A stretch of 64,000 nt of DNA from an uncultured Chloroflexia bacterium (GTDB lineage: Bacteria > Chloroflexota > Limnocylindria > QHBO01): the NCBI GenBank assembly GCA_963814375.1, contig CAWFCQ010000008.1, positions 1-64,000 on the forward strand, written 5' to 3'. Shown here piece by piece: positions 1 to 64,000 of the stretch (positions within the stretch are counted from its first letter, which is position 1; the number at the start of each line of letters is the position of its first letter). Below the pieces are notes generated by a model that saw only the letters and a program-made list of their open reading frames with translations, searched no databases and was not told the DNA's origin. A program made the translations under genes and the position numbers.

Positions 1-40
1 CGGCGGGATCGGTGTGTCGAAGTTCGAACGCTCGCTTGCT

Positions 41-684
41 TCAGCGATATCGGTCCTTTGCCTGTTCGCCGGCCCGCTTGCGCTCGTCGCCGGCCCAGAT
101 CTCGACGAGCTGGACCTGGACCTTCAACCGATGCCGGCGCGCTGACACATCCGTCCCAGCAGTTGGTGCGCCCGTAGGCTGCCGGAAGCTCAGGGCGTCG
201 TCCGACCCGCGCGCGATCTCGATCTCGTCCGCCGTGCGCGCCTCCCACGCGGCGATGTCCGCCACGAGGGCCGCGGAGGGATCGGCCTCGGCGTCGAGGC
301 GATCAAGCAGCGGCTTGCCGGCGTCATGGGCGTCGCCCAGGAGCGCGGACGCCTCGATGTGATCCGCCTCGAAGAGGTCCGAGAGATCGAGGCGGTCGTA
401 GAAGGCGCGGCGGGTGGCATTGCGCGGCGCGATGCGTCGGTCTCCGGGTGGCTCAGCTCGTAGGCGTCCTCGACGGCCTTCGCGAGGCGGCGGGCTCGGA
501 GGTGGTCGGCATCGGCGCGCGGCTCGATCCACAGCCAGTACACCAGCAGGAGCGCCAGCGGCACGAGTGCGCCGACCACGTACAGCACCGGATCGCGGGG
601 CGCGGAGATCGCCAGCCCCGTCACGAACGAGGTGATGAGACTCGCGACCAGGACGCCCACCAGCTCGGCCGCTCGCCGTCCCAT
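41..684 (-). CDS. Hypothetical membrane protein (2 N-terminal TM helices), frameshifted near 430
   Basis: ORF 190..684 N-terminus (two hydrophobic segments) joins ORF 41..712 C-terminus (RRAFYDRLDL...); TAGAGT-N6-ATG leaderless-type start. Confidence 0.6.
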
Positions 685-742
685 GCCCCGACTCTAGCGG
701 GCGGTGCGCCACGGCGCACCGGGCATGTCTTGGGCGACCACC

Positions 743-1246
743 TCAGGCGCGGCGGTTTGCAAGCCTCATGCGGATGAACATCAGAGCCGTGCCGAGCAGC
801 ACGAAACCGGCGATAGCCGCCACCGCATCGGGCCGCGCATCGGTGGCCGTGTTCGGCAGCGTGCCCGTCACAGTGATGCCGTCGGAGTCGCCGCACTCGG
901 ATTCCGGGAGCAACGCCACGACGGTGATGTCACCCGGGCTCCCGGTTGCGGTAAACGTGACGCTGAAGTCTTGGCCTTCCGGGGTGGTAACAGCCGGCAC
1001 GGCATCCTCGGCGGGTGACGCATCGGCCCCGGGCAGCACGAAGATCGACGCGCCGCCAAAGTTGCCCGAAACCGTGAACTGGCCACCGACCGGGACGGTC
1101 CCGGGCTCGGCGGTCACGACGCATCCGCTGGGGTGATCGCCCTCCGACTCGGGATGGGCCAGCACGACGCCGGTCGTAAGGGCCACGAGCGCGGTGGCGG
1201 CGACGAGTGCCGCGCTGAATCGGGTAACGGATCCTGAAGTCCCCAT
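743..1246 (-). CDS. Secreted protein with C-terminal LPNTA sorting signal
   Basis: Signal peptide ending VLA; C-terminal LPNTA + hydrophobic helix + basic tail (RMRLANRRA). Confidence 0.8.
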   Translation of the reverse strand: MGTSGSVTRFSAALVAATALVALTTGVVLAHPESEGDHPSGCVVTAEPGTVPVGGQFTVSGNFGGASIFVLPGADASPAEDAVPAVTTPEGQDFSVTFTATGSPGDITVVALLPESECGDSDGITVTGTLPNTATDARPDAVAAIAGFVLLGTALMFIRMRLANRRA

Positions 1247-1320
1247 TCTTCACTCCTCCGTGAAACCGTGGGGCACGCACAACGAGTTTGCGCCCACGGC
1301 GCAAGGGCCCGGCATGAGGA

Positions 1321-1349
1321 AACGGCCGCCGGATGGACCGGCGGCCGTT
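1321..1349 (-). terminator. Stem-loop terminator downstream of the lipoprotein gene
   Basis: AACGGCCGCCGG-ATGGA-CCGGCGGCCGTT perfect 12-bp stem. Confidence 0.65.
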
Positions 1350-1368
1350 CGCGAGAGAGGTGCCTGGG

Positions 1369-1888
1369 CTACGGGATCGCCACGAAGCCCAGGATCTGCG
1401 CGTTCGGGTTGAAGACGATGCCGTTGGCCTCCTCGAGGCCGAGCAGCTCGGCGTTGGCCATGTCCCAGCTGTCGCCCTCGTTGTCCATGCCGAGGACCTC
1501 GAGCATCGGACCGTCGAAGGTCGGTTCGGCCGGGTCGCTGACCGAGGTCGCCAGGTAGATGGTGCCATCGGTGTCGCGGAAGAGGACGCCGTGGACGAGC
1601 GACGGGAGCTCTCCGTCGGGGCCGCCATCCAGGGTCTCCTGGATCGTGGCGCCCGGACCGGAGAACGCCATCTCGGCGACGGTGATCGTGCCGGCACTCT
1701 CGCGCTCCTCATCGGCAGGCTCTGAGGGCTCTTCCGAAGGGACGACCGATCGGTTCGGCCGATGGGGTGGTGGCCGGCTCGCTTGGCGATGGCGCCTCCG
1801 ATGACGGGGCTCCTCCGCTCGTGCCGCAAGCAACCAGGACGATCGCGAGAATCGAGAGCGCGATGAAGGATCGCATCGGATGAGTCAT
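1369..1888 (-). CDS. Lipoprotein, frameshifted near 1745
   Basis: Lipobox LVAC, Ser/Pro linker, then an acidic domain in ORF 1369..1833. Confidence 0.7.
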
Positions 1889-2071
1889 GGCTCGGTTGTC
1901 TCGTACGGGCGGCTCATGGGTCGGCCGCGGTCTGGACGCATCCTCGTGGCGCGCGATGCCGCGTTCATTGGGCATCTGTCTCAGGGCAGATGAGGCAATC
2001 GGGCGTACATCCGCGGCCGGCAGGCAACGAACGACGTGACCGCAGCCCAGTGGTCGCCGCCGCCCGCAGTT

Positions 2072-2200
2072 TTCTCCGTGCCAGTAATCAACGGAGACCG
2101 AGGACGGGTTCGAGGCCCGGTTGTTACCCGGGCTGGACAATCCACAACGAGAATCGGGCTAGATCGGCGTTCCTTCTCCGTTGGTTACCAGAACCGGTAA
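2072..2200 (+). repeat. Triple-box element copy 1
   Basis: Boxes at 2072 (TTCTC-N6-AGTAA), 2124 (TTACC-N6-GGACA), 2185 (TTACC-N6-GGTAA); inward TCAACGGAGA / TCTCCGTTGG. Confidence 0.9.
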
Positions 2201-2350
2201 ACCTCGGCGAGCCCTGACGTGCGCCCACTGTTGAGCGTACGCCTGAGTGCAACGTCGTAGAGCCCGGGGCTGGACGGCGGCGGTATCGTCAAGCTAACAA
2301 CCGTAGGCAGGCACCGACGCACCGGTTGTGCCCACGCGGCGTCGAATGGA

Positions 2351-2704
2351 TTGTTGAGTCTCGCGAATCGCGTCGACGCGCTGGCGGTCCAGCTGCCGGA
2401 GGGCGATCCTCGGAAGGCGGAGTTCCGACGCCTGATCGCCGCCCTGGCCGATGAGTGCGGCTGCACGATGGGCGGCATCTTCCTCGTGGCCGCAACCGTC
2501 GTCGCCATCGGCTGGTTCGTCGTCACCGGCGGACTCGGTATCGGCTCGGGGGCCCTGGCGGCCGCCCTCGTCTTCGCCGCGTCCCTGGTCGGCAAGGCGA
2601 TCGGGCTCGGAATCGCCCGCATCCGGCTGCTCCGCCTCCGGCACGAGCTCACCGCGCGGCTCGCATCGGTCCCGATCGCGGCTCCCGCGCAGGGCGAGAG
2701 CTGA
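2351..2704 (+). CDS. Small membrane protein (2 TM) with an ECGC motif
   Basis: Hydrophobic hairpin after DECGC; stop lies 3 nt before the next gene; start uncertain. Confidence 0.7.
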   Translation: MLSLANRVDALAVQLPEGDPRKAEFRRLIAALADECGCTMGGIFLVAATVVAIGWFVVTGGLGIGSGALAAALVFAASLVGKAIGLGIARIRLLRLRHELTARLASVPIAAPAQGES

Positions 2705-2707
2705 CCC

Positions 2708-4770
2708 ATGTCGAGCTGCACGAAGTGGGTCACCCGGCTGGTCATCACCTGCGACAACTGGTCGCAGAAGGTCGACTACGAGTGCACCACATGGGCGGAT
2801 GAGGGCTCCTACGAGTGCTCGGAATGGGCGGATGAGGGGCGCAACGAGTGCGGCGACTGGGGGAAGAAGTGCAAGTGGTACACGCCGTGGAACTGCGTCG
2901 CGGAGTGGTTCTGCAAGGCGTGGTACTGGGTCGCTGAGTGGGTCTGCAAAGGCTGGTTCTGGCTCGCGAAGTGGGTCTGCAAGGCGTTCGCCTGGGTGGT
3001 CAAGGGATCTGCGTCGTCTTCTCGTGGTTGCTGACACTCGTCTGCGTCGCCTGGGACTGGCTGCGCTGCGCGATCCTCGCCATCGTCGCGCTGTTCACGG
3101 AGCTCTTCGGCGGTCGGGGTCGTGAGCGCCAGCGCAAGGTCGATCGGGTCTTCGTCCTCATGCTCGAGAACCGCTCGTTCGACCACATGTACGCGTTCAG
3201 CGGGCTCACCGGCGTGGGGATCGATGGTCAGCCGACGACGGCGGACGTGGCCGGGCCGGCCGACACGAACATGGATCCGACCACGAATCAGCCGGTCGCC
3301 ATCAGCCAGCCCGCCGACTTCGCTCTCAAGAACGTCGACAAGGACCCGCCCCACGAGTTCTGCGACGCGCTCGTTGCGCTGACCGGCGTCGACGTCTTCG
3401 ACCCGGCCGTCGGCTACCCGCCGATCAATAACTCGGGCTTCGTCGCGCACTACCTCGCCAAGGGCGGCGCCAGCGCCCAGCGAGCGATGAGCGTCTTCGG
3501 ACCGGAGCAGCTTCCCGTGCTCAACACCCTCGCCCGCGAGTTCGCGGTGTGCGACGCCTGGTTCTCGTCGCTGCCGGGCCCGACCTGGCCGAATCGGTTC
3601 TTCGCGATGGCGGCGTCATCCGGCTCGCTCGACGACAGCCCGAGCACGGCCGACGTCATCCTCTCGGAGACGCTCAACGGTTACCGATTCTGGAACGGCA
3701 CGATCTTCGACAAGCTCGACGACCGATGCATCGAGTGGAACGTCGTCGAGGGTGACGAGTTCCCGGTCGCCTTCGCGCTGCACGGCATGAACCTCAACGC
3801 GCTCCAGGGCCGGTTCGAGGACTTCTCCGACTGGACGTCCTCGGTGCAGGGGGCGGGGTACGGTCCGAAGTTCATCTTCATCGAGCCGCAGTACGGCGAG
3901 TCCACCTTCGGCGGCACCGGGCCTGGCGACTACACGTGCGGCAACTCGATGCATCCGCTCGACGACGTCGTGCGCGGCGAGCGCCTCATCAAGGACACCT
4001 ACGAGGCAATCCGCAGCTCACCGCACTGGGAGTCGAGCATGCTGATCGTCACCTTCGACGAGCACGGCGGCTTCTACGACCACGTCGCGCCGCCCGCCGC
4101 CGTGCCGCCCGGCGACGTCGCGGTCGACAGCTATAACCACTACGGCTTCAAGTTCGACCAGCTCGGCGTCCGCGTCCCGACGCTCGTCATCTCGCCGTGG
4201 ACCGCGAAGGGCGTGATCGATCACACGACCTACGACCACACCTCGATCCTCTCGACCGTCGAGCGCCTCTTCGGCTTCGGGGCGCTGACCAACCGCGACG
4301 CCGCCGCGGCCGACGCCCTGCACCTGCTGAGCCTCGAGGCACCGCGGACCGATGCGCCGCTCACCCTCCCGGAGCCGGCAACCAATCCGACTCCGCTGGG
4401 CTGCTCGGACGAGGAGGAGTCGGAGGACGTCCTGCTGCGGCGTCGGTCCGAGCTGCGGCTGTCCCGAGAGGACCGCCAAGCGCGTGCCGCGGATGGAGAG
4501 GCCGGCGACGTCACGGAGGAGCCCGTCGCGAGCTCGACTCAGCTCGGCTTCGCGCAGGTCGCCCTCATGAAGGTGCTCCAGAGCGCGCGGTATCCCGAGC
4601 GCGAGCGCTGGCGCGAACAGTTCGAGACGATCGCGACCCAGGCCGATGCGGAGCTCTTCATGGTCGAGGCAAAGCTCGCGATTCGCCATGACGTCGACTT
4701 CAAGCGTCCGCGCGACACGGACCGTCCGGGAGGGACGCGCGACGCTCGCCTGGGGGCAACCCGCCGTTAA
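2708..4770 (+). CDS. Phosphoesterase / phospholipase C (AcpA/PlcH-like) with N-terminal Cys/Trp 11-residue repeat domain; frameshift near 3005
   Basis: VLMLENRSFDH, GPTWPNR, TFDEHGGFYDHV and GVRVP motifs; one extra G in AAGGGATC fuses ORF 2708..3034 to ORF 2938..4770. Confidence 0.85.
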
Positions 4771-4786
4771 CCGCGCCTCCGGTCGG

Positions 4787-5344
4787 TCAGCTGACCTGAT
4801 GGGAGATCACCGGATCGCCATCGACCTCGCGGGTCCTCGTCAGCCACAGGTGCTCGCCGTCGGGCACGTCGAAGATGATCCAGTAGACGCTCCCTTCGGC
4901 CATGCCGGGTTGGAGCTCATCGGCCGTGAGCTGTTGCGGACGCTCGGGCGGACCTGTCCCGTCGTCGCACCTGAAGTCGAAGAAATGGGTGCCGTCCGCA
5001 TCGTCGCGGACAGCCCATCCGATCAGCGGGTCCAGCACGTCGGGATCGGGTATCTCCTCGTGGATCTCGACCGCCAGGCACCAGCCGTCGTCGTTGGCTG
5101 AGGGATCCCATCGGCGAAGGTCGGCCACCTCGTACAGGAACCCGTCGATCGTCACTGGCTCGCCGAGCTCGAGCTGCATCGGCGCATCGGCTGAATCGGA
5201 GACCGGGTACGGCGCCTGGGTCGTGGCGGGTAACGCCTCCCAGGAGCTCGACGTAGCGATCGTGGGTTGGCCGGCGTCGGTTGCACAGCCCGTCGCGGCG
5301 GTGGCGAGGCCAACGATCGCGACGGCGACGCGACGGGTGAGCAT
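4787..5344 (-). CDS. Lipoprotein of unknown function
   Basis: MLTRRVAVAIVGLATAATGC lipobox-like signal; acidic beta-rich domain. Confidence 0.7.
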   Translation of the reverse strand: MLTRRVAVAIVGLATAATGCATDAGQPTIATSSSWEALPATTQAPYPVSDSADAPMQLELGEPVTIDGFLYEVADLRRWDPSANDDGWCLAVEIHEEIPDPDVLDPLIGWAVRDDADGTHFFDFRCDDGTGPPERPQQLTADELQPGMAEGSVYWIIFDVPDGEHLWLTRTREVDGDPVISHQVS

Positions 5345-5382
5345 CGGCGGAGTATCGGTGATGCGCTGCCGCTGCACTTGCT

Positions 5383-5512
5383 TTCTCCGTGCGGGTAACC
5401 AACGGAGAGGAAGGGTGCATTCGATGGTCGCGTGTTACCAGGATTGGGAAATCCACGACGAGAATCGGCCCGGATCGGGTCTTCCTTCGCCGATGGTTAC
5501 CAGCTGGGGTAA
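5383..5512 (+). repeat. Triple-box element copy 2
   Basis: Boxes at 5383, 5435, 5497 (52/62 spacing); CCAACGGAGA; ATCCACGACGAGAATCGG identical in copy 3 and one mismatch in copy 1. Confidence 0.9.
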
Positions 5513-5696
5513 ACCACGGCGCGAAATCGGTGCCCTTGCCATCGGGGGGAGAATGTAGGGGAGAGACCGCGCCCCGAGTGCGCGGCGCCACAGGACCGAT
5601 GGGCGCTGCACGCGACTACCTCTCCGGAGGCCCGTGCCCAGCCACGCCGGCGCTCCAGACAGCCCCGCTGCGGGCATGTTTCGGAGGAGCACGCTG

Positions 5697-7919
5697 ATGC
5701 TGGACCCACGAACGCCGCTTCGCGACCTCGACCTCAATCTCGACGACCTCGTCGTCAAATGGCCCTGGCTCGGCTTCGGGATTCAAGGAGTCGAGGTCAC
5801 CCAGGCGGTTCAGTACTACGACAGCGAGAAGCACCTGACCGATGCTGCCGATCGGCAGCCGGACAACAGCGTGACGCTCATCGCCGGCAAGCCCGCGTGG
5901 GTTCGCGTCTACGTTCGCAGCGGCTGGTTCTCGGGTGACATCGCCGGCGTCACGGGCACCATCAGCGTCCGTCGGCGCGACTTCGGGTTCCTGTACCTGC
6001 CGGCCGGCACCCTGACCGCGGAGCCTCCGGGGACGGTGACCGCTCGCCGCAGCCCGTCGTACGCCACGGAGCGCGGGACGCTGGGCTACACGCTGAACTT
6101 CATCATCCCGGCGGCGATGATGTGCGGGCATCTCAGGCTCGACGTCCACGTCACATCACCGGGCGGCTGGACTGCCGACCAGCGCGTCTACATCGACGCC
6201 ACGCTGCAGCAGACGGTGCGCCTCGCCGGAATCATGGTCGGCTACAACGGCCCGTCGAGCACCGCGGCCGGGGCTCCGAACATCACGCGGGCGGCCCCGA
6301 CGCTGAACGACCTTCGGACCACCTCGGCCTGGACGCTGACCACGTTCCCGGTCAGGAGCTTCGCCACCTATCGCACGGCGGGGACGGTGACGTGGAACCT
6401 CCCGCTCACCGATCCGCCGAGCTGTCCGGGCTGTTGTACGCCGAACTGGGTTGCGCTGAACACCGCCGTTCAGCAGGTCCGGATCGCCGACGGCAATCGG
6501 ACCGACGTCCTCTACTACGGGCTCATGGCAGCGGGGATACCGATGGGCCCCATCATCGGCTGCAACAGCGGGGGAGTGAGCACGGGATCGATCGGCGACG
6601 AGGTGACGATGGCCCACGAGCTCGGTCACGCGTGCGGCCGACCGCACTCGCCGTGCGGGACGCCGGGCGATCCCGCCTATCCCGCCTACGAGCCATACGA
6701 TCCGGCTGGCACGCCGATGGCCTCGGTCGGCGAGTACGGACTCGACATCACCAACGGCGCGATCAAGTCGCCGGCCACCTTCAAGGACTTCATGTCCTAC
6801 TGTGGTCCGCGATGGATCTCACTCTTCGTCACGGGCCGTCTGACCAACAACGCGTTGCTCGATCCGGTCCGTGTCTGCGAGGACCGTCCATGGTGGGTCG
6901 ACGAGATCCTCATCGATCGCCAGCTCATCCCCGAGAAGTGGCTCCCGAACCCGCCACCTGAGCTTCCCTGGCTGGAGCGCACCGTGACACCGCAGCCGGT
7001 CATCTCAATCATCGGCGTCCTGCACGGCCCGAACGAGCTCGAGGTCCGCAGCGTGGTGCGCGTCGAAGCCGAGAGCGCGATCACGAACGGCCGCGCCCTC
7101 GACATGCGGGCAGAGCTGGTCGGCCGGCAGGGCGCAGTCGTCGCGAGCGGGGCGCTCTACGCGCTCCAGTCGTACGCGAACGGCGACTGCGGCTGCGATG
7201 GCGGCCCCGAAGACGAGGCGGGCGAGACGTACCCGCGCCTCGTTCAGGCCTTCGTCCCCGACGCCGAGCCGGGCTCCGAGCTGCGGATCACCCGCGGCGA
7301 CGAGATCGCATGGTCGCGGAAGGCGTCAGCACGGCGACCGAAGATCGGCGAGACCGCAGCGAGTCTCGAAGGTGACCGACTCGAGGTCAGCTGGTCCACC
7401 GACGCGGCCGGCGAGACGGAGCCGGAAGCGCTCGTTCAGTGGAGTTCCGACCGCGGTCGGACCTGGCATGGTCTTGGCGCTGGGCTTCGCGGCGATTCCG
7501 CGCGGCTCGATGCGCGTGGGCTGCCGTCCGGACGGGTCTCGATCCGCGTGCTCGTCAGCGACGGGTTCCACACTGCCACCTCCCGCACCGTGAGCGTGGC
7601 CATCAAGGCACGGCCACCGGAGCTCAGCATCCTCAGCCCTCGCGACGGAAACACCTTCGCGGCCGGCGCGCCGATGCGCCTGTGGGGCATGACGTCGGAT
7701 GCGGCCGAGGATTCCAGCGACGACGACTCGACAGTCTGGGAGGTCGACGGCAAGGAGGTCGCGACCGGGCTGGACGCCTTCGTCACCGCTCCGAGGCCTG
7801 GAAACCACCGGGCCACGCTGCGCACGCGCGGTCGCGGGCGGCGTGCTGAGGCGACGGTCAGGTTCCGGACGGTCGAGTTCGGCGAGGAGCGCGATGCCGA
7901 ATCGCCTGACGCCCGCTGA
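5697..7919 (+). CDS. Metzincin-type zinc metalloprotease with C-terminal Ig/Fn3-like domains
   Basis: HELGHACGRPH (HExxHxxGxxH) and DFMSY Met-turn; RBS GGAGGAG before ATG 5697. Confidence 0.85.
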   Translation: MLDPRTPLRDLDLNLDDLVVKWPWLGFGIQGVEVTQAVQYYDSEKHLTDAADRQPDNSVTLIAGKPAWVRVYVRSGWFSGDIAGVTGTISVRRRDFGFLYLPAGTLTAEPPGTVTARRSPSYATERGTLGYTLNFIIPAAMMCGHLRLDVHVTSPGGWTADQRVYIDATLQQTVRLAGIMVGYNGPSSTAAGAPNITRAAPTLNDLRTTSAWTLTTFPVRSFATYRTAGTVTWNLPLTDPPSCPGCCTPNWVALNTAVQQVRIADGNRTDVLYYGLMAAGIPMGPIIGCNSGGVSTGSIGDEVTMAHELGHACGRPHSPCGTPGDPAYPAYEPYDPAGTPMASVGEYGLDITNGAIKSPATFKDFMSYCGPRWISLFVTGRLTNNALLDPVRVCEDRPWWVDEILIDRQLIPEKWLPNPPPELPWLERTVTPQPVISIIGVLHGPNELEVRSVVRVEAESAITNGRALDMRAELVGRQGAVVASGALYALQSYANGDCGCDGGPEDEAGETYPRLVQAFVPDAEPGSELRITRGDEIAWSRKASARRPKIGETAASLEGDRLEVSWSTDAAGETEPEALVQWSSDRGRTWHGLGAGLRGDSARLDARGLPSGRVSIRVLVSDGFHTATSRTVSVAIKARPPELSILSPRDGNTFAAGAPMRLWGMTSDAAEDSSDDDSTVWEVDGKEVATGLDAFVTAPRPGNHRATLRTRGRGRRAEATVRFRTVEFGEERDAESPDAR

Positions 7920-7996
7920 CCTCACCGGGATGGTGTTCGCGGCTGCTCGTTGACGAGCGGCCGCGAGCGCCTCGATCCCGCGGCGTCCGTTGCCGT

Positions 7997-8126
7997 TTAT
8001 CCGTCTCGGTAAGCAACGGAGAGCGAGGACGGTCTCGATGTCCGCGCGTTACCGGCCATGAGAAATCCACGACGAGAATCGGTCCAGATCGGTCGCTCCT
8101 TCGCCGTTAGTTACCGAAGCGAGTAA
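7997..8126 (+). repeat. Triple-box element copy 3
   Basis: Boxes at 7997, 8049, 8111 (52/62); GCAACGGAGA / TCGCCGTTAG. Confidence 0.9.
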
Positions 8127-8147
8127 ACGGCGCGGAGACGTCCGCGT

Positions 8148-8174
8148 TGTCACGCCACGCCTGCGTGTCCCGTC
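8148..8174 (+). promoter_or_regulatory. ECF41 (SigJ)-type promoter
   Basis: TGTCACG-N16-CGTC matches the ECF41 consensus TGTCACA-n16-CGTC and lies upstream of the epimerase-sigma pair. Confidence 0.75.
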
Positions 8175-8208
8175 ACCCCTCTGGACACACATCCAGAAGG
8201 GGAGACTC

Positions 8209-9150
8209 ATGAAGGTTCTCGTTGCGGGAGCGACCGGCGTCATCGGACGACAGCTCCTGCCAAAGCTCGTGGCCGCCGGTCACGAGGTCGCGGGCACGAC
8301 GCGCACGCCTGACAAGGAGCGCGTCGTGCGCGAGCTGGGCGCAAGGCCCTTCGTCGTCGACATCCTCGATGCCGATGCGGTCGCGCGAGCGGTGGCGGAC
8401 TTCGCGCCGGAGGTGATCGTCCACGAGGCGACGGCGCTATCGTCGGTTGACATGCGCCACTTCGAGCGCGCCTTCGCCGTGACGAATCGCCTCCGAACGG
8501 AGGGAACCGATCATCTGCTGTCGGCCGGCCGCGCCATCGGCGTTCAACGCTTCGTCGCGCAGAGCTTCGCCGGCTGGCCCTTCGCCCGCAGCGGGCCGCG
8601 CGTCAAGACGGAGGACGATGCCCTCGATCCCGACCCGATCGGACCGATGCGAACCACGCTCGCCGCGATCCGGCATCTCGAGGCCGCCGTCATCGGCGCC
8701 GGCTGGACCGACGGGATCGTGCTTCGCTACGGCGCTCTGTATGGTCCCGGCACGTCGATGGATGCCGATGGCGGCGACATGACCGCGATGATCCGCCGCG
8801 GCTTCTTCCCGATCATCGGCGATGGCGAGGGCATGTCGTCCTTCATTCATGTCGCCGATGCGGCGGACGCGACCGTCGCGGCAGTCGAGCATGGCACCCG
8901 TGGTGTGTACCAGGTCGTCGACGACGAACCGGCGCCGGCACGCGAGTGGCTGCCTGCGGTCGCCGCCGCCCTCGGGGCGCCGAAGCCGCGACGGATCCCG
9001 CGCTGGCTGGGGCGGCTGCTCGCCGGCGAGGCGATCGTGGCGATCTCGACCGAGACGCGTGGCGCGACGAACGACCGCGCCAAGCGCGTGCTCGGCTGGA
9101 CGCCACGCCACGCCTCGTGGCGTGACTCGCTGGGTCGGGCGGGCGCGTGA
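8209..9150 (+). CDS. NAD-dependent epimerase/dehydratase family protein
   Basis: GATGVIG Rossmann motif, LRYGALYGPG, SFIHVADAA. Confidence 0.9.
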   Translation: MKVLVAGATGVIGRQLLPKLVAAGHEVAGTTRTPDKERVVRELGARPFVVDILDADAVARAVADFAPEVIVHEATALSSVDMRHFERAFAVTNRLRTEGTDHLLSAGRAIGVQRFVAQSFAGWPFARSGPRVKTEDDALDPDPIGPMRTTLAAIRHLEAAVIGAGWTDGIVLRYGALYGPGTSMDADGGDMTAMIRRGFFPIIGDGEGMSSFIHVADAADATVAAVEHGTRGVYQVVDDEPAPAREWLPAVAAALGAPKPRRIPRWLGRLLAGEAIVAISTETRGATNDRAKRVLGWTPRHASWRDSLGRAGA

Positions 9151-10097
9151 CGAAGGCCGCCGCAGACCTCGAGCCGCTGCGACGGCGCGCCTTCGCGATC
9201 GCGTATCGGATGCTCGGATCGGTGGCGGAGGCCGAGGATGTCGTGCAGGAAACCCTCATCCGCCTCCACCGCGCGACCGAGGCCGGGCAGAAGATCGAGT
9301 CGCCGCAGGCGTACGCAGCGACGATCACGACCCGGCTGGCGATCGACGTCCTTCGCTCGGCGCGCGTCCGCCGCGAGCAATACGTGGGTGACTGGCTGCC
9401 CGAGCCGCTGGTGGAAGCTCCCGAAGGCGATCCGGCGCAACGGGCGGAGATGGTCGACTCCCTCTCCTTCGCCTTCCTGGCGGTACTCGAGCGGCTGACG
9501 CCGGAGCAGCGTGCCGTGTTCCTCCTCCGCGACGTGTTCGACTACGGCTACGACGAGATCGCCGAGATCGTCGACAAGACTCCGGAGAACGCCCGCCAGC
9601 TGGCCGTTCGTGCGCGACGCCGAGTTCGCGAGGGACGACCACGGTTCGCGGTGTCATCCCGGCAGCGCGACCGGCTGGCGTCGAGCTTCTTCGCCGCCGT
9701 CGAAGGCGGCGACCTCAAGGCGCTCGAGGCCTGCCTGGCCGAGGACGTCGTGCTGCGGGGCGACGGCGGCGGCAAGGCTCCGGCACTCGGCCACTCGATC
9801 GTCGGACGCGCCGACGTCGCCCGCGCGCTGATGGCCTGGACTCGCATCGGCGAGCGGTTCGGCGGGTCTCTCCAACGCGTGACGGTCAACGGCGGACCGG
9901 GTGCGCTGGCGCTGGATCCGGACGGACGGTTGCTTGCCGTGTGGGCATTGGACGTCACCGACGGCGGGATCCGCGGCGTGGCCTCCATGGTGAACCCGGA
10001 CAAGCTCCGCCACATCGGCGAGGTCGGGTCGATGCGCGATGCCCTGGACAGCCTCAGTCGGCAGCGTAGACCCGACGCGGGCCCTCGATCCCCTTGA
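9147..10097 (+). CDS. sigJ: ECF41 sigma factor (SigJ-like) with SnoaL-like C-terminus
   Basis: AYRMLGSVAEAEDVVQE, YVGDWLPEP, DGGGK and NPDKL ECF41 signatures. Confidence 0.88.
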   Translation: MTKAAADLEPLRRRAFAIAYRMLGSVAEAEDVVQETLIRLHRATEAGQKIESPQAYAATITTRLAIDVLRSARVRREQYVGDWLPEPLVEAPEGDPAQRAEMVDSLSFAFLAVLERLTPEQRAVFLLRDVFDYGYDEIAEIVDKTPENARQLAVRARRRVREGRPRFAVSSRQRDRLASSFFAAVEGGDLKALEACLAEDVVLRGDGGGKAPALGHSIVGRADVARALMAWTRIGERFGGSLQRVTVNGGPGALALDPDGRLLAVWALDVTDGGIRGVASMVNPDKLRHIGEVGSMRDALDSLSRQRRPDAGPRSP

Positions 10098-11367
10098 GAA
10101 CATGCTCGCCACGGTCGGTGAGGCCGATGCCCGAGCCCTCGACGAGGTCACGGGTCGTCTGGCTGACGATGACCTCGCCCGCCTGCGCGAGCGCCAGGAT
10201 CCTCGCCGCGAGGTGGATGGCGATTCCCCGTGGTCCATCGGCACCGAGCTCCACCTCGCCAGTGTGGACGCCGGCTCGGATCTCGAGGCCGAGGTCGCGT
10301 TCCGCCTCCCTGATCGCCATGCCGCAGCGGATGGCACGGGCGGGGCCGTCGAAGCGAGCGAGGAAGCCGTCGCCGGCGGTATCGACTTCGATGCCACCGT
10401 ACCGGTCCAGCTGCTGCCGGACCGCATCGTGGTGACTCTGGAGAAGGCGTGACCAGGCGGCATCGCCGATCTCGCGCGCGCGATCGGTGGAGCCGACGAT
10501 GTCGGTAAAGAGGATCGTGGCAAGGACCCGATCGGCGTAGGGAGCGGGGCGTACGCCGGTGAGGAACTCTTCGATCGGATCGACGATCTGGTCCGCATCG
10601 ACGAACGGGACATGAACGTCGCCCGGCAGCTCGATGAACTGAGCGCCCGGGATGTGCTCCGCGATGTATTTCCCTTCGGCGACCCGCGAGTCGAGGTCGC
10701 CGGTGCGGTGGAGGACCAGGGTCGGGCAGCGGATCGCGGGGAGGATGTCGCGGACGTCGACCTGCGAATTCATGAGGATGAGATCGCGTGCCGCGGCCGG
10801 GCTCAGCGACGCACGTGCCATGCGGTGAAACCAGGCAGTGGTTCCGGCATCGGCGTGCGGGGCCATCCTGGAGATATCGACGTCCACGCCCCAGCCCTCC
10901 TCGAGGTGGGCCGCGGTCGCCTGCCGCTCCTCCCAGGTCGGCGCCCACGGGTAGTCATCGGTCCGAATGCGCTTGGCGTAGCTGCCGTACAGCACCAGAG
11001 CCCGTGTCCGATGTGGGTACGTTGCGGCGAACAACGCGCTCATCGGCCCGCCCTCGGAGTAGCCGAAGAGCGCCGCTCGCTCGCTGCCGGCGGCATCCAT
11101 CACCGCCCGGACGTCGTCCATCCGAGCCTCGAGATCGGGCTGTCCCACGCTGCGGTCGGAGAGCCCGGTGCCGCGCTTGTCGAACCTGATGAGCCGCGCA
11201 AATGAGCCGAGGCGCTCCAGGAGGGCAGCGTTGCCAGGATGCTCCCAGCCGATCTCGAGGTGGCTGAAGAAGCCCGTGACCAGCACGAGATCGAACGGCC
11301 CGCCACCCGTGATCTCGTAGGCGATGTTGACGTCGCCGCTGCGCGCATACGAGATCGTCCCGGGCAT
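10054..11367 (-). CDS. Alpha/beta-hydrolase fused to class III adenylate/guanylate cyclase (LipJ-like)
   Basis: FDKRGTGLSD, GYSEGG; LFTDIVGST, AGDGF, RAGVHTGE, LKGI. Confidence 0.9.
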   Translation of the reverse strand: MPGTISYARSGDVNIAYEITGGGPFDLVLVTGFFSHLEIGWEHPGNAALLERLGSFARLIRFDKRGTGLSDRSVGQPDLEARMDDVRAVMDAAGSERAALFGYSEGGPMSALFAATYPHRTRALVLYGSYAKRIRTDDYPWAPTWEERQATAAHLEEGWGVDVDISRMAPHADAGTTAWFHRMARASLSPAAARDLILMNSQVDVRDILPAIRCPTLVLHRTGDLDSRVAEGKYIAEHIPGAQFIELPGDVHVPFVDADQIVDPIEEFLTGVRPAPYADRVLATILFTDIVGSTDRAREIGDAAWSRLLQSHHDAVRQQLDRYGGIEVDTAGDGFLARFDGPARAIRCGMAIREAERDLGLEIRAGVHTGEVELGADGPRGIAIHLAARILALAQAGEVIVSQTTRDLVEGSGIGLTDRGEHVLKGIEGPRRVYAAD

Positions 11368-11426
11368 GACGACAACGGTACGCCGTCTTCCCCGTTGCGT
11401 CGCTCCATGGCAAATGCGACACGGAT

Positions 11427-11494
11427 TTGTCGGCCCGGGTAAGCGACAGCCATCGGCAGGCGGTTGGTTCGCCGTTGCTTACTGAGGCCGGTAA
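11427..11494 (-). repeat. Triple-box element copy 4 (partial, reversed)
   Basis: Boxes at 11427 (TTGTC-N6-GGTAA) and 11479 (TTACT-N6-GGTAA) 52 bp apart with TCGCCGTTGC; third box not recognisable. Confidence 0.75.
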
Positions 11495-11734
11495 AGGCCA
11501 GCGGCCGCGGCGCAAGACGTTCGGGCGGTCCGGATCGGATGCGACGCCTAGTCAATTCGGTCTTGTCACCGGCCGGCGGCGAGGTGCATAGTGACCGGGA
11601 CGCTTTGAAAGCCGGGCGGTGGTTGTGAGCATCAGCTCCACACGTCGCGTCACTCCTGCGTTGGTGCCTCGAGCGCGGTCTTCCACGTTGTCCCGGCTCC
11701 CCGGCAGTGCCACGGCCGCATTTCCGCGCGAGTG

Positions 11735-14270
11735 ATGAGCTTCCTCGGTCAGCTGATCGCGCTGGGCATGGCCAGGGCGGCGCTCGGTGCGTCGATTCCG
11801 GCGTTCGGTGGTGAGGATCCGCTCGGCAACGCCCCCGGCTGGGAGAACTGGCACCACGAGGGGCTGACCCGGCAGGCCAGCCGATCGGCAAAGTGGACCG
11901 AAACCGCGCAGAACGCGCTGGCGTTCCACGCCGATTACCTGGACTCCTACCTCTACAACCCGCTCTGGTGGTTCGACGTGGGCAACGGCGGTGGCCCGGA
12001 CCGCCTGTCGCTGGCGATGTCCTCGCGAACCGACCTGGTCAAGGTCCACTTCGACGACCTCACGCATCCCGAATCGGTCCGAAGCACGTGGCGTCGCTAC
12101 CTGTCCGGAACCGCGGCGGGACTGATCTGGCTAGGAGGAGCCGATTCCGGACCGAGCGAGCAGCGAGTGGCGATGGCCTACAACATCGTCGGCGCCTCTC
12201 TGCACGCCATCCAGGACTTCTACACGCACTCGAACTGGATCGACGACGAGGATCTGCGGAGCAAGACCTGGTTCGAGACCGATCCGGAGCTGCGGGACTG
12301 CCTGAGCCTCTGGACCGGGACGTACGAGCTGCCTGAGCACCTTGGCGTATTGCCCCACGGAAACTTCGTCTACGCCTGCACGGTCATCAACAACTTCGGC
12401 TCGGAGGGCCGCAGCCGTTCTGGACGCCGTGTGCCACGCCGCCTCGCCGCTTGCGACCTCGTCGCTGTGCTCGTGGTTCAGGGAATGCGCCGACACGGAG
12501 AACCTCCAGCCGCCGACCATCGAGATCCCCGTCGATCTCCCGGTCGTGGACGAGACGGTCACGCTGCCGCCGAATGTGCTCTGGGTCGAGCCCGGGATCA
12601 ACGTCGACAACCGCTGGTCGGCCGAGACGGGCGTGAAGATCCGGGGCCTCGCGCCGGCGGTCACCGGGAAGATGGCGTTCGAGACGGCCTACGAGCTGGC
12701 CTATCGCAGCTCCTGCCAGTGGCTCCACATCCTGGGACACGTCATGGACGCGGCTCAGCTCGCCGACTTCTGGCAGTCGGTCAAGACAGGCGGTGTCGCC
12801 GATGGCGACTACAAGACGCCGAGAGCGCCGTGGGAGGACTTCTCGCAGCTTCCGTATCGGTTCATCTCGGCCGGGCCCTATCCGCCGACGGATGCCAGCG
12901 CCGATGTCGACGACTGGTACCTGCGGCTGCTCATCCGCACCGCCGGCGACAGCTTCGCCGGCACCGATGCCGACATCGTCCCGTGGATCAATGGCAAGGC
13001 GTTTCCGCCGCTCGATCACGGCATCCCGCCATCGGTGCCGCCGCCGGGGCAGCCCGCGGTCCGGACTCTCGACCAGTCGCTCCTCGGGCACAACGACTTC
13101 GAGGCGGGGGACGTCGCGGCGTACATGATCGGACCGCTCGACGAGCCGCCGCACACGGTGGCGCTCGTGAACGACGCTCCCGACGCGGGGGACGTGATCC
13201 AGGCCGCCATCAACGAGATCGGTCGCAGCCTCACCAGCCTCTGGAACTCCGTCGTCGGGCTGTGGGGCTACCACGCCGATTACGTCGGTCAGAACCACTG
13301 GGTCTTCCCGGCGGCGCAGCTCGCGACGATCGGCGCGGGATCGAGGCGGTACTTCTATCTCGAGTGTGACGGTCGGTCCGAGGGCAACTTCATCGTCTCA
13401 GGCTGGGTGGAAGGCACCTCCCAGACCGGGCGGTTCGCCAACGGTGTTCCCTGGCGACGCTTCACGGTCCAGTTCGCGGAGCTCATTTGCGAGAAGGAGT
13501 CGGAATGGGATCGCTTCACGACTTCCGACGAGCCGTTCGTGCTCGGCCTCGTCATCCCCCACGGCGGGACGCAGCCGATGTCCGCCTGGCGCACGGTGCC
13601 GTACACGAACGTGAACACCGGCGACAGGAACCCCATCGGCCGCACCTTCACCGTCGAGGTGCCGCAGCGCTACGGTTTCATCTCGGTGGCGTGCGCCGTG
13701 TACGAGTCGGACGACGAGACGCCGAATGACCGGGACCTGCTCCTGGCACGGTTCGCCGATGACACAGCCGCCGCCATCGCTCAGCCGGAGAAGTCCTTCA
13801 TCGAGGCGCTGGGCGAATCGATCGCGGCCGGCTGGAAGCTCGCATCGGTCGAGGCGGTCGCCTTCAAGCGTTCGCCGAAGGTTGATGTCCGTGCCTACGA
13901 GCCGAGGACCTTCGACCAGTGGGTCGATGGCGGTTCGCGCGTGGAGTGGACGCTCACCGATCCTCGGACGTGGGAGGTCGACGTCCCCGACATCATCGAT
14001 TGCGGCTGCAAGGCCTGCACCGATGACGTCGTCCTCCCTGGACTGGCGCCCGAGATCCAGACCCTCGACTTCCGACCGGTTCCCGGAACCAGGGTCGATA
14101 CCGGGCCGGATTCCGGTAAAGAGCTGCGCGTCAACCTCGCTCAGCTGGCAGCCGGGTCCGTGTGGGAGGCCGATCCCGACGAGCCCCGGCTCATCGAGGA
14201 CGAGCCCCAGGATCCGCCGCGACCCAGGGACGATTGCGCTGACGAGACCCCAGCTCAGAAGGGCCGATGA
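11735..14270 (+). CDS. Het-C/Zn-dependent phospholipase-C-like domain + PLAT/LH2 domain protein; frameshift near 12405
   Basis: HHEGLT...HFDD...LHAIQDFYTHSNW (Het-C/VWA7-N-like); TAGDSFAGTDAD...NDFEAG (PLAT); joins ORFs 11732 and 12342. Confidence 0.75.
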
Positions 14271-14330
14271 CCCAACGCTGAATCGGCGGAGGATGGTCCG
14301 AACGAAGCCCACGCACACAGGAGAAATCTC

Positions 14331-14810
14331 GTGAACGTTCCCACAGGGCCGCCAGGAGTTCCAGAAGGACCACCGGGAGACATTCCGCGACCGCTCAGCT
14401 GTGATTCCCAGGAATGCCGGGCTGCGCTCGCCGAGGTGGCGACGAATCGCAATCGAGTGCTGAGCAAGTGCGCCCAGGTCGCGGCGACGAAGAACCGGAT
14501 GCTCCTGATGGCTGGCATCGCGGGCTTCTTCGCCACCCTGGCCGTCGGTCTCCTGGCCGCCGCTGCTGGCGCGACGTCGACCTTCTTCGGCATACCTGCG
14601 GCTATTGTCCTGCTGGTGGCGGCAATCGTGGCAGCGGCAATCGCAGCCCTGTTCGGGATCTTCGCAGCCATCGGCGCTGCGCAGTTGGCCGTCCAGCAAG
14701 GCGAGCTCAATGGCGAGCGCCAACGCTTTACGAACAGCACCGCCGCGGTGATCGCGTCGTGTCCGGCGTCCTGTTGGGGAGATCTGACGCTCCCCGCGTG
14801 CTCGGAGTAG
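14331..14810 (+). CDS. Cys-flanked helical hairpin membrane protein
   Basis: RBS AGGAG; ~55-aa hydrophobic hairpin flanked by amphipathic helices; 6 Cys. Confidence 0.75.
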   Translation: MNVPTGPPGVPEGPPGDIPRPLSCDSQECRAALAEVATNRNRVLSKCAQVAATKNRMLLMAGIAGFFATLAVGLLAAAAGATSTFFGIPAAIVLLVAAIVAAAIAALFGIFAAIGAAQLAVQQGELNGERQRFTNSTAAVIASCPASCWGDLTLPACSE

Positions 14811-14868
14811 CGACGAGGTTGGCTCGAGAGCCGTGCCAGTGGCGGCGCTCCGTGCGCCAGCGCGCCGT

Positions 14869-14999
14869 TTACCTGCGCGAGTAACCAACGGACAACCAGC
14901 GGCCGATTCGAGCCTGCAGATATCCGGAAATTACCAGCAGAGGTAACGGATGGCTGCGGAAGCGACCCTGCATCTCCGTTGCTTACCGACGCGGGATAA
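14869..14999 (-). repeat. Triple-box element copy 5 (reversed)
   Basis: Boxes at 14869, 14931, 14983 (62/52); CCAACGGACA / TCTCCGTTGC. Confidence 0.9.
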
Positions 15000-15078
15000 A
15001 TGGGACTCGAGCGCCCGGGAAACGGTGAGCGCGACAGCGTGTGCGCGGCTACCCTCGCTCCACACACGGAGGACGAGG

Positions 15079-15516
15079 ATGAAGCCGGAGATCAAGCGGT
15101 ACTTCGACCAGCACGGTGACGATCCCCGCCCGGCAATGCGCAAGGCGCTGCTGGCCGAAGGTCACACGCCCGACGAGGTGGACGCGGCGTTCCTGGAGTG
15201 GGACCGCGGGACGGCGGCTGCGGAGCCTGAGACCCGGCGCGGGACGTTCGATCGGGTGGCGGCGATCTTCCATCTCGTGGGATTGGGCTGGGCCGCCTAC
15301 TGGCTGCTGATCCTGCCGGACAAGATCGCCGAGGGTCGAGCACTGCCGGCCCTGGCGGTCGTTGCCATCGCGCTGCTGATCGGGTGGGTGGTCTCGACGT
15401 TCATCGGACGCTGGCTGCTGCCCCGCACCGGCCTGGGGATCGCGCTGATCGTGCCGGCCCTCACGGCGCTCTTCATCACGCTCGGGATGTTCAACGTCAT
15501 GGGCGGGCGCATGTGA
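15079..15516 (+). CDS. Hypothetical membrane protein (3 TM)
   Basis: RBS GGAGG; helical N-terminus followed by three hydrophobic segments. Confidence 0.75.
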   Translation: MKPEIKRYFDQHGDDPRPAMRKALLAEGHTPDEVDAAFLEWDRGTAAAEPETRRGTFDRVAAIFHLVGLGWAAYWLLILPDKIAEGRALPALAVVAIALLIGWVVSTFIGRWLLPRTGLGIALIVPALTALFITLGMFNVMGGRM

Positions 15517-15911
15517 CCTACGAGGCCGATCCACGGGTCGACGCGTACATCGATCCGTTGCCCGACTGGCAGCAGCGGATCTGCCAGGAGGTGCGCGAGA
15601 TCGTCCACGAGGCCGATCCCGAGGTGGTCGAGACGATCAAGCGGACCGTTCAGCCGTACTTCGTGCTGGACGGCAACATCGCGGCGCTCCAGTCCACCAA
15701 GGACCACGTGAACGTCTTCCTGTACGACCCGCTGGTCAGCGATCCCGAGGGGATCATCACGCGGGGCCACGAGGACAAGACCGGGCGCCAGATCATGATC
15801 TTCGAGGGTGAGCCGATCAACCGGCCGGCGCTGCTGGCGATGTTCCGAGAGATCGTCGCCCACAACCGCGCCGGAGGCTGGCGCAAGCTGACGGCCGCGG
15901 GAGCGGGCTGA
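15513..15911 (+). CDS. DUF1801 (YdhG-like) protein
   Basis: DPRVDAYID.LP.WQ..IC..VR.IVH.ADP.V.ETIK pattern; ATGTGA start/stop coupling. Confidence 0.85.
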   Translation: MTYEADPRVDAYIDPLPDWQQRICQEVREIVHEADPEVVETIKRTVQPYFVLDGNIAALQSTKDHVNVFLYDPLVSDPEGIITRGHEDKTGRQIMIFEGEPINRPALLAMFREIVAHNRAGGWRKLTAAGAG

Positions 15912-15924
15912 GCGGCGCCTGCGA

Positions 15925-16054
15925 TTACCCGTGCTGATAGTCAACGGAGACCGAAACCCGATTTCGGGCCGACGAGCGACGCGGAACTATCAGCATCGGT
16001 AAGAGAAGGCCATCGGGAGGCCCCTGCTTCTCCGTTGCTTGCCGATGCCGGTAA
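15925..16054 (-). repeat. Triple-box element copy 6 (reversed)
   Basis: Boxes at 15925, 15987, 16039 (62/52); TCAACGGAGA / TCTCCGTTGC. Confidence 0.9.
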
Positions 16055-16146
16055 TTCCAGCAGCGACGCCGTTGCCCGCCGCCGAGCGTTGACCCAATGA
16101 CCACCGGCCCTCGATACTCCCCACGGCCATAGGCGGAGACGGACCC

Positions 16147-16389
16147 TTGGAGTGCCCGAGCTGCGGGTCGGCGAACGAGCCCGGCAGGAAGTTCTGCGGC
16201 GAATGCGGAACGGCCCTGGCCGCGACGTGCCCGAGCTGCGGAGCGTCGAACGCGCCGGGCGTGAAGTTCTGCGGTGAGTGTGGCGCCGGCCATCAGCGCC
16301 TGACCGATGCGCTCCGATCCCCTGAGCCGCCGCGACCTGCGCACCGCGCTCCGGAAGTCGCGGGCGAGCCAACGCGTCACGGCGGGTGA
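16147..16389 (+). CDS. Double zinc-ribbon-only protein (possible truncated cyclase gene)
   Basis: CPSCG..N..G.KFCGECG twice, then low-complexity tail. Confidence 0.65.
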   Translation: MECPSCGSANEPGRKFCGECGTALAATCPSCGASNAPGVKFCGECGAGHQRLTDALRSPEPPRPAHRAPEVAGEPTRHGG

Positions 16390-16412
16390 GCGCCTGACGC
16401 CATAATGCCGGC

Positions 16413-16922
16413 ATGGCAAGACCCATCCTCGGCGACGCCTTCGACCATCACGTCTGGGCGACGCTGACCCTCATCGACGTGTGCATGGCCCTGAGCCCCG
16501 AACAGCTCGAGACTGACGTTCCGGGGACCTATGGCTCGATCATCGAGACGATGCGGCACCTCGTGGACTCCGACACGTGGTACCTGTTCCGCCTCAGTGG
16601 CGAGCGCCATGAGCTCATCGAGGGGGAAGCAATGGACCTGGCGCAGCTGCGGACGTCGATGGAGCTGAACGGTCTCGCCTGGTCGGAGCTCGTGGCCGGC
16701 GAGATCGATCCGGACGAGGTCGTATCGGTCCACCGCGAGGATGGCTCGGAGACGCACGCTCCGCGTGGCATCCGCCTCGCCCAGGCGCTCCATCACGGGA
16801 CCGACCATCGGAGCCAGGTCTGCACCGCGCTCACGTCGCTCGGCATCGAGCCGCCCGCGATCGACGTGTGGGACTTCGGTCAGCAGGCCGGCCGCGTCAC
16901 CGAGGTGGAGCCGACCACCTGA
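16413..16922 (+). CDS. DinB family protein
   Basis: HHVWAT, GSI..T..HL, HGTDHRSQ metal-binding His pattern. Confidence 0.85.
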   Translation: MARPILGDAFDHHVWATLTLIDVCMALSPEQLETDVPGTYGSIIETMRHLVDSDTWYLFRLSGERHELIEGEAMDLAQLRTSMELNGLAWSELVAGEIDPDEVVSVHREDGSETHAPRGIRLAQALHHGTDHRSQVCTALTSLGIEPPAIDVWDFGQQAGRVTEVEPTT

Positions 16923-16968
16923 TCGGCTGTCTTCTCGTCCGGGCATCCCACGTGCTGGTAGCGATGGG

Positions 16969-17202
16969 GTGGACGACCGTCATCTCGAGAAGCGGATCAG
17001 GGTGATCCTCGTCACGACGCGGGCCGCTGCGGCGAGCTTGGGTACGTCCGGTGAGGATGGCGCGAGCGCCATTCGACGCGGAATGGCGATGCTCGACGGG
17101 ATGAGGGACGAGGTCTTCCTTGACGGCGGAACCGATGCCACGGCTGCCTTCGATCAGGCGAAATCCGCCTTGGCGTCATTGCTCGACGAGCGGGCCACCT
17201 GA
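16969..17202 (+). CDS. Small hypothetical helical protein
   Basis: GTG start, 77 aa amphipathic ORF. Confidence 0.45.
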   Translation: MDDRHLEKRIRVILVTTRAAAASLGTSGEDGASAIRRGMAMLDGMRDEVFLDGGTDATAAFDQAKSALASLLDERAT

Positions 17203-17537
17203 TCACCGTCCCACGCCAGCCATCGAAGTGTGTGCTCGACCTCCGCCAGGCTGGCAGGCAGTGGCAGGAAGACGCCGACGCTCAGCCCATCCTCCGCTTC
17301 TGCCCGCGAGCCGGCCGATGCGACCGCGAGACGGCTGACACCGCCGAGCTGCTCAGGGCTCACGTTGAGCGGCACCAGCCCTCGCGCGATGAGCATCGCA
17401 TCGGGCGTTTCGCCGGCGATAAGGCGGGCGGTCGCCTCGTCTGGCGGCACGGGGGACAGGTGAAGCCCGGCCTCCTCTCCGATCGTCATGAGGAGTGCTC
17501 GAAGGTCGTCGTCGCCCACGACCAGCCAGGCTGACAC
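17154..17537 (-). CDS. Degenerate receiver (CheY-like) domain protein
   Basis: LVVGDDD...PDAMLI...FLPLP pattern; the phospho-Asp and conserved Lys are not evident. Confidence 0.5.
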   Translation of the reverse strand: MSAWLVVGDDDLRALLMTIGEEAGLHLSPVPPDEATARLIAGETPDAMLIARGLVPLNVSPEQLGGVSRLAVASAGSRAEAEDGLSVGVFLPLPASLAEVEHTLRWLAWDGDQVARSSSNDAKADFA

Positions 17538-17706
17538 GCCCTCTAGCGTAAAGCCATGCGTCGGTCGCCTCGCGTACCGAATGCTGGTGGACCGGGTGTA
17601 GGATGGGCGAGCCGACTCATGTCGTGCATCCTACGGGGCGAGGCCCTGGGACACCCTGAAGTGGGGTCCAAGGTGCGGCACCAGATCGACCGCTATCAGG
17701 TCACTG

Positions 17707-18456
17707 ATGTCGCCCGTCACGACGGAGACAGCAGCGGGAAACCGCCTGCTTGCCAGCCTTCCCGACTCGGAGCTCGACCGTGTCGCCCCGCTCCTGGCTG
17801 AACGCGAGCTTCGCCACGCCGAGGTGGTTGCCGAGCCGTGGCAGCCGGTCACCGAGCTCTTCTTCCCCGTCGGCTGCGTCCTCAGCGTGGTGTCCGAGAC
17901 CGCAGAGGGCCAGAGCGTGGAGGTCGCGACGGTGGGCAACGAGGGCATGATCGGGGCCGCCGCCTTCCTCGGCTCAGCCGGCGCGCCACTGTCGACGATC
18001 TGCCAGATGGAGGGATCGGCACTGGTCGGACGCACCGCCGATCTCGTCGCCGAGGACGGCGAGTCGGCGTTCCGCACCACCGTGCTTCGATACTCGTCCA
18101 CGATGCTCGTTCAGGCCGCCGTCAGCGCCTCGTGCAACCGCCTCCACCCACTCGAGCAGCGCGCCGCGAAATGGCTGCTGACGATGAGCGACCGCAGCGA
18201 TCAGGTGACCTTCACCCTCACCCACGAGTTCTTCGCCGTCATGCTCGGCGCGCATCGGCCGAGCGTCTCGCTGGCGGCCAAGATGCTCCAGCAGGGCGGG
18301 CTGATCACCTACCACCGTGGGCAGGTCGAGATCGTCGACCGTCCCGGCCTCATCGCGGCTGCCTGCGCCTGCTATCGCACGATCACCGAGCACTTCGAGC
18401 GGACCATGGGGATCAGGCTGGGCGACGAGCTCAACGGGTTGGCCGATCCGGCCTGA
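17707..18456 (+). CDS. Crp/Fnr family transcriptional regulator
   Basis: NRLLASL, VGNEGMIG, CNRLHPLEQR, LTHEFFAVMLG HTH. Confidence 0.9.
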   Translation: MSPVTTETAAGNRLLASLPDSELDRVAPLLAERELRHAEVVAEPWQPVTELFFPVGCVLSVVSETAEGQSVEVATVGNEGMIGAAAFLGSAGAPLSTICQMEGSALVGRTADLVAEDGESAFRTTVLRYSSTMLVQAAVSASCNRLHPLEQRAAKWLLTMSDRSDQVTFTLTHEFFAVMLGAHRPSVSLAAKMLQQGGLITYHRGQVEIVDRPGLIAAACACYRTITEHFERTMGIRLGDELNGLADPA

Positions 18457-18582
18457 TCGCGACCGCTCGAGCAGGGACGCGGCGCTCGCCCGATTCGCCG
18501 TCGAGCGCGCACGGCATCTTGTCCCTACACTCCGCCGGAACGCGCCGCCGGCATGCGACCAGCGGGCGAGTCCAGGAGCCTT

Positions 18583-18960
18583 CGTGCGCCGACCCCTCCG
18601 GTTCTTCTGCTTCTGATCCTCACGGCGTGCAGCGCGGTTGGCGCGCCGTCGCCGTCGGCTGCGAGGAGACGTCGCCGCCGACTGCATCGCTGACGGCATC
18701 GGACGAGCCCGCCGCGACAGTCCAATCGGCCCTCGGCACCGACGTGGGAGGGAGACCCGCAGCAGGACTCGCCCTTGTTCGGCCGACGGCCGACGATGCG
18801 CGATCAACGCAGACCTTCTGGTCGAGGCCGACGGCTCGCTTCGCAGGTAACCGGCGTCAGCGGCGGACTGAAGCCAGCCACCCGGTCTGGTCGCGGGACG
18901 GCAGCCAGATCGCGTTCGTGGCTCGAAGATCGGCGAAACCGGGAGCTCGCGGTCAGCTCG
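18583..18960 (+). pseudogene. Fragmented TolB/PD40-like lipoprotein remnant
   Basis: Fragments ILTACS (lipobox-like), EADGS and HPVWSRDGSQIAFV in different frames. Confidence 0.4.
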
Positions 18961-19039
18961 GCCTGGTCGAACGCGGATCGGCACTCGAGCGGCAGGTAGG
19001 GGGCGACCCGGCAATGCGCGTCGACCCGATCCGGGCTCG

Positions 19040-19399
19040 CTGCGTGGCGAGGAGCACCGAGGGCGCGATCGGCCGCGCGAGGCTGTGATTACCGCCGCTC
19101 GGTCGAAGCCATTCGCGTCGAGGACGGCGCAGCGCATCGGCCGCATGAAGGGGGAAGTCGTAGCCGTGAATCCGGCCTGCCGGAGCGGCCGGCGCCACGG
19201 GGGTCGTACGTCACCACCGTCGCGTGTGGGGTCATCGCGACGACCTGGTGGCCGACCACACGGGCATCGACGATGTTCCAGGTCGGCACGAAGAGGATCG
19301 GCGTTGGCCCCGTGCCGTACCGATACCACGCGATCCGAACGTCCCATCACCGCTCGACGGCGGTGCCCTGCTGCGACAGGCGATTGGTGCTGGAATCAC
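19040..19399 (-). pseudogene. Fragmented alpha/beta hydrolase
   Basis: IAWYRYGTGPTPILFVPTW, TYDPRGAGRS, GYDFPLHAADA, AVLDANG across several frames. Confidence 0.6.
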
Positions 19400-19479
19400 G
19401 GGCGGATCTTACGGCCGCACATGACCGATGAATTCGGTCACGCCATGCGGTCCATCGGTGTATGCGGCAATATCGGTCC

Positions 19480-21839
19480 ATGGGAAGCAGTGGCGCCGAT
19501 TGGGGCGCAATTCAAGTTCGCGGCGCCCGCGAGAACAACCTGCGCGATATCAACCTCGACATCCCGAAACGGCGCCTGACCGTCTTCACCGGCGTGTCCG
19601 GATCCGGGAAGAGCTCGCTCGTGTTCGAGACGATCGCGGCCGAGTCGCGGCGCCTCATCAACGAGACGTACACCGCCTTCCTCCAGGGCTTCATGGGCAC
19701 GCCGTCGCGGCCGGATGTCGACTCGCTCGAGAACCTCAGCGCGGCGATCGTGGTGGACCAGGAGCGGATGGGCGCCAACGCACGCTCGACGGTCGGCACG
19801 GTGACCGATGCCTACGACATGCTCCGCGTCATCTTCAGCCGCCTCGGCCAGCCGCACATCGGTTCATCCAGCGCGTTCAGCTTCAACGTCCCGGCGGGAA
19901 CGATCAGCGGCGAGATCACGCTCGAGCGTGGCAAGCCCAAGACGGAAGCTCGCGAGATCACAATCACCGGCGGCATGTGCCCGGAGTGCGAGGGACTGGG
20001 GCGGGTCTCGAGCGTCGACATCGACGCGCTGGTGGACCGCGACAAGAGCCTGAACGAAGGAGCGATCACGTTTCCGGGCTTCCAGCCCGGCACGTGGTAC
20101 CACCGCATCTTCGTGGACTCCAAGTTCTTCGACCCCGACAAGCCGCTCCGCGACTTCACCGATGCGGAATGGGAGCGCTTCCTCTACGGCCCCGAGGCGA
20201 AGGTCAAGACCGAGCTCGTCAACCTTACCTACGAAGGGCTGGTCGACAAGATCCGCAGCCGATACCTCATCAAGGACGCCGACTCGCTCCAGCCGAGCCT
20301 GCGAGCGGCGGTCGAACGGGTCGCGACCTTCACGGACTGCCCGTCGTGCGAGGGCACGCGACTGAACGAGGCGCGCGCGATCGTCGCTGATCGACGGCAA
20401 GAACATCGCCGAGTGCTCGGCGATGCAGATCAGCGACCTGGCCGAGTGGCTGCGCGGCCTCGACGCGCCCGGTGCGGGGCCGATGATCGAGCATCTCGGT
20501 GCGGTGCTCGACACGTTCGTCTCCATCGGCCTCGGCTACCTGAGCCTGGATCGCGAGTCGTCGACCCTGTCGGGCGGCGAGTCGCAGCGCGCCAAGATGG
20601 TCCGCCACCTCGGCTCGAGCCTGACCGACATGACCTACGTCTTCGACGAGCCGACGATCGGCCTCCATGCGCACGACGTGGAGCAGATGAACGGCCTCCT
20701 CCAGCGGCTGCGTGACAAGGGCAACACCGTCCTCGTGGTCGAGCACGACCCGGAGGTGATGCGGGTCGCCGATCACGTGGTCGACATGGGGCCGGGCGCC
20801 GGCACGCCACGGCGGCGAGGTCGTGTACGAGGGCTCCTACGCCGGGCTCGCCGCGTCGGGCACGACCACCGGCCAGCACCTCGACGTCCAGCAGACCGTC
20901 AAGGACGCGGCCCGGACGCCCGCCGGCGCGATCCCGATCCGCGACGCCAGCCTGCACAACCTGCGCGACGTCTCGGTCGACGTGCCGACCGGCGTGCTGG
21001 TGGCCGTCACCGGGGTGGCCGGCTCGGGCAAGAGCTCGCTCATCCGCGGCTGCCTGCCGCGGACGGATCCCTCGGTCACGTTCATCGACCAGTCCGCCAT
21101 CCGCGGATCGCGGCGTTCCAACCCGGCCACCTACACCGGCATCCTCGAGCCGATTCGCAAGGCGTTCGCATCGGCCAACGGGGTGAAGCCGGCGCTGTTC
21201 AGCGCGAACTCGGAGGGCGCCTGCCCCGAGTGCAAGGGGCTCGGCCTGATCTACACCGATCTCGCCTTCATGGCGGGCGTCGTCAGCGTCTGCGAGGTGT
21301 GCGAGGGCCGCCGATTCACCGATGAGGTCCTCGGCTACCAGCTGCGCGGCAGGAACATCGCCGAGGTGCTCGACATGTCGGTCGAGGAGGCGGCCGCCTT
21401 CTTCACCGAGAAGCCGGTCAAGGTCATGCTCGATCGCCTGGCCGATGTCGGCCTCGGCTACATCTCGCTGGGCCAGATGCTCAACACGCTCTCGGGCGGC
21501 GAGCGCCAGCGGCTCAAGCTCGCGATCGAGATGAGCGGCGACGCCGATGTCTACGTCCTCGACGAGCCGACCTCGGGGCTGCACATGCACGACGTCGACA
21601 ACCTCATCGGCCTCCTCGACCGCCTGGTGGACTCGGGCCGGACGGTGATCGTGATCGAGCACAACCTCGACGTGGTGGCGCGGGCAGACTGGGTGATCGA
21701 CCTCGGGCCGGGCGCCGGCCACGACGGCGGACGCGTGGTGTTCGAGGGGCTGCCGGCCGAGCTGGTGCGCGCGTCCGGGACGCTGACCGGGGAACACCTG
21801 CGTCGACGGTTGGAGGCTGAGGCGCCGGTTCCGGCCTAG
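19480..21839 (+). CDS. UvrA-like ABC ATPase (class II, UvrA2/DrrC type); frameshifts near 20370 and 20805
   Basis: [24 protein letters not shown], second [21 protein letters not shown] zinc motifs. Confidence 0.9.
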
Positions 21840-23065
21840 GGCTCAGGCGTGAAGCGCCAGACCTCGTTGTTGCCAATGAGATACAGCTCGCCGTCCGGGC
21901 TCCACAGGAGGTCTGCGTCCCAGACCGTGGTCCACTCCGGCGGCTCCACGCTGAGGAAGGAGCCGCCGGCGACCGGAATCGCCCAGAGCTCGGTGAAGGC
22001 GTAGGGGCCTGGGACGTAGATCGCATCGTCGGGGCCGAGCGCTGCATGCCAGGGGTCCACCCACGGGCCGGGGACGGAGACGACGTCCGACCAGCTGTCG
22101 GCGACCGGGTCGTAGCGGACGATCTGGAGCGTGGTCTGGGGCCCGGCTACCCCGTTACCGCCGGCAAGCATGAAGAGGTCGTCGTCAGGACCGGCGTATA
22201 CGAGACAGAAATCGCCGGGGGTGGCCGAGATCCGATCGAACGAATCGTCCGCTGGATCGTAGGCGACGAGCTCGGTCTGTGATGAGCCGAAGCTCTCGGC
22301 CCAGCGATAAATGCGCCCGTCTGCACCCCCTGCGAGGTTGCAGCCGGTCCACAGATCGGTCTCGGGCATAATGTCGAACGGTGTCATCTGCCAGCTGTCA
22401 CCGGAGATGTCGATGACGAAGTCCTGTGCATAGACGCGGCGGCCATCGGCGGACAGTGCGAGCGGATGGTCGGTCCCGAGGTTTGGTTCCGCGCCAACGA
22501 ACTGGACCGGGTTCCAGCTGTCAGCTTCCGGGTCGTAGAGGACGGCCGGTGGCTCGTTCTCTTCGTTGCCTCCGTAGCGAAACACAACGATGCGGCCGTC
22601 GGGCAGCCACATCGATTGGACGGTGCGGAGATGGGTGCCCGGCATGTCCGCGAGGCGCGTCCAGGTGCCCTCGATGTCGTAGGTCGGCGGGCCGTATCCA
22701 CCGCCGAACCCGCCTTCCGGCGGGGTTGCCGTCGGCGTCGGGGAGGCCGACCGGCTCGGCTCGACGCTGGCATCGACGCTCTCTTCGACGCTGGCATCGA
22801 CGCTCTCTTCGGCGCTCTCAGCGGCGGTCGCACTCGGAGTGCTGGTGTGGGAAGGGAACGCGATCACCGACGCACTCTCGGCCGCCGACGCGGAAATGGC
22901 TGCACTGGCTGACGGGTCCAACCCTGTCGCCGGTTCGCGGACGCCCGCGGTCACCAGCGCGAACGTCACGCCGACGCCCACCGCGGCCACCGCCACGACC
23001 GCGATGACAACGGCGCGCATCGGTGATTGCGCGATCCAGATCTGGAGCGCCCGCATTCGGTCCAT
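21836..23065 (-). CDS. Membrane-anchored Kelch/beta-propeller-like protein
   Basis: N-terminal TM, Ser/Ala linker, repeated YDP.AD.W/F motifs. Confidence 0.75.
   Translation of the reverse strand: MDRMRALQIWIAQSPMRAVVIAVVAVAAVGVGVTFALVTAGVREPATGLDPSASAAISASAAESASVIAFPSHTSTPSATAAESAEESVDASVEESVDASVEPSRSASPTPTATPPEGGFGGGYGPPTYDIEGTWTRLADMPGTHLRTVQSMWLPDGRIVVFRYGGNEENEPPAVLYDPEADSWNPVQFVGAEPNLGTDHPLALSADGRRVYAQDFVIDISGDSWQMTPFDIMPETDLWTGCNLAGGADGRIYRWAESFGSSQTELVAYDPADDSFDRISATPGDFCLVYAGPDDDLFMLAGGNGVAGPQTTLQIVRYDPVADSWSDVVSVPGPWVDPWHAALGPDDAIYVPGPYAFTELWAIPVAGGSFLSVEPPEWTTVWDADLLWSPDGELYLIGNNEVWRFTPEP
22761..22808. repeat. 24-bp perfect tandem duplication (EESVDASV x2)
   Basis: TCGACGCTGGCATCGACGCTCTCT twice. 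Confidence 0.9.
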
Positions 23066-23175
23066 GAGTCCTACGGCCTTTCTGCCGCGCTGGCTCGGCG
23101 GTTAGCGGCCACTGTCCCACGTCCCTACTGCGGACGCACTGCGGTGCCGGCGACGTGGCGCGTTGTCGCCAGGCG

Positions 23176-23366
23176 CGGTGATCGTCATCGAGCACAACCT
23201 GGACGTAGTTGCGCGCAGCGACTGGGTCATCGATCTGGGTCCCGGCGCCGGCCACGACGGTGGACGCGTGGTTTTCGAGGGTCCGCCATCGGAGCTCGTC
23301 CAGGCGTCCGGCTCTCTGACCGGGGAGCATCTGCGGCGACGGGTCGAAGTCGGCGCCTCCGCATAG
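23176..23366 (+). pseudogene. Duplicate 3' end of the uvrA-like gene
   Basis: [35 protein letters not shown] is nearly identical to 21643..21839 and has no 5' part. Confidence 0.9.
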
Positions 23367-23432
23367 TTCGCGGTCGTCCGAACGGAGGCGTCCGGCACGC
23401 GCCATGCGATTCCGAGCCCCAGGAGGTGACCG

Positions 23433-23618
23433 ATGCCGTACGACGCGATCTCGGACCTGCCGAAGGAGCAGGTCGACCAGTACTCCACCCATCAGAAGCA
23501 CGCGTTCCTCAAGGCATTCAACAACGCGCTGGACGAGTACGGCGACGAGGGCCGTGCCTTCGCCGTCGCTCACACGGCCGCGAAGAACGCGCCGGAGGAT
23601 GAACCCGAGAAGTCATAG
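23433..23618 (+). CDS. chaB: ChaB family protein
   Basis: MPY....DLP......AF.KAFNNA..EY.DE..AFAVAH; RBS AGGAGG. Confidence 0.8.
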
Positions 23619-23629
23619 GCCTCGCCCTG

Positions 23630-24355
23630 TCAGTCGGGCCGGTCTCCGTCGGCGGCAGCCTCCTTCCCGGGCGTCGGGAAGAGAACCGGGAGGCGGGCCT
23701 GCGCGCGCGGTACCGAGCCGGTGGTGAAGGCGAGCAGACCGGCGAAGACCAGGATCGCACCGCCGACACCGACCCAGACCGGAAGCGCGTCCGATAGCCC
23801 GAAAAGCAGCGCCAGCACGCCGGCGAGCACCCCACCGACCATCGAGACGATGAGCCCGATCATCCCGCTCGAGGTCGACACCCCGTAGACGATCTGGCCC
23901 GGAAGGCTCTCGGGCAGGTGGCCGTACGCGGTGAGCACGGCATCGACATCATCGTGGGTCGCGGCCGTGAAGTAGGGCGCCACGATCGGGGCGATCTCGG
24001 TGTAACCGTGCCGGATGCGGGCCATGCCATGGAGGGCGCGCAGGTCGTCGACGTTGGCGCCGTTCATCCGGCCGTACGTCGTCAGCCCGACGACAAGGTC
24101 GAAGGTCAGGACGATGGCCGCGACCGTCAGGAACTGGCTCCCGAAGCTCATCCCCTGGGACAGCAGGGCGAGGGCAACGAACGACATCGAGAGGAAGGTC
24201 AGGAACATCCCGCCGCGCACGAACGCCTCGTTGTAGGCCAGTGACCGCGCCGTGAGGAGGCTCCAGTGCTCGGTCGTCAGCAAGGTGATGGCGCGGGGAT
24301 CGCTCAGGGACGTGACCGGGGCCACGTCGTCAGGCGGCGGAGTCTCGGGGGGCAT
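23630..24355 (-). CDS. Conserved hypothetical membrane protein (4 TM)
   Basis: LTTEHWSLL.ARS N-terminal motif; hydrophobic helices. Confidence 0.8.
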   Translation of the reverse strand: MPPETPPPDDVAPVTSLSDPRAITLLTTEHWSLLTARSLAYNEAFVRGGMFLTFLSMSFVALALLSQGMSFGSQFLTVAAIVLTFDLVVGLTTYGRMNGANVDDLRALHGMARIRHGYTEIAPIVAPYFTAATHDDVDAVLTAYGHLPESLPGQIVYGVSTSSGMIGLIVSMVGGVLAGVLALLFGLSDALPVWVGVGGAILVFAGLLAFTTGSVPRAQARLPVLFPTPGKEAAADGDRPD

Positions 24356-24487
24356 CGGTCTCTCCTTGGGGTCGAGTCACGTGATTGTGCGACCAATGCG
24401 CGGCGCGAATCGGCCGCGACTGCCCGCTGGCTCCTCGCGCGCCTCGACGAGGCAGCCGCGTTGGATGGGACCGAGGCCTTGAGCGCC

Positions 24488-27400
24488 TCAGCCGGCGCGA
24501 GCCACCTGCCGGCGCCGGGCCTGTGCTGCCACGGCGGCGGCAATCAGGAGCAGCAGGCCACCCTGCGCGAGGCTGGGCGCGGCCATCGCCGTGTTGGGCA
24601 GCTCGCCCTCATCCTCATCGGGCAGCTCGCCGGCGGCTGGGTCCTCGATGACGCCGAAGTCGGCATCCAGGAACTCGTCGCCCTCCGCGACGGTCACGGT
24701 GTAGGTGCCGGGGGTGGTGAGGGTGCTCCCGATCGAGGTCATGTCGAGCACGACGGTGTACTCGCCCGCAGCTACGGTGGCGCGGTAGTGGCCATCCGCG
24801 TCGGTCGTGGCCGTGACCTCGGCACCCGTCGCGGTGTTCGTGATCGTGACCCGAGCTCCGGCGATGCCCGCCTCACCGGCATCCTGGACCTGGTTGCTGT
24901 TCGGGTCCGCCCAGACCAGGTCGCCGATGATGGCGGGCAGCGGGCCTGCCGCGGTGTAGTTGGCGGGATCCGTGTCCGTCGACGGGCTGTTCGAGGAGGT
25001 CGAGCCCGCTGACGGTAGCGATGTTCGTGTGCAGTCCCGCCACGGCGGTCGATGACGCCTCGTAGATCCACACCTCGCCCGGCTCGAGTTCGCCGATGAC
25101 GCCCGCGTCGCCGCCCGTGAAGACCGGCACGAGACCCTGGTCGTCGACGAGCACGACGTTGCGGATCAGGATGTTGCCGGGGTTGGTGACCTCGTACGTC
25201 CAGGTGATCGGATCGCCCGCGTCGAGCTCGAGGCCGGGCGCGGTGTCCGCGTCATCCCCGTTCACGAACTTCTCGACGTCGATCTGCGAGACGAAGCCGA
25301 AGTAGTGGGATGGATCGGTGTCGGAGACCGGTCCGCCCCCGCTCGTGCCCGTCGCAGTCCCGATGTTTGCGTACTGGCCCAGCTCCGCGACGCCCGCGGG
25401 GGCCGTGCAGGTCACCGTTCTCGCCGATCGCGAGGTCGGTCTGGGGACAGGTGACCGTCAGGCCCTGGTCATCGGTCACGACGAGGCCGCTGATAGCGGT
25501 GTTCCCGCTGTTCGTCACTTCGTACGTCCAGGTGACGGGATCGCCCTCAGGGATGAAGACGCCGGTCGGTTCGTCGGAGTCCTGACCGTTCGTGTACTTC
25601 TGAAGATCGATGCCCGGGACGCCGCCGAAGTAGTGCGACGGGTCGCTGTCGGACACTTCGGTCCCGATCGGCGTGATTCCCACGACGATCGCGTGGTTCG
25701 TGTATTGGTCCTCTTCCGCTATCCCGGCCGCCGCGCAGACCATCGAGGCTCCGGCCGCCAGCGTGTCCGCCGGGGCAGGTGACCGTGACCCCCTTGAGAT
25801 CGGTGACCACGATGTCCGTGAGCTGCCGAGTTGCCGATGTTCGTCACCGTGTACTCCCAGCTGACGGCACCTCCAGCCAGCACATACGGGCCGGGCGGCA
25901 GGTCTGCGTCCACGCCGTTCGTGGTCTTCTCGATGTCGATGCCGCCCTGGACGCCGAAGTAGTTGGCCGGGTCAGTGACCGGTGGCACGACGGTGCCGCC
26001 GAGCGTCGTCGCGGTCGCGGTGGCGATGTTCGTGTGCTGGCCGACCAGGGCCGGTGCCGAGGCATGGCAGAAGACTGATTGCCCTGGGTTCAGGATGAGC
26101 AGCCGAGGGCAGCCGAGGACGAGCGCGGGCACCTGGTTGTCGGTGACACCCCATGTGACCGGGACGTTGCCCGTGTTCGTCACCTCGTAGATCCAGGTGA
26201 CGGTTTCGCCGATGCCGAATAGTGGACCCGTGGGCGTGTCCGCCGGATCCTGGCCGGTGTACTTCTCGAGCGTGATCGACGGCACCTCGCCGATGTAGTG
26301 CGAGGCATCCGAGTCGGACACGACCGTGCCGATGGCGTCCGTGCCGGTCGACCGAGCCGATGTTCTCGTACTGCCCTGCGACCGCGATCCCGACCGGGGC
26401 GGTGCACGGCATCGAGGCGCCGGCGGCGAGTGTCGTGCTTGGGCATGTGACCACCACGCCCTGGCTGTCCGTGACGGCGATCCCCGTGAGCGGGCCGCTG
26501 CCGGTGTTGGTGACGACGTAGGTCCACGTCACCGGATCGCCGACGGCGACGATCGGACCGGGCGGAAGGTCCGCATCCTCACCATTGGTGGCCTTCTCGA
26601 TATCGATCCCCGAGACGATGCCGAGGTAGTGCGAGTCGTCGCTGTCGGTGACCCCCGTTCCGAACGGATCGGTGGCGGTCACGGTACCGGTGTTGGCGTA
26701 CTGGCCGACCTCCGGCGTCCCTTCCACCTCGCACGTGAACGATGCTCCCGGAGCCAGCGTCGCCGGCGCGGGCGCGCCGAGGCAGACGACAGGGGTCGTG
26801 GTCGTTCCGACGGTGTCCGTGATCGCGATGGTCGAGAGCGTCACGTTGCCGGTATTCGTGACCGTGTACGTCCACGTGACGACCTCGGTCGGCGGGTCGG
26901 AGACAGGGACGAACGGCCCGGGCGGGTCATCGGCATCGGCGCCGTTCGTCCACTTCTCGATGTCGACGGCGGGCGCGGGTGGGACTCGGTTCACCATGAC
27001 GCAGGTGGTGATCGCGTCCTTCGGGACGACGGCCGTGAACGTGCCCACGCCCACGGTGATGGTAAGTGGCCGGTCGGTCGGATTGGCGGGCGTGCGGAAT
27101 GTGCAGCGCGTCGCCGTGGTGTCATTGACGAAGCCCGGCGGGGGCGGCACGGCGGCGGGATTCTCCTCCGTCACGACGATCGTCTGATTTCCGGTGCCGC
27201 TAGGACGCCAGTCGAAGGCGATGAATCCGTCGCCCCCGGTCGTGCCGACGGCGGTGCTTCCGGTCGCGCCGGGCGGCTGCGCCCACGAAACCGGGGTCGG
27301 CGTGACGACGCCGGTCATCTCCCACCCGCCGGCAGGCAGCAGGTCATCGGTGCCCGGGTCGGGGGTGAGGTCGACGAGCTTCTGGACGTTGACGACCGGG

Positions 27401-28302
27401 GCGCACAACGCGAACGCGAGTGCCCGCAGGCCGTCCTCGAGCTCGTCGAAGTTGGGAACCCGGTAGACATCGGTCTGCGGGGTGAACGCCTGCCCGCTGG
27501 TGAGGACATCCGGCCCGGAGACGTCGATGAGACGCTGGAGCGACGCAGGGCTGGTGAGACCACTGCCCACGGCGATGGCGAGCACGTGCGATCCCTGGCC
27601 CTTCAGCCCATTCGCGTTCGAGACGGCACGGTCCTTGGCCGTCGTGTTTCCGGCGTCGTCGGTCTCGTCGTCCTCCACCAGCGGTACCTTGAGCTCGTAC
27701 TCGTTCTGGGCGACGTTCGGGTTGCCAGGGTCGTACGTGACGCTCCCGTTGGGAGGTGGATTCTCGACGATCGCGTTGGGATCACCGTCGGTGATGAAGA
27801 CGGTCAGGTGCGGCCGGGTCGAGCTCGGACGAGGCAGCAGGTACCGGCCCACCCGGAGCGAGTCCTCCCAGTTCGTGCTCCCGCCTGGGTTGTAGTTGGT
27901 GTTGATGTACGGGTTGAAGATCCCGTTGATCGACGAGTCGTGACGCGTCGTGTAGGCGCGGGTCGCCGGCGCCGCGAGCGGCAGCCTGGCAACCGACGAG
28001 AACTCGGCGACGGCGATCCGCGAGCCGGTGTTGTTGAGCGCCGCGGTGAACGCCTTGAACGCGTCCTGCACGTTCACCTTGAAGTTCCCGACCGATCCCG
28101 ACTCGTCCAGGATGATCAGCGCGTCGAGCCCGCACGCCTGCGGCATGTCTGGGTTCGGAGCGGGTGTGTCGTCCTCGCCCGGCGCCGCAGCCACCCGCGG
28201 CGCCGCGATCCCGGCCATGAATGCAGCCCAGAGCAACAGGGCAATTGCCAGCGGAGCGATGCGTGTCCTTGGCCGCTCCGCGCGGACCACGCCGAATCTC
28301 AT
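24488..28302 (-). CDS. Large surface adhesin: signal, VWA domain, six DUF11/CnaB-like repeats, SdrD-B-like domain, LPNTA anchor (several frameshifts)
   Basis: MIDAS DESGS, ITDGDPN; six (I/L/V)(E/Q)K...D.D..P.G..V/ITW.Y.VTN.G repeats over ORFs 25972, 25719, 25252, 24873; C-terminal LPNTA + TM + RRR. Confidence 0.85.
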
Positions 28303-28382
28303 TCCCACTCCAAGGTATGCCCGCATACGTTACCGTCCGAATGCAAGCCCCATGGCTGGGCGGTCGCTCGGGCGCGCCAAGG

Positions 28383-28793
28383 TCAGATCGCGCGCATCCG
28401 GTTGTTGCGCGGGTTGTGCTCGAGCTCGGCGAGGCCCAGGGCCTCGAGCAGCGGCGGCATGTACATCCCGAATCGGCCGCGATAGCCCTTGCGCAGCCCG
28501 TACCAGCCGCCGAGCGGGTTGTCGGCTGCGCGACCGAAGGCCTCGACCGTGCCGGCCGGCGCCTCCTTCTGCTCGTCCGTGGCGCCGAGGGGCACCCAGT
28601 CTCCCTGGGCCTTGAGCCAGGCGTGCAGGTCGTCGATGGCGCGGGCGTCGTACATGAGCTTCGTCGAGCCGACCTGGCAGACGATCTGCGGCGGGTCGGC
28701 GGAGTCGTCGCGGTACATCGTGTACTCGCTCGTCCCCGGCGGGGTCTTCAGCTGCCAGGGATCGTCCTTCGTGCCTGAGCCGGTGGTTCCCAT
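28383..28793 (-). CDS. Conserved hypothetical protein (DUF6855-like)
   Basis: GTKDDPWQLKTPPGTSEY...GGWYGLRKGYRGRF; family name from memory. Confidence 0.75.
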   Translation of the reverse strand: MGTTGSGTKDDPWQLKTPPGTSEYTMYRDDSADPPQIVCQVGSTKLMYDARAIDDLHAWLKAQGDWVPLGATDEQKEAPAGTVEAFGRAADNPLGGWYGLRKGYRGRFGMYMPPLLEALGLAELEHNPRNNRMRAI

Positions 28794-28811
28794 CGGTATC
28801 TCTCCCGTGCG

Positions 28812-29268
28812 CTAGGCGGCCCGTTCGGCCGTCTCGATGAAGTGGGGGAGGAGCGTGCTCCAGCCGCCCATGTTCCGATCGCGCCACGACTGTCCCTCGG
28901 CCCCGAGGTTCTCCCAGCCGCGGTGCTCGATCTCGACCCGCGTGGCCGAGCCGTGCGGGGTGAAGCGGATCTCGACCTCGGTCGCGTCCGCCCGGTCTCG
29001 GCGCAGGTGCCAGAGATAGATGAGCCGATGCGGCGGCTCCCAAGGCGGTCACCTCGCCCCAATCGTGCTCGGTCCCGGCCGCGGTGCGCTCGTAGATCCG
29101 CCCGCCGACGCGCCCCTCGAGGACGACTCGGAGGTTCGGCTCGCCCGACGCGGTGTGGTCGGCGGGCCACCACGCAGCGATCCGCTCGGTCCACGTCATG
29201 AAGGCATGCTCGGGCGAGCAGTCCACCTCGAATGCAAGGCGAAGCGGGTCGATCGGCTCGAAGCTCAT
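28812..29268 (-). CDS. SRPBCC/Aha1 domain protein; frameshift near 29045
   Basis: AF..WT..I..WWP, GGRIYER, TEVEIRF, EHRGWE. Confidence 0.8.
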
Positions 29269-29564
29269 CGGTCGACGGTGTTCTCGGCCAGGAGGCGGAA
29301 CCGGGTCGCGGCGTCGCCCCACACCCGCTCGAGATAGGTGGCGACGCCGTCCAGGCCCTCGCGCCGAAGGGCGTAGATCCGACGCGTGCCGATGCGCTCT
29401 TCCTCGACCAGGCCGGCATCCTTGAGCAGGCGCAGGTGCCAGGAAACTGCCGGCCTCGTCACCGGAAGCGATGCGGCCAGCTCGCCGACCGGCCTCGGGC
29501 CGTCGGCCAGGAGCGTCAGGATCGCGCGTCGCTGCGGATCGCCCAGTGCCTCGAATGGGTCCAC
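29265..29564 (-). CDS. ArsR/SmtB family regulator
   Basis: FEALGDPQRRAIL...VSWHLRLLKDAGLV. Confidence 0.88.
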   Translation of the reverse strand: MDPFEALGDPQRRAILTLLADGPRPVGELAASLPVTRPAVSWHLRLLKDAGLVEEERIGTRRIYALRREGLDGVATYLERVWGDAATRFRLLAENTVDR

Positions 29565-29595
29565 GCGGCCGACCGTCGCGACGCCGGCGGACGCC

Positions 29596-30014
29596 TTAGC
29601 TGGCCTCGGCACGCGCCTTGAGCCCATCGACGAACTTGCGGAACGACGGATCGAGGTCGGGGATCGATCGGAACATCATCCCGGCCAGCGGGCCCGAGTA
29701 CTCCTCGCGCATCGAGAGGGTGACGCCTTCGCCCTTCGGCGTGACCCGGAAGGTGCGCGTACGCCGGTGAAGAGGCCCATCGGCAGCCCGCCGGTCCAGG
29801 TCATCGAATCGGGTGGTTGCATCGCGACGGTCACGGGGAAGGCGCGTCCCGGGCTGACCTCGCTGTGAACGGTGATCTTCTCGCCGTGGGCGATCCGGCC
29901 CTCGACCTTCGTCACGCCGGAGTCCCAGCTCGGGTAGGCAGGCCCGTCGGTCAGGATCTCCCAGACTCGCTCGGACGTTGCGTTGATGTCATCGGAGGCT
30001 TCGAAGGCGCGCAT
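29596..30014 (-). CDS. SRPBCC domain protein (frameshifted)
   Basis: VWEILTD...YPSWDSGV, WTGGLPMGLF, REEYSGPL, IPDL. Confidence 0.8.
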
Positions 30015-30027
30015 CGAGTGACGTCCT

Positions 30028-30070
30028 CATCGGTCAATGGTGGTCTACCGTAAACCGATATTGACCGATG
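30028..30070. promoter_or_regulatory. Inverted repeat, probable operator upstream of the SRPBCC-ArsR operon
   Basis: CATCGGTCAAT-N21-ATTGACCGATG perfect 11-bp arms. Confidence 0.55.
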
Positions 30071-30099
30071 CGCAAGAGCCCCAGGTCAGGCGGACCGGG

Positions 30100-31357
30100 T
30101 CAGGCGCTGAGGGCGCCACCGGATGCATCCTCGACGACGGCGAGCTGGGCCTCGAGCTCCTTGACACTGCGGAGGACGCCGGCGCGCAGCATGTCGAGCG
30201 CAGTCGACACGTCCTCGGCGGTCGAGCCGATGTTGGTGAGCTTCGTCTTGAGGCTGCGCACGACGTCCACCTGGCGGGTCAGGTCCTCGAGGGAGCGCGT
30301 CACCGCCTCCGCGTCGAGCTGGACCTGCGCGTCGCGCAGGGTCAGCAGGGCGAGGATGCGGGCCGTGCGATAGGCGGCCTCGAGCGCGACGGCATCGTCC
30401 GTCTCGGGGTCGTAGGTGGTGAAGACATCGCTGCCGACGAGCGCCAGCGGCGAGACCGATGCGTGAGCGGTGCGCGGCGTGAAGACGGCCATCGCGATGG
30501 CGGCGGAACGATTCGTTCGCGCCTCGGACAGCTCGGCGGTCATGCGGCCGAGCGGCATCTGGCGGTCCTTGGCCTCGACCACGATGCGCAGCCGCGACCC
30601 GCGCGTGCGGCTCGGATCGATCGTGATGACGAGGTCGCCCTTCTTGCTGGTCATGGCGTCGCCGCCCCCGGTGCCGGTGCGCTCGACGAGATCGCCGATG
30701 CCCTGCGCCATCTCGCCGAGGCGGGCCTCCAGGGCGGTCTCGAAGTCGGCGCCCTTGGCGGTGCCCTTGGCACGCTCCTCGGCGCGGGCCTTGGCGCCGG
30801 CCTCGATGGCCTCGAGCCGCTCGTTCAGGCGGCGGAACTCGCTGCTCATCTCGGAGCGGAACTGGTACAGCGGGCTTCCGTGGCGGGTGGGGTCGAGCAG
30901 CGTCGCCAGCTGCGAGCCATCGCCATCGAAGTATCGGCCGAGGAGCTCGCGCAGGCGGCCGAGCGCCGAGTCGCGGCGTCGCTCGTCGAACAGGTCGCCC
31001 GACGAGCTGGTTGAGCTTGCCGGAGTCGCCGAGGTAGGCCTCGAGCTGACGGGGCAGGCGGCCGTCCCGATCCGCGAAGTTCGTGCGCAGCGTGTCCTCC
31101 AGCGCCTTGGCCGCATCCGCCTGCTTGGCGGCCATGTCGGTCACCAGGCGGCCGAACTCGGCCTTCACGACGTCCACGTTGACCGTCGCGTTGGCGTTGC
31201 AGATGGCCAGCAGACCGATGCGCAGCGCGCGCTCCGCGATCGCCGGGCGATCCGCGTCCGACGCTTCCGCCAGGTACGCGGCGAGCGTCGGATCGTGCAG
31301 CACGAGCTGCTCGACGGTGATCGCCTGGCCGGTGACGGAGACACGCGTTTCGGTCAT
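30100..31357 (-). CDS. RmuC/DUF2130-like coiled-coil PD-(D/E)XK protein; frameshift near 30995
   Basis: Coiled coil, KGADFE, GDLVI, IVVEAKD nuclease-like motif. Confidence 0.7.
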
Positions 31358-31402
31358 GCCAGCAGGATCATCGGCGTTTGTGACAGCTCCCGTGTCGCAA
31401 TT

Positions 31403-31418
31403 TCGCACATCCGTTCGG
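31403..31418. promoter_or_regulatory. Candidate LexA (SOS) box
   Basis: TCGCAC-ATCC-GTTCGG, one mismatch to CGAAC-N4-GTTCG, upstream of the RmuC-like gene. Confidence 0.5.
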
Positions 31419-31419
31419 T

Positions 31420-32028
31420 CTAGCGGGGCGTGCGAAGCATGAGCCAGCCGTGGACATCGGTGTTGGGAAGGGTGAGCTCCTCGACCACCGCGAAGCCGAC
31501 ACGCTCGTAGAGGAGCACGTTGCGGGCGGTGGCGGTCTCGAGGTAGGCGGTCGCCGCCTCGCGGTCCGCACGTTCCAGGACGGGCCGCATCAAGGCGGTG
31601 CCGATGCCCTCGCCCTGGCGCTCGGGCTCGACACCCAGCGCGGACAGGTAGAAATGCGGGCTTGGTGCGTGATGCCGGCGCCGCTCCTCGAGCGCATCGA
31701 CCGCGCTGGAGACCTCGCGCAGCCGCCGAAGCCCGCCTGCCAGACGAGCGACCGACGGCAGCAGGCGCAGGCTGCCGATGAACGTCGCGCCCCGATACCC
31801 CGGTGGATGCCAGAGCGCGACGCCGGCGTGGTCATCGGTGGTGAAGGTGGTCGACAGACCATCCGACGTGTGTCGCAGGATCCCGGTCCATCCATCGCGC
31901 ATGCGCTGGTTGCGCTCGGGCGCGTCGCCGGCCAGATACGAATAGAACGGATCGTGGACGAAGGCGCGGGCCAGGACGGCCGCCATCTCGCCGATGTCGG
32001 ACGCGATCGCCAGCCGCACGCTGCTCAT
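31420..32028 (-). CDS. GNAT N-acetyltransferase
   Basis: LARAF..DP, YLSALGVEPERQGEGIG, YLET...N..LYER.GF. Confidence 0.88.
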   Translation of the reverse strand: MSSVRLAIASDIGEMAAVLARAFVHDPFYSYLAGDAPERNQRMRDGWTGILRHTSDGLSTTFTTDDHAGVALWHPPGYRGATFIGSLRLLPSVARLAGGLRRLREVSSAVDALEERRRHHAPSPHFYLSALGVEPERQGEGIGTALMRPVLERADREAATAYLETATARNVLLYERVGFAVVEELTLPNTDVHGWLMLRTPR

Positions 32029-32043
32029 GAGGTCCTTGGCGGT

Positions 32044-32700
32044 TCAGTCCCGCAGGTCGATGCGTCGATGGGTCGGCGGATCGTCTCCCGGCCCGACCTC
32101 GACCAGGGTCCAGCCAGGCAGGTTGCGCTCCGCCGTGCCCTCGCTGCTCAGGAGCTCGACGACGCGCCCCACCACTGCCTTCGTGGCGGCGCGATCCGCG
32201 CTGGGCACGTCCTCGAGAATCGCGGCGATGGCGCGCTCGATGCGCCTGGTTGCGACCGCGGGAAGGAGCCCGTCACGGTCGCGCTTCACGAGCCCTTCCG
32301 CGTCGCCGATGCCCTCTCGCTCCAGCTCCCCGATCAGCTTCCGGACCGCGCGTCCCTCCGCCGCGGGCAGCCGATCGATCCAGGTCGGCGGCGGCGGGGG
32401 CGGCTCGGCCTTGGGCTTCGACTTCGTGCCCTCCCGCTTCGCCCCTTTGGCGGGGGTGGGAAAGGGGAGGATCTTCCGATCGCGCGCGCCGGGGATCGCC
32501 TCGCGGACCGCCTTCAGCGTCGGATACGGCCCGTGGATGAGCTCCTGCCCGAACTCGTTCGACTGCTCCGAGTCGACCAGGAACCAGCCAACATCGGCCT
32601 GGCGCACGGTGAATCTCTCATCTCCGGTGCGGTAGTCGCCGGCGGACTGGCGGACGAGGCGGTCCGGGTCGGCGGGCGCATCGTTCTTGCGCTTCGGCAT
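32044..32700 (-). CDS. Hypothetical protein
   Basis: GC-typical ORF with Pro/Lys linker; TAGACT-N7-ATG start. Confidence 0.7.
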   Translation of the reverse strand: MPKRKNDAPADPDRLVRQSAGDYRTGDERFTVRQADVGWFLVDSEQSNEFGQELIHGPYPTLKAVREAIPGARDRKILPFPTPAKGAKREGTKSKPKAEPPPPPPTWIDRLPAAEGRAVRKLIGELEREGIGDAEGLVKRDRDGLLPAVATRRIERAIAAILEDVPSADRAATKAVVGRVVELLSSEGTAERNLPGWTLVEVGPGDDPPTHRRIDLRD

Positions 32701-32735
32701 GGCTGGCAGTCTATGCCCCGTGGCTTCGCGGCGGT

Positions 32736-32865
32736 TTACTGGCATGGGTAAGCAACCGCGAGGCAGAGGCGTTTCGGTGCCGGCAATTCACCGCCATGGG
32801 TAAGTCCGGGACCGTTTCAGGCCGGAATTCGCCTTCCGATCTCCGTTGGTTACCAAGGGCGGGAA
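32736..32865 (+). repeat. Triple-box element copy 7
   Basis: Boxes at 32736, 32788, 32850 (52/62); GCAACCGCGA / TCTCCGTTGG. Confidence 0.88.
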
Positions 32866-32900
32866 ACGCCCCGAGAGGACCGCACGCGTATGCTCTTGCC

Positions 32901-33773
32901 ATGTCCATCTATCGGCTCGAGGCGACGCCCGAGCTCGACTCGCCCGTCATGGTTGCGGCGCTCGAAGGCTGGGTCGACGCCGGCGCATCGGGCACGACTG
33001 CCGCGGCGCAGCTGGCCGAGGACGGCACGGTCGTCGCCAGCTTCGACGCCGATGCCATCTACGACTACCGCGCCCGCCGTCCTACGCTCGACATCGTCGA
33101 TGGCCGGCCGATGACGCTCGCCTGGCCGAAGCTGGAGATCACCGCGTCCCGAATCGGCGGACGGGACCTGCTGGTGCTGCGCGGGCCAGAGCCGGATTAC
33201 CGATGGCGCGAGCTCACCACCGACGTGGTCGAGGTCGCCAAGAAGCTGGGAGTCGCCAGCTGGGCCAGCCTCGGCGCCATCCCGGCTGCCGTGCCCCACA
33301 CGCGACCGGTGCCGGTGCTCGCCACCGCATCGGCTCCGGGGCTGCTGCCCGATGGAATCCGCCAGGGCCCTGACGGCCTGCTGCGGGTGCCTTCTGCCGC
33401 GCTCTCGGTGCTCGAGATGGCCGCATCCTCGAACGGCATCCCCGCCGTCGGATTCTTCGCCCAGGTGCCGCACTACGTCAACGCGACCTATCCCGCGGCC
33501 TCGATCGCGCTCCTCACAGCGCTCGGTCGCCACCTCGGCATCGAGCCGCCGGTGGGCCAGCTCGCGACGCGTGCGCTGGAGCGGCGGAACCTCCTCGACG
33601 CGGCCACTGCCTCGGACGACGACACTCGCGCCCACGTGGAGCGCCTCGAGCTCCTGGCCGATGAGTCACGCCTCCCTGCCGGTGACGAGCTCATCGCCGA
33701 CATCGAGCGCTTCCTGCGCGAGGGCGACTCCGGCGAAGGCGGCGACGAGGGCGGAGGCTCGCGGCTGCACTAG
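32901..33773 (+). CDS. PAC2 (proteasome assembly chaperone) family protein
   Basis: LEGWVDAG, YDYRARRP, GPEPDYRW, VPHTRP, QVPHY. Confidence 0.88.
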   Translation: MSIYRLEATPELDSPVMVAALEGWVDAGASGTTAAAQLAEDGTVVASFDADAIYDYRARRPTLDIVDGRPMTLAWPKLEITASRIGGRDLLVLRGPEPDYRWRELTTDVVEVAKKLGVASWASLGAIPAAVPHTRPVPVLATASAPGLLPDGIRQGPDGLLRVPSAALSVLEMAASSNGIPAVGFFAQVPHYVNATYPAASIALLTALGRHLGIEPPVGQLATRALERRNLLDAATASDDDTRAHVERLELLADESRLPAGDELIADIERFLREGDSGEGGDEGGGSRLH

Positions 33774-33788
33774 AGGCGGACACAGGGA

Positions 33789-33818
33789 GGCCGCCGCTCC
33801 CCGGAGGGACCGACGGCC
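33789..33818. terminator. Hairpin between convergent genes
   Basis: GGCCG...TCCC-CGGA-GGGA...CGGCC imperfect stem. Confidence 0.45.
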
Positions 33819-33838
33819 ATGTGCCGCGTTAGATTGAC

Positions 33839-34235
33839 TTAGCGGTGGGAGAGGTCGTCCTTGCCGTAGTCAGGGCCGACCGGGCGGTTGTGCTCGGCGT
33901 AGTACGTCCCGAGCTCATCCCGATAGCGCAGCGTCGTGATGGCGCGACGTATCGAACTCCGGCGCGTTCTTGATCTGGTCCTTCGTGAGGCTGACCCAGA
34001 CGCGACGGTCGTTCACGTCGACCCTCGACATGACCCCGACCGGAAGCATGACCTTGCGGCCGAAGATCCACGGGCCGGTGTCGACGACCAGCGCATTGGC
34101 GCCGATCTCGTAGGTGGCTCTGTCCACGGCACCGATGCCGCCATCCGTCGCCTCGACGTCGAAGCCGGAGAGGTCGACGGTCGACCAAGTTGGCTCCGGA
34201 TAGCTGTAGATGTCGAGAACGGTGGTGTTTCGCAT
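33839..34235 (-). CDS. PRC-barrel domain protein; frameshift near 33930
   Basis: GFDVEATDG.IG.VD, VVDTGPWIFGRKVMLP, LTKDQIKNAPEF. Confidence 0.85.
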
Positions 34236-34337
34236 GGTTGTTCCCCTTTCCAATACCAGAAGGGGGTGCAACATCGATGCCCGCGTGGCCCAGGGCTGAG
34301 ACTGATTCTCATCTAGGCGGCGATTCCCAAAGAGATG

Positions 34338-37300
34338 TCAGCTGCCCTGGACGAGTTCCTCGGCAGGCCGCGCGGCAGTGACGGGTTCGGCGGGTGAGCC
34401 GGGCGTCTCGTCGGTCTTGGCGAGGGCGGCATCGAGCAGGTCGAGGAGCGCGGTTGCCCGCAGCCGGGTAAAGATCTCGCGCGCCTCTTCGGCAGCCCGG
34501 CGACGCTCATCCGGCTCCATGGCGCCGGTGGTGACGATGTCCAGGTCGGTCATTGCCGACCAGAACGGGGTTCCGAGCTCGCGGAAGAGGCGCTGTGCCT
34601 CGAGGTAGTGGCCGCGGGCGTCCGCTCGACGTCCCTCGAGCACGGCGATCCCCGCGTCCATCGTGGCGAGCAGAGCCCTCGTCCGACCCCCGTCGCCTTC
34701 ACTCGCGAAGAAGTCGCGCAGACGAGTGGCCGACGCGGCGTCGCCCTTCCAGATCGATGCTCGCGCCCCGAAAATGCTGGACTCGGCGCCAGCCAGGCTC
34801 GCGTCGATGGCCTCCTCCGACAGCCGGCAGACCTCGTCGAAATGGCCACGCAGCAGCGAATCAACCGCTTTCGCAAACGCCCCGATCGTGAGGTACTGCG
34901 GATCGTCGAAGTGGCGCGAGTCGGCGTAGAGCTGGTCGGCCTCGGCCTCGATGTCCTCGCCGCGATACCCGCGGATGACGGCAGAATAGGCGCCGAACCA
35001 GAGTCGCTCCGCCGGCTCGGTGAAGAGGGCGTCCATCTCGGCCATGGCATCCATCGCCCAGTCCCAATCGCCGACCTCGATGGCAGAGTCCACCGCGTTG
35101 CCCAGGACGTAGCGGATGCTCCACATCACTCCGCTGCGCTTCGCCTCCTCGATCGCGCCTCGCGAGATCTCGAGCGCCCGGGCGATGTCGTCAGTTGAGA
35201 GCACGTAGCCGAGGTTCACGGCTGCCCGATTCACCAGCTCGGGGTCGCCGAGGCGCCTCGCGAAGTCCAGGGCGCCGGTCAGGATCACCTCCGACTCGAG
35301 CGTGCGACCGAGATTCGCGATCGCAACGGCGCGCGTGATGATCAGGTCGAGCACCACGCGCTCGTCGACCCTCCGAGGAGCGACCGGAAGCGTCGCATCC
35401 GCGAGCTCGACGGAGCGCGCGTTGTTCAAGGCCCGCATCTCGGCCTTGGCCAATATCGTGGCGACCTCGATGTAGCCGGGTGTGTCCAGCGTGAAGTCCG
35501 GCTCGGAGATCGTGGCATTCAACAGCTCGAGAGCCCGCTGCTGCTGGCCCTCGGTGAGCACATTGGCGAGGCGCGCGACGATGAGACGCCGCTCGGTGTC
35601 CCGCCCGAGCATGCTCGCGATGGCGATCGCCCGGTCTCCGTGGTCGATCGCCACGTCGATGAGCCCGGCTCGGGCCGCGGCGTCGAGCGCCAGCGAGCGA
35701 AGGTCCAGCTCGTCGGAAGGTTCGGTCACGACCAGGAGCCCGCTCTCAAGATAGGCGTGCGCCCTCCGGAACGACCCCAGGTCCGCGGCACGTTGCGCCG
35801 CGGCGCGCAACGCAACGCGGGCCTGGGCGGCCACGGCGGCACCCTCCTCCCCGTCGGGGTGCGCCTGGTAGGCATCGACGTAGTGCTGTGCCAGCACGCC
35901 GGCCAGCTCGTCATCGCCGAGTGACTCGTAGTGGCGGGCGGCGGCGAGATGGCGCGTGCGCCGATCGTCGCGCGAGAGAGTGCCGTACGCGACCTCGCGT
36001 AGAAGGCCCTGGACGAATCGGTAGTTGCCACGCTCCGGGGAGCGCGGATCCGTCTCGATGATCAGTAGCTCACGCCTCACGAGGTGCTCGAGCATCGGCC
36101 CGACCTCGTCGGGCTCTGAGCGTGCGACCGACTGGACGGCCTCATCGGCGAAGGAGAGGCCGAGGACGGAGGCGTCCTGGAGAAGCGTTCGCTCGGCGGG
36201 CGGCAGCGCGTCGATCCGCGCCGCGATGAGCGCATGAAGCGACTCCGGCACCGCGAGGTCGCCGATGTCGCCGACCGGGCGGAAGGCCTCGCCGTCGCGC
36301 TCGAGACGCCCGTCGTTGAGCAGCGTTCGAATCATCTCCACCGCGTACAGCGGGATTCCCTCCGCCCGCTCGACGATCCTTGCGATAGCCGCCTCGGGCA
36401 GGCCGGGAACGAGCCCGTCGAGCAGGAAGCGCATGTCGTCGTCCGCAAGAGGTGCCAGGGCGAGGGAGGTGAAGCTGCGCTGCCCGGCACCCCAGTTCGG
36501 ACGACGGTCCAGGAGGTCGGGGCGGGCCAGCGTGATGACGTAGATCGGATGGCCGCGCGACCATGCCAGCAGCTCCTCGATGAAGTCGAGGAGGCCGTCA
36601 TCCGCCCACTGGAGGTCCTCGAACACCATCGCCACCGGCGCGACGTCGGCGATGCGCTCGAAGAAGGTTCGCCAGGCCACGGGAAGGTGGCCAGTCTCCT
36701 TCGACTGAACGTCGCCGATCCCGAGCAGGTGAAGGAGTGGCTCTTCGAGCGAGGCGCGCTCGTCGGTATCGGGCACGAACTCGGCCAGGCTCGCGGCCAG
36801 CAGCTGGCGGGTGGTCGCCTCATCAGCTGCGTCGTCGGCGCCGATCCGCATGCGCACCATCTCGCCGAGCGCCCAGAAGCTGATGCCGTCGCCGTAGGCG
36901 GGCGAGCGGCCCTGATGCCAGTACACCACTTCGGTGACGCCATCGATGTACTTCAGGAACTCCCATGCCAGCCGGCTCTTGCCGATGCCGCCCTGGCCGA
37001 TGACGGAGACGAGCCGCGGCCCGCGGTCGCGGGCGGTGGCGTGGTAGAAGTCCTTGATGAGCTGGAGCTCGCTGTCGCGACCGACGAACGGCGGCTCCAG
37101 GCCCTCGCTGCGGCCCACCCCGCCGCGCTGTGCCACCACGCGCAGCGCCCGGAAGGCGGCCACGGGTGCCGCCTTGCCCTTGAGCTCCTGCTCCCCGGCC
37201 TCCTCGAACACGATTGCCTCGCCAGCTGCGCGGCGGGTGCCGTCGCCGACCAGGACGGTCCCCGGCGGCGCGACCGACTGGAGGCGCGAGGCGGTGTTGA

Positions 37301-37883
37301 CCAGGTCGCCTGCGACCATGCCCATGCCGCTCGCGCCGATGGTGACCACCGCCTCGCCGGTGTGCACCGCGGCCCGCAGGGCCAGGTCGGGAACCTCGCG
37401 ATCGGCGCCGATGCGTCGGACGGCATCGACGAGGTCCATCGCGGCCCGGACAGCCCGCTCGGCATCGTCCTCCTGGGCGGTCGGGGTGCCCCACACCGCC
37501 ATCACCGCGTCCCCGATGAACTTCTCGACCACCCCGCCGTAGCGCTCGATCACCGCTCGAGAGGTCTCGAAGTACGAGCCGAGCAGCTCGCGGACATCCT
37601 CGGCGTCGCGCCCCTCGCTCAGGGTCGTGAAGCCGACCAGGTCAGCGAAGAGGACGCTTACCAGCCTTCGTTCGGTCGCCGGAGTGGCGGCAGAGGCGGG
37701 CGTGTCGGTGGGAGCCGCGGGCACGTCGGCGCCGGTGAGGACGTTCCCGCACTCGCCGCAGAACTTCGCCTCAGGGGTATTCGCCGAACCGCAGCTCGCG
37801 CATGCCACCGCCAGGCGCTGTCCGCAGCTGAGGCAAAACTTTCGGCCGATCTCGTTCTCGGCCGCGCAGTTCGAACAGTTCAC
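34338..37883 (-). CDS. Double zinc ribbon + class III cyclase + AAA ATPase + TPR-like (STAND-type) protein
   Basis: Two CxxC pairs, LFADLVGFT, KFIGDAVM, GQGGIGKSRL, FEDLQWAD, helical repeat C-terminus. Confidence 0.92.
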   Translation of the reverse strand: MNCSNCAAENEIGRKFCLSCGQRLAVACASCGSANTPEAKFCGECGNVLTGADVPAAPTDTPASAATPATERRLVSVLFADLVGFTTLSEGRDAEDVRELLGSYFETSRAVIERYGGVVEKFIGDAVMAVWGTPTAQEDDAERAVRAAMDLVDAVRRIGADREVPDLALRAAVHTGEAVVTIGASGMGMVAGDLVNTASRLQSVAPPGTVLVGDGTRRAAGEAIVFEEAGEQELKGKAAPVAAFRALRVVAQRGGVGRSEGLEPPFVGRDSELQLIKDFYHATARDRGPRLVSVIGQGGIGKSRLAWEFLKYIDGVTEVVYWHQGRSPAYGDGISFWALGEMVRMRIGADDAADEATTRQLLAASLAEFVPDTDERASLEEPLLHLLGIGDVQSKETGHLPVAWRTFFERIADVAPVAMVFEDLQWADDGLLDFIEELLAWSRGHPIYVITLARPDLLDRRPNWGAGQRSFTSLALAPLADDDMRFLLDGLVPGLPEAAIARIVERAEGIPLYAVEMIRTLLNDGRLERDGEAFRPVGDIGDLAVPESLHALIAARIDALPPAERTLLQDASVLGLSFADEAVQSVARSEPDEVGPMLEHLVRRELLIIETDPRSPERGNYRFVQGLLREVAYGTLSRDDRRTRHLAAARHYESLGDDELAGVLAQHYVDAYQAHPDGEEGAAVAAQARVALRAAAQRAADLGSFRRAHAYLESGLLVVTEPSDELDLRSLALDAAARAGLIDVAIDHGDRAIAIASMLGRDTERRLIVARLANVLTEGQQQRALELLNATISEPDFTLDTPGYIEVATILAKAEMRALNNARSVELADATLPVAPRRVDERVVLDLIITRAVAIANLGRTLESEVILTGALDFARRLGDPELVNRAAVNLGYVLSTDDIARALEISRGAIEEAKRSGVMWSIRYVLGNAVDSAIEVGDWDWAMDAMAEMDALFTEPAERLWFGAYSAVIRGYRGEDIEAEADQLYADSRHFDDPQYLTIGAFAKAVDSLLRGHFDEVCRLSEEAIDASLAGAESSIFGARASIWKGDAASATRLRDFFASEGDGGRTRALLATMDAGIAVLEGRRADARGHYLEAQRLFRELGTPFWSAMTDLDIVTTGAMEPDERRRAAEEAREIFTRLRATALLDLLDAALAKTDETPGSPAEPVTAARPAEELVQGS

Positions 37884-37956
37884 TCGGTGCCCGGTCCCTC
37901 ACGGCGTGTCGGCGCCGCAGTATCGGGCAACGGCGCCTCTCCTGACAACGGGAGGC

Positions 37957-38298
37957 TCAGCCGCTCTTCTTGGCCTTGCGCCCCGTCTCAGGCGGCGTAT
38001 CGAGGAGGACGTCGATGGCACGGCGCGCCTGGAACGGTGAGCCGAAGGATGCCTTCGACGGTGCCGCATCGGCATCGGCCTTGATGTACCAGCTGCGCTG
38101 GCCGGCGACGTACAGGATCTCGTAGCCGCGATGCTCTTCGGAGGCGCGCGGCGCGTCGTTCGCGAGCATCAGCGTCGCCTCGCGAGCCGTTCGGGGTGGG
38201 CCGCAGAGCCCGCATCGGGACTCCAGCAGGCCGTGGGCACAGCGACGGCAGGTCATGCAGTGCTGTGGATCGGATCCGTGGATACATCGCTCGGTCAT
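37957..38298 (-). CDS. Small Cys/His-rich hypothetical protein
   Basis: CIHG....HCMTC..CAHG....RCGLC. Confidence 0.7.
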   Translation of the reverse strand: MTERCIHGSDPQHCMTCRRCAHGLLESRCGLCGPPRTAREATLMLANDAPRASEEHRGYEILYVAGQRSWYIKADADAAPSKASFGSPFQARRAIDVLLDTPPETGRKAKKSG

Positions 38299-38359
38299 GG
38301 GGTGTCTGGGGTCCTACTCGGGGGGCTGTAAGCGTACACCGTCGCGGTATGCTACGCTT

Positions 38360-38375
38360 TCGCACACGTGTTCGA
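38360..38375. promoter_or_regulatory. Candidate LexA (SOS) box
   Basis: TCGCAC-ACGT-GTTCGA just after a TATGCT -10-like hexamer, between divergent genes. Confidence 0.5.
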
Positions 38376-38498
38376 TTTGGCGCTCCGGTCAGCGCCACGG
38401 CTTCATCACCGTCCGACCTCGCTTACTTCTTCGCCCTGACCGGGCCCCGCGACTTCCTTTGATGGCGCGGGTGGGCCCAACGTCAGGAGCTCTCTCCC

Positions 38499-39785
38499 TT
38501 GTCCTTCTCTGTCCTCGGGCTGCGGCCCGACCTGCTCCGCGCTGTGGCGCGCCAGGGTTACACCGATCCCACACCCGTCCAGCTCGAGGCCATCCCCCTC
38601 GTCCTCGCCGGGCGTGACCTCCTTGCCGGCGCCCAGACCGGCACCGGCAAGACGGCCGCCTTCGTGCTGCCGATGCTCCAGCGCCTCGCCGAGCGGCCCC
38701 GTCAGGATCGCCGCATCCGGGCCCTCGTCCTCGTTCCCACTCGCGAGCTCGCGATCCAGGTCGAGGAGTCGGTCCGCGTCTACTCCGGCGGCCACGCGCG
38801 CTCGACCGCCATCTACGGTGGCGTTGGCTTCGGTGGCCAGGTTGGCGCGCTGCGCCGCGGCGTCGAAATCGTCGTCGCGACACCCGGACGCCTGCTCGAC
38901 CATGCCCGCCAGGGCACGATCGACCTGCGCTCGGTCGAGATCCTCGTCCTCGACGAGGCCGATCGGATGCTTGACATGGGCTTCATCCGCGACATCCGCC
39001 AGGTTCTCGAGCTCCTGCCGGATCGCCGCCAGAACCTTCTCTTCTCCGCGACCTTCTCGCGCGAGATCAGGACGCTGGCCGAAGGGCTGCTCGACCGGCC
39101 CGCATCGGTCCAGGTCACCCCCGAGAACACCGCGGTTGACCTCGTCGACCAGCTCATCCACCCGGTCGACCGTGAGCGGAAGCGCGAGCTGCTGACGCAC
39201 CTGGTGCGCACGCGCCAGATCGACCAGGCCCTCGTCTTCACTCGGACAAAGCACGGTGCGAACCGCCTGGTGGAGCAGCTCAACCGCGACGGGATCGCCG
39301 CCGCGGCGATCCACGGCAACAAGTCGCAGCCCCAGCGCATCCGCGCGCTGGCCGACCTGAAGGCCGGTCGCATCCTCCTGCTGGTAGCGACCGAGGTCGC
39401 GGCTCGCGGCCTCGACATCGAGGCGCTGCCGCACGTCGTCAACTACGAGCTGCCGATGGTGCCCGCCGACTACCTCCACCGCATCGGTCGCACCGCGCGG
39501 GCGGGGGCGAGTGGCACTGCCATCTCACTGGTCTGCATCGACGAGGCGCCGCTGCTGCGCGAGATCGAGCGCCTGCTCGGTGCGCCGATCCCGTCACAGC
39601 CGGTGCCCGGCTTCGAGCCGGACCCCAGGATCGCGGCCCAGCCGATCCGGCAGCGCTCCGGTGCCCACCAGGCCGGTCACCGGCCACGGGGCGGCGCGCG
39701 TCAGCCGCAGGCGAATCGCGCCCACGTGCGATTCAGCGGTGGGCGTCGCCGACCGCGGCGACCGGCGTCCAGCTTCAGCCGGTAG
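38499..39785 (+). CDS. rhlE: DEAD-box RNA helicase (RhlE-like)
   Basis: [39 protein letters not shown]. Confidence 0.9.
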
Positions 39786-39799
39786 GCAGAGGGCCTCGC

Positions 39800-40153
39800 T
39801 CAGATCGAGACAGGCTTGTCGGGGTCGGAGACCGTTCGGGAGGCGATCGGATCGGCCTCGTCGTACTCGTCCTCGTTGAGCGGAGCGCCCTCGGTCCGCG
39901 GCGGCTCCGTCGGCTTCTCCGACCAGTCGCCCTGGTCGACCGCCTCCTGCGTCAGCGATACACCGATCTCGCTGAGCTCGGGACGAACGTGGGCAAGTGT
40001 CGCAGCCGGCAGGAACCGATGCGTCGCGTTGATCATCCCCGACTTGATCTCGATGTAGGTGTCGGTCGTCTCCTCGACCGTCCCGATGTCCGCGCCGTCA
40101 GCCGTCTTCACCTTCCAGCCGCTCTGGATGCCGTGAATGTCGTTGGTGGTCAT
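39800..40153 (-). CDS. DUF2171/PRC-like small protein
   Basis: GWKV.TADG.DIGTVEE...IEIK.G pattern. Confidence 0.7.
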   Translation of the reverse strand: MTTNDIHGIQSGWKVKTADGADIGTVEETTDTYIEIKSGMINATHRFLPAATLAHVRPELSEIGVSLTQEAVDQGDWSEKPTEPPRTEGAPLNEDEYDEADPIASRTVSDPDKPVSI

Positions 40154-40203
40154 GCGCTCGCTTCCAGCAGGTCGCGTGCCGTGGCTCGCGCTACCGTCTT
40201 CGC

Positions 40204-40749
40204 GTGCTGATCCGATTGGCCGATCCCGATCGCGACGCGGTCGCTGCGACCGCGATCTATCGTCCGGCGGTGGAGGATGGCCTCGCCTCGTTCGAGGAGG
40301 TCGCGCCCGATCCTCCCGAAATCGCGCGTCGCATGCGTGCGACACTCGAGCGCCTGCCTTGGCTGGTGGCCGAGGAGGGCGGAGAGGTGATCGGGTATGC
40401 CTACGCCGGTCAGCATCGCGAGCGGGCCGGCTACCGGTGGTCAGCGGACATCTCGGTCTACGTCGCGGCCGAGCAACAGGGGCAGGGCATCGGTCGGCGG
40501 CTGTACGACGAGCTGCTGACGATCCTTCGACGGCAGGGCTACGTGAACGTCTACGCCGGCATCACGCTGCCGAATGCGGCCAGCGTCGCGCTGCACGAGG
40601 CGATCGGGATGCGGCGCATCGGCGTCTACGAGCGCGTCGGGTACAAGCTCGGCGCCTGGCACGACGTCGCCTGGTACGGGATGCGCCTCTCCGACCCGCC
40701 GGGCGTGCCCTCGGAACCCGTTCCATTGCCTCGTCTGGCCAGCGAGTGA
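40204..40749 (+). CDS. GNAT acetyltransferase (phosphinothricin acetyltransferase-like)
   Basis: ASFEE, GYAYA..HRER..Y.W, SVYV, QGQGIG, N.ASVALHE, GYK.G.WHDV. Confidence 0.9.
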   Translation: MLIRLADPDRDAVAATAIYRPAVEDGLASFEEVAPDPPEIARRMRATLERLPWLVAEEGGEVIGYAYAGQHRERAGYRWSADISVYVAAEQQGQGIGRRLYDELLTILRRQGYVNVYAGITLPNAASVALHEAIGMRRIGVYERVGYKLGAWHDVAWYGMRLSDPPGVPSEPVPLPRLASE

Positions 40750-40756
40750 GCCGGAC

Positions 40757-40897
40757 TTACCGCTGCGGGTAACCAACGGAGACCGATAGGGCTGATCCGC
40801 GCCGAATGTGGCTTATTTCGGTCGGCGACTTACCACCCCTGGTAACGGGCGACCATCGAGATCGCCGCCCTTCCCCGTTGCTTACCGATGCCGGTAA
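40757..40897 (-). repeat. Triple-box element copy 8 (reversed, 11 bp longer)
   Basis: Three perfect TTACC-N6-GGTAA boxes at 40757, 40830, 40882 (73/52); CCAACGGAGA / TCCCCGTTGC. Confidence 0.92.
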
Positions 40898-40918
40898 ATC
40901 CCGCCGCGGTCTGGCCTC

Positions 40919-40949
40919 TTGACTCTCTACCTACCCGAGGCTCCATGCT
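40919..40949 (+). promoter_or_regulatory. MerR-type promoter with 19-bp spacer
   Basis: TTGACT-N19-CATGCT, ATG 6 nt downstream. Confidence 0.7.
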
Positions 40950-40955
40950 GCGCCG

Positions 40956-41762
40956 ATGGATGACCTGCTGCCGATCGGCCGCTTCGCGCGGCTGGCCGGG
41001 CTGAGCATCGGCGCCCTGCGGCACTACCACGAGCTCGGGCTGCTCGAGCCGGCGCGCGTCGATCCCGACACGTCGTACCGCTCGTACGCCCGCGCTCAGC
41101 TCGACGATGCGCGCCTCATCGCTCGACTGCGGGAGCTCGACCTGGCTCTGCCCGAAATCCGGGCCATCCTCGGCGCGAATGCCTCCGATCGCCGGCGGCT
41201 GCTTGGCGCGCATCGGTCCCGGCTGATGGCGCTCCAGGCGCGCGTCAATCGACAGATTCACTGGCTCAACCGGGCCATCGACCACGAGGAGCCGATCATG
41301 ACCGCTTCGACACCCGCGACCCTCGACGCCGTCGACCGACGCCAGCTGGCGGTCGACCTCTTCAACCACGTCTGGACGCTGCTCGAGAAGACCGATCGCA
41401 CGCCGATGCAGGACGACGAGATGCTCCACGCCGCGCATGCCTCGCGTTACCACTGGGGCGAGGTGGGGGAGCCAGTCAACTTCGCACGCGGCGAGTGGCA
41501 GTGCTCGCGCGTCTACGCGGTCCTCGGTCGCTCGGAGCCGGCCTTGTGGCATGCACGCCGCTGCCTTGCGATCTGCGAGGAGCACGGCATCGGCGACTTC
41601 GATATCGCCTTCGCGTGGGAGGCGATCGCGCGGGGGTCGGCCGTTGCGGGCGACCGCGCCGCGGCGGATGTGGCCCTCGCCCGGGCCCGAGAGCTCGCCG
41701 ACGGCATCGCCGAGGACGAGGACCGCGAGCTCCTCGACAGCGACCTGGGGACGATCGGTTGA
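40956..41762 (+). CDS. MerR family regulator with C-terminal helical domain
   Basis: IGRFARLAGLSIGALRHYHELGLL.P..VD..T.YR.Y; C-terminal FNHVW...HASRYHW domain. Confidence 0.9.
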   Translation: MDDLLPIGRFARLAGLSIGALRHYHELGLLEPARVDPDTSYRSYARAQLDDARLIARLRELDLALPEIRAILGANASDRRRLLGAHRSRLMALQARVNRQIHWLNRAIDHEEPIMTASTPATLDAVDRRQLAVDLFNHVWTLLEKTDRTPMQDDEMLHAAHASRYHWGEVGEPVNFARGEWQCSRVYAVLGRSEPALWHARRCLAICEEHGIGDFDIAFAWEAIARGSAVAGDRAAADVALARARELADGIAEDEDRELLDSDLGTIG

Positions 41763-41806
41763 GCCGCGTGGACGCGGAGACGCCATCGGCCTAGGCTGGC
41801 GCGACG

Positions 41807-43840
41807 ATGAGCACGATCCGCTACTCGAGATGGGATGGCAGCCAGCAGCTGCCGGCGTTCGATGCGGACGACGTGCTCGACGCGCTCTCGGACGACATCC
41901 TGGCGGAGGGAGACGTGCGGCGAGCGCTGCAGCGGCTCATGCAGCGAGGGCTGCGCGGCACGCGCGGCGGTGACGTTCCGGGGCTGCGCCGGATCATGGA
42001 GCGGCTGCGCGCTCGGCGGCAGCAGGAGCTGGACCGATCCAACCTCGAGGGCGTGCTCGGCGACCTCAACCAGCGAATGGACGAGATCCTGGACCAGGAG
42101 CGTGCCGGGATCGAGCGGCGCACGAAGGAGGCCGAGCAGCGAGCGCTCGACGCGCCGCCCGGCGAGGAGCAGGATGCCGCCCGCATGGCGGAGCAGGTCT
42201 TGCGGCGGACGGCTCGGCAGCGCGAGAACCGGCTGGATGCGCTGCCGCCGAACCTCGCCGGCCGCCTCAACGGCCTGCGCGACTACGAGTTCATGGACGA
42301 CGCCGCGCGCGATGCCTTCAACGAGCTCACCGACGAGCTGCGCCAGCAGATGCTCCAGACCTACTTCCAGGGGCTCAAGGAGGGTGTCGAGCGCATCACG
42401 CCGGAGGATCTCGACGGTGTCCGCGAGATGGTCCGCGACCTCAACGCGCTCCTCGAGAAGCACGCGACCGGCGCGGATACGACCGACGAGTTCGGGGCCT
42501 TCATGGCGAAGCACGGCCACTACTTCCCGCCGGGGCTGACGAGCACCGATGAGCTGATCGAGCACCTCCACCGGCAGGCGTCCCAGATGGCGAGCCTCCT
42601 CAACAGCATGAGCCCCCAGATGCGCGACGAGCTGCGCGACCTGATGGACGACCTGCTGCGCGACGACCGGCTGCGGATCGACATGGCGCGGCTGGCAGGC
42701 AACCTCCAGGCGGCGCGCCCGGAGCTTCCCTTCGGCGATCCCTACCCCTTCGAGGGTGATGAGCCGCTCGGCCTGGCCGATGCGATGGCCGCCATCGACC
42801 GCCAGCAGCAGTACGACGCGATGGAGGAGGCGCTGGGGGCAGCGCGCGATCCCGACGCCCTGGAGCGCGTCGATCCCGAGTCGCTGCGGGACCTCGCCGG
42901 CGATGACGCCATCGACGACCTGGATCAGCTCAAGGAGCTGACCCGCACCCTGGAGGACGCGGGATACCTCGACCGGGAGGGCGGGCACCTCGAGCTGACA
43001 CCGCGGGCCGCCCGCAAGCTCGGGATGCGCGCCCTGACCGACATCTTCAGCCGCCTGCGTCGTGAAGGCTTCGGCGGCCACGCCCTGCCGACGCCGGGGC
43101 GTGGAGGGGAGCCGACCGATGAGACGAAGCGCTACGAGTTCGGCGACGCCTTCTCGGTCGACATCAACCGCACGCTGTTCAACGCCATGGCGCGCGGCGG
43201 GCCGGGCACGCCCGTGGCAATCAGACCGGAGGACTTCGAGGTGTCGCGCACGGAGGAGACGACCGTCTCGTCGACCGTCCTGCTGCTCGACATGAGCCGA
43301 TCGATGCTGCTGCGCGGGTGCTCATCGGCCGCCAAGCGGGTGGCAATGGCGCTCCACACGCTCATCCACACGAAGTACCCGCGCGATCGGCTGTATGTCG
43401 TCGGCTTCGCGTACTACGCGCGGCAGCTGAAGCCGGAGTCGATCCCGACCCTCTCGCCGTACGAGTTCGAGTACGGCACGAACCTCCAGCACGCGCTGAT
43501 CATCGCTCGTCAGCTGCTCGGCCGATCCACCGGCGGCAACAAGGAGATCGTCGTCATCACCGATGGCGAGCCGACCGCCCACATCGAGAGCGGCCAGGTC
43601 GAGTTCGCCTACCCGCCGACCCTGCGCACGGTGCAGTCGACCCTGCGCGAGGTGGGCCGATGCACCCGCGAGGGCATCGTCATCAACACGTTCATGCTCG
43701 AGCGGTCGCGCTACCTCTCCGAGTTCGTGGACCTCATGTCGCGCATCAACCGCGGGCGCGCCTTCTACGTCGAGCCCGAGCACCTGGGCGAGTACGTGCT
43801 GGTCGACTACGTCAGCAAGAAGACGAAGCGCGTCGCTTAG
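41807..43840 (+). CDS. VWA domain protein with long helical N-terminus
   Basis: RYSRWDGSQ, LLDMSRSM MIDAS, TNLQHAL, ITDGEPTAH. Confidence 0.9.
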   Translation: MSTIRYSRWDGSQQLPAFDADDVLDALSDDILAEGDVRRALQRLMQRGLRGTRGGDVPGLRRIMERLRARRQQELDRSNLEGVLGDLNQRMDEILDQERAGIERRTKEAEQRALDAPPGEEQDAARMAEQVLRRTARQRENRLDALPPNLAGRLNGLRDYEFMDDAARDAFNELTDELRQQMLQTYFQGLKEGVERITPEDLDGVREMVRDLNALLEKHATGADTTDEFGAFMAKHGHYFPPGLTSTDELIEHLHRQASQMASLLNSMSPQMRDELRDLMDDLLRDDRLRIDMARLAGNLQAARPELPFGDPYPFEGDEPLGLADAMAAIDRQQQYDAMEEALGAARDPDALERVDPESLRDLAGDDAIDDLDQLKELTRTLEDAGYLDREGGHLELTPRAARKLGMRALTDIFSRLRREGFGGHALPTPGRGGEPTDETKRYEFGDAFSVDINRTLFNAMARGGPGTPVAIRPEDFEVSRTEETTVSSTVLLLDMSRSMLLRGCSSAAKRVAMALHTLIHTKYPRDRLYVVGFAYYARQLKPESIPTLSPYEFEYGTNLQHALIIARQLLGRSTGGNKEIVVITDGEPTAHIESGQVEFAYPPTLRTVQSTLREVGRCTREGIVINTFMLERSRYLSEFVDLMSRINRGRAFYVEPEHLGEYVLVDYVSKKTKRVA

Positions 43841-44339
43841 CCCGCCGGGCCCCCAGGCGCGAGATCAGCAGCGGGATCACGGCGCTGAACGTCCCGATGA
43901 TCGCGCCCACGACGATCGAGATGAGAATCCAGCTGACGTATGCGCCGATGACCGCGCCGAGGTCGACATGGCCGACCAGCAGCTCGGCCGCGATGAGGAG
44001 CGCGACGTTCACCTCCATCGCCACGATGCCGGCCCACATGCACGTCCACCACACACGCCCCGAGTCGTCCTGCCGAATCGTCATGAAGCTGACGCGCGAC
44101 TCATCCGCTTCTCGATCTCGGGAGCTCCTCAGCAGTCGGTCACCGGCCAGAATCGCCGCCGCGACGACGGCGAGGTACTGGAGCACAAGCGCAATCGGGG
44201 CTAGCTCGATCCGGCCCTGGCTCGTCACCGTCCAGGTGGCCGCGCTCACTCCCCAGGTGACGACCAGCCCGAGGAGATAGAGCGTGAGGTGCGGATGCGC
44301 ACCGCTCGTCGCTGTGGTCCGGGCGATCACGCCGCTCAT
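43812..44339 (-). CDS. Hypothetical membrane protein (4 TM)
   Basis: Four hydrophobic segments. Confidence 0.65.
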   Translation of the reverse strand: MSGVIARTTATSGAHPHLTLYLLGLVVTWGVSAATWTVTSQGRIELAPIALVLQYLAVVAAAILAGDRLLRSSRDREADESRVSFMTIRQDDSGRVWWTCMWAGIVAMEVNVALLIAAELLVGHVDLGAVIGAYVSWILISIVVGAIIGTFSAVIPLLISRLGARRAKRRASSSC

Positions 44340-44385
44340 GACTCGGATCCTCGAGCGACTGTGCATCGCGCTGCCACGCGGACAG

Positions 44386-44515
44386 ATTCACATGGGGTGG
44401 GCGCTATGTCGACGAACGTCGCACCAACGGCACAGATCGGCATCAGATGCACATGCCACGTGAATTTGAACGTCTCATGGCTCGTTTCTCGGCGTTACGC
44501 CCGTGCCATGTGAAT
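44386..44515. repeat. 130-bp element with ATTCACATGG terminal inverted repeats and an internal palindrome
   Basis: ATTCACATGG-N3-GGGCG ... CGCCC-N3-CCATGTGAAT; internal ATGCACATG-C-CACGTGAAT at 44447-44465. Confidence 0.7.
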
Positions 44516-44556
44516 TCGACTCGCTTCGAACGGCGCAATGTTGATCCGGGACGGGT

Positions 44557-44781
44557 CTACGTGCCGCGGCGCTCGTTGCCGCGCTTGAAGTTCCCGGTCG
44601 CGCGGGCCATGAGCTGCTGCGCTGCGGCGGGGTCCACGCCATCGATCCGGTCCGCGAAGCGCAACGCCGCCTTTCCGCGCAGGAGCGTCACGGGCGCCGC
44701 GTGGTAGCGGATCACGATGGATCCATCGGCGCGCGAGAGGAAGCTGAACGGCTCGCTGGCGAGCGGGTCGGGGGCGACCAT
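44557..44781 (-). CDS. Small conserved hypothetical protein
   Basis: PFSF...DG.I.I....VT.LRG..A..F...QQLMARATGNFKRGNER. Confidence 0.75.
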   Translation of the reverse strand: MVAPDPLASEPFSFLSRADGSIVIRYHAAPVTLLRGKAALRFADRIDGVDPAAAQQLMARATGNFKRGNERRGT

Positions 44782-44834
44782 GGGCGACCACGATACCGCG
44801 CCCGACAAGGCGCTCCGGCTGCCAGAATCGGGCC

Positions 44835-45750
44835 ATGTCACGACCGCTGAAGGTGGGGATCCAGCTGCCCGAGGTCGAGCGCCCCGTCGGGTGGAGCGAG
44901 CTGCGCGAGATGGCAACGACCGCGGAGCGCATCGGCCTCGACTCGATCTGGGTCGGCGACCATCTCCTCTACCGCGACGACGGCCGGCCCGCCGCGCGGC
45001 CCGTGGGAGGTCTGGTCCATCCTGGCCGCGCTCGCCGCTGTCACGGAGCGGGTCGAGCTCGGTCCGCTGGTCGCGTCCACCAGCTTCCACAACCCCGCGA
45101 TGCTGGCGAAGAAGGCCGCGACCGTCGACGAGATCAGCAACGGCCGGCTCATCCTCGGCCTCGGTGCCGGCTGGAATCGCACGGAGTACGACGCCTACGG
45201 CTTCGCGTACGACCATCGGATCAGCCGATTCGAGGAGGCGTTCACGATCATCCGCGAGCTCCTGGCCACCGGCCGCTGCGACTTCGACGGCGCCTACTAC
45301 CGCCTCACCGACTGCGAGCTTCTGCCGCGCGGCCCACGGGCTGGTGGGCCGCCGCTCATGGTCGGGTCGACCGGCGAGCGAATGCTCGGCATCACGCTGC
45401 CGCACGTGGCCGCCTGGAACGCGTGGTTCGCCTCCTTCGGCAACGACGTGGACCGGTACCGCGTGCTTCACGAACGGATCGATGCCGCGTGCCGGGCGGT
45501 CGGGCGCGACCCGGGCGAGGTCGAGCGGACCGTGGCACTCCTCGTCGCCTTCCCCGACGCGGTCGGCCGCCAGTGGGGCTACGGCGACGACGGCCCGGTC
45601 GAGCCGATTCCAAGCGACCCGGCGATCCTGTCGGCGCGTCTTCGCGAGTTCGCCGATGCCGGGGTCGCGCACGTCCAGCTCGTGCTCGACCCGATCACGA
45701 CGGACAGCGTCGCCACGCTCGGCCCGACCCTCGCGGCCCTGGACGGCTGA
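44835..45750 (+). CDS. LLM-class flavin-dependent oxidoreductase; frameshift near 44995
   Basis: DSIWVGDHL, LAKKAATVDEISNGRLILGLGAGW. Confidence 0.88.
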
Positions 45751-45763
45751 TACCATCCGGGCC

Positions 45764-46174
45764 ATGCAGCCCAGCCCCGAAACCGATGATTCGTCGAGCC
45801 TGCCGGTCGGGCGCGCCGGGCGCCTCGAGGCAGCCGGGCTGAGCGCGGCGGGCGACCACGCGGTCCTCGTCCGCGAGACCGAAGGCGGCCGGGCGCGAGC
45901 GCTGTTGACGACCGACAAGCTGCCGGCCGGCGAACGGCTGGTGGTCATGCCCTTCGACGATGAGGTCGACATTCGTGTCGACGGCGATGCCCTCGCCGTC
46001 TGGCTCGGCGCCGGCTCGACGATCGAGCTGCCTCGCGAGCAGCGGCCGCTCCCCGAAGCCGGCGTCCCCTTCTGGGCAACCGTGGTGGGCGGGGCCCTTC
46101 TGCTGCTCGTGCTCGCCTTCGCCGTCATCGGCTCGATGGTGGTCTGGTCGTACGTGCTGGCCCTGCTGACGTGA
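45764..46174 (+). CDS. Hypothetical protein with C-terminal TM
   Basis: ORF fills the operon gap; hydrophobic C-terminus. Confidence 0.65.
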   Translation: MQPSPETDDSSSLPVGRAGRLEAAGLSAAGDHAVLVRETEGGRARALLTTDKLPAGERLVVMPFDDEVDIRVDGDALAVWLGAGSTIELPREQRPLPEAGVPFWATVVGGALLLLVLAFAVIGSMVVWSYVLALLT

Positions 46175-46473
46175 GCGAGACGCAGGTCCGCCCGCCCGAG
46201 GCCGGACTGGCGGCGATGCGCATCGGCCTCGAGTTCGGTGCGCCCGACGCATTCGCCGACCTCTTCGAGCGCGCGCTGGCACGTGGTGGCGAGCAGGGGG
46301 CGAGCCTCGTCGCGCTCCTCGATCGCGGCGAGCTGGCCATTCACCTGCCACGCATCGACGGGCCGAGCTGGAACGCCGTCCCGCTCTTCCACCTTCACCG
46401 CGGCGAGACGCCCACCGCGGAGGACTGGGCAACGACGAGCGCCGTCCTCGAGAAGCTCGAGCGGTATCGCTAG
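46171..46473 (+). CDS. Hypothetical protein
   Basis: GTGA-coupled 100-aa ORF within the operon. Confidence 0.7.
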   Translation: MSETQVRPPEAGLAAMRIGLEFGAPDAFADLFERALARGGEQGASLVALLDRGELAIHLPRIDGPSWNAVPLFHLHRGETPTAEDWATTSAVLEKLERYR

Positions 46474-46476
46474 CCG

Positions 46477-47322
46477 ATGCGGATCTACCTCTCGGTTGAC
46501 ATGGAGGGCCTTGCCGGGGTCGCCCACGCTGCCCAGGTCTCCTTCGGCGGCGACACCGATCGCGCCGACTACGACCGCAGCCGCGGCCTCATGGCGGGGG
46601 AGGCGAACGCCGCGATCGGCGCGGCATTCGAGGCCGGCGCGACCGACGTGGTGGTCAACGACAGCCACTGGCAGATGCGCAACCTGCGCGCCGAGGACCT
46701 CGATCCGCGAGCGCGCCTCGTCATCGGCGACAAGCCGCTGAGCATGACCCAGGCGATCGGTGGCGACGCCGACGGGACCTTCGCGGCGGCGGCCTTCATC
46801 GGCTACCACGCCGGCGCCGGCAATCCGACCGGCGTGATCGCGCACACGTACTCGTCGGCGACCGTGCTCGAGCTGCGCGTCAACGGCGCGCCGCACAACG
46901 AGGCCGGCATCAACGCCATCCGTCTCGGCCACTTCGGCGTGCCGGTGGCGCTCGTCGCGGGCGACGACGCGCTGGCCGCGGAGGTCGAGACGCTGCTGCC
47001 CTGGGCGGAGCGGGTCGTCGTCAAGCGCGCGCTCGGCTACAGCGCCGCCGACTCGCTGCCACCGGATGCCGCGCGGGCCGCGATCGCAGAGGGGATGAAG
47101 AGGGCCATCGGTCGCATCGGCGAGATGAAGGCATACCGGCCCGCGTCGCCCCTGCGGGCCGAGGTCGACCTGCGCCTGCCGGTGATGGCCGATTACGCGG
47201 CGGTCCTGCCCGAGGTCGAGCGCATCGGCGGACGGACGGTCGCATTCGGTGCCGATGACGGCGACGCACTCTATCGGCGCTTCCTGGCCGTCACCCGGTT
47301 GGCCGCCACACCGGCCTCCTGA
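46477..47322 (+). CDS. M55 family D-aminopeptidase (DppA-like)
   Basis: SVDMEG, VNDSH, IGYHA, AHT, GDD. Confidence 0.9.
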   Translation: MRIYLSVDMEGLAGVAHAAQVSFGGDTDRADYDRSRGLMAGEANAAIGAAFEAGATDVVVNDSHWQMRNLRAEDLDPRARLVIGDKPLSMTQAIGGDADGTFAAAAFIGYHAGAGNPTGVIAHTYSSATVLELRVNGAPHNEAGINAIRLGHFGVPVALVAGDDALAAEVETLLPWAERVVVKRALGYSAADSLPPDAARAAIAEGMKRAIGRIGEMKAYRPASPLRAEVDLRLPVMADYAAVLPEVERIGGRTVAFGADDGDALYRRFLAVTRLAATPAS

Positions 47323-47332
47323 GGCCAGCGGC

Positions 47333-47833
47333 GTGGACGAGGAGGAGCGCACCCGGCTGCGTGGCCTGATGGGCCGCTTCGCCACCGGCGTGACCGTGGT
47401 CGCAGCACGACACGGGCCACTGCTGGCCGGCATGACCGCCAACGCCATCGCCACCATCAGCATCGACCCGCCCCTGATGATGGCCAGCATCGCGCGCAAG
47501 GCCGAGACTCACGGCGCAATCATCGGCTCGCATGCGTTCGCGGTCAGCGTCCTGGCCGATGACCAGCGCGCGCTGGCCGAGTGCTTCGCGCGGCCCACCA
47601 CGGCGCGCAAGCTGACCCGCTTCTGCGACGCCGCCTGGCACGAGGCCGAGACCGGGTCGCCGATCCTGGAGGGAGCGCTCGCCTATTTCGACTGCCGCCT
47701 CACCGAGCACCACGACGGTGGGGACCACGCCATCTTCCTCGGCGAGATCGTGTCCGCCAGCTACCGCGAGGACGCGGAGCCGCTCATCTGGTACGCGTCG
47801 GGCTATCGAGCCCTGGCAGGTCCCGGTCCTTGA
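47333..47833 (+). CDS. Flavin reductase family protein
   Basis: GRFATGVTVV, GMTAN, S.DPP, GGDH.IF.GE. Confidence 0.9.
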   Translation: MDEEERTRLRGLMGRFATGVTVVAARHGPLLAGMTANAIATISIDPPLMMASIARKAETHGAIIGSHAFAVSVLADDQRALAECFARPTTARKLTRFCDAAWHEAETGSPILEGALAYFDCRLTEHHDGGDHAIFLGEIVSASYREDAEPLIWYASGYRALAGPGP

Positions 47834-49394
47834 GGATCTGGCTCGCCGCGAGCCGTCCCGGCGCTCCGATCACGCAGCCTCCCGGGTGGGTGCCCGAGCC
47901 GCACTGGTAGTAGCCGGCGATGGGGGTGCGGTACTGCGACCAGCCCGGCGCCGGACGGAAGAAGAACATCTGGGGCGCCAGGAACTCGCCGGCGAAGATG
48001 TTTCCCTCCGAAAGGCCGACGGTACGCTCGATGTCGAGCGGCGTGACGATCTCGCGCTGGAGGACGAGATCCCCGAATCCGGGGAAGTGGCGCTCGAGCG
48101 TTGCCTGCACCCGGTCCGCCATCGGCTCGCGCTCGGCGTCCCAGTCACTCTCACGCAGCTCGTACGGGGTGTACTGCACGAAGCAGGAGAGGACGTGCTG
48201 GCCGGGCGGCGCCATGTCCGGGTCGATCGTCGACTGGATCGCGCAGTCGATGTAGGGATGCTCGCTGTACCAGCCGTACTTCGCGTCGTCGAAGGCATGC
48301 TCGAGGTAGTCGATCGACGGGCCGATGTTCATGAAGCCGCGGTACAGGTCCGGCCGCGCTCCGAGCTCCGGGTGCGACGGCAGCGCGTCCAGCGCGAAGT
48401 TCACCTTGGAGCTGACGCCCCGGAACTTGAGACGGCGGATGTCCTCGACCATGTCGTCGGGCAGCTCGCGGGGGTCGACCAGCTCCAGGAACGTGCGCCG
48501 CGGGTCCAGCGCGCTGACCACGAGATCAGCGGCGAACTCGGTCCCATCGGCCAGCGCCACGCCGGTCGCCTCGCCATCTCGGGTGAGGACGCGCTCGACG
48601 GGCGACTCGGTCCGGATCTCGGCGCCGAACGACGTGGCCGCGCGGGCAAGGACCTGCGTGAATCCGCCATTCCCGCCCTTGTGGAAGGCCCACGAGCCGA
48701 ACTCGCCGTCATGCTCACCCAGCGAGTGGAAGAGCAGCACGAGCCCCGAGCCCTGCGAGCGCGGTCCGACCTTCGAGCCGATGATCGACGACGAGGCGAG
48801 GTAGCCCTTGAGCAGCGGCGATTCGAAGTAGTCGTCGAGGAAGTCGGCGGCGCTGCCGGTGAGCAGCCGGACCGCGTTGTGCAGCGTCCGCTTGTCCAGG
48901 CCACGCAGCCGCGAGCCGAGCGCCGCCAGGCCGACCAGCTCCTCCGGGTCGTCGCTGAAGAGGTCGGGGGGCACCGTGTCGAGCAGCGGCTTGATCGCCT
49001 GGCAGACGCGCTCGAGATCATGGCTGTACTGCTCGTACCCGTCGGCGTCGTGGGGAGAGATGCGGGCGATCTCGCGCAGCGTCTCGTCGTGATCGCGGTT
49101 GAAGAGCAGGTACTCGCCGTCCTCGCCGGGCGCGAAACGGGTCGCCATGAGCAACGGCAGGAAGCCATGGCGGGTCAGCTCGAGCTCCTGGATGATCTGC
49201 GGCCGGAGCAGCGAGAGGGCGTAGCTGAAGGTCGTGAACCAGAAGCCGGGCCGAAGCTCCTCGGTGATGGCGGCGCCGCCGACCAGGTGCCGGCGCTCCA
49301 GGATCAGCGTCCTCAGCCCGGCCCTGGCCAGGTAGGCGCCGTTGACCAACCCGTTGTGGCCGCCGCCGACGACGATCGCGTCGTATCGGTCCAT
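47784..49394 (-). CDS. Phytoene-dehydrogenase-like FAD oxidoreductase (PYROXD2-like)
   Basis: GGGHNGL, GGAAITEE, TPLD.E, GNIF, GSGTHPGG. Confidence 0.9.
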   Translation of the reverse strand: MDRYDAIVVGGGHNGLVNGAYLARAGLRTLILERRHLVGGAAITEELRPGFWFTTFSYALSLLRPQIIQELELTRHGFLPLLMATRFAPGEDGEYLLFNRDHDETLREIARISPHDADGYEQYSHDLERVCQAIKPLLDTVPPDLFSDDPEELVGLAALGSRLRGLDKRTLHNAVRLLTGSAADFLDDYFESPLLKGYLASSSIIGSKVGPRSQGSGLVLLFHSLGEHDGEFGSWAFHKGGNGGFTQVLARAATSFGAEIRTESPVERVLTRDGEATGVALADGTEFAADLVVSALDPRRTFLELVDPRELPDDMVEDIRRLKFRGVSSKVNFALDALPSHPELGARPDLYRGFMNIGPSIDYLEHAFDDAKYGWYSEHPYIDCAIQSTIDPDMAPPGQHVLSCFVQYTPYELRESDWDAEREPMADRVQATLERHFPGFGDLVLQREIVTPLDIERTVGLSEGNIFAGEFLAPQMFFFRPAPGWSQYRTPIAGYYQCGSGTHPGGCVIGAPGRLAASQILKDRDLPGLDSPTRTR

Positions 49395-50593
49395 CAGGCG
49401 GTCTTGCGCTCGGGGTTGTAGAGGGGCAGCCGCGCGACGTGCGCCGCCACCTGCTGGTAGTGATGGTCCACGGTGAACTCCAGGAAGACGCGGGTGCCGG
49501 CCTTGCCGAGGTCGGGTCGCACGCGGGCCAGCGCGACGTGCTGCTGCAGCACCGGCGAGTACATGATGCTGGTCGCGTAGCCCACGCGTGTCCGATCTGC
49601 GTCGTAGACCATCCAATCCTCGTGAACCGGCCGGTGGTCCTTGGGCGGAATGAGGCCGGCGCCGCTGTAGACCCGGTCGTAGTCCTGCCAGTCGACGACC
49701 AATCCCACCATCCGCCAGCGTGACGCCTTCTCCGCGCGCTCGCGCTCCAGCGCCCGCCTCCCGATGAACGGCCGGCCGTCCTCCTCCATCCCCTTGAACA
49801 TCCACGCCCAGCCGAGCTCCAGCGGGGTGGACCGATGCGAGTCGTTGAAGGCGAAGCGGCTCGAGTCGAAGTCGGCGCCGAGGAGCAGCAGCCCGGCCTC
49901 GATGCGCAGCATGTACAGCGCGCCCATCCCGTAGGGCAGCATGCCGTGGCCATCGGCGGCATCCCAGACGGCGTCCCAGACGGTCACCGCATCCGGCGCG
50001 TCGACCCAGATCTCGTACCCGAGGTCGCCGGTGTAGCCCGTGCGGCTCACGGTGACGGTCCGCCCGCCGATGGTGCCGGTCGCGATCCCGAAGAACGGCA
50101 GCTCGGTCACGGCCGGCACCAGGCGAGCCAGCAGGTCGCGGGATCGCGGGCCCTGCACCGCCAGCGTCCCGATGTCCGTGCTGACCTCCTCGACCGTGAC
50201 CGCCAGCCGGCCGACCCGGTCGGCGAACCAGGCGAAGTTCGGCTCCGCCGCCGTCAGGAGGAACTCGTCGGCACCGCGGTGCTGGATGACCCCGTCCTCC
50301 AGGACGAAGCCGCGTTCGTCGAGCCAGGTCGTGTACTGGGCGTTCCAGGGCGGGCAGCGGCGAATGTCGCGCGCCAGCATGCCGGACAGGAACCGCTCGG
50401 CGTCGCGTCCCGCGATGCGGTACTTGTACAGCGGCGAGGTGTCGAAGATGCCAACGCTGTTGCGGACGGCGAAATACTCGAACTTGTCCGATGCCTGGTA
50501 ACGGGTCACGACCATGTGCCCGGACCAGTGCTGCCAGAGGCCGGTCTCGTTCAGCGCGCTGGTGCGCTCATGGAATGGCGTCGTACGGATCAT
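49394..50593 (-). CDS. Aminomethyltransferase (GcvT-like) family protein
   Basis: EY.AVRN.VGIFD.S.L.K, QGP.S, RTGYTGDLGYE, LRIEAG. Confidence 0.9.
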   Translation of the reverse strand: MIRTTPFHERTSALNETGLWQHWSGHMVVTRYQASDKFEYFAVRNSVGIFDTSPLYKYRIAGRDAERFLSGMLARDIRRCPPWNAQYTTWLDERGFVLEDGVIQHRGADEFLLTAAEPNFAWFADRVGRLAVTVEEVSTDIGTLAVQGPRSRDLLARLVPAVTELPFFGIATGTIGGRTVTVSRTGYTGDLGYEIWVDAPDAVTVWDAVWDAADGHGMLPYGMGALYMLRIEAGLLLLGADFDSSRFAFNDSHRSTPLELGWAWMFKGMEEDGRPFIGRRALERERAEKASRWRMVGLVVDWQDYDRVYSGAGLIPPKDHRPVHEDWMVYDADRTRVGYATSIMYSPVLQQHVALARVRPDLGKAGTRVFLEFTVDHHYQQVAAHVARLPLYNPERKTA

Positions 50594-50662
50594 CGGTCGC
50601 GAGAATACTGGGACCGGCGGATCAGCGGCGCGCCTCCGACCGAAAGAGGCGTCAGCGTCAGC

Positions 50663-51040
50663 TCAGGTGGACTCGACCTGCGCCAGCTGCGCATCGACCG
50701 CCGCGACGAAATCGGTGAAGTCGAATGGCTTGCGCACGACAGGAGCGAGCGCCTCGAGCCGGTTCGCCTCCTCGTCGTCGATGGCGGTCACGAAGATGAC
50801 CGGGATGTCGCGATACTGCGGGCGCTCGCGAAGCGAGTGGAGGATCGTCGATCCGTACTCGTCGGGGAGGCGCTGGTCGAGGACGAGGAGGTCGGGAACC
50901 CTGCCCTCCTCGACGAGGGCGGTGTAGAGCTCCTCGGCGTCGCCGAAGCCGCGCACCTCGTGACCGAGCTCGGAGAGCACGGCGAGCATGGCGGTCCGGA
51001 TGTGATGCTCGTCGTCGACGACCCAGATCTGGTTGCTCAT
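50663..51040 (-). CDS. Single-domain response regulator
   Basis: VVDDE, LVLD, FVTA, KPF. Confidence 0.88.
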   Translation of the reverse strand: MSNQIWVVDDEHHIRTAMLAVLSELGHEVRGFGDAEELYTALVEEGRVPDLLVLDQRLPDEYGSTILHSLRERPQYRDIPVIFVTAIDDEEANRLEALAPVVRKPFDFTDFVAAVDAQLAQVEST

Positions 51041-51058
51041 CCCGTGGCCTCCTTCGCC

Positions 51059-52369
51059 TCAGGCGCCGATGGCGTCCAGCGACGCTCCGATCGTCTCGAT
51101 TGCCAGCGCGACCTCCTCGTCGGTGGTCACCAGCGGCGGGATGATGCGCACGGCCTGGGCGTGCGTTCCGCACGTCAGGAGAAGCAAGTTCCTCGCCATG
51201 GCTTCCGCCAGCAGCCCCTTGGCCAGGTCGGGACGCGGCGTCAGCGTACCCGGCTCGGCGAACTCGATGGCCACCATCATCCCGCGACCGCGCACCTCCG
51301 CCACCGATGAGCGCCCGTCCGCCCGCTCGCGCAGGCCGTCCAGCAGGCGGCCGCCCAGCCGCTCGGCCCGCTCCGCCAGGCGCTCGTCGTCGATCACGTC
51401 GAGGGTGGCCAGGGCTGCCGCACAGGCCACCGCGTTGCCACCGTACGTGCCGCCGTGGGATCCGGGCGCCAGCTTGTCGAGCAGGTCGCGCCGCGCGAGG
51501 ATGCCCGACAGGGGCAGCCCGGAAGCGATGCCCTTGGCCATGATCACGATGTCGGGGGTGGCATCGGTCCATTCGGTGGCGAAGAAGCGACCGGTTCGGG
51601 CGTAGCCGCTCTGCACCTCGTCGACCGCGAGCAGGATGCCGTGGCGGTCGCACAGCTCGCGGAGCGCGGGAAGGAATCCGTCCGGCGGCACCACGTAGCC
51701 GCCCTCTCCGAGCACCGGCTCGACGACGATCAGCGCCACGTCGTCCGGGGACACGACGCCGGCGAAGAGCTCGTCGAACGCCGCCATCGTCGTGGCCAGG
51801 GCGTCGTCCTCGCCGCCCATCCGCAGCGGATACGGATACGGCACGAAGTGAACGCCGCCCATCAGCGGCTCGAAGTGAGCGCGGTACTTCACGTTCGAGC
51901 TGGTCAGCGACATCGCGGCGTGGGTGCGGCCGTGGAAGCCGCCCCGAAACGCGATGACCACCGGCCGCCGGGTTGCGGACTTGGCGAGCTTGACCGCGGC
52001 CTCGACCGCCTCGGCGCCCGAGTTGGACAGGAACAGGCCGATCTCGGCGTCCGGCGCGCGGTTCGGGAAGCGCTCGGGCAGGCGTCGATGCAGCTCGAGC
52101 CCGGGCTGGTGGTAGACGATGTTCTGCTGGAGGTGGAGCCCGCGCGCTGCCTGCTCGGCGATTGCCGCCACCACCCTCGGATGAGCGTGGCCCGTGTTGG
52201 TGACCCCGATGCCGCAGGTGTAGTCGAGGTAGCGCTCGCCATCGACCGTCTCTATCCATGAGCCGGACGCGCGCTCCACCACGAGGTCGGTGTATCGGGC
52301 CCACACCGGTGGCACGCCGGAGCGCAGTGCCGCCCAATCGGTCAGAAGGTCGGTGGCGTGTTGATCCAC
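51059..52369 (-). CDS. Class III aminotransferase (GabT-like); start uncertain
   Basis: NSGAEAVEAA.K, FHGRT, EPVLGEGG, DEVQSG, AKG, HGGTYGGN. Confidence 0.9.
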   Translation of the reverse strand: MDQHATDLLTDWAALRSGVPPVWARYTDLVVERASGSWIETVDGERYLDYTCGIGVTNTGHAHPRVVAAIAEQAARGLHLQQNIVYHQPGLELHRRLPERFPNRAPDAEIGLFLSNSGAEAVEAAVKLAKSATRRPVVIAFRGGFHGRTHAAMSLTSSNVKYRAHFEPLMGGVHFVPYPYPLRMGGEDDALATTMAAFDELFAGVVSPDDVALIVVEPVLGEGGYVVPPDGFLPALRELCDRHGILLAVDEVQSGYARTGRFFATEWTDATPDIVIMAKGIASGLPLSGILARRDLLDKLAPGSHGGTYGGNAVACAAALATLDVIDDERLAERAERLGGRLLDGLRERADGRSSVAEVRGRGMMVAIEFAEPGTLTPRPDLAKGLLAEAMARNLLLLTCGTHAQAVRIIPPLVTTDEEVALAIETIGASLDAIGA

Positions 52370-53121
52370 AGCAGGCGTGTCTCCCCGCTGGCGTCGTTGC
52401 GCCAGCGATGCGGAATGGTGGATGGGAAGGTGAGGGCGTCGCCGGCTTCCGACAGCCGGTAGGTCTCGTCGTCGCCGACCCAGACGGTCATGGCGCCCGA
52501 GAGCAGGTAGAGGAACTCCTCGCCGTCGTGCGCATAGGCGCCGTCGCTGCTGGCTCCCGGCGACAGCACGAAGAGCTGCGGCTCGAGCCGCGTCGCGCCG
52601 CTGGCGAGCTGCTCGATGCGGACCGACGCGTCGCCGAGCCGCAGGGTGGTGCGTGACGAGGGCCGCACGAAACGCTGCGTCGGGTCGCCGGCCGCGCCGA
52701 AGAGCTGCTCGAGCGTGGTGCCGTAGGCGGCCGCCACGCGCTGAAGGGTCGCGATGCTGGCTCCCGAGGTCCCGCGCTCCAGGGCCGAGAGGAAGCTGAC
52801 CGAGAGGCCGGCCGCCTCGCTCGCCTGCCGCAGGCTGAGCCCCCTGGCCGTCCGGAGCCGCCTGAGCGGCCGGCCGTCCACGCGCCGATCGTGGTGCGGC
52901 GTCGCGACCGTGTCGCGCAGCAGGCGGCGGATGCCCGGGGCGTTGAGGCGATCGACCTGGCGCATGCGGCGGACGCTGCGGAGGTGGTCGAGATCGGCGT
53001 CGCTGTAGAGGCGGTAGCGGCCGCGACGCGCCGGGCGCACCAGCCCCTGGCGCTCCCAGAGTCGCAGCGCCGAGGCGGAGACACCGACGCGCCGTGCCGC
53101 CTCGCCGATGAGGTACGTCAT
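52342..53121 (-). CDS. MerR-HTH + XRE-HTH + cupin regulator
   Basis: IGEAARRVGVS..ALR.WE; LRRLR...GLSL...SFLS.LERG; H.GEE...H.W.N. Confidence 0.88.
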   Translation of the reverse strand: MTYLIGEAARRVGVSASALRLWERQGLVRPARRGRYRLYSDADLDHLRSVRRMRQVDRLNAPGIRRLLRDTVATPHHDRRVDGRPLRRLRTARGLSLRQASEAAGLSVSFLSALERGTSGASIATLQRVAAAYGTTLEQLFGAAGDPTQRFVRPSSRTTLRLGDASVRIEQLASGATRLEPQLFVLSPGASSDGAYAHDGEEFLYLLSGAMTVWVGDDETYRLSEAGDALTFPSTIPHRWRNDASGETRLLWINTPPTF

Positions 53122-53948
53122 GGCGTCGACGGCGCCGCGGCCGCGGCCTCCACCTTTCGCACGTCGGCCGCCTGTCGCTGGCTCCAGAGCTGGACGCCGA
53201 TGAAGGCGATGGCGACCAGGAAGATGAGGGTGCCGAGCACATTGACCTCGGGAGGGATGCCGACGCGGCTGGCGCCGAACACCCACAGCGGGAACGTGAC
53301 GGTGCGGCCGGCGCTGAACAGCGTGATGACGTAGTCGTCGATCGACAATGCGAACGCGAGCAGGCCGGCCGCGAGGATGCCCGGGAAGATCAGCGGGAAG
53401 GTCACCCGCCAGAACGTCTGGCGCTCGTTGGCGTAGAGGTCCATCCCGGCTTCCTCGAGCGATCGGTTGAAGCCGACGAGGCGCGGTCGCAACGTGACGA
53501 TGACGTAGCTGATGTTGAACATCACGTGGGCGATGAGGATCGTGAGGAAGCCGCGGGGAACGCCGATCGAGATCCACATCGTCAGCAGCGAGGCGCCGAG
53601 GATGATCTCGGGCGCCGCCATCGGGATGAAGATCAGGAGATTGAGCGGGCCACGGCCGCGGAACTCGTAGTGCGAGAGGGCGAGGGCGATCATCGTTCCG
53701 AACGTCGTCGCCATCACGGTTGAGAGGGCCGCGATCGCGATGCTGGTGATCATCGGCCCGGTGATCTGCGGGCGGCTCCAGATGTCGAGGTAGTTCTCGA
53801 AGGTGAAGCCCTGCCAGGTGATGTTCTGCCGCCCGGCCGGGTCGTTGAAGCTGAAGACGATCATCACCGCGATCGGCGCGAAGAGGAAGACGACGACCAG
53901 GGCGGTGAAGACGCGCAGGAGCGCGCGTGACGATTTTGAGTCGCCCAT
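53118..53948 (-). CDS. Polyamine ABC permease (PotC-like)
   Basis: P..V...FSFN, LEEA.MDL, FALS.DD. Confidence 0.88.
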   Translation of the reverse strand: MGDSKSSRALLRVFTALVVVFLFAPIAVMIVFSFNDPAGRQNITWQGFTFENYLDIWSRPQITGPMITSIAIAALSTVMATTFGTMIALALSHYEFRGRGPLNLLIFIPMAAPEIILGASLLTMWISIGVPRGFLTILIAHVMFNISYVIVTLRPRLVGFNRSLEEAGMDLYANERQTFWRVTFPLIFPGILAAGLLAFALSIDDYVITLFSAGRTVTFPLWVFGASRVGIPPEVNVLGTLIFLVAIAFIGVQLWSQRQAADVRKVEAAAAAPSTP

Positions 53949-54799
53949 CAGGTCGTGAGCCGATCGGTGCCGACGGCGCGGCTGTATCCGGCCACGAGGA
54001 TCGTGACGCCGATGACGAGGACGAACGCGAGCGCTGCGGCCGACGGGTAGTCGTTGGCGTTGATGTACTTGAACTGGATGACGTTCCCGATCATCTGCAC
54101 GTCCGGGTTGCCCGCCCCGATGATCTCGGCGTTGATGAAGTCGCCGATGGCCGGGATGAAGGTGAGCAGCGACCCCGCCACCACGCCCGGCAGCGAGAGG
54201 GTGAACGTGACGCGCCAGAACGCCTGCCAGCGGCTGGCGTAGAGGTCGGTCGCTGCCTCGATCAATCGCTTGTCGAGCTTCTCGAGGGCGACGTACAGCG
54301 GCAGGATCATGAACGGCAGGAAGTTGTACGTCAGGCCGAAGACGACCGAGGCCGGCGTCGCCAGGAAGTGGAACCCCTGCTCGAGCAGCCCGAGATCCTT
54401 CAGGGTGCCGAAGACGAGGCCGTTGTCCGACAGGAGCATCCGCCAGTTCAGGGTGCGAATCACGAAGCTGACGAAGAACGGCAGGATGACGATGAAGAGG
54501 AGGGCCGTCTTGAAGCGCCCACCGTGGAACGCGATCGTGTACGCCATCGGATACCCGATGAGCAGCGTCAACGTGGTCGTCAGGAGCGCGTAGATGGCGG
54601 ACCGGATGAAGAGGTCACCGAATTCGGTGATCACCTGCGGGTAGATGCCGAAGTTCCAGGTCAGCTGGTACCCGGTGTCGAGCGATCCCTCCTGGAGCGA
54701 CACGCTCGCCATGATCGCCATCGGGATGGCGAAGAAGACGAGCAGCCAGAGTCCTCCCGGTAGCAGCAGGAGGTACGGCGTCAGGCGGCTGCGGCCCAT
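53948..54799 (-). CDS. Polyamine ABC permease (PotB-like)
   Basis: IGYP.AY, YNFLPFMILPLY..LEK.D..LIEAA.DL. Confidence 0.88.
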   Translation of the reverse strand: MGRSRLTPYLLLLPGGLWLLVFFAIPMAIMASVSLQEGSLDTGYQLTWNFGIYPQVITEFGDLFIRSAIYALLTTTLTLLIGYPMAYTIAFHGGRFKTALLFIVILPFFVSFVIRTLNWRMLLSDNGLVFGTLKDLGLLEQGFHFLATPASVVFGLTYNFLPFMILPLYVALEKLDKRLIEAATDLYASRWQAFWRVTFTLSLPGVVAGSLLTFIPAIGDFINAEIIGAGNPDVQMIGNVIQFKYINANDYPSAAALAFVLVIGVTILVAGYSRAVGTDRLTT

Positions 54800-54821
54800 G
54801 GCTGGCGCGCCCTGCCTTTCG

Positions 54822-56081
54822 TCAGCTGCTCACCTCGAGCCATAGGTCGTTCCACTCCGCCTCCTCCTCCTCGGTCAGCTCCTTGTCGGTGTACGTGTTC
54901 GCGAGCTGGTCATCGGTGGGGACGACCGTCGGCGCGAGGGCGTCGTAGTAGTCGGCGTTCTCGGTGTCGCCATCCGCTCGATACGCCTCGGCGTCCGCGA
55001 CGATCTGCTCCTGCACGCCGTTCACCCCGGTGAAGTAGCCGATGTACTCCGAGACGAGCGTCGCGCCCGGGACGCCGTAGTAGTAGTTCAGCAGCTGGTG
55101 GGCGCCGCCGATGCGAGCCGCCCCCTTGGGGATCGCGAAGTTGTCGTTCCAGCGCATGGCGCCCGTGTCGGGGATGACGAACTGGACGTTCTCGTTGTCG
55201 TTCAGCTGCATCTGGGTGATGTCGCCCGACCACGCGACCGCGATCGCGAGATCGCCGGCAGCGAGGGCGTCGTAGTACTCGTTGCCGTAGTAGCCACGGA
55301 ACTGGTTGCGCGAGTTGGCCTCCAGCAGCACGTCGCGCGCGCGGGTGACGTCGTCAACGGTCGCATTCGCCGGCTCGACGCCGAGCGAGAGGAGCGTCAG
55401 CCCGAACATGTCGCGCATGTCGCTGAAGGCGCCGGCGACGCCCTGGAAGGCCGGGTCGAGCAGGTCGTCGAAGGTCGTGATCTCTCGGCCTGTGAGCGCC
55501 GGGTCGTAGGCAATGCCCGTGATTCCACCCTGCCACCAGAGGCTGTACCGGTTGTCGGCGTCGAACCAGAGGCCCTTCGCATAGTCCGCGGCATTCTCGG
55601 TCCAGTTGGGCAGCTGGCTGTGGTCGAGCTCCTCGAGCAGGTCGAGCCGGGCAAGGCGTTCGACGACCCAGCCGCCGGGGGTGATGACGTCCCAGCCGGT
55701 CGGATTGCCGGCCTGGAGGTCGGGGAGGATCGTCCCCATGAAGTCCGCGTTGTCCTGGATCGCCTCGGAGTAGTTGACCTCCACCCCGGACTCCTCGGTG
55801 AACGCCATGATGCTCGGATAGTTGCCGTCGTCGTCGATGTCGATGTAGAGGGGCCAGTTCGCCCACTCGAGCGCGCCGGTGGCGTCGGAGGCCGCCGCCG
55901 AGCCGCCGGCGGACTCCCGCGGACCGATGCCGCAGGCGGCGAGGATCGAGGGCAGCGTCAGCGCCGAGCCGGCCAGGATGGCACCGCGGCCGGTGCCGCG
56001 CAGGAAGCTCCGCCGGGTCATGCGACTGTCGGTTCGGAAGGCACGCGCGATCACGCGCTCGATCTGGGACTCGTCACGCAT
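54822..56081 (-). CDS. Polyamine ABC substrate-binding lipoprotein (PotD-like, Tat signal)
   Basis: TRRSFL, LAAC, ANWPLYID, AWSGD. Confidence 0.88.
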   Translation of the reverse strand: MRDESQIERVIARAFRTDSRMTRRSFLRGTGRGAILAGSALTLPSILAACGIGPRESAGGSAAASDATGALEWANWPLYIDIDDDGNYPSIMAFTEESGVEVNYSEAIQDNADFMGTILPDLQAGNPTGWDVITPGGWVVERLARLDLLEELDHSQLPNWTENAADYAKGLWFDADNRYSLWWQGGITGIAYDPALTGREITTFDDLLDPAFQGVAGAFSDMRDMFGLTLLSLGVEPANATVDDVTRARDVLLEANSRNQFRGYYGNEYYDALAAGDLAIAVAWSGDITQMQLNDNENVQFVIPDTGAMRWNDNFAIPKGAARIGGAHQLLNYYYGVPGATLVSEYIGYFTGVNGVQEQIVADAEAYRADGDTENADYYDALAPTVVPTDDQLANTYTDKELTEEEEAEWNDLWLEVSS

Positions 56082-57240
56082 CGGTCTGCTGCTCCTCCTC
56101 GAGCTCCAGGGGATCCTGCGATTCCGGGCCCGCTGGCGGGCCGATGACGAAGGTGTGCTGCGGCTTCCAGGTCAGACGCACGCGCTGGCCGTCGGCCAGC
56201 GCCTCGCCGGCGCCGCTGGTCTCCAGGTTCTGGGCGTACACGATGAGCCGGTGCCCGTCCGCGGTCTCGACCAGATACTGGGTGCTGACACCCATGTACG
56301 AGGCATCGAGGACCTTGCCCTCGATCGCGTTCGTGTCGGCGGCCGTGGACGCGGCCGCGTCGTCGGCGATGGCGAGGACGCGCAGCTTCTCGGGCCGCAC
56401 GCCGAGCCTGACCTTCGTCTCGCCGTTCAGCTCCGCTGCCGGCGCGCGAAGCATCGTTCCGTCGGCCAGTCGCAGATCGGCGAAGCGGTCGTCACGCCCG
56501 GCGACCTCCGCGTCGAGCAGGTTGCTCACCCCGAGAAAGCCGGCGACGAACTCGGTGCGCGGCCGCTCGTACAGCTCCTCGGGCGGTCCAAGCTGCTCGA
56601 TCTTGCCGGCCCGCATCACGGCGATGCGGTCGGACATCGTCATCGCCTCCTCCTGGTCGTGGGTGACGAAGATGAAGGTGATGCCGATCTCGGACTGAAT
56701 GCGCTTGAGCTCGACCTGCATCTGCTTGCGCAGCTTGAGGTCCAGCGCACCGAGCGGCTCGTCCAGCAGCAGGACACGTGGGTTGTTGACCAGAGCGCGG
56801 GCAAGGGCGATGCGCTGCTGCTGCCCACCTGACAGCTGGCTTGGCTTGCGATCCTCGTAGCCGGGCAGCTCGACCAGCTTGAGCATGAAGGCGACCTGGT
56901 GGCGAATCTCCTTCGTCGGCGTCTTGCGACGGCGCAGGCCGAAGGCGATGTTCTCGAAGACCGAGAGGTGCGGGAAGAGCGCGTAGTTCTGGAAGACCGT
57001 GTTCGTCGCGCGCTTGAAGGGCGGGAGGTTGGTGACATCCTCGTCACCGAGGAAGATGGCGCCCGAGGTGACCTCCTCGAAGCCGCCGATCATGCGCAGC
57101 GTCGTCGTCTTGCCGCAGCCCGATGGGCCAAGAAGGGAGAAGAACTCGCCTTCCGGGATCTCGAGCGAGAGGTCCTCCACGGCGGTGAAGTCACCGAACC
57201 GCTTGGTCACCCGCTCGATCCGGACGTCAGCTTCGGGCAC
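56074..57240 (-). CDS. Polyamine ABC ATPase (PotA-like)
   Basis: GPSGCGKTT, VFQNYALFPH, LSGGQQQR, LLDEPLGALD. Confidence 0.92.
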   Translation of the reverse strand: MPEADVRIERVTKRFGDFTAVEDLSLEIPEGEFFSLLGPSGCGKTTTLRMIGGFEEVTSGAIFLGDEDVTNLPPFKRATNTVFQNYALFPHLSVFENIAFGLRRRKTPTKEIRHQVAFMLKLVELPGYEDRKPSQLSGGQQQRIALARALVNNPRVLLLDEPLGALDLKLRKQMQVELKRIQSEIGITFIFVTHDQEEAMTMSDRIAVMRAGKIEQLGPPEELYERPRTEFVAGFLGVSNLLDAEVAGRDDRFADLRLADGTMLRAPAAELNGETKVRLGVRPEKLRVLAIADDAAASTAADTNAIEGKVLDASYMGVSTQYLVETADGHRLIVYAQNLETSGAGEALADGQRVRLTWKPQHTFVIGPPAGPESQDPLELEEEQQTDA

Positions 57241-57344
57241 GCTCGTCCACTCGCAAACCTTGTCGCGTTGCAGTAGGCCTGCGGAGTATACGGACCGGCG
57301 CTCGCGACCTGTCAACAGAATCGGCGCGTCTCGGCCGTTCGGCG

Positions 57345-58493
57345 TCAGGTAGCCCGGAGCTCGATCCAGCGCTCCGACTTGGCGCTCGCAACGACGGCCT
57401 CGACCACCGCGACCGAGCGGGCGCCATCGCCGACCGTCGGATACGGGGCCGGCTCACCGGGAGCCGGTGGCGGCGCGCCCTCGGCGATGGCGGTGTAGAA
57501 GGCACGAAGGACGTCGCGCAGGGCCTCGGTCCATCCCTCGGGATGTCCTGCCGGCAGCGACGGCACCCCACTGGTCGCGCCCTCGGGCTGACGGGTCAGC
57601 CGGCGTGCCTCGGCGCGGCTGCCGATCCACAGCGACTCGGGCCGCTCCTGCTGCCACGCGAGCGAAGCGAGCGCGCCGGCGATCTCGAAGCCGAAGGCGT
57701 TCTTGCGCCCGGGGCTCACCTGGCTGATGACGACCGCTCCGCGCGATCCATCGTCGAAGCGAAGCAGGATGGTCGCCGCATCCTCGGAGCTGATCGTCAC
57801 CGTCTCGGTCTCGCCGGTGGCGGTCTCGAAGGCGGTGGCCGCCTCGGCCAGGGGCCGCCGCCTGGAGGGAATGAAGGTGGCGAGGTCGGCGAAGACGGCG
57901 GTGACGCGGCGGCCGCTGACGAACTCGGCGGTGTCCACCCAATGAGAGCCGATGTCGGCCACCGCCCGCGAGGCTCCGGAGGAGGGCTCGAGGCGCCAGT
58001 TGTAATCGGTCTCGTCGGACAGCCAGTCCTGGAGGTAGTTGCCGTGGATGAGGCGCAGGTTTCCGAGCTCACCGGCCTCCACGAGCTGGCGCGCGCGCCG
58101 CACCATCGGATAGCCGCGGTAGGTGAATGCCACCATGGCGTGCCGCCCGACCCGCGCCGCCAGGTCGACCAGGCCACGGGCTTCGCTCGATGCAGCCGCG
58201 AGTGGCTTCTCGACGACGACGTGCTTGCCCGCCTCGAGCGCCCGCGTGGCGAGCGCGACGTGCGTGTCATTCGGGGTGCAGACATGGATGACGTCGATGC
58301 CCGGGTCGTCCATGAGCGAGTCGACGTCCGCCGTCGCGCGCGGGACGCCGAGCGCCCTGGCCCGGACGGCGGTGCGCTCCGCGTTCGAGCCGGCGAGCGC
58401 CACGACCTCGGCCAGACCGCCGCGACGCACCGCATCGACATGAAACGGGCCGACGAAGCCGGTGCCGATGACCGCCGCGCGCAGCGTCGTCAC
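57345..58493 (-). CDS. Gfo/Idh/MocA oxidoreductase
   Basis: IGTGFVG, CTPN..H, EKP, DIGSHW. Confidence 0.9.
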   Translation of the reverse strand: MTTLRAAVIGTGFVGPFHVDAVRRGGLAEVVALAGSNAERTAVRARALGVPRATADVDSLMDDPGIDVIHVCTPNDTHVALATRALEAGKHVVVEKPLAAASSEARGLVDLAARVGRHAMVAFTYRGYPMVRRARQLVEAGELGNLRLIHGNYLQDWLSDETDYNWRLEPSSGASRAVADIGSHWVDTAEFVSGRRVTAVFADLATFIPSRRRPLAEAATAFETATGETETVTISSEDAATILLRFDDGSRGAVVISQVSPGRKNAFGFEIAGALASLAWQQERPESLWIGSRAEARRLTRQPEGATSGVPSLPAGHPEGWTEALRDVLRAFYTAIAEGAPPPAPGEPAPYPTVGDGARSVAVVEAVVASAKSERWIELRAT

Positions 58494-59461
58494 GTCCACC
58501 ACGCCTCGGTCATCGCCGGGTCGCGCGGCATCACGCCCCGCAGGAATGCGACGCCCTTCTCGAAGCCCTCGTCGATCGAGAGCAGCGCGTCCTCGTGCTC
58601 GATCGAGAGGACGTCGTCGTAGCCGGCAAGCCGCAGCGCCGAGAGGATGCGTCGCCACTCGAGCTCGCCATGGCCGTAGCCGACGGTGCGGAAGATCCAG
58701 GACCGGCGAGTCACCTCGGCGAGCGGCGTCGTGTCGAGGACGCCGTTGACCGCGGCGTTGCGTGGATGGATCGCCGTGTCCTTGGCGTGGGTGTGGTGGA
58801 TCGCGCCCGCGGCTCCGAGCACCGCGATCGCGCTCTCGATGTCGATGCCCTGCCAGAAGAGGTGGCTGGGATCGAGGTTGGCGCCGACCGCGGGGCCGCA
58901 CGCCTCGCGCAGGCGCAGCAGCGTCGCCGGGTTGTAGACGACGAAGCCGGGGTGCATCTCGAAGCCGAGCCGAACGCCGTGATCCGCGGCGAACGTGGCC
59001 TCCTCGGCCCAGTAGGGGATGACCTTGGTGCTCCATTGCCACTCGAGCAGCTCGCCGAACTCGTTCGGCCAGGCGCAGGTCACCCAGTTCGGATACCGCG
59101 CCGAGTCGGAGTCGCCGGGGCAGCCGCTGAAGAGGTTGACCCGCTCGACGCCCAGCCGCTGCGCAAGCTCGACCGTTCTGCGGTACACGTCGTGCGCCGC
59201 TCCGGCCACCTCGCGCTGCGGGTGGAGGGGGTTGCCATGGCACGAGAGCGCGCTGATCTCGAGTCCGCGCGACGTCACCGCATCGGCGAAGGCCTTCAGC
59301 TTGGCGTCGTCGGCGAGCAGCTCATCCGGCTTGCAGTGCGCGTCGCCGGGGTAGCTGCCGGTCCCGATCTCGACGCACTCGACGCCCGCTGCGGCGATCC
59401 GATCCAGCGCGTCGGTGAAGGGCGACCCGGAGAAGAGGACCGTGAACACGCCGAGCTTCAT
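58490..59461 (-). CDS. Sugar phosphate isomerase/epimerase (TIM barrel)
   Basis: SCHGNPL, EMHP, DPSHL.WQ, HAKD, SIEHED. Confidence 0.9.
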   Translation of the reverse strand: MKLGVFTVLFSGSPFTDALDRIAAAGVECVEIGTGSYPGDAHCKPDELLADDAKLKAFADAVTSRGLEISALSCHGNPLHPQREVAGAAHDVYRRTVELAQRLGVERVNLFSGCPGDSDSARYPNWVTCAWPNEFGELLEWQWSTKVIPYWAEEATFAADHGVRLGFEMHPGFVVYNPATLLRLREACGPAVGANLDPSHLFWQGIDIESAIAVLGAAGAIHHTHAKDTAIHPRNAAVNGVLDTTPLAEVTRRSWIFRTVGYGHGELEWRRILSALRLAGYDDVLSIEHEDALLSIDEGFEKGVAFLRGVMPRDPAMTEAWWT

Positions 59462-61008
59462 GTCGCCTCCTTGATGGCGGGCTCGCTGACGTTCGCGCGC
59501 GTGGCCAGCTCCATGATCGCCTCCTGGCTCGCGCCGCGGCCGGGCAGCTCGCCCTCCAGCACACCCTCGTGCAGGACCAGGATGCGATCGGCGACGCCGA
59601 TGACCTCGAGGAGGTCCGACGACACCATCAGGACCGCCACACCCCGGAGCTTGAGCTGGTCGATGATGGCGAAGATCTCCGCCTTCGCGCCCACGTCGAC
59701 GCCTCGAGTCGGCTCGTCGAGGAGCAGGACGTCCGGCTCCCGCGCCAGCCACTTGGCGAGCACGATCTTCTGCTGGTTTCCGCCGCTGAAGGCGCGTGCC
59801 GGCCGCTCCACCTTCGGCGGCCTCAGCGCCAGCTCGCTGGCCAGGCGCTCTGCCAGCTCACGCTCTCCCCGCCGATTGAGGATGCCGTTGGAGGCGATCG
59901 TGTCGAGGTTGGCGAGACCGATGTTGGTGCGAGCCGCGAATTCGAGGATGAGCCCCGACTCCTTGCGGTCCTCGGTCACCAGGCCGACGCGGGCGTCGAT
60001 CGCGCCCTCGATGCTGCCGGCGGCGAGGGCCTTGCCGTTGACCGCGACATCGCCGTCGCGCGGCAGCGCACCGAAGATGGCGAGCAGCGACTCGGTGCGG
60101 CCGGAACCGAGGAGGCCGGCCAGCGCGACGACCTCGCCGCCGTGGACCTCGAATGAGAGGCCGTCAACCCATCGCCGGCCGGGCTTGGCCCTGGGCGGCA
60201 CCACGAGATCACGCACGGCGAGGCGCACATCGCCGGCGGGCCGATCGGCGCGCTGATACAGGTCGCCGAGCTCGCGGCCGACCATGGCCTGGACGACCTT
60301 GCCGGGCGTCGCCTCCTCGCGGCTCATGGTCGTCACCGTGCGCCCGTCTCTCAGCACGGTGACGCGATCGGCAACCGCATACACCTCGTCGAGCTTGTGG
60401 CTGATGTAGATGATCGCGACCCCCTCCGCTCGCAGGCCACGCAGGATCTCGAGCATGCGATCGGTCTCGACCTCGGTCAGGGCCGACGAGGGCTCGTCCA
60501 GGACCAGGATCCGGGCATGACGGTCGAGGGCGCGAGCGATCTCGACCAGCTGGCGGCGCGCGACCGAGAGCGAGCCGAGCCGTGCGGCCGGGTCGAGGTC
60601 GAAGCCGTAGCGATCGAGGACCTCGCGCGCCGCGGCGCGCATGCCGCCCTGGTTCACGATGCCGTTGCGGGCGGGCAGACGGCCCAGGAACAGGTTCTCG
60701 GCCACCGAGAGGTCGGGGATGAGCTGGAGCTCCTGGTGGATGATCGCGACGCCGGCCGCCAGCGCGTCGTGCGGGCTGCCGAAGGCGATCGGCTTGCCGT
60801 CGAGGACCATCTCGCCCTCGTAGCTGCCGGCCGGCCAGCGGCCGCCGATGATGTTGATGAGCGTCGACTTGCCGGCGCCGTTTTCGCCGACCAGCGCGAG
60901 GATCTCGCCCCCGCGCAGCTCGAGATCGACGCCGTCGAGGGCGCGCACGCCCGCAAATTGCTTGACGATGCCGCGCATCTCGAGGTGCACGGTGTCTTCC
61001 TGCGTCAT
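59458..61008 (-). CDS. Sugar ABC ATP-binding protein (double domain)
   Basis: GENGAGKST, SGGNQQK, DEPTRGVDVGAK. Confidence 0.92.
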   Translation of the reverse strand: MTQEDTVHLEMRGIVKQFAGVRALDGVDLELRGGEILALVGENGAGKSTLINIIGGRWPAGSYEGEMVLDGKPIAFGSPHDALAAGVAIIHQELQLIPDLSVAENLFLGRLPARNGIVNQGGMRAAAREVLDRYGFDLDPAARLGSLSVARRQLVEIARALDRHARILVLDEPSSALTEVETDRMLEILRGLRAEGVAIIYISHKLDEVYAVADRVTVLRDGRTVTTMSREEATPGKVVQAMVGRELGDLYQRADRPAGDVRLAVRDLVVPPRAKPGRRWVDGLSFEVHGGEVVALAGLLGSGRTESLLAIFGALPRDGDVAVNGKALAAGSIEGAIDARVGLVTEDRKESGLILEFAARTNIGLANLDTIASNGILNRRGERELAERLASELALRPPKVERPARAFSGGNQQKIVLAKWLAREPDVLLLDEPTRGVDVGAKAEIFAIIDQLKLRGVAVLMVSSDLLEVIGVADRILVLHEGVLEGELPGRGASQEAIMELATRANVSEPAIKEAT

Positions 61009-61024
61009 GACACGGAGCCGATGA

Positions 61025-61053
61025 GGCCCCGGCGAGACGATCCCGCCGGGGCC
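61025..61053 (-). terminator. Intra-operon stem-loop after the substrate-binding protein gene
   Basis: GGCCCCGGCG-N9-CGCCGGGGCC. Confidence 0.55.
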
Positions 61054-61072
61054 GAGCTTCGGCTGGGTCCTC

Positions 61073-62113
61073 CTAGAACCCGTACTGCGTGTAGTCGCTG
61101 ACGTTCTCCTGGGTCACCGTCGTCGCGTCCAGCTGGACACGCTGCGGGACCTCGGACTCGGCCAGGTCGGTCAGGCCGCAGCCGTGCGCGATGAGCCGCG
61201 CCAGGTTGACGGCACTGGCCGCCATGATCGGGTTGTAGAGGAAGGTCGCCGCATAGATGCCGCCCTCCTCGATCGCCGCCATGGCATTCGCCGATCCGCC
61301 GGCGCCGGTGAGGATCATCTCGTCCTCGCGGCCGGCGTTCTCGATGGCCTGCACGACGCCCTCGGCCATGTCGTCATCGTGGGTGTACACCGCGTCGATG
61401 TGCTCGTTGGCCTGGAGGATCGTCTCCATCACCTCGCGGCCGGTATCGGCGTTGAAGTCGCCGGGCTGCGAGGCCACGACGTTGATGTTCGAGCCCTCGA
61501 TGGCGTCCATGAAGCCCTGCGTCCGCAGGTCGGTGACGCTGATGCCGGCGATGCCCTGGATCTCGACGACGATCGCCTCGTCCAGGTCCGCCAGCTGCTC
61601 GCGCAGGAAGAGCCCTGCCGAACGGCCGATGCCGTAGTTGTCACCACCGATCCACGTGCGGAACGCGGTCGGCGAGGCGAACTCGCGGTCGATGTTCACG
61701 ACCGGAATGCCGCGGTCCATCAGCTCCTGGGCGACCGGCGTCAGCGCCGCGCCGTCGTAGGGCAGGATGGCGATGGCGTCGAGATCCTGCTCGGCCAGGG
61801 TCCGGATGTTGTTCGCCTGCTGGTCGGCATCGGTGCCGCCATTGGCGGACCGGAATTCGACGTCGCTGTGGCTCGCGGCCTCTTCTTCAGCGCCGGTGAT
61901 GACGGCGCCGAGCCAGCCGTGGTCGGCGGCCGGGGCCGAGAAGCCGATGGTGACCGTCTCGGACTCGTCACATTCGCCCGATCCGGTCGTCCCGCCGCCT
62001 CCACTCGGGCTGGCGTCGTCCCCGCCGCACGCGGCCAGGACGAGCCCGAGCGCCACGGCGAGCGTCAGGAAGCGAGGGGCCGCGCCCGCGGCCGTCGTAC
62101 CGATGAGTCGCAT
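61073..62113 (-). CDS. Sugar ABC substrate-binding lipoprotein
   Basis: LAAC lipobox; PAADHGW, NIDR, GDN..IG periplasmic binding fold. Confidence 0.9.
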   Translation of the reverse strand: MRLIGTTAAGAAPRFLTLAVALGLVLAACGGDDASPSGGGGTTGSGECDESETVTIGFSAPAADHGWLGAVITGAEEEAASHSDVEFRSANGGTDADQQANNIRTLAEQDLDAIAILPYDGAALTPVAQELMDRGIPVVNIDREFASPTAFRTWIGGDNYGIGRSAGLFLREQLADLDEAIVVEIQGIAGISVTDLRTQGFMDAIEGSNINVVASQPGDFNADTGREVMETILQANEHIDAVYTHDDDMAEGVVQAIENAGREDEMILTGAGGSANAMAAIEEGGIYAATFLYNPIMAASAVNLARLIAHGCGLTDLAESEVPQRVQLDATTVTQENVSDYTQYGF

Positions 62114-62171
62114 CGTTTGCCATTCCTCCTCAGTGCTCCAGTTCACGCTGGACCGGCGGAGCGTTACCCGC

Positions 62172-63176
62172 CTACTCCTCCTGATCCGCGCGGCGCTGGA
62201 GCATGACCGCCGCGAGGATGATTGCGCCCTTGATGATGAGCTGGGCGTCGTAGCTCATGTTCTGCAGGACGAAGATGTTGGTGATCATGGTCAGGATCAG
62301 GACGCCGTAGAGAGTCCCGATCAGAGAGCCGCGACCGCCGAAAAGGCTCACGCCGCCGACCACCACGGCGGCAATCGCGTCGAGCTCGGCGCCGGCGCCG
62401 GCGCTCGGCTGGGCCGTCCCGGTACGCGCGCTGACGAGTACCGCCGCGATCCCGGCGCACAGCCCGGAGATGGCGTACACGGCGAATTCGGTGCGGCGGA
62501 CGGGGATGCCGGAGAGGCGAGCCGCGATTCGATTGCCACCGACGGCATAGATCTGACGGCCGAATACGGTCCGGTTCAGCCCGAACCATCCGATGGCCAT
62601 GATCGCGGCGAAGATGATGACGACGTAAGGGATCGTGTCGAATAGCCGCCCGGCACCGACGGCGATGTACGCCTCGTCCTCGATGCGGACCGGCGCCGCA
62701 CCGGTGATCGTCAGGGCAAGGCCACGGGCGATCGTCAGCATCGCGAGGGTGGCGATGAACGGGACGACGCGACCCCACGTCACGAGCAGCCCGTTGGCGA
62801 CGCCGACCGCCAGGCCGGTCAGGACGCCGGCGATGACCATGCCCGGCGGGCCGAAGTCGCTGAATGTCGCCGCCGCGACGCCGGCCAGGGCGATGACCGA
62901 GCCGACCGAGAGGTCGATCCCGGCGGTGAGGATCACGTAGGTCATGCCGACCGCGAGGATCCCGATGACCGATGCCTGGACCAGGATGTTGAGGACGTTG
63001 CCCCAGCGGATCTCGATGCCGTCCTCGAAGCTGATCAAGAAGAATGGGCTCGTCAGCGTTCCGATGATGATGATCACGAGGAGGGCGATGGGCAGGCCGT
63101 AGGACCGCCAGTTGGCGGCGACGAACCGGGCCCATTCGCCGATGCGGGACGAGGAGTCGGCGGTCGTGGTCGTCAT
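62172..63176 (-). CDS. Sugar ABC permease (RbsC-like)
   Basis: GIDLSVGS, PFIATL, GR.IYAVGGN, ELDAIAAVV.GG. Confidence 0.92.
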   Translation of the reverse strand: MTTTTADSSSRIGEWARFVAANWRSYGLPIALLVIIIIGTLTSPFFLISFEDGIEIRWGNVLNILVQASVIGILAVGMTYVILTAGIDLSVGSVIALAGVAAATFSDFGPPGMVIAGVLTGLAVGVANGLLVTWGRVVPFIATLAMLTIARGLALTITGAAPVRIEDEAYIAVGAGRLFDTIPYVVIIFAAIMAIGWFGLNRTVFGRQIYAVGGNRIAARLSGIPVRRTEFAVYAISGLCAGIAAVLVSARTGTAQPSAGAGAELDAIAAVVVGGVSLFGGRGSLIGTLYGVLILTMITNIFVLQNMSYDAQLIIKGAIILAAVMLQRRADQEE

Positions 63177-63177
63177 C

Positions 63178-64000
63178 TCAGGATGCCACCGACAGCTGTC
63201 GGTCGAGCAGCTCGCCCGGCGTTCCCGCGTGGATCCAGGTCGCCAGCGACTCGAGCGAGAACAGCTGGTCGGCGACCATCGACGCCGCCCCCGTCACGCC
63301 GGCGCGGTCACCCAGCGCCGAGCGCTGAATCAGCAGCTCGCGCGTGGCGAGTGGGAGCGAGCGGCGATACACCGTTTCCCGGATCGAGGCCAGGAACAGG
63401 TCGCCGCTGGCCGCGACGCCACCGCCGATGACGATCAGCGACGGATTGAAGAAGTTCACCATGCCCGCGAGCATGCCGCCGACCAGCCGCCCGGCTCGTT
63501 GGAGGAGCTCGACGCTTGCCGGCTCGCCGCGGCGCGCTGCCTCGGCGACGTCACCGGCGGTCACGCGTCCATGGCGAGCGAGGGCCGCTGCCAGCCATGG
63601 GTTCGCCGGGTCGGCCGCCATCTCGGTCGCGATTCGTGCGATCGCGCCACCTCCTGCCGCAGCCTCGAGGCAGCCCACGTTTCCGCACCGGCACACGACC
63701 GACGGGTCGTCGACGACCTGGATGTGGCCCACATCGCCGGCCGCTCCCTGGGCGCCGCGGTGGAGCTGTCCGTCCGAGATCAGCCCGGCGCCGATGCCCG
63801 TTCCGATCTTGATGAAGATGACATTGGCGTGGCCGGCGGCGATGCCCTCGCGCCACTCCCCGAGCGCCATGACGTTGACGTCGTTATCGACCCAGACCGG
63901 CGCGCCGAAGCGCTGGGTGAAACGCTCTCGGATGGCGAACCCGTCCCAGCCCGGCATGATCGGCGGCGACACCGGGCGGGCGGTGCGGAACTCGACCGGG
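63178..64000 (-). CDS. ROK family regulator (5'-truncated by the window edge)
   Basis: DNDVN..ALGE, GTGIGAG, GDVGH, CRCGNVGCLE. Confidence 0.9.
   Translation of the reverse strand, partial: PVEFRTARPVSPPIMPGWDGFAIRERFTQRFGAPVWVDNDVNVMALGEWREGIAAGHANVIFIKIGTGIGAGLISDGQLHRGAQGAAGDVGHIQVVDDPSVVCRCGNVGCLEAAAGGGAIARIATEMAADPANPWLAAALARHGRVTAGDVAEAARRGEPASVELLQRAGRLVGGMLAGMVNFFNPSLIVIGGGVAASGDLFLASIRETVYRRSLPLATRELLIQRSALGDRAGVTGAASMVADQLFSLESLATWIHAGTPGELLDRQLSVAS

Follow-up and report, generated by a model that had tools for sequence, protein, structure and literature searches.

The 64,000-nt stretch of the study genome analysed here (the window; genome G000, a 2.5-Mb assembly, 89% complete) carries a family of dispersed intergenic repeats, each with three palindromic boxes of the form TTACC-N6-GGTAA, which raises the question of what kind of element this is and which protein acts on it. 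The initial annotation had described eight copies of an unannotated three-box repeat of ~130 bp, polar and conserved in geometry in the manner of double-stranded DNA sites, and these claims were borne out. Box sequences with at most one mismatch occur 15 times in the window, all within these eight copies, against an expectation of 0.06, and 15 were reached in 0 of 100 shuffles. A profile built from seven copies (nhmmer) recovered the same eight copies on the same strands (+ + + - - - + - for copies 1 to 8). Run over the whole assembly, it found 20 loci (18 full and 2 partial) with conserved box spacing, all of them (~130 bp) intergenic and non-coding. Genome-wide, 24 of 24 exact boxes and 42 of 44 one-mismatch boxes lie inside the elements, and none of the 30 occurrences of the arm motif (at most one mismatch) lies outside them.

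Copy 1 (2072..2200, + strand) is full length by alignment (nhmmer, 119.7 bits); its left box is degenerate and fails a two-mismatch filter, and the copy aligns end to end nonetheless. This copy occupies the intergenic stretch between divergent genes, upstream of a phosphoesterase gene region. Copies 2 (5383..5512, +) and 3 (7997..8126, +) are full length in the profile search, with boxes at offsets 0/52/114, and copy 3 stands upstream of epimerase and ECF-type sigma factor genes. Copy 4 (11427..11494, -) is truncated to box A, the arm and box B (35.6 bits, model positions 8-91), and is located 47 bp upstream of an alpha/beta-hydrolase plus cyclase gene (Pfam). Copy 5 (14869..14998, -) is full length, its boxes at 0/62/114 when read on the + strand. 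Two further full-length copies came from the profile search, copy 6 (15925..16054, -), between DUF1801 and DinB-family genes, and copy 7 (32736..32865, +), between a 233-aa ORF (-) and a PAC2 gene (+). Copy 8 (40757..40897, -), between GNAT and MerR genes, is 141 bp long owing to an 11-bp internal insertion (offsets 0/73/125).

The element is thus ~130 bp long, with ~26-bp terminal inverted repeats and three 5-N6-5 boxes at 52/62-bp spacing (offsets 0/52/114 or 0/62/114). Its length was 129-131 bp in 16 measured copies, copy 8 being the longer one. The majority-base fraction is 0.81-0.98 in the half-sites and 0.93-0.94 in the arms, and it is 0.63-0.64 in the linkers and 0.52-0.59 in the N6 cores. 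Pairwise identity among the copies averages 61% (range 49-82%), a divergence that marks them as old; that old copies keep their boxes and length points to a constraint on each copy or on the lineage. It is very improbable that the repeat acts as folded single-stranded DNA or RNA, whether by forming REP-like hairpins for a Y1 transposase, by serving as a terminator or by stabilising an mRNA. The single strands do fold at z-scores of about -2 to -6, as expected from terminal repeats that are able to pair. However, the box hairpins are 88.1% paired compared with 88.8% in shuffles, with no compensatory changes, and the 26-bp terminal stem (18 copies) is 79.1% paired compared with 80.0%, its S position being unpaired in 10 of the 18. 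At just 5 bp, the AT-rich box stems are short, no Rfam family reached its gathering threshold on either strand of the whole window, and Y1 transposase genes (PF01797) had 0 matches in the 89%-complete assembly. This absence of base-pair covariation indicates that sequence and geometry, not a fold, are conserved.

To follow the copies across species, we compared orthologous loci in relatives. The copy 8 site is empty in the loci of 13 relatives, and that of copy 7 in 7-8 relatives: the intergenic region there is ~36 bp in seven, and one more has ~60 bp of unrelated sequence. At a third site (C8:523391), the element was present in 0 of 13 orthologous loci. Of 63 genomes in the genus, 30 gave matches to the sequence model, at 1 to ~25 loci per genome and always at ~130 nt, although this count, like the linkage counts given below, overstates the support because kin genomes are not independent. 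Three sites empty in relatives, together with a copy number ranging in the genus from none detected to dozens, indicate that the element is mobile; as judged from these genome comparisons, the repeat moves between sites in this group of soil Chloroflexota. The arm variants are species-specific and common to both arms of an element, and tandem copies have a period of 156-168 bp. The DNA inserted at copies 7 and 8 comprises the 130-bp core and a further ~20-30 bp. No consistent direct repeat, as a target-site duplication would leave, was found around 18 copies from G000 and 20 from G041, nor was a sharp insertion boundary definable against relatives that are only 75-84% identical. Instead of a direct repeat, the element flanks show a weak extension of the palindrome; one 8-bp flanking repeat was seen, at copy 8 alone.

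Which known kind of mobile DNA does this resemble? The initial annotation had offered a recombination site, the end structure of a MITE and a nucleoid-organising site. The first, a site like res, att or dif on which a serine or tyrosine recombinase would act, now seems extremely improbable. Three subsites over ~130 bp do recall the res sites of resolvases, but the resolvase family (PF00239) had 0 matches in the assembly, 89% complete, and the 20 copies are dispersed, compared with one res site per replicon or transposon. There are just two tyrosine recombinases (C4:116 kb and C4:161 kb), both distant from every element cluster, and the central N6 varies among the copies; a variable central sequence is poorly suited to exchange by a tyrosine recombinase. 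A nucleoid-organising role is not needed, although the element may have one. The suggestion of a MITE comes close to our reading, with empty sites in relatives and a patchy distribution in the genus in its favour. Like bacterial MITEs, the repeat is a small, non-coding, intergenic element with terminal inverted repeats (~26 bp; arms 79% complementary) in many dispersed copies, whose presence varies among relatives and which forms species-specific sub-families. Unlike them, it has no target-site duplication that we could find, its copies have kept boxes and length despite their age, and no parent IS with a known transposase was found. In the assembly, genes of the rve, Transposase_mut and resolvase families are absent; the ends of the one DDE_Tnp_1 gene do not match the element.

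The initial annotation was correct that the window holds no cognate gene, and it missed the candidate because this lies outside the window. On contig C7, between two co-oriented elements and beside nrdJ, is a frameshifted gene (C7:23974-24625, - strand) for a predicted DNA-binding protein, whose product is not a known transposase. Six copies are clustered within 15 kb around this gene and the eight copies of the window lie within 39 kb, and either cluster was matched in 0 of 20,000 random placements. Most solo elements are near the gene or in a single flexible region, namely the window, where no copy of the gene was found near the element cluster.

The encoded protein (~217 aa) has an N-terminal HTH that scores as XRE-family in Pfam (HTH_31, 29.8 with a cut-off of 27; HTH_3, 27.6 with a cut-off of 23), followed in the predicted structure by a PD-(D/E)xK-fold domain. 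No Pfam or other sequence family matched this C-terminal domain, and Foldseek returned nothing at E 0.001 or better for its fold. The model (pLDDT 96.3; element order H-E-E-E-H-E) is nevertheless predicted to have the core fold of the PD-(D/E)xK superfamily: such nucleases make up nearly all of its 50 best structural matches, with NucS (Z 9.1, rmsd 2.8, 92 residues aligned), XisH-like 2okf (Z 9.0), Can2 (8.3) and Hjc (7.0) among them, the best Z of 9.1 being moderate. Across 32 sequences, E114, D127, E140 and K158 never vary; D127 falls in strand 2 and E140 in strand 3, and K158 in the following helix, together with an invariant Q151. The (D/E)xK strand lacks its canonical lysine (E140-L-W), for which K158, in the modelled helix that follows, is no more than a candidate replacement. 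The domain thus shares its fold and invariant acidic residues with NucS/EndoMS, Hjc and the XisH-like excision factor, which have neither an XRE HTH fusion nor bracketing by cognate repeats. TnsA of Tn7 is a PD-(D/E)xK nuclease serving mobile DNA; it is absent from the structural match lists of the protein.

Structurally, the HTH domain comes closest to repressors and controllers, namely C.BclI (Z 10.5), ClgR, HipB and DdrO, which lack a nuclease-fold domain. Proteins of the XRE family classically bind as a dimer to a palindrome of the 5-N6-5 kind. A homodimer was modelled at 0.73 compared with 0.00 for the best control, with contacts agreeing by at least 85% between runs, pLDDT of at least 84 and an interface formed by the HTH domain and residues 75-86. 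Of 30 solved pairs, 20 attained the mark that it passed, as did 1 of 23 single chains, and since solved XRE dimers exist, the pass may reflect likeness to them. The gene of G000 has a +1 frameshift near codon 167 and its orthologue in G014 is likewise split, suggesting that the elements in this genome may be fossils. The protein family comprises ~680 clusters at 50% identity, with 'XRE regulator' as its sole annotation, and has 1-13 genes per genome.

The gene and the element are linked well beyond this locus. At least five species (G000, G003, G014, G018 and G066) share the order element, HTH gene, element, nrdJ, with a diverged copy at the same place in G009, and this synteny across species implies vertical inheritance of the nrdJ-linked gene. 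With the sequence model, element-like matches were found on both sides of paralogous genes at no fewer than 9 of 29 loci. An arm detector found elements with terminal inverted repeats in 24 of 60 paralogue flanks (16 of 30 loci), compared with 4 of 2000 random windows, and none at the other 14 loci. Outside the genus, terminal inverted repeats that match (at least 19/24) were seen in both flanks at 3 of 7 loci, compared with 1 of 150 random windows. Different inner half-sites accompany different recognition-helix variants of the HTH, and a second arm type has its own dispersed populations (71 arms in G041 and 32 in G053; controls, 1-6). The correspondence is loose in places: G009 has ~8-9 elements of the G000 type, yet a different recognition helix in its nrdJ-linked gene; G019 and G023 have strong element matches without a close orthologue of the gene; and in many genomes with the protein family, elements of the G000 type were not detectable.

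A rival explanation is an ordinary regulator. The HTH protein would be a repressor or other regulator with a sensor or oligomerisation module resembling a nuclease, and the elements would be composite, DNA-looping operators for nrdJ and for a regulon made up of the genes next to them, spread by other means. The element in the nrdJ leader of 5-6 species, the kinship of the HTH domain with repressors and controllers, and spacings that put all three sites on a single helix face are consistent with this, as are the 12 of 19 copies in G000 that are upstream of and co-oriented with the adjacent gene, except that this proportion is no different from chance. We regard it as unlikely. Copies are also found between convergent genes (C3:21454 and C7:28843), some mobility mechanism is needed anyway to account for new 130-bp copies where relatives have empty sites, paralogues carry their own sites on both sides, and the invariant acidic residues and lysine favour catalysis. 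The operators of such XRE-family repressors and controllers are single or paired promoter sites, not 130-bp mobile units flanking the gene.

Alternatively, the mobile unit might be an IS-like cassette of ~1 kb (element, gene, element), the 130-bp copies being remnants of recombination that never moved in trans, as solo LTRs arise from their flanking repeats. Bracketing of the gene by two co-oriented elements, a multi-copy gene family and the extra ~20-30 bp of the two inserts agree with such a cassette. However, within-genome paralogues are only 30-60% identical and are not recent copies, the nrdJ-linked gene was inherited vertically, and elements outnumber genes (~35 of one type to 5 genes in G041, 20 to 1 in G000), and we consider this reading improbable.

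The reading that we prefer, and hold to be probable on balance, is that the element is non-autonomous mobile DNA with terminal inverted repeats, whose three 16-bp boxes would be bound by dimers of one lineage-specific HTH-nuclease, its candidate mobiliser. Dimers would occupy the middle box and both outer ones, the latter each together with its CAACGGAGA-type arm. Box centres ~5 and 6 helical turns apart would place the three sites on one side of the DNA, where they could form a single wrapped nucleoprotein complex, and nuclease domains inside it would cut at or near the element ends, leading to copy or move events. Some solo copies may also have come from recombination between two elements flanking a transposed gene unit. 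More tentatively, and rather doubtful at present, the stand-alone XRE-HTH/PD-(D/E)xK nuclease could be the sole enzyme that mobilises the element from dimers on three phased sites, and the two would form a new class of selfish replicator. We know of no stand-alone PD-(D/E)xK transposase.

The system is best read as REPIN/RAYT-like or MITE-like with an unrelated class of protein presumed to bind and mobilise the repeat, and this partnership of a repeat with a small DNA-binding, nuclease-like protein is previously undescribed. Three reports on REP sequences (PMC3116915, PMC3337134, PMC5581495) describe REPIN/REP repeats as short, palindrome-bearing, intergenic and dispersed in tens of copies, and the RAYT gene as usually single-copy per type, vertically inherited and flanked by its own repeats, with a repeat 'flavour' for each paralogue, repeat clusters adjoining the gene and long co-evolution inferred. 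The present family is alike in its dispersed palindromic intergenic repeats, in a vertically inherited partner gene with cognate repeats on its flanks and a repeat cluster beside it, and in a repeat type for each paralogue. It differs in the partner, which joins an XRE HTH to a PD-(D/E)xK fold where RAYT is a Y1 HUH transposase, in boxes that behave as double-stranded dimer sites with no hairpin covariation, and in a polar unit of three sites at fixed 52/62 spacing.

Should the protein prove to be a sole mobilising enzyme, it and the element would have diversified together into many specificities in two families of Limnocylindria. The REPIN-RAYT lifestyle would then have been invented a second time, independently, and this would be the first transposition-like system run by a restriction-endonuclease-fold protein alone. 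To our knowledge, REP/REPIN-RAYT is essentially the only case so far in which interspersed repeats have a vertically inherited enzyme dedicated to them, and a second case, with an unrelated fold and double-stranded phased sites, would mark this lifestyle as a general evolutionary outcome. The matched HTH and half-site specificities would, if true, provide a natural series for studying the evolution of DNA recognition, and the ~680 clusters annotated only as 'XRE regulator' would gain a role. The repeat also matters when soil Limnocylindria are annotated, as its copies are signposts of flexible genome regions and are found in promoters and leaders, among them those of the nrdJ, PAC2 and MerR regulator genes.

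We searched the window for the box TTACC-N6-GGTAA and found 15 matches with at most one mismatch, against 0.06 expected, a count reached in none of 100 shuffles; because the window has a G+C content of 69%, the AT-rich half-sites are conspicuous. All of these matches fall within the eight intervals proposed in the initial annotation, and the spacings and orientations described there were reproduced by a profile search and the box offsets. Aligned, the copies form one polar unit. It opens with box A and the arm (G/C)CAACGG(A/C)GA; about 27 bp of linker, with a CGATGG-like motif, lead to box B, and about 48 bp of linker lead on to the inverted arm and box C. A T preceding and an A following the element extend the palindrome. 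Copy 4 (11427-11494, minus strand) is truncated, and copy 8 (40757-40897, minus strand) has an internal insertion of 11 bp. The mean identity between copies in the assembly (G000) is 61% (range 49-82%), adjacent copies being the most similar (for example, 74-76% among copies 1-3 of the window). The half-sites and arms are 81-98% conserved and the length is constant at 129-131 bp in 16 measured copies, while the N6 cores and linkers vary (52-64%), indicating that geometry and boxes are under constraint, as had been claimed from the window. The architecture deduced there is broadly right. A DnaA-box-like motif following the middle box in the G000 copies was dropped from consideration because it is not conserved in other species.

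A profile search of the whole assembly (2.52 Mb in eight contigs, C1-C8, 89% complete, the window being the first 64 kb of C8) detected 20 element loci, 18 of full length: the eight in the window and C8:523391, a group of six on the minus strand of C7 (18-33 kb), one each on C1, C3, C4 and C5, plus a partial C1 copy. Every copy lies between genes, whether these are divergent, tandem or convergent, and the copies are clustered far above chance (0 of 20,000 random placements matched), GC skew being uninformative on the position of the clusters relative to the origin or terminus. Genome-wide, all 24 exact boxes and 42 of the 44 boxes with one mismatch lie inside elements, and the arm motif was never found alone in the genome; therefore, the box is not a free-standing operator. 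Neither solo terminal repeats nor a longer element sharing the ends was found in G000. The region of the window cluster, which has no copy of the partner gene described below, is poorly conserved in five relatives and rich in paralogous cyclase/AAA_16 genes. Within it, positions 1-17500 show weak DNA-level conservation in these relatives, with matches limited to cyclase, DUF1801 and DinB-family genes and one small ORF, and look like a flexible region that is home to six of the eight copies. Two long ORFs adjoining elements there, 5634-7919 (plus strand, 761 aa) and 12342-14270 (plus strand, 642 aa), have a coding-like GC3 and no match in Pfam. Paralogous adenylate/guanylate-cyclase genes occur in both clusters, often directly beside an element (34338-37883 and 10054-11367 in the window, C7:22340-23764 and C7:29945-32275, all on the minus strand); three have an AAA_16 ATPase domain and two have zinc ribbons, and recombination between them might contribute to the shuffling of these regions.

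We also examined the element as an RNA or hairpin. The Rfam scan proposed in the initial annotation returned no family for the whole window, and single-strand folding and alifold gave the trivial terminal-repeat stem and nothing further. In an alignment of 18 copies, the three box hairpins were paired in 88.1% of cells (88.8% in shuffled alignments) with no compensatory changes, and the 26-bp terminal stem in 79.1% (80.0% shuffled); the S position adjoining the box was unpaired in 10 of the 18 copies. Since there was no Rfam match, no compensatory change and no pairing beyond that of shuffles, this reading was rejected. Each arm is conserved as sequence and not as pairing, which points to recognition of the double-stranded element DNA by a protein.

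The element is mobile. The comparison of orthologous loci suggested earlier, upstream of PAC2 and between the GNAT and MerR genes, revealed sites that are empty in relatives. The GNAT-MerR interval harbouring copy 8 measures 341 bp from flank to flank in G000 versus 160-182 bp in 13 related species, in which the GNAT end passes directly into the conserved MerR promoter; two additional relatives hold unrelated extra DNA there. The divergent interval upstream of PAC2, the site of copy 7 (32736-32865, plus strand), measures about 36 bp in seven relatives; in one more it holds about 60 bp of different sequence. The element at C8:523391 is absent from all 13 orthologous loci. The promoter/operator block of the MerR-family gene (about 40915-40950), which begins TTGACTCTC, is conserved in all aligned relatives; the insertion of copy 8 lies about 15 bp upstream of this block and provides the GNAT gene with a new stop codon. 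No consistent target-site duplication was seen in 18 copies from G000 and 20 from the related genome G041, one 8-bp flanking repeat occurring at copy 8 only; the relatives, at 75-84% identity, are too distant to define one. In the 20 sister-family copies from G041, conservation ends at the outer half-sites, and the flanks weakly extend the palindrome. Among public runs, words sampled from the window occur solely in soil or outdoor metagenomes; four such runs contain no more than 5-7% of them, a share too small to name a habitat. The short contigs of these runs yielded no empty-site joint that could be used; the single joint within copy 2 (5413 to 5529; one contig, side 40) fits either arm. Metagenome contigs with the gene for the MerR neighbour gave 14 loci (best protein identity 82%), all lacking the element and too distant to place the insertion boundary.

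In other genomes of the genus, the strict pattern was found in 5 of 24, and in none of 16 genomes of other families, while a sequence-only covariance model detected the family in 30 of 63 genus genomes, always at about 130 nt and from one hit to about 25 loci (G014) per genome. Such counts across relatives involve kin and so overstate independence, and the genus and class tallies here and below take in the unpublished genomes G006, G050, G075, G150 and G208. The arm variant is species-specific and common to both arms of an element, and tandem element pairs with a period of 156-168 bp exist. One element of G003 (G003:C11:42100-42480, L103:12100-12480) has four tandem repeats of its left arm, each about 50 bp of box plus arm, ahead of its remaining part, and G055 has a comparable arm triplication downstream of its partner-gene paralogue.

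An XRE-type HTH protein is encoded on C7 by a 0.65-kb gene (C7:23974-24625, minus strand) that has an element on either side. G000 shares with the relatives G003, G014, G018 and G066 a co-oriented series of element, HTH gene, element and nrdJ, which encodes the class II ribonucleotide reductase. Box positions in G000 are -176/-124/-62 relative to the start codon and +16/+68/+131 relative to the stop codon, and they are equal in G003, G018 and G066; in G014, about 1 kb and a further ORF separate the upstream element from the start of the gene, and G009 has a more diverged partner gene at the same nrdJ-linked position. In every species examined (G000, C7:18391-18528; G003, G014, G018, G066 and G009), an element lies within the 300-430-bp nrdJ leader, so that it could affect nrdJ expression. 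The gene is intact in G003, G018 and G066. In G000 it has a +1 frameshift near codon 167 (C7:24123-24125), not in a homopolymer run, and the G014 orthologue (G014:C7:295691-296337) is also split by a frameshift; these represent either decay or assembly error. Genuine frameshifts would mean that the elements of G000 are fossils today, which agrees with their age. The frameshifts and the lack of a partner-gene copy in the window cluster weigh against the reading given below, as do the good G000-type elements of G009, G019 and G023, whose assemblies have no gene with the matching recognition helix. At the contig end C1:85845-85958, a sequence with weak HTH similarity (E 0.013) to one paralogue may represent the beginning of a second gene of the family, cut off by the assembly edge.

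The intact protein has 217 residues, of which Pfam recognizes only residues 21-76 (HTH_31 and HTH_3); residues 88-217 have no match in NCBIfam, PADLOC, PHROGs or, by sequence profile, the PDB, where the HTH part alone matches. AlphaFold predicted the whole protein with a pLDDT of 89 and the C-terminal domain alone with 96.3. The N-terminal domain structurally matches controller proteins and repressors (C.BclI, Z 10.5). The modelled C-terminal domain has an H-E-E-E-H-E core, and its best structural matches, with moderate Z values, are almost all PD-(D/E)xK nucleases: NucS/EndoMS (Z 9.1, rmsd 2.8, 92 residues), an XisH-like excision factor (9.0), Can2 (8.3), AF1548 (8.3), Card1 (8.0), Hjc (7.0), Vsr (6.0) and several restriction enzymes. 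Foldseek gave no hit at E 0.001 or better with either model. E114, D122, R124, D127, C135, E140, Q151, K158, D161 and N177 are invariant in 32 diverse members; because the canonical lysine position in strand 3 is occupied by another residue, catalytic competence of the predicted nuclease domain is no firmer than plausible. Formation of a homodimer is supported by complex modelling (score 0.73, best control 0.00, a mark that 20 of the 30 solved pairs and 1 of the 23 single chains attained), with contact agreement of at least 85% and pLDDT of at least 84 across runs and a modelled interface comprising the HTH domain and residues 75-86, although XRE dimers have already been solved and the pass may therefore reflect likeness to those structures.

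The protein family is present in 53 of 63 genus genomes, in up to seven copies of 30-70% identity, and in 119 of 201 genomes of the class (59/66 and 59/60 in two families; 0/66, 0/7 and 0/1 in three others). The C-terminal domain forms 680 clusters at 50% identity, nearly always as residues 88-217, approximately, of a protein of about 217 aa, and no match was found in plasmid and phage collections. Relatives of the protein carry database names that assign the organism to Candidatus Limnocylindria, phylum Chloroflexota. With the G000 model and filters off, at least nine of 29 paralogue loci have element-like matches on both sides on the gene's strand, and five more have one-sided or weak matches. 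Terminal-repeat elements were recognized by an arm detector in 24 of 60 flanks, from 16 of 30 loci, versus 4 of 2000 random windows, and in other genera, matching repeats of at least 19/24 occur on both flanks in three of seven loci versus 1 of 150 random windows. Paralogues have different arm types, which are concordant between both arms and both flanks of each gene. The inner half-site varies with the HTH recognition helix: GGTAA/GATAA with TSVARIS/TSVGRIS, CGCGA with TSGSRIS, CGGAA/CGGGA with TSTSHVC/TSTSQVC, CGGCA with TSPASVC, CGCAA with TSISHVS/TSIAHVS, CGCAC with TSAAHVS/KSASHVS, TGCAC with KSTSYVS and GTCAY with RSGSWIS (the pairs from G006 and G050 are from unpublished genomes, and the same two types are seen in G011 and G045). 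These comparisons indicate that the partner gene and the element co-diversify. A second arm type is dispersed and clustered in populations of its own (71 arms in G041, 32 in G053, 13 in G016 and 11 in G001; 1-6 in reversed-pattern controls). This second, related element family, with CGGRACTAACGGCCA-type arms paired at a distance of about 93 bp, is present in G000 itself in 3-4 copies outside the window (C5:232133-232240, C5:239732-239839 and C1:32732-32839) and in G041 in about 35 copies; no cognate gene for this arm type was found in the G000 assembly.

No conventional transposase partner was found, G000 being without rve, Transposase_mut and resolvase. A DDE_Tnp_1 gene (C5:268165) was rejected as the mobiliser, having no matching inverted repeats at its ends. 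Assemblies built from metagenomes, however, often lose IS copies. The recombination-site idea of the initial annotation is not supported, as there is no resolvase and the two tyrosine recombinases of G000 are both on C4.

The element and the protein together appear to behave like REPINs with their RAYTs. In the parts of PMC3116915 that bear on it, that system comprises dispersed palindrome-bearing repeats and a gene that is usually single per type, vertically inherited and flanked on both sides by its own repeats, with clusters of repeats beside the gene, a repeat flavour for each paralogue and a long co-evolution; excerpts of PMC3337134 and PMC5581495 are further sources. The present system likewise has dispersed palindromic repeats, a bracketed, vertically inherited gene that is usually single per type, gene-side clusters, a flavour per paralogue and an inferred long co-evolution; it differs in that the partner protein is unrelated, the Y1 transposase is absent from G000, and the sites look like double-stranded dimer sites. 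The centre-to-centre spacings of the boxes, 52 and 62 bp, are near five and six helical turns, so three dimers would share one face of the helix and could wrap the element DNA into a single complex, in which the nuclease domains may cleave at the element ends. Full-text literature searches, with supplementary files outside their scope, returned no description of the element or the partner protein, and as far as they show the system is undescribed. The element is real and not ordinary, and the HTH-nuclease-like protein is a strong candidate for its partner, which makes the hypothesis directly testable.

Follow-up and report, generated by a model that had tools for sequence, protein, structure and literature searches.

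A predicted cysteine-ladder hairpin fused to a plant-type phospholipase C, with a candidate membrane partner, in an uncultured Chloroflexota bacterium

The window, by which we mean the whole stretch of DNA that was analysed, comprises 64,000 nt of a contig from an uncultured soil bacterium of the Chloroflexota. Near its start lie two adjacent forward-strand genes, for a small membrane protein and for a phospholipase C (PLC) preceded by a run of regularly spaced cysteines. We refer to this run as the ladder, to its two halves as arms, to the cysteines recurring every 11 residues within an arm as rungs, and to the small membrane protein as the partner. The features of the locus are as follows:

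2068..2214, + strand: a ~148-nt palindromic repeat, one of two copies, a short way upstream of the module
2346..2704, + strand: partner gene, small protein of about 117 aa with two transmembrane helices (TMs), recognized from its ORF and invariant motifs
2708..3005, + strand: frame A part of the ladder-PLC gene, covering residues 1-99 and running into codon 100; it comprises the acidic arm 1 (Cys 4-48), Cys 55 and 63 of the tip, and the arm 2 rungs Cys 69, 80 and 91
3005..3006, + strand: single-base gap splitting the ladder-PLC gene into frames A and B, located by DNA alignment and a related contig
3007..3138, + strand: frame B part of the ladder, with rungs Cys 102 and 113 and the odd Cys 121, followed by a predicted amphipathic stretch that prolongs helix 2 and then by a basic linker
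3139..4770, + strand: PF04185 Phosphoesterase domain (NPC type), helical C-terminal domain and stop codon, assigned with Pfam, Foldseek and phmmer
4787-5377, - strand: ORF between the module and the second repeat
5379..5526, + strand: second direct copy of the palindromic repeat, downstream of the module

The palindromic repeat flanks the module and need not belong to it. An integron origin of the 148-nt repeats was considered and rejected, as the only recombinases found were two PF00589 members, both on another contig. Positions 1-12000 of the window gave no Rfam match at E ≤ 0.1, and a promoter and terminator scan of 1900-5600 found none.

Cysteine codons of frame A (2708-3034) begin at nt 2717, 2750, 2783, 2816 and 2849, in steps of 33 nt, and continue at 2870 and 2894 and then at 2912, 2945 and 2978, while those of the ladder in frame B, the PLC ORF (2938-4770), begin at 3010, 3043 and 3067. 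Since the step from 2978 to 3010 measures 32 nt, the 33-nt period is unbroken given one missing base between them. Read across the break (with an X at that residue), the protein has cysteines at residues 4, 15, 26, 37 and 48, at 55 and 63, and at 69, 80, 91, 102 and 113, the same list as in the initial annotation of this DNA, to which a thirteenth at residue 121 is to be added. The 11-residue periodicity and the predominance of CxxW described there both hold: the 13 cysteines within 121 residues form 8 pairs at a distance of 11, a number reached in 0 of 200,000 random placements of 13 cysteines in 121 residues (random maximum 7), and 8 of the 13 stand in CxxW. The same is true of the contrast drawn between an acidic, polar first arm (11 Asp/Glu and 5 Trp in residues 4-54) and a Trp-rich, hydrophobic second arm (3 Asp/Glu, 11 Trp and 39 hydrophobic residues out of 59 in residues 63-121).

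The two frames had originally been joined by restoring a G near 3005. A base is indeed missing there: in a DNA alignment with four related loci (L013, L014, L019 and L023) the window shows a one-column gap directly after nt 3005, and a metagenome contig (X1; 255 nt, spanning 2918-3171 with 18 mismatches, 93% identical) carries one extra base at 3005. This base is a C, not a G. X1, which comes from a 93%-identical relative, is the only contig spanning the break; the alignment of the X4 contigs ends at 3005 with no insertion seen, the near-identical X2 and X3 contigs stop short of 3005, and in a search of sequencing runs the best run held 0.19 of the words, all matches being contigs. The proposal that the ladder and the PLC form one gene is well supported by intact fusions elsewhere. 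A single ladder-PLC ORF of 675-701 aa is present in 14 of the 17 related genome loci and likewise in 87 protein clusters (overall range 660-723 aa), with PF04185 found in 87 of 89 longer homologues, and at two loci (L023 and L029) the gene is likewise split by indels.

We consider the break at 3005 most likely to be an assembly indel, because X1 has the extra base and because the uvrA-like gene of the window (19516-21827) also lies in three frames, colinear with a single UvrA chain (7sh1_A residues 45-327, 327-472 and 472-808). A second sign that assembly errors are likely is a one-base difference in the partner gene, which in the assembly is callable from a TTG at 2351; its relatives start at the ATG corresponding to 2346 and have one more base after 2347, an extra base also seen in the X2 and X4 contigs. 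Alternatively, the frameshift may be genuine in this strain, leaving either a pseudogene or a 108-aa ladder peptide and a separate PLC started from an internal GTG or TTG. The gap is present in the assembly as given, the break is unspanned by any read or contig of the same strain among the runs searched, and frame B offers alternative start codons; as the sole spanning contig is that of the relative, a real mutation is conceivable. We nevertheless regard this as improbable, given that all 14 of 14 intact homologues are single ORFs, that the cysteine period runs through the break, that conserved genes of the window contain further frame breaks, and that GC3 stays high (0.92) in both frames up to and beyond the break.

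The initial annotation also drew attention to a mirror symmetry in which the positions of paired cysteines sum to 117. This is correct for the five rung pairs, but the tip pair 55/63 sums to 118, and the symmetry itself is trivial, as it follows automatically from two arms sharing one period and one rung number. The non-trivial point is that the rung numbers of both arms stay equal in homologues. In a chain-based count, the arms had equal numbers in 65 of 82 representatives, with matched sizes of 3+3, 4+4, 5+5, 6+6, 7+7, 8+8 and 12+12, whereas 10,000 permutation trials gave 19.5 on average and never more than 34, a test that overstates the significance because relatives are not independent. 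Within the PLC set the numbers were equal in 82 of 88 proteins, and wherever arm 1 had an extra rung (20 of 81 sequences) it was matched by an extra rung in arm 2. Equal arm numbers imply that the arms pair; covalent bonds between them are a further step. The cysteine count from the first to the last rung was even in 68 of the 82 representatives, 71 had two extra tip cysteines, and the total was typically odd (19 or 21). Ladder cysteines were invariant or nearly so across 81-86 sequences, with C102, C113 and C121 invariant in 81. From the equal arms, even counts and invariant cysteines we infer an inter-helix disulfide ladder, in which the invariant Cys121 would be unpaired under the symmetric scheme.

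The antiparallel hairpin suggested for this region is likewise what AF2 predicts, with alpha-helical arms. In homologue P0115, which has 5+5 rungs and a ladder 87% identical to that of the window, helices 3-52 and 60-137 are joined by a loop at 53-59 (pLDDT 88-95 over residues 11-130, pTM 0.89), and in P0012 the predicted helices are 3-41 and 48-121 (pLDDT ~90). The repeat consensus (308 + 329 repeats) has C/W/A/G at positions a/d/e/h in arm 1 and C/W/(Y,V)/(A,S) in arm 2, so that the ladder combines an 11-residue period, apolar or small residues at a/d/e/h and two arms predicted to be helical, the features of a hendecad coiled coil. The outer face of arm 2 is strongly conserved, with A at 62%, W at 71%, V/I at 86% and V at 76% at the non-core positions c, f, g and k, which is more suggestive of protein-protein packing than of lipid contact. 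The sole strongly hydrophobic 19-mer (KD ≥ 1.6, 77 of 81 sequences) falls within the hairpin base at approximately residues 97-115, and a 16-residue stretch past Cys121 includes between 1 and 7 that are polar or charged, so that no classical TM anchor is evident.

On the evidence of database searches, the ladder is an uncatalogued, portable domain. It had been suspected to lie outside the described Pfam families, and this was confirmed: no Pfam or NCBIfam model matched it, the ladder protein P0001 gave 0 families at E ≤ 1 in either collection, and none of the 19 families found in 109 ladder members was a ladder model. A PDB profile search with the ladder returned the PLC start only (E 0.69-0.97), a search of the ESM Atlas gave no usable match, and a full-text literature search, at the level of abstracts, found no description of such a domain. 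A ladder is carried at either the N or the C end by 108 distant representatives. Among the 109 members, its carriers included PF04185 enzymes (17), Peptidase_S8 (3) and Kelch (3) proteins, as well as members of the M64, Lipase_3, GH16, GDSL, M10 and M12 families. As noted from the outset, it occupies the place of a signal peptide, starting at residue 1-4. At four loci (L013, L017, L018 and L020) a stop codon lies 0-4 codons ahead of the ATG, which makes a Sec or Tat signal peptide impossible there, and signal peptides were nearly absent among the ladder proteins examined. Viral contigs searched with six patterns derived from P0001 yielded no ladder, and neither did plasmids searched by tblastn (where the low-complexity filter may hide it) or 36 genomes of the same genus and 24 others of the class; three matches at E 0.05-0.17 in these genomes were counted as noise, two of them containing stops. 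A close PLC orthologue was not found in these genomes either, the best match being 33% identical over part of the query.

The catalytic domain matched PF04185 with 229 bits against a cut-off of 23 (E 1.3e-67, P0002 residues 68-446), covering profile positions 1-354 of 356. An ENRSFDH-type start, a Thr nucleophile in P-T-x-P-N-R and a DEHGG acid cluster are all present in frame B, and among 81 sequences each of the motif residues E, N, D, T, N, R, D, E and H shows either full or at least 90% conservation. The best Foldseek match was plant NPC4 (8haw_A; E 8.1e-31, TM(target) 0.79, 536 columns), followed by 8hav and the fungal RePLC (8k3g), and phmmer matched NPC4 at 8.4e-48, aligning the catalytic motifs with the corresponding stretches of that enzyme. 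Catalytic-motif roles have been assigned to T158, E23, D299 and E300 of NPC4 in PMC9837106. In the homologue model, helices at 579-668 follow the catalytic domain. Judged by its modelled fold, the enzyme is an NPC-type PLC with a helical C-terminal domain, an architecture that NPC4 (8haw/8hav) and RePLC (8k3g) have as well. The family originally proposed, AcpA/PlcH, thus has to be revised, as the plant and fungal NPCs are closer than PlcH or AcpA by both Foldseek and phmmer. The PlcH/PlcN equivalog TIGR03396 scored 115.7 bits (110.6 for P0115) against a cut-off of 580.25, and the AcpA-like acid phosphatase model TIGR03397 scored 93.9 bits against 362.75. PlcH/PlcN (9gye, 9gy2) and AcpA (2d1g) have the Pfam family and catalytic motifs in common with the window enzyme but are more distant (Foldseek E 1e-14 to 1e-17, 17-21% identity), and they are exported by a signal peptide, which the window enzyme lacks. 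Relative to NPC4, the window enzyme has a ladder of ~115 residues ahead of its domain, and the ladder-family PLC domain has cysteine columns absent from NPC4; two of its cysteines, Cys225 and Cys263, showed too little variation for covariation. PMC9837106 places NPC4 on the cytosolic side of the membrane, responding to phosphate deficiency, and describes it as having no membrane-binding domain and being tethered via C-terminal S-acylation. Because this is the case for the nearest solved enzyme, the window enzyme would, by analogy, need an added membrane tether.

Upstream, the partner carries two invariant motifs, CGC where TM1 begins and GK..G where TM2 ends, and its C-tail is rich in Arg; no Pfam or NCBIfam family was found for it. 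With its TMs 42-46 residues apart and a C-tail averaging 6.4 K+R versus 0.8 D+E, the positive-inside rule predicts an N-in/C-in topology, with CGC and GK..G both cytoplasmic. The suggestion that this ECGC membrane gene accompanies the ladder gene was upheld, as the two co-occur at 16 of 17 loci, including 16 of 16 ladder-PLC loci. The exception (L028) has a ladder with another enzyme and no partner gene; the partner is found with the PLC form of the ladder only. Apart from the ladder-PLC and partner genes, no gene is shared among the loci. The tree mixes Acidobacteriota, Pseudomonadota, Actinomycetota, Chloroflexota, Gemmatimonadota and Bacteroidota, and groups the window with Pyrinomonadaceae and Reyranella with a support of 100/100. 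For ladder residues 1-150 and the partner, complex prediction gave a score of 0.00 in each of two runs made without controls, which speaks neither for nor against contact.

Taken as a whole, our best explanation, to which we give a probability of about one half, is that 2346-4770 is a self-contained two-gene module moving between bacterial phyla, in which a disulfide-stapled hendecad rod anchors or assembles a PLC and the CGC protein acts as a co-factor. The first gene encodes the small two-TM CGC protein and the second a PLC of ~680 aa whose first ~115 residues form the cysteine ladder, predicted to be an antiparallel two-helix coiled-coil hairpin of 11-residue repeats with an acidic N-terminal helix and a Trp/Val-rich returning helix. 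At each rung, the facing cysteines in position a would be joined by an inter-helix disulfide, making 5 here; a sixth would close the tip (55-63), and Cys121 would stay free. The product would be a rigid rod of ~75 Å with one acidic and one conserved aromatic-hydrophobic face. Such a rod may serve as a portable anchoring or assembly module in place of a signal peptide or lipid anchor, keeping an NPC-type PLC, and elsewhere proteases, lipases or glycosidases, attached to the membrane or assembled into an oligomer. As a co-translated product, the CGC protein could then be a dedicated membrane co-factor for docking, insertion or thiol chemistry.

An alternative to anchoring is that the rod is chiefly an oligomerisation stalk, in which the Trp/Val faces of arm 2 from 2-4 chains bundle centrally with the acidic arm 1 outside, so that the enzyme would be multivalent rather than membrane-anchored; this is compatible with either compartment. 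The conservation of arm 2 at its non-core positions and a hydrophobic face that, judging from the repeat, is wider than a single helix-helix contact are consistent with such a bundle, as are the nearest generic folds, which include designed homo-oligomeric helical bundles, PspA/Vipp1/ESCRT-III and phasin hairpins (Z 8-9, unspecific). The enrichment of Trp and Lys fits interfacial membrane binding equally well, and we regard the stalk as a tentative possibility. The compartment raises a separate question, as a partner with cytoplasmic motifs, the absence of a signal peptide and a cytosolic NPC4 would fit a reduced, cytoplasmic ladder and argue against an oxidised rod. The whole protein might then be cytoplasmic, with the reduced rod peripheral to the membrane and the PLC acting on lipids of the inner leaflet, perhaps remodelling them to spare phosphate in the manner of plant NPC4. 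The cysteine columns would in that case serve as a core of small residues, as a redox switch or as two-coordinate metal sites, and the partner's CGC, at the cytoplasmic end of TM1, would form a docking site with the free Cys121, which is invariant and odd. Against this stand the invariant cysteines at every facing core position of the two helices, the paired cysteines of the tip and the even counts, which together look like the signature of disulfides, bonds that are rare in the bacterial cytoplasm. Rungs 11 residues apart (~16 Å) are also too distant from one another for metal sites with four cysteines. In addition, the GH16, M64, M10/M12 and subtilase domains to which ladders are fused are normally extracytoplasmic. 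We consider a cytoplasmic protein, along with these roles for its cysteines and its partner, rather doubtful.

Two further readings concern the partner. It could be a holin-like exporter that releases the signal-less enzyme, after which the ladder oxidises and locks. Two TMs at this spacing with an N-in/C-in topology and a basic C-tail, the tight abutment of the two genes, the lack of a signal peptide on the enzyme and sub-threshold matches to PF07332 (Phage_holin_3_6) in 4 of 16 partner members (best E 0.038) would agree with this. However, these matches reach ~10-14 bits, far under the cut-off of 28.4, no murein hydrolase or lysis gene is conserved beside the module in the loci compared, the ladder protein with another enzyme (L028) has no partner gene, and we know of no role for an invariant CGC in holins; export of this kind seems unlikely. 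More improbable still is a toxin-immunity pair, in which the ladder delivers interchangeable lytic enzymes to, or attacks, the membrane and the membrane protein shields the producer. One constant module on varied hydrolase 'warheads', a two-gene unit present across phyla, and a partner that evolves faster (25-46% identity) than the enzyme (52-75%, main PLC match) might be expected of such a pair. Nevertheless, no secretion-system gene is conserved nearby in the loci compared, the viral contigs and plasmids searched gave no ladder with the query used, the partner is restricted to the PLC form, and invariance of CGC and GK..G across phyla would be unusual for an immunity protein.

Should the modelled ladder prove real, it would constitute a new type of protein module, widespread yet unannotated, consisting of a single hairpin whose length is set by matched rungs in both arms (3 to 12 seen), each probably a disulfide, and it would offer structural biology and protein design a natural, tunable and very stable rod. 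It would also tie a plant-type non-specific PLC to a bacterial tethering device and an unannotated conserved partner gene, and it raises the question of how soil bacteria bring their signal-less PLCs, proteases, lipases and glycosidases to a membrane or keep them there. That annotation shows merely 'phospholipase C' or 'hypothetical protein' can be attributed to indels in long-read MAGs, which easily split the gene, as in the window, L023 and L029.

In overall shape, the ladder model resembles generic hairpins such as WXG100/EsxAB, LXG, PspA/Vipp1/ESCRT-III, phasin PhaP and chemoreceptors, at VIA-align Z 8-9.4 and Foldseek E ≥ 1, where a Z in this range (under about 13) is expected for any long helical pair. 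A wide VIA-align comparison returned generic helical pairs only (Z ≤ 9.4), and Foldseek of the ladder model against the PDB gave no match at E ≤ 0.001. To our knowledge, none of these hairpins has a cysteine ladder. Regular cysteines brace repetitive folds in Hcp/Sel1-like repeats of Helicobacter, plant alpha-hairpinins, the beetle antifreeze beta-helix and theta-defensin, which differ from the ladder in having other folds or one or two staples per unit; none that we know of forms one uninterrupted hendecad hairpin in which the number of rungs varies.

The CHCH domain is, like the ladder, an antiparallel helical hairpin in which cysteines at repeating core positions face each other and are stapled by disulfides, as is presumed for the ladder. 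In the CHCH system a CPC-motif protein accompanies the substrate, which invites comparison with the CGC protein described here. CHCH domains have two rungs with a spacing of 10, whereas the ladder, found in bacteria and fused to enzymes, has 3-12 rungs spaced at 11 and arms of different character, one acidic and the other Trp-rich. A further difference is that the CGC protein spans the membrane with two TMs, its motif being predicted on the cytoplasmic side. Instead of a twin CX9C, the ladder shows CX10C, 5+5 times, and there is no sequence relation, as neither the CHCH model nor any other Pfam family matched the ladder in the 109 members. CX10C variants are mentioned in the abstract of PMC12114033. 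The working principle may, by analogy, be alike in the two systems. Taken to its end, this analogy suggests a new bacterial oxidative-folding and anchoring system in which a (CX10C)n hairpin is docked or threaded without a signal and locked rung by rung by a CxC membrane protein, a reading that we put forward as speculative and very unlikely. If true, it would parallel, in bacteria, the Mia40 / twin-CX9C 'folding trap', and hydrolases would gain a portable, hyper-stable and length-adjustable stalk that has spread horizontally.

The ladder and the phospholipase C (PLC) lie in two overlapping ORFs, in frames A and B:

2708-3034, plus strand: ORF A (frame A), the ladder start, 108 aa
2938-4770, plus strand: PLC ORF (frame B), 610 aa, overlapping ORF A in a different frame

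Cys codons occur in frame A at nt 2717, 2750, 2783, 2816 and 2849 (arm 1), 2870 and 2894 (tip) and 2912, 2945 and 2978 (arm 2), and in frame B at nt 3010, 3043 and 3067. The series contains one 32-nt step, from 2978 to 3010, which is what one missing base would produce. With an X at the break, Cys residues fall at 4, 15, 26, 37, 48 / 55, 63 / 69, 80, 91, 102, 113 and also at 121. The 11-residue period over positions 4-113 proposed in the initial annotation is therefore confirmed from codon positions across both frames; every position listed there is present, but Cys121 was missing from the list. The eight +11 Cys pairs were reached 0 times in 200,000 random placements. The proposed symmetry, in which facing positions sum to 117, holds but is automatic once the arms share period and rung number. 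The described contrast between an acidic arm 1 (11 D/E in 51 residues) and a Trp-rich, hydrophobic arm 2 (11 Trp and 39 hydrophobic among 59 residues) was also found.

Ladder and PLC had been taken as one gene lacking a single base near 3005, and both points are supported. In a DNA alignment with four homologous loci, the window has a one-column gap directly behind nt 3005. Among 17 related loci in public genome assemblies, ladder and PLC form a single ORF of 675-701 aa in 14; the ladder-PLC gene is itself frameshifted in two (L023, L029), and in one (L028) the ladder is joined to a different C-terminal region. PF04185 is present in 87 of 89 longer homologues, most of which are 660-723 aa long. 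The window's own strain is poorly represented in public sequencing runs, the best share of its words in any run being 0.19. One contig from run X1 (255 nt, 18 mismatches) reads through the break, with one base inserted behind 3005; for contigs of run X4 the alignment ends at 3005 with no insertion seen, and contigs of runs X2 and X3, near-identical to the window, do not reach across 3005.

Two further places point to indel errors in the assembly (8 contigs, 2.5 Mb). At the start of the partner gene, which encodes a small two-TM membrane protein upstream of ladder-PLC, X2 (~98% identical) and X4 contigs have one more base behind 2347 and two substitutions at 2351-2352, and an ATG at 2346 comes in frame with the gene; in the window its ORF is callable only from TTG 2351 (region 2346-2353). 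The other place is the following:

19516-21827, plus strand: uvrA-like gene in three successive frames, with switches near 20366-20388 and 20760-20821

Its parts are colinear with one solved UvrA chain (7sh1_A, residues 45-327, 327-472 and 472-808). Other possible frame switches in the window were flagged by a GC3 frame plot. We consider it very probable that the break behind 3005 is an assembly indel, and unlikely that it is a real mutation in the window's strain. The ladder-PLC genes of L023 (~7383-7388) and L029 (6001-7570), both on long-contig MAGs, are also broken by frameshifts, so the family appears prone to mis-annotation in such assemblies.

The ladder is a real, uncatalogued and portable domain. 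ORF A has no match in Pfam or NCBIfam. When 1.84 billion cluster representatives were scanned in full with HMMER, 108 ladder proteins came out at E <= 1e-3, of which 33 reached <= 1e-10; the ladder lies at either the N or the C terminus, and protein lengths run from 67 to 1046 aa. The initial annotation asked which other enzymes carry the domain; it is found on enzymes from phosphoesterases to proteases, a lipase and GH16, and lacks a described Pfam family: Pfam matches of 109 members name only the attached enzymes (Phosphoesterase, 17; Peptidase_S8, 3; Kelch, 3; also M64, Lipase_3, GH16, GDSL, M10, M12 and others) and include no ladder model. Nothing matching the ladder was found in NCBIfam for five members, in a PDB profile search, which matched the PLC start only, or in the ESM Atlas (no usable match), and a full-text literature search found no description of it. 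Source annotations read only "phospholipase C", "alkaline phosphatase family protein", "phosphoesterase" or "hypothetical".

A second large architecture carries the ladder at the C end (P0007, P0028, P0033, P0036, P0047, P0061, P0068, P0071, P0078, P0083, P0089, P0100 and P0108). Here the protein opens with a conserved N-terminal domain that lacks a signal peptide; at least one hydrophobic segment follows, then the ladder, which runs almost to the C terminus, ending at most a few residues short of it. The N-terminal domain, with an HExxH-like motif in P0007, matched no Pfam family at E <= 0.001; it may resemble DUF4157.

The claimed hairpin is predicted to be alpha-helical. AlphaFold2, given 86 aligned sequences, modeled P0115 (a homologue of 693 aa, intact and with 5+5 rungs, its ladder 87% identical to that of the window) as a helix at 3-52, a loop at 53-59 and a helix at 60-137, with pLDDT 88-95 over residues 11-130, mean pLDDT 91.2 and pTM 0.89; the model of a second homologue, P0012, has helices at 3-41 and 48-121. 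Fold searches with the ladder model returned generic long hairpins only. From 308 arm-1 and 329 arm-2 repeats in 82 representatives, we derived the consensus C-(S/T/A)-(Q/E)-W-A-D-(E/Q)-G-(Y/S)-x-x for arm 1 and C-(V/K)-A-W-(Y/V)-W-V-(A/S)-(N/K)-(W/L)-V for arm 2. In hendecad register the core residues at a/d/e/h are thus C, W, A, G in arm 1 and C, W, Y/V, A/S in arm 2, as would be expected if two helices packed tightly with their Cys opposite one another.

Among the sequence data, arm-to-arm pairing is best supported by the rung number, which varies among homologues yet stays matched. Rung counts are equal in 65 of 82 representatives (3+3, 4+4, 5+5, 6+6, 7+7, 8+8, 12+12), against 19.5 on average and at most 34 by shuffling, and in 82 of 88 members of the PLC set; an extra arm-1 rung, found in 20 of 81 PLC-alignment sequences, is matched every time by an extra arm-2 rung; counted from the first rung through the last, Cys are even in number in 68 of 82, and 71 of 82 have precisely two additional Cys at the tip, although these statistics overstate significance because related sequences are not independent. 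Kinship notwithstanding, the range of matched rung numbers would be hard to explain otherwise. We infer that the rungs are putative disulfides. For the structural core, namely one gene, a helical hairpin and paired arms, our confidence is high.

The membrane protein gene noted upstream does co-occur with the enzyme, adjoining it in 16 of 17 loci, that is, at every ladder-PLC locus, and ending a few bases before its ATG. The partner has an invariant C-G-C and G-K..G, 42-46 residues apart, flanking two hydrophobic helices; in its C-tail, K+R is 6.4 versus D+E 0.8. By the positive-inside rule, both ends, hence both motifs, are predicted to face the cytoplasm. It matches no Pfam or NCBIfam family, its holin-family matches are weak and far under threshold, and its 30 homologues are all "hypothetical" except one mislabelled mechanosensitive channel. 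Ladder-PLC and partner are the only genes common to the loci, the enzyme tree mixes six phyla (window, Pyrinomonadaceae and Reyranella grouping with 100/100 support, two Pyrinomonadaceae copies in different clades), and a search of 36 genomes from the same genus found no ladder; the pair thus shows the behaviour of a two-gene module that moves horizontally. Among the 17 loci, the L028 ladder protein (671-2578, plus strand) is the only one lacking both PLC domain and CGC partner. Upstream of it lies a 54-aa ORF (481-645, plus strand) in which a CxxC pair immediately precedes a hydrophobic stretch; it may encode another kind of small, Cys-containing membrane partner, or be an ORF by chance alone.

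Two direct copies of a ~148-nt palindromic repeat bracket the ladder module and one minus-strand ORF, and another ORF lies between two copies:

2068-2214, 5379-5526, 7993-8140 and 32732-32878, plus strand: repeat copies
14855-15003, 15911-16058 and 40743-40901, minus strand: repeat copies
18383-33258 of contig C7 (same genome): repeat copies
5634-7919, plus strand: 761-aa ORF with an HExxH motif, between two repeat copies

A long-range stem marks the repeat, whose window copies are 64-74% identical to one another; a covariance model from three copies places it ~17 times in the 2.5-Mb genome, with six same-strand copies inside 15 kb on another contig. It has no Rfam match, its orientation relative to neighbouring genes is inconsistent, and no integrase lies nearby, the genome's two PF00589 genes being on contig C4. 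It resembles a MITE- or REP-like element. The 761-aa ORF (residues translated from 5790-7898) matched no Pfam family at E <= 0.001.

The catalytic part of the enzyme is PF04185 (229 bits) with all catalytic motifs conserved. Its assignment to an AcpA/PlcH family holds as far as PF04185, but the nearest solved relatives are plant NPC4 (Foldseek E 8.1e-31, phmmer 8.4e-48) and a fungal non-specific PLC, with PlcH, PlcN and AcpA well behind; scores fall far under the NCBIfam cut-offs for PlcH/PlcN-type PLC and AcpA-type phosphatase. NPC4 and, in the model, ladder-PLC share a helical C-terminal domain. According to PMC9837106, NPC4 lacks a membrane-binding domain and relies on S-acylation as its tether, which would fit the idea of the ladder supplying the tether here.

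The enzyme is signal-less, as is almost the whole ladder family, in line with the proposal that the ladder sits where a signal peptide would be, and its first part is a two-helix rod, predicted with confidence and lined with Cys, that has two markedly different outer faces. In the best combined explanation, the rungs would be disulfides and the rod, aided by the partner, would anchor or assemble the enzyme at the membrane. What is least certain is the compartment. Cys that are invariant, paired and even in number speak for an oxidising one. A cytoplasmic, peripheral rod, against which these Cys count, fits the missing signal peptide, the predicted cytoplasm-facing motifs of the partner, the cytosolic location of NPC4, the lack of a convincing TM helix (the only hydrophobic 19-mer is inside the hairpin base) and the amphipathic segment behind Cys121. 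In addition, the strong conservation of the outer face of arm 2 suggests protein-protein packing, either by self-association or against the enzyme's own C-terminal helices, the latter being consistent with the high pTM. Given the compartment and this packing alternative, we put the combined explanation as a whole at a probability of about 0.5; the functional variants are each less probable.

Twin-CX9C/CHCH proteins offer a likeness, as helical hairpins stapled at repeating core positions by disulfides, which in the ladder are putative. The ladder differs in its CX10C spacing and in a rung number that is different and variable. It is also set apart by two chemically unlike faces, by being bacterial and mobile, and by fusion to enzymes. 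The stapled-hairpin principle is thus known from twin-CX9C/CHCH proteins, while the ladder domain, here in an otherwise ordinary NPC-type PLC gene, belongs to no catalogued family.
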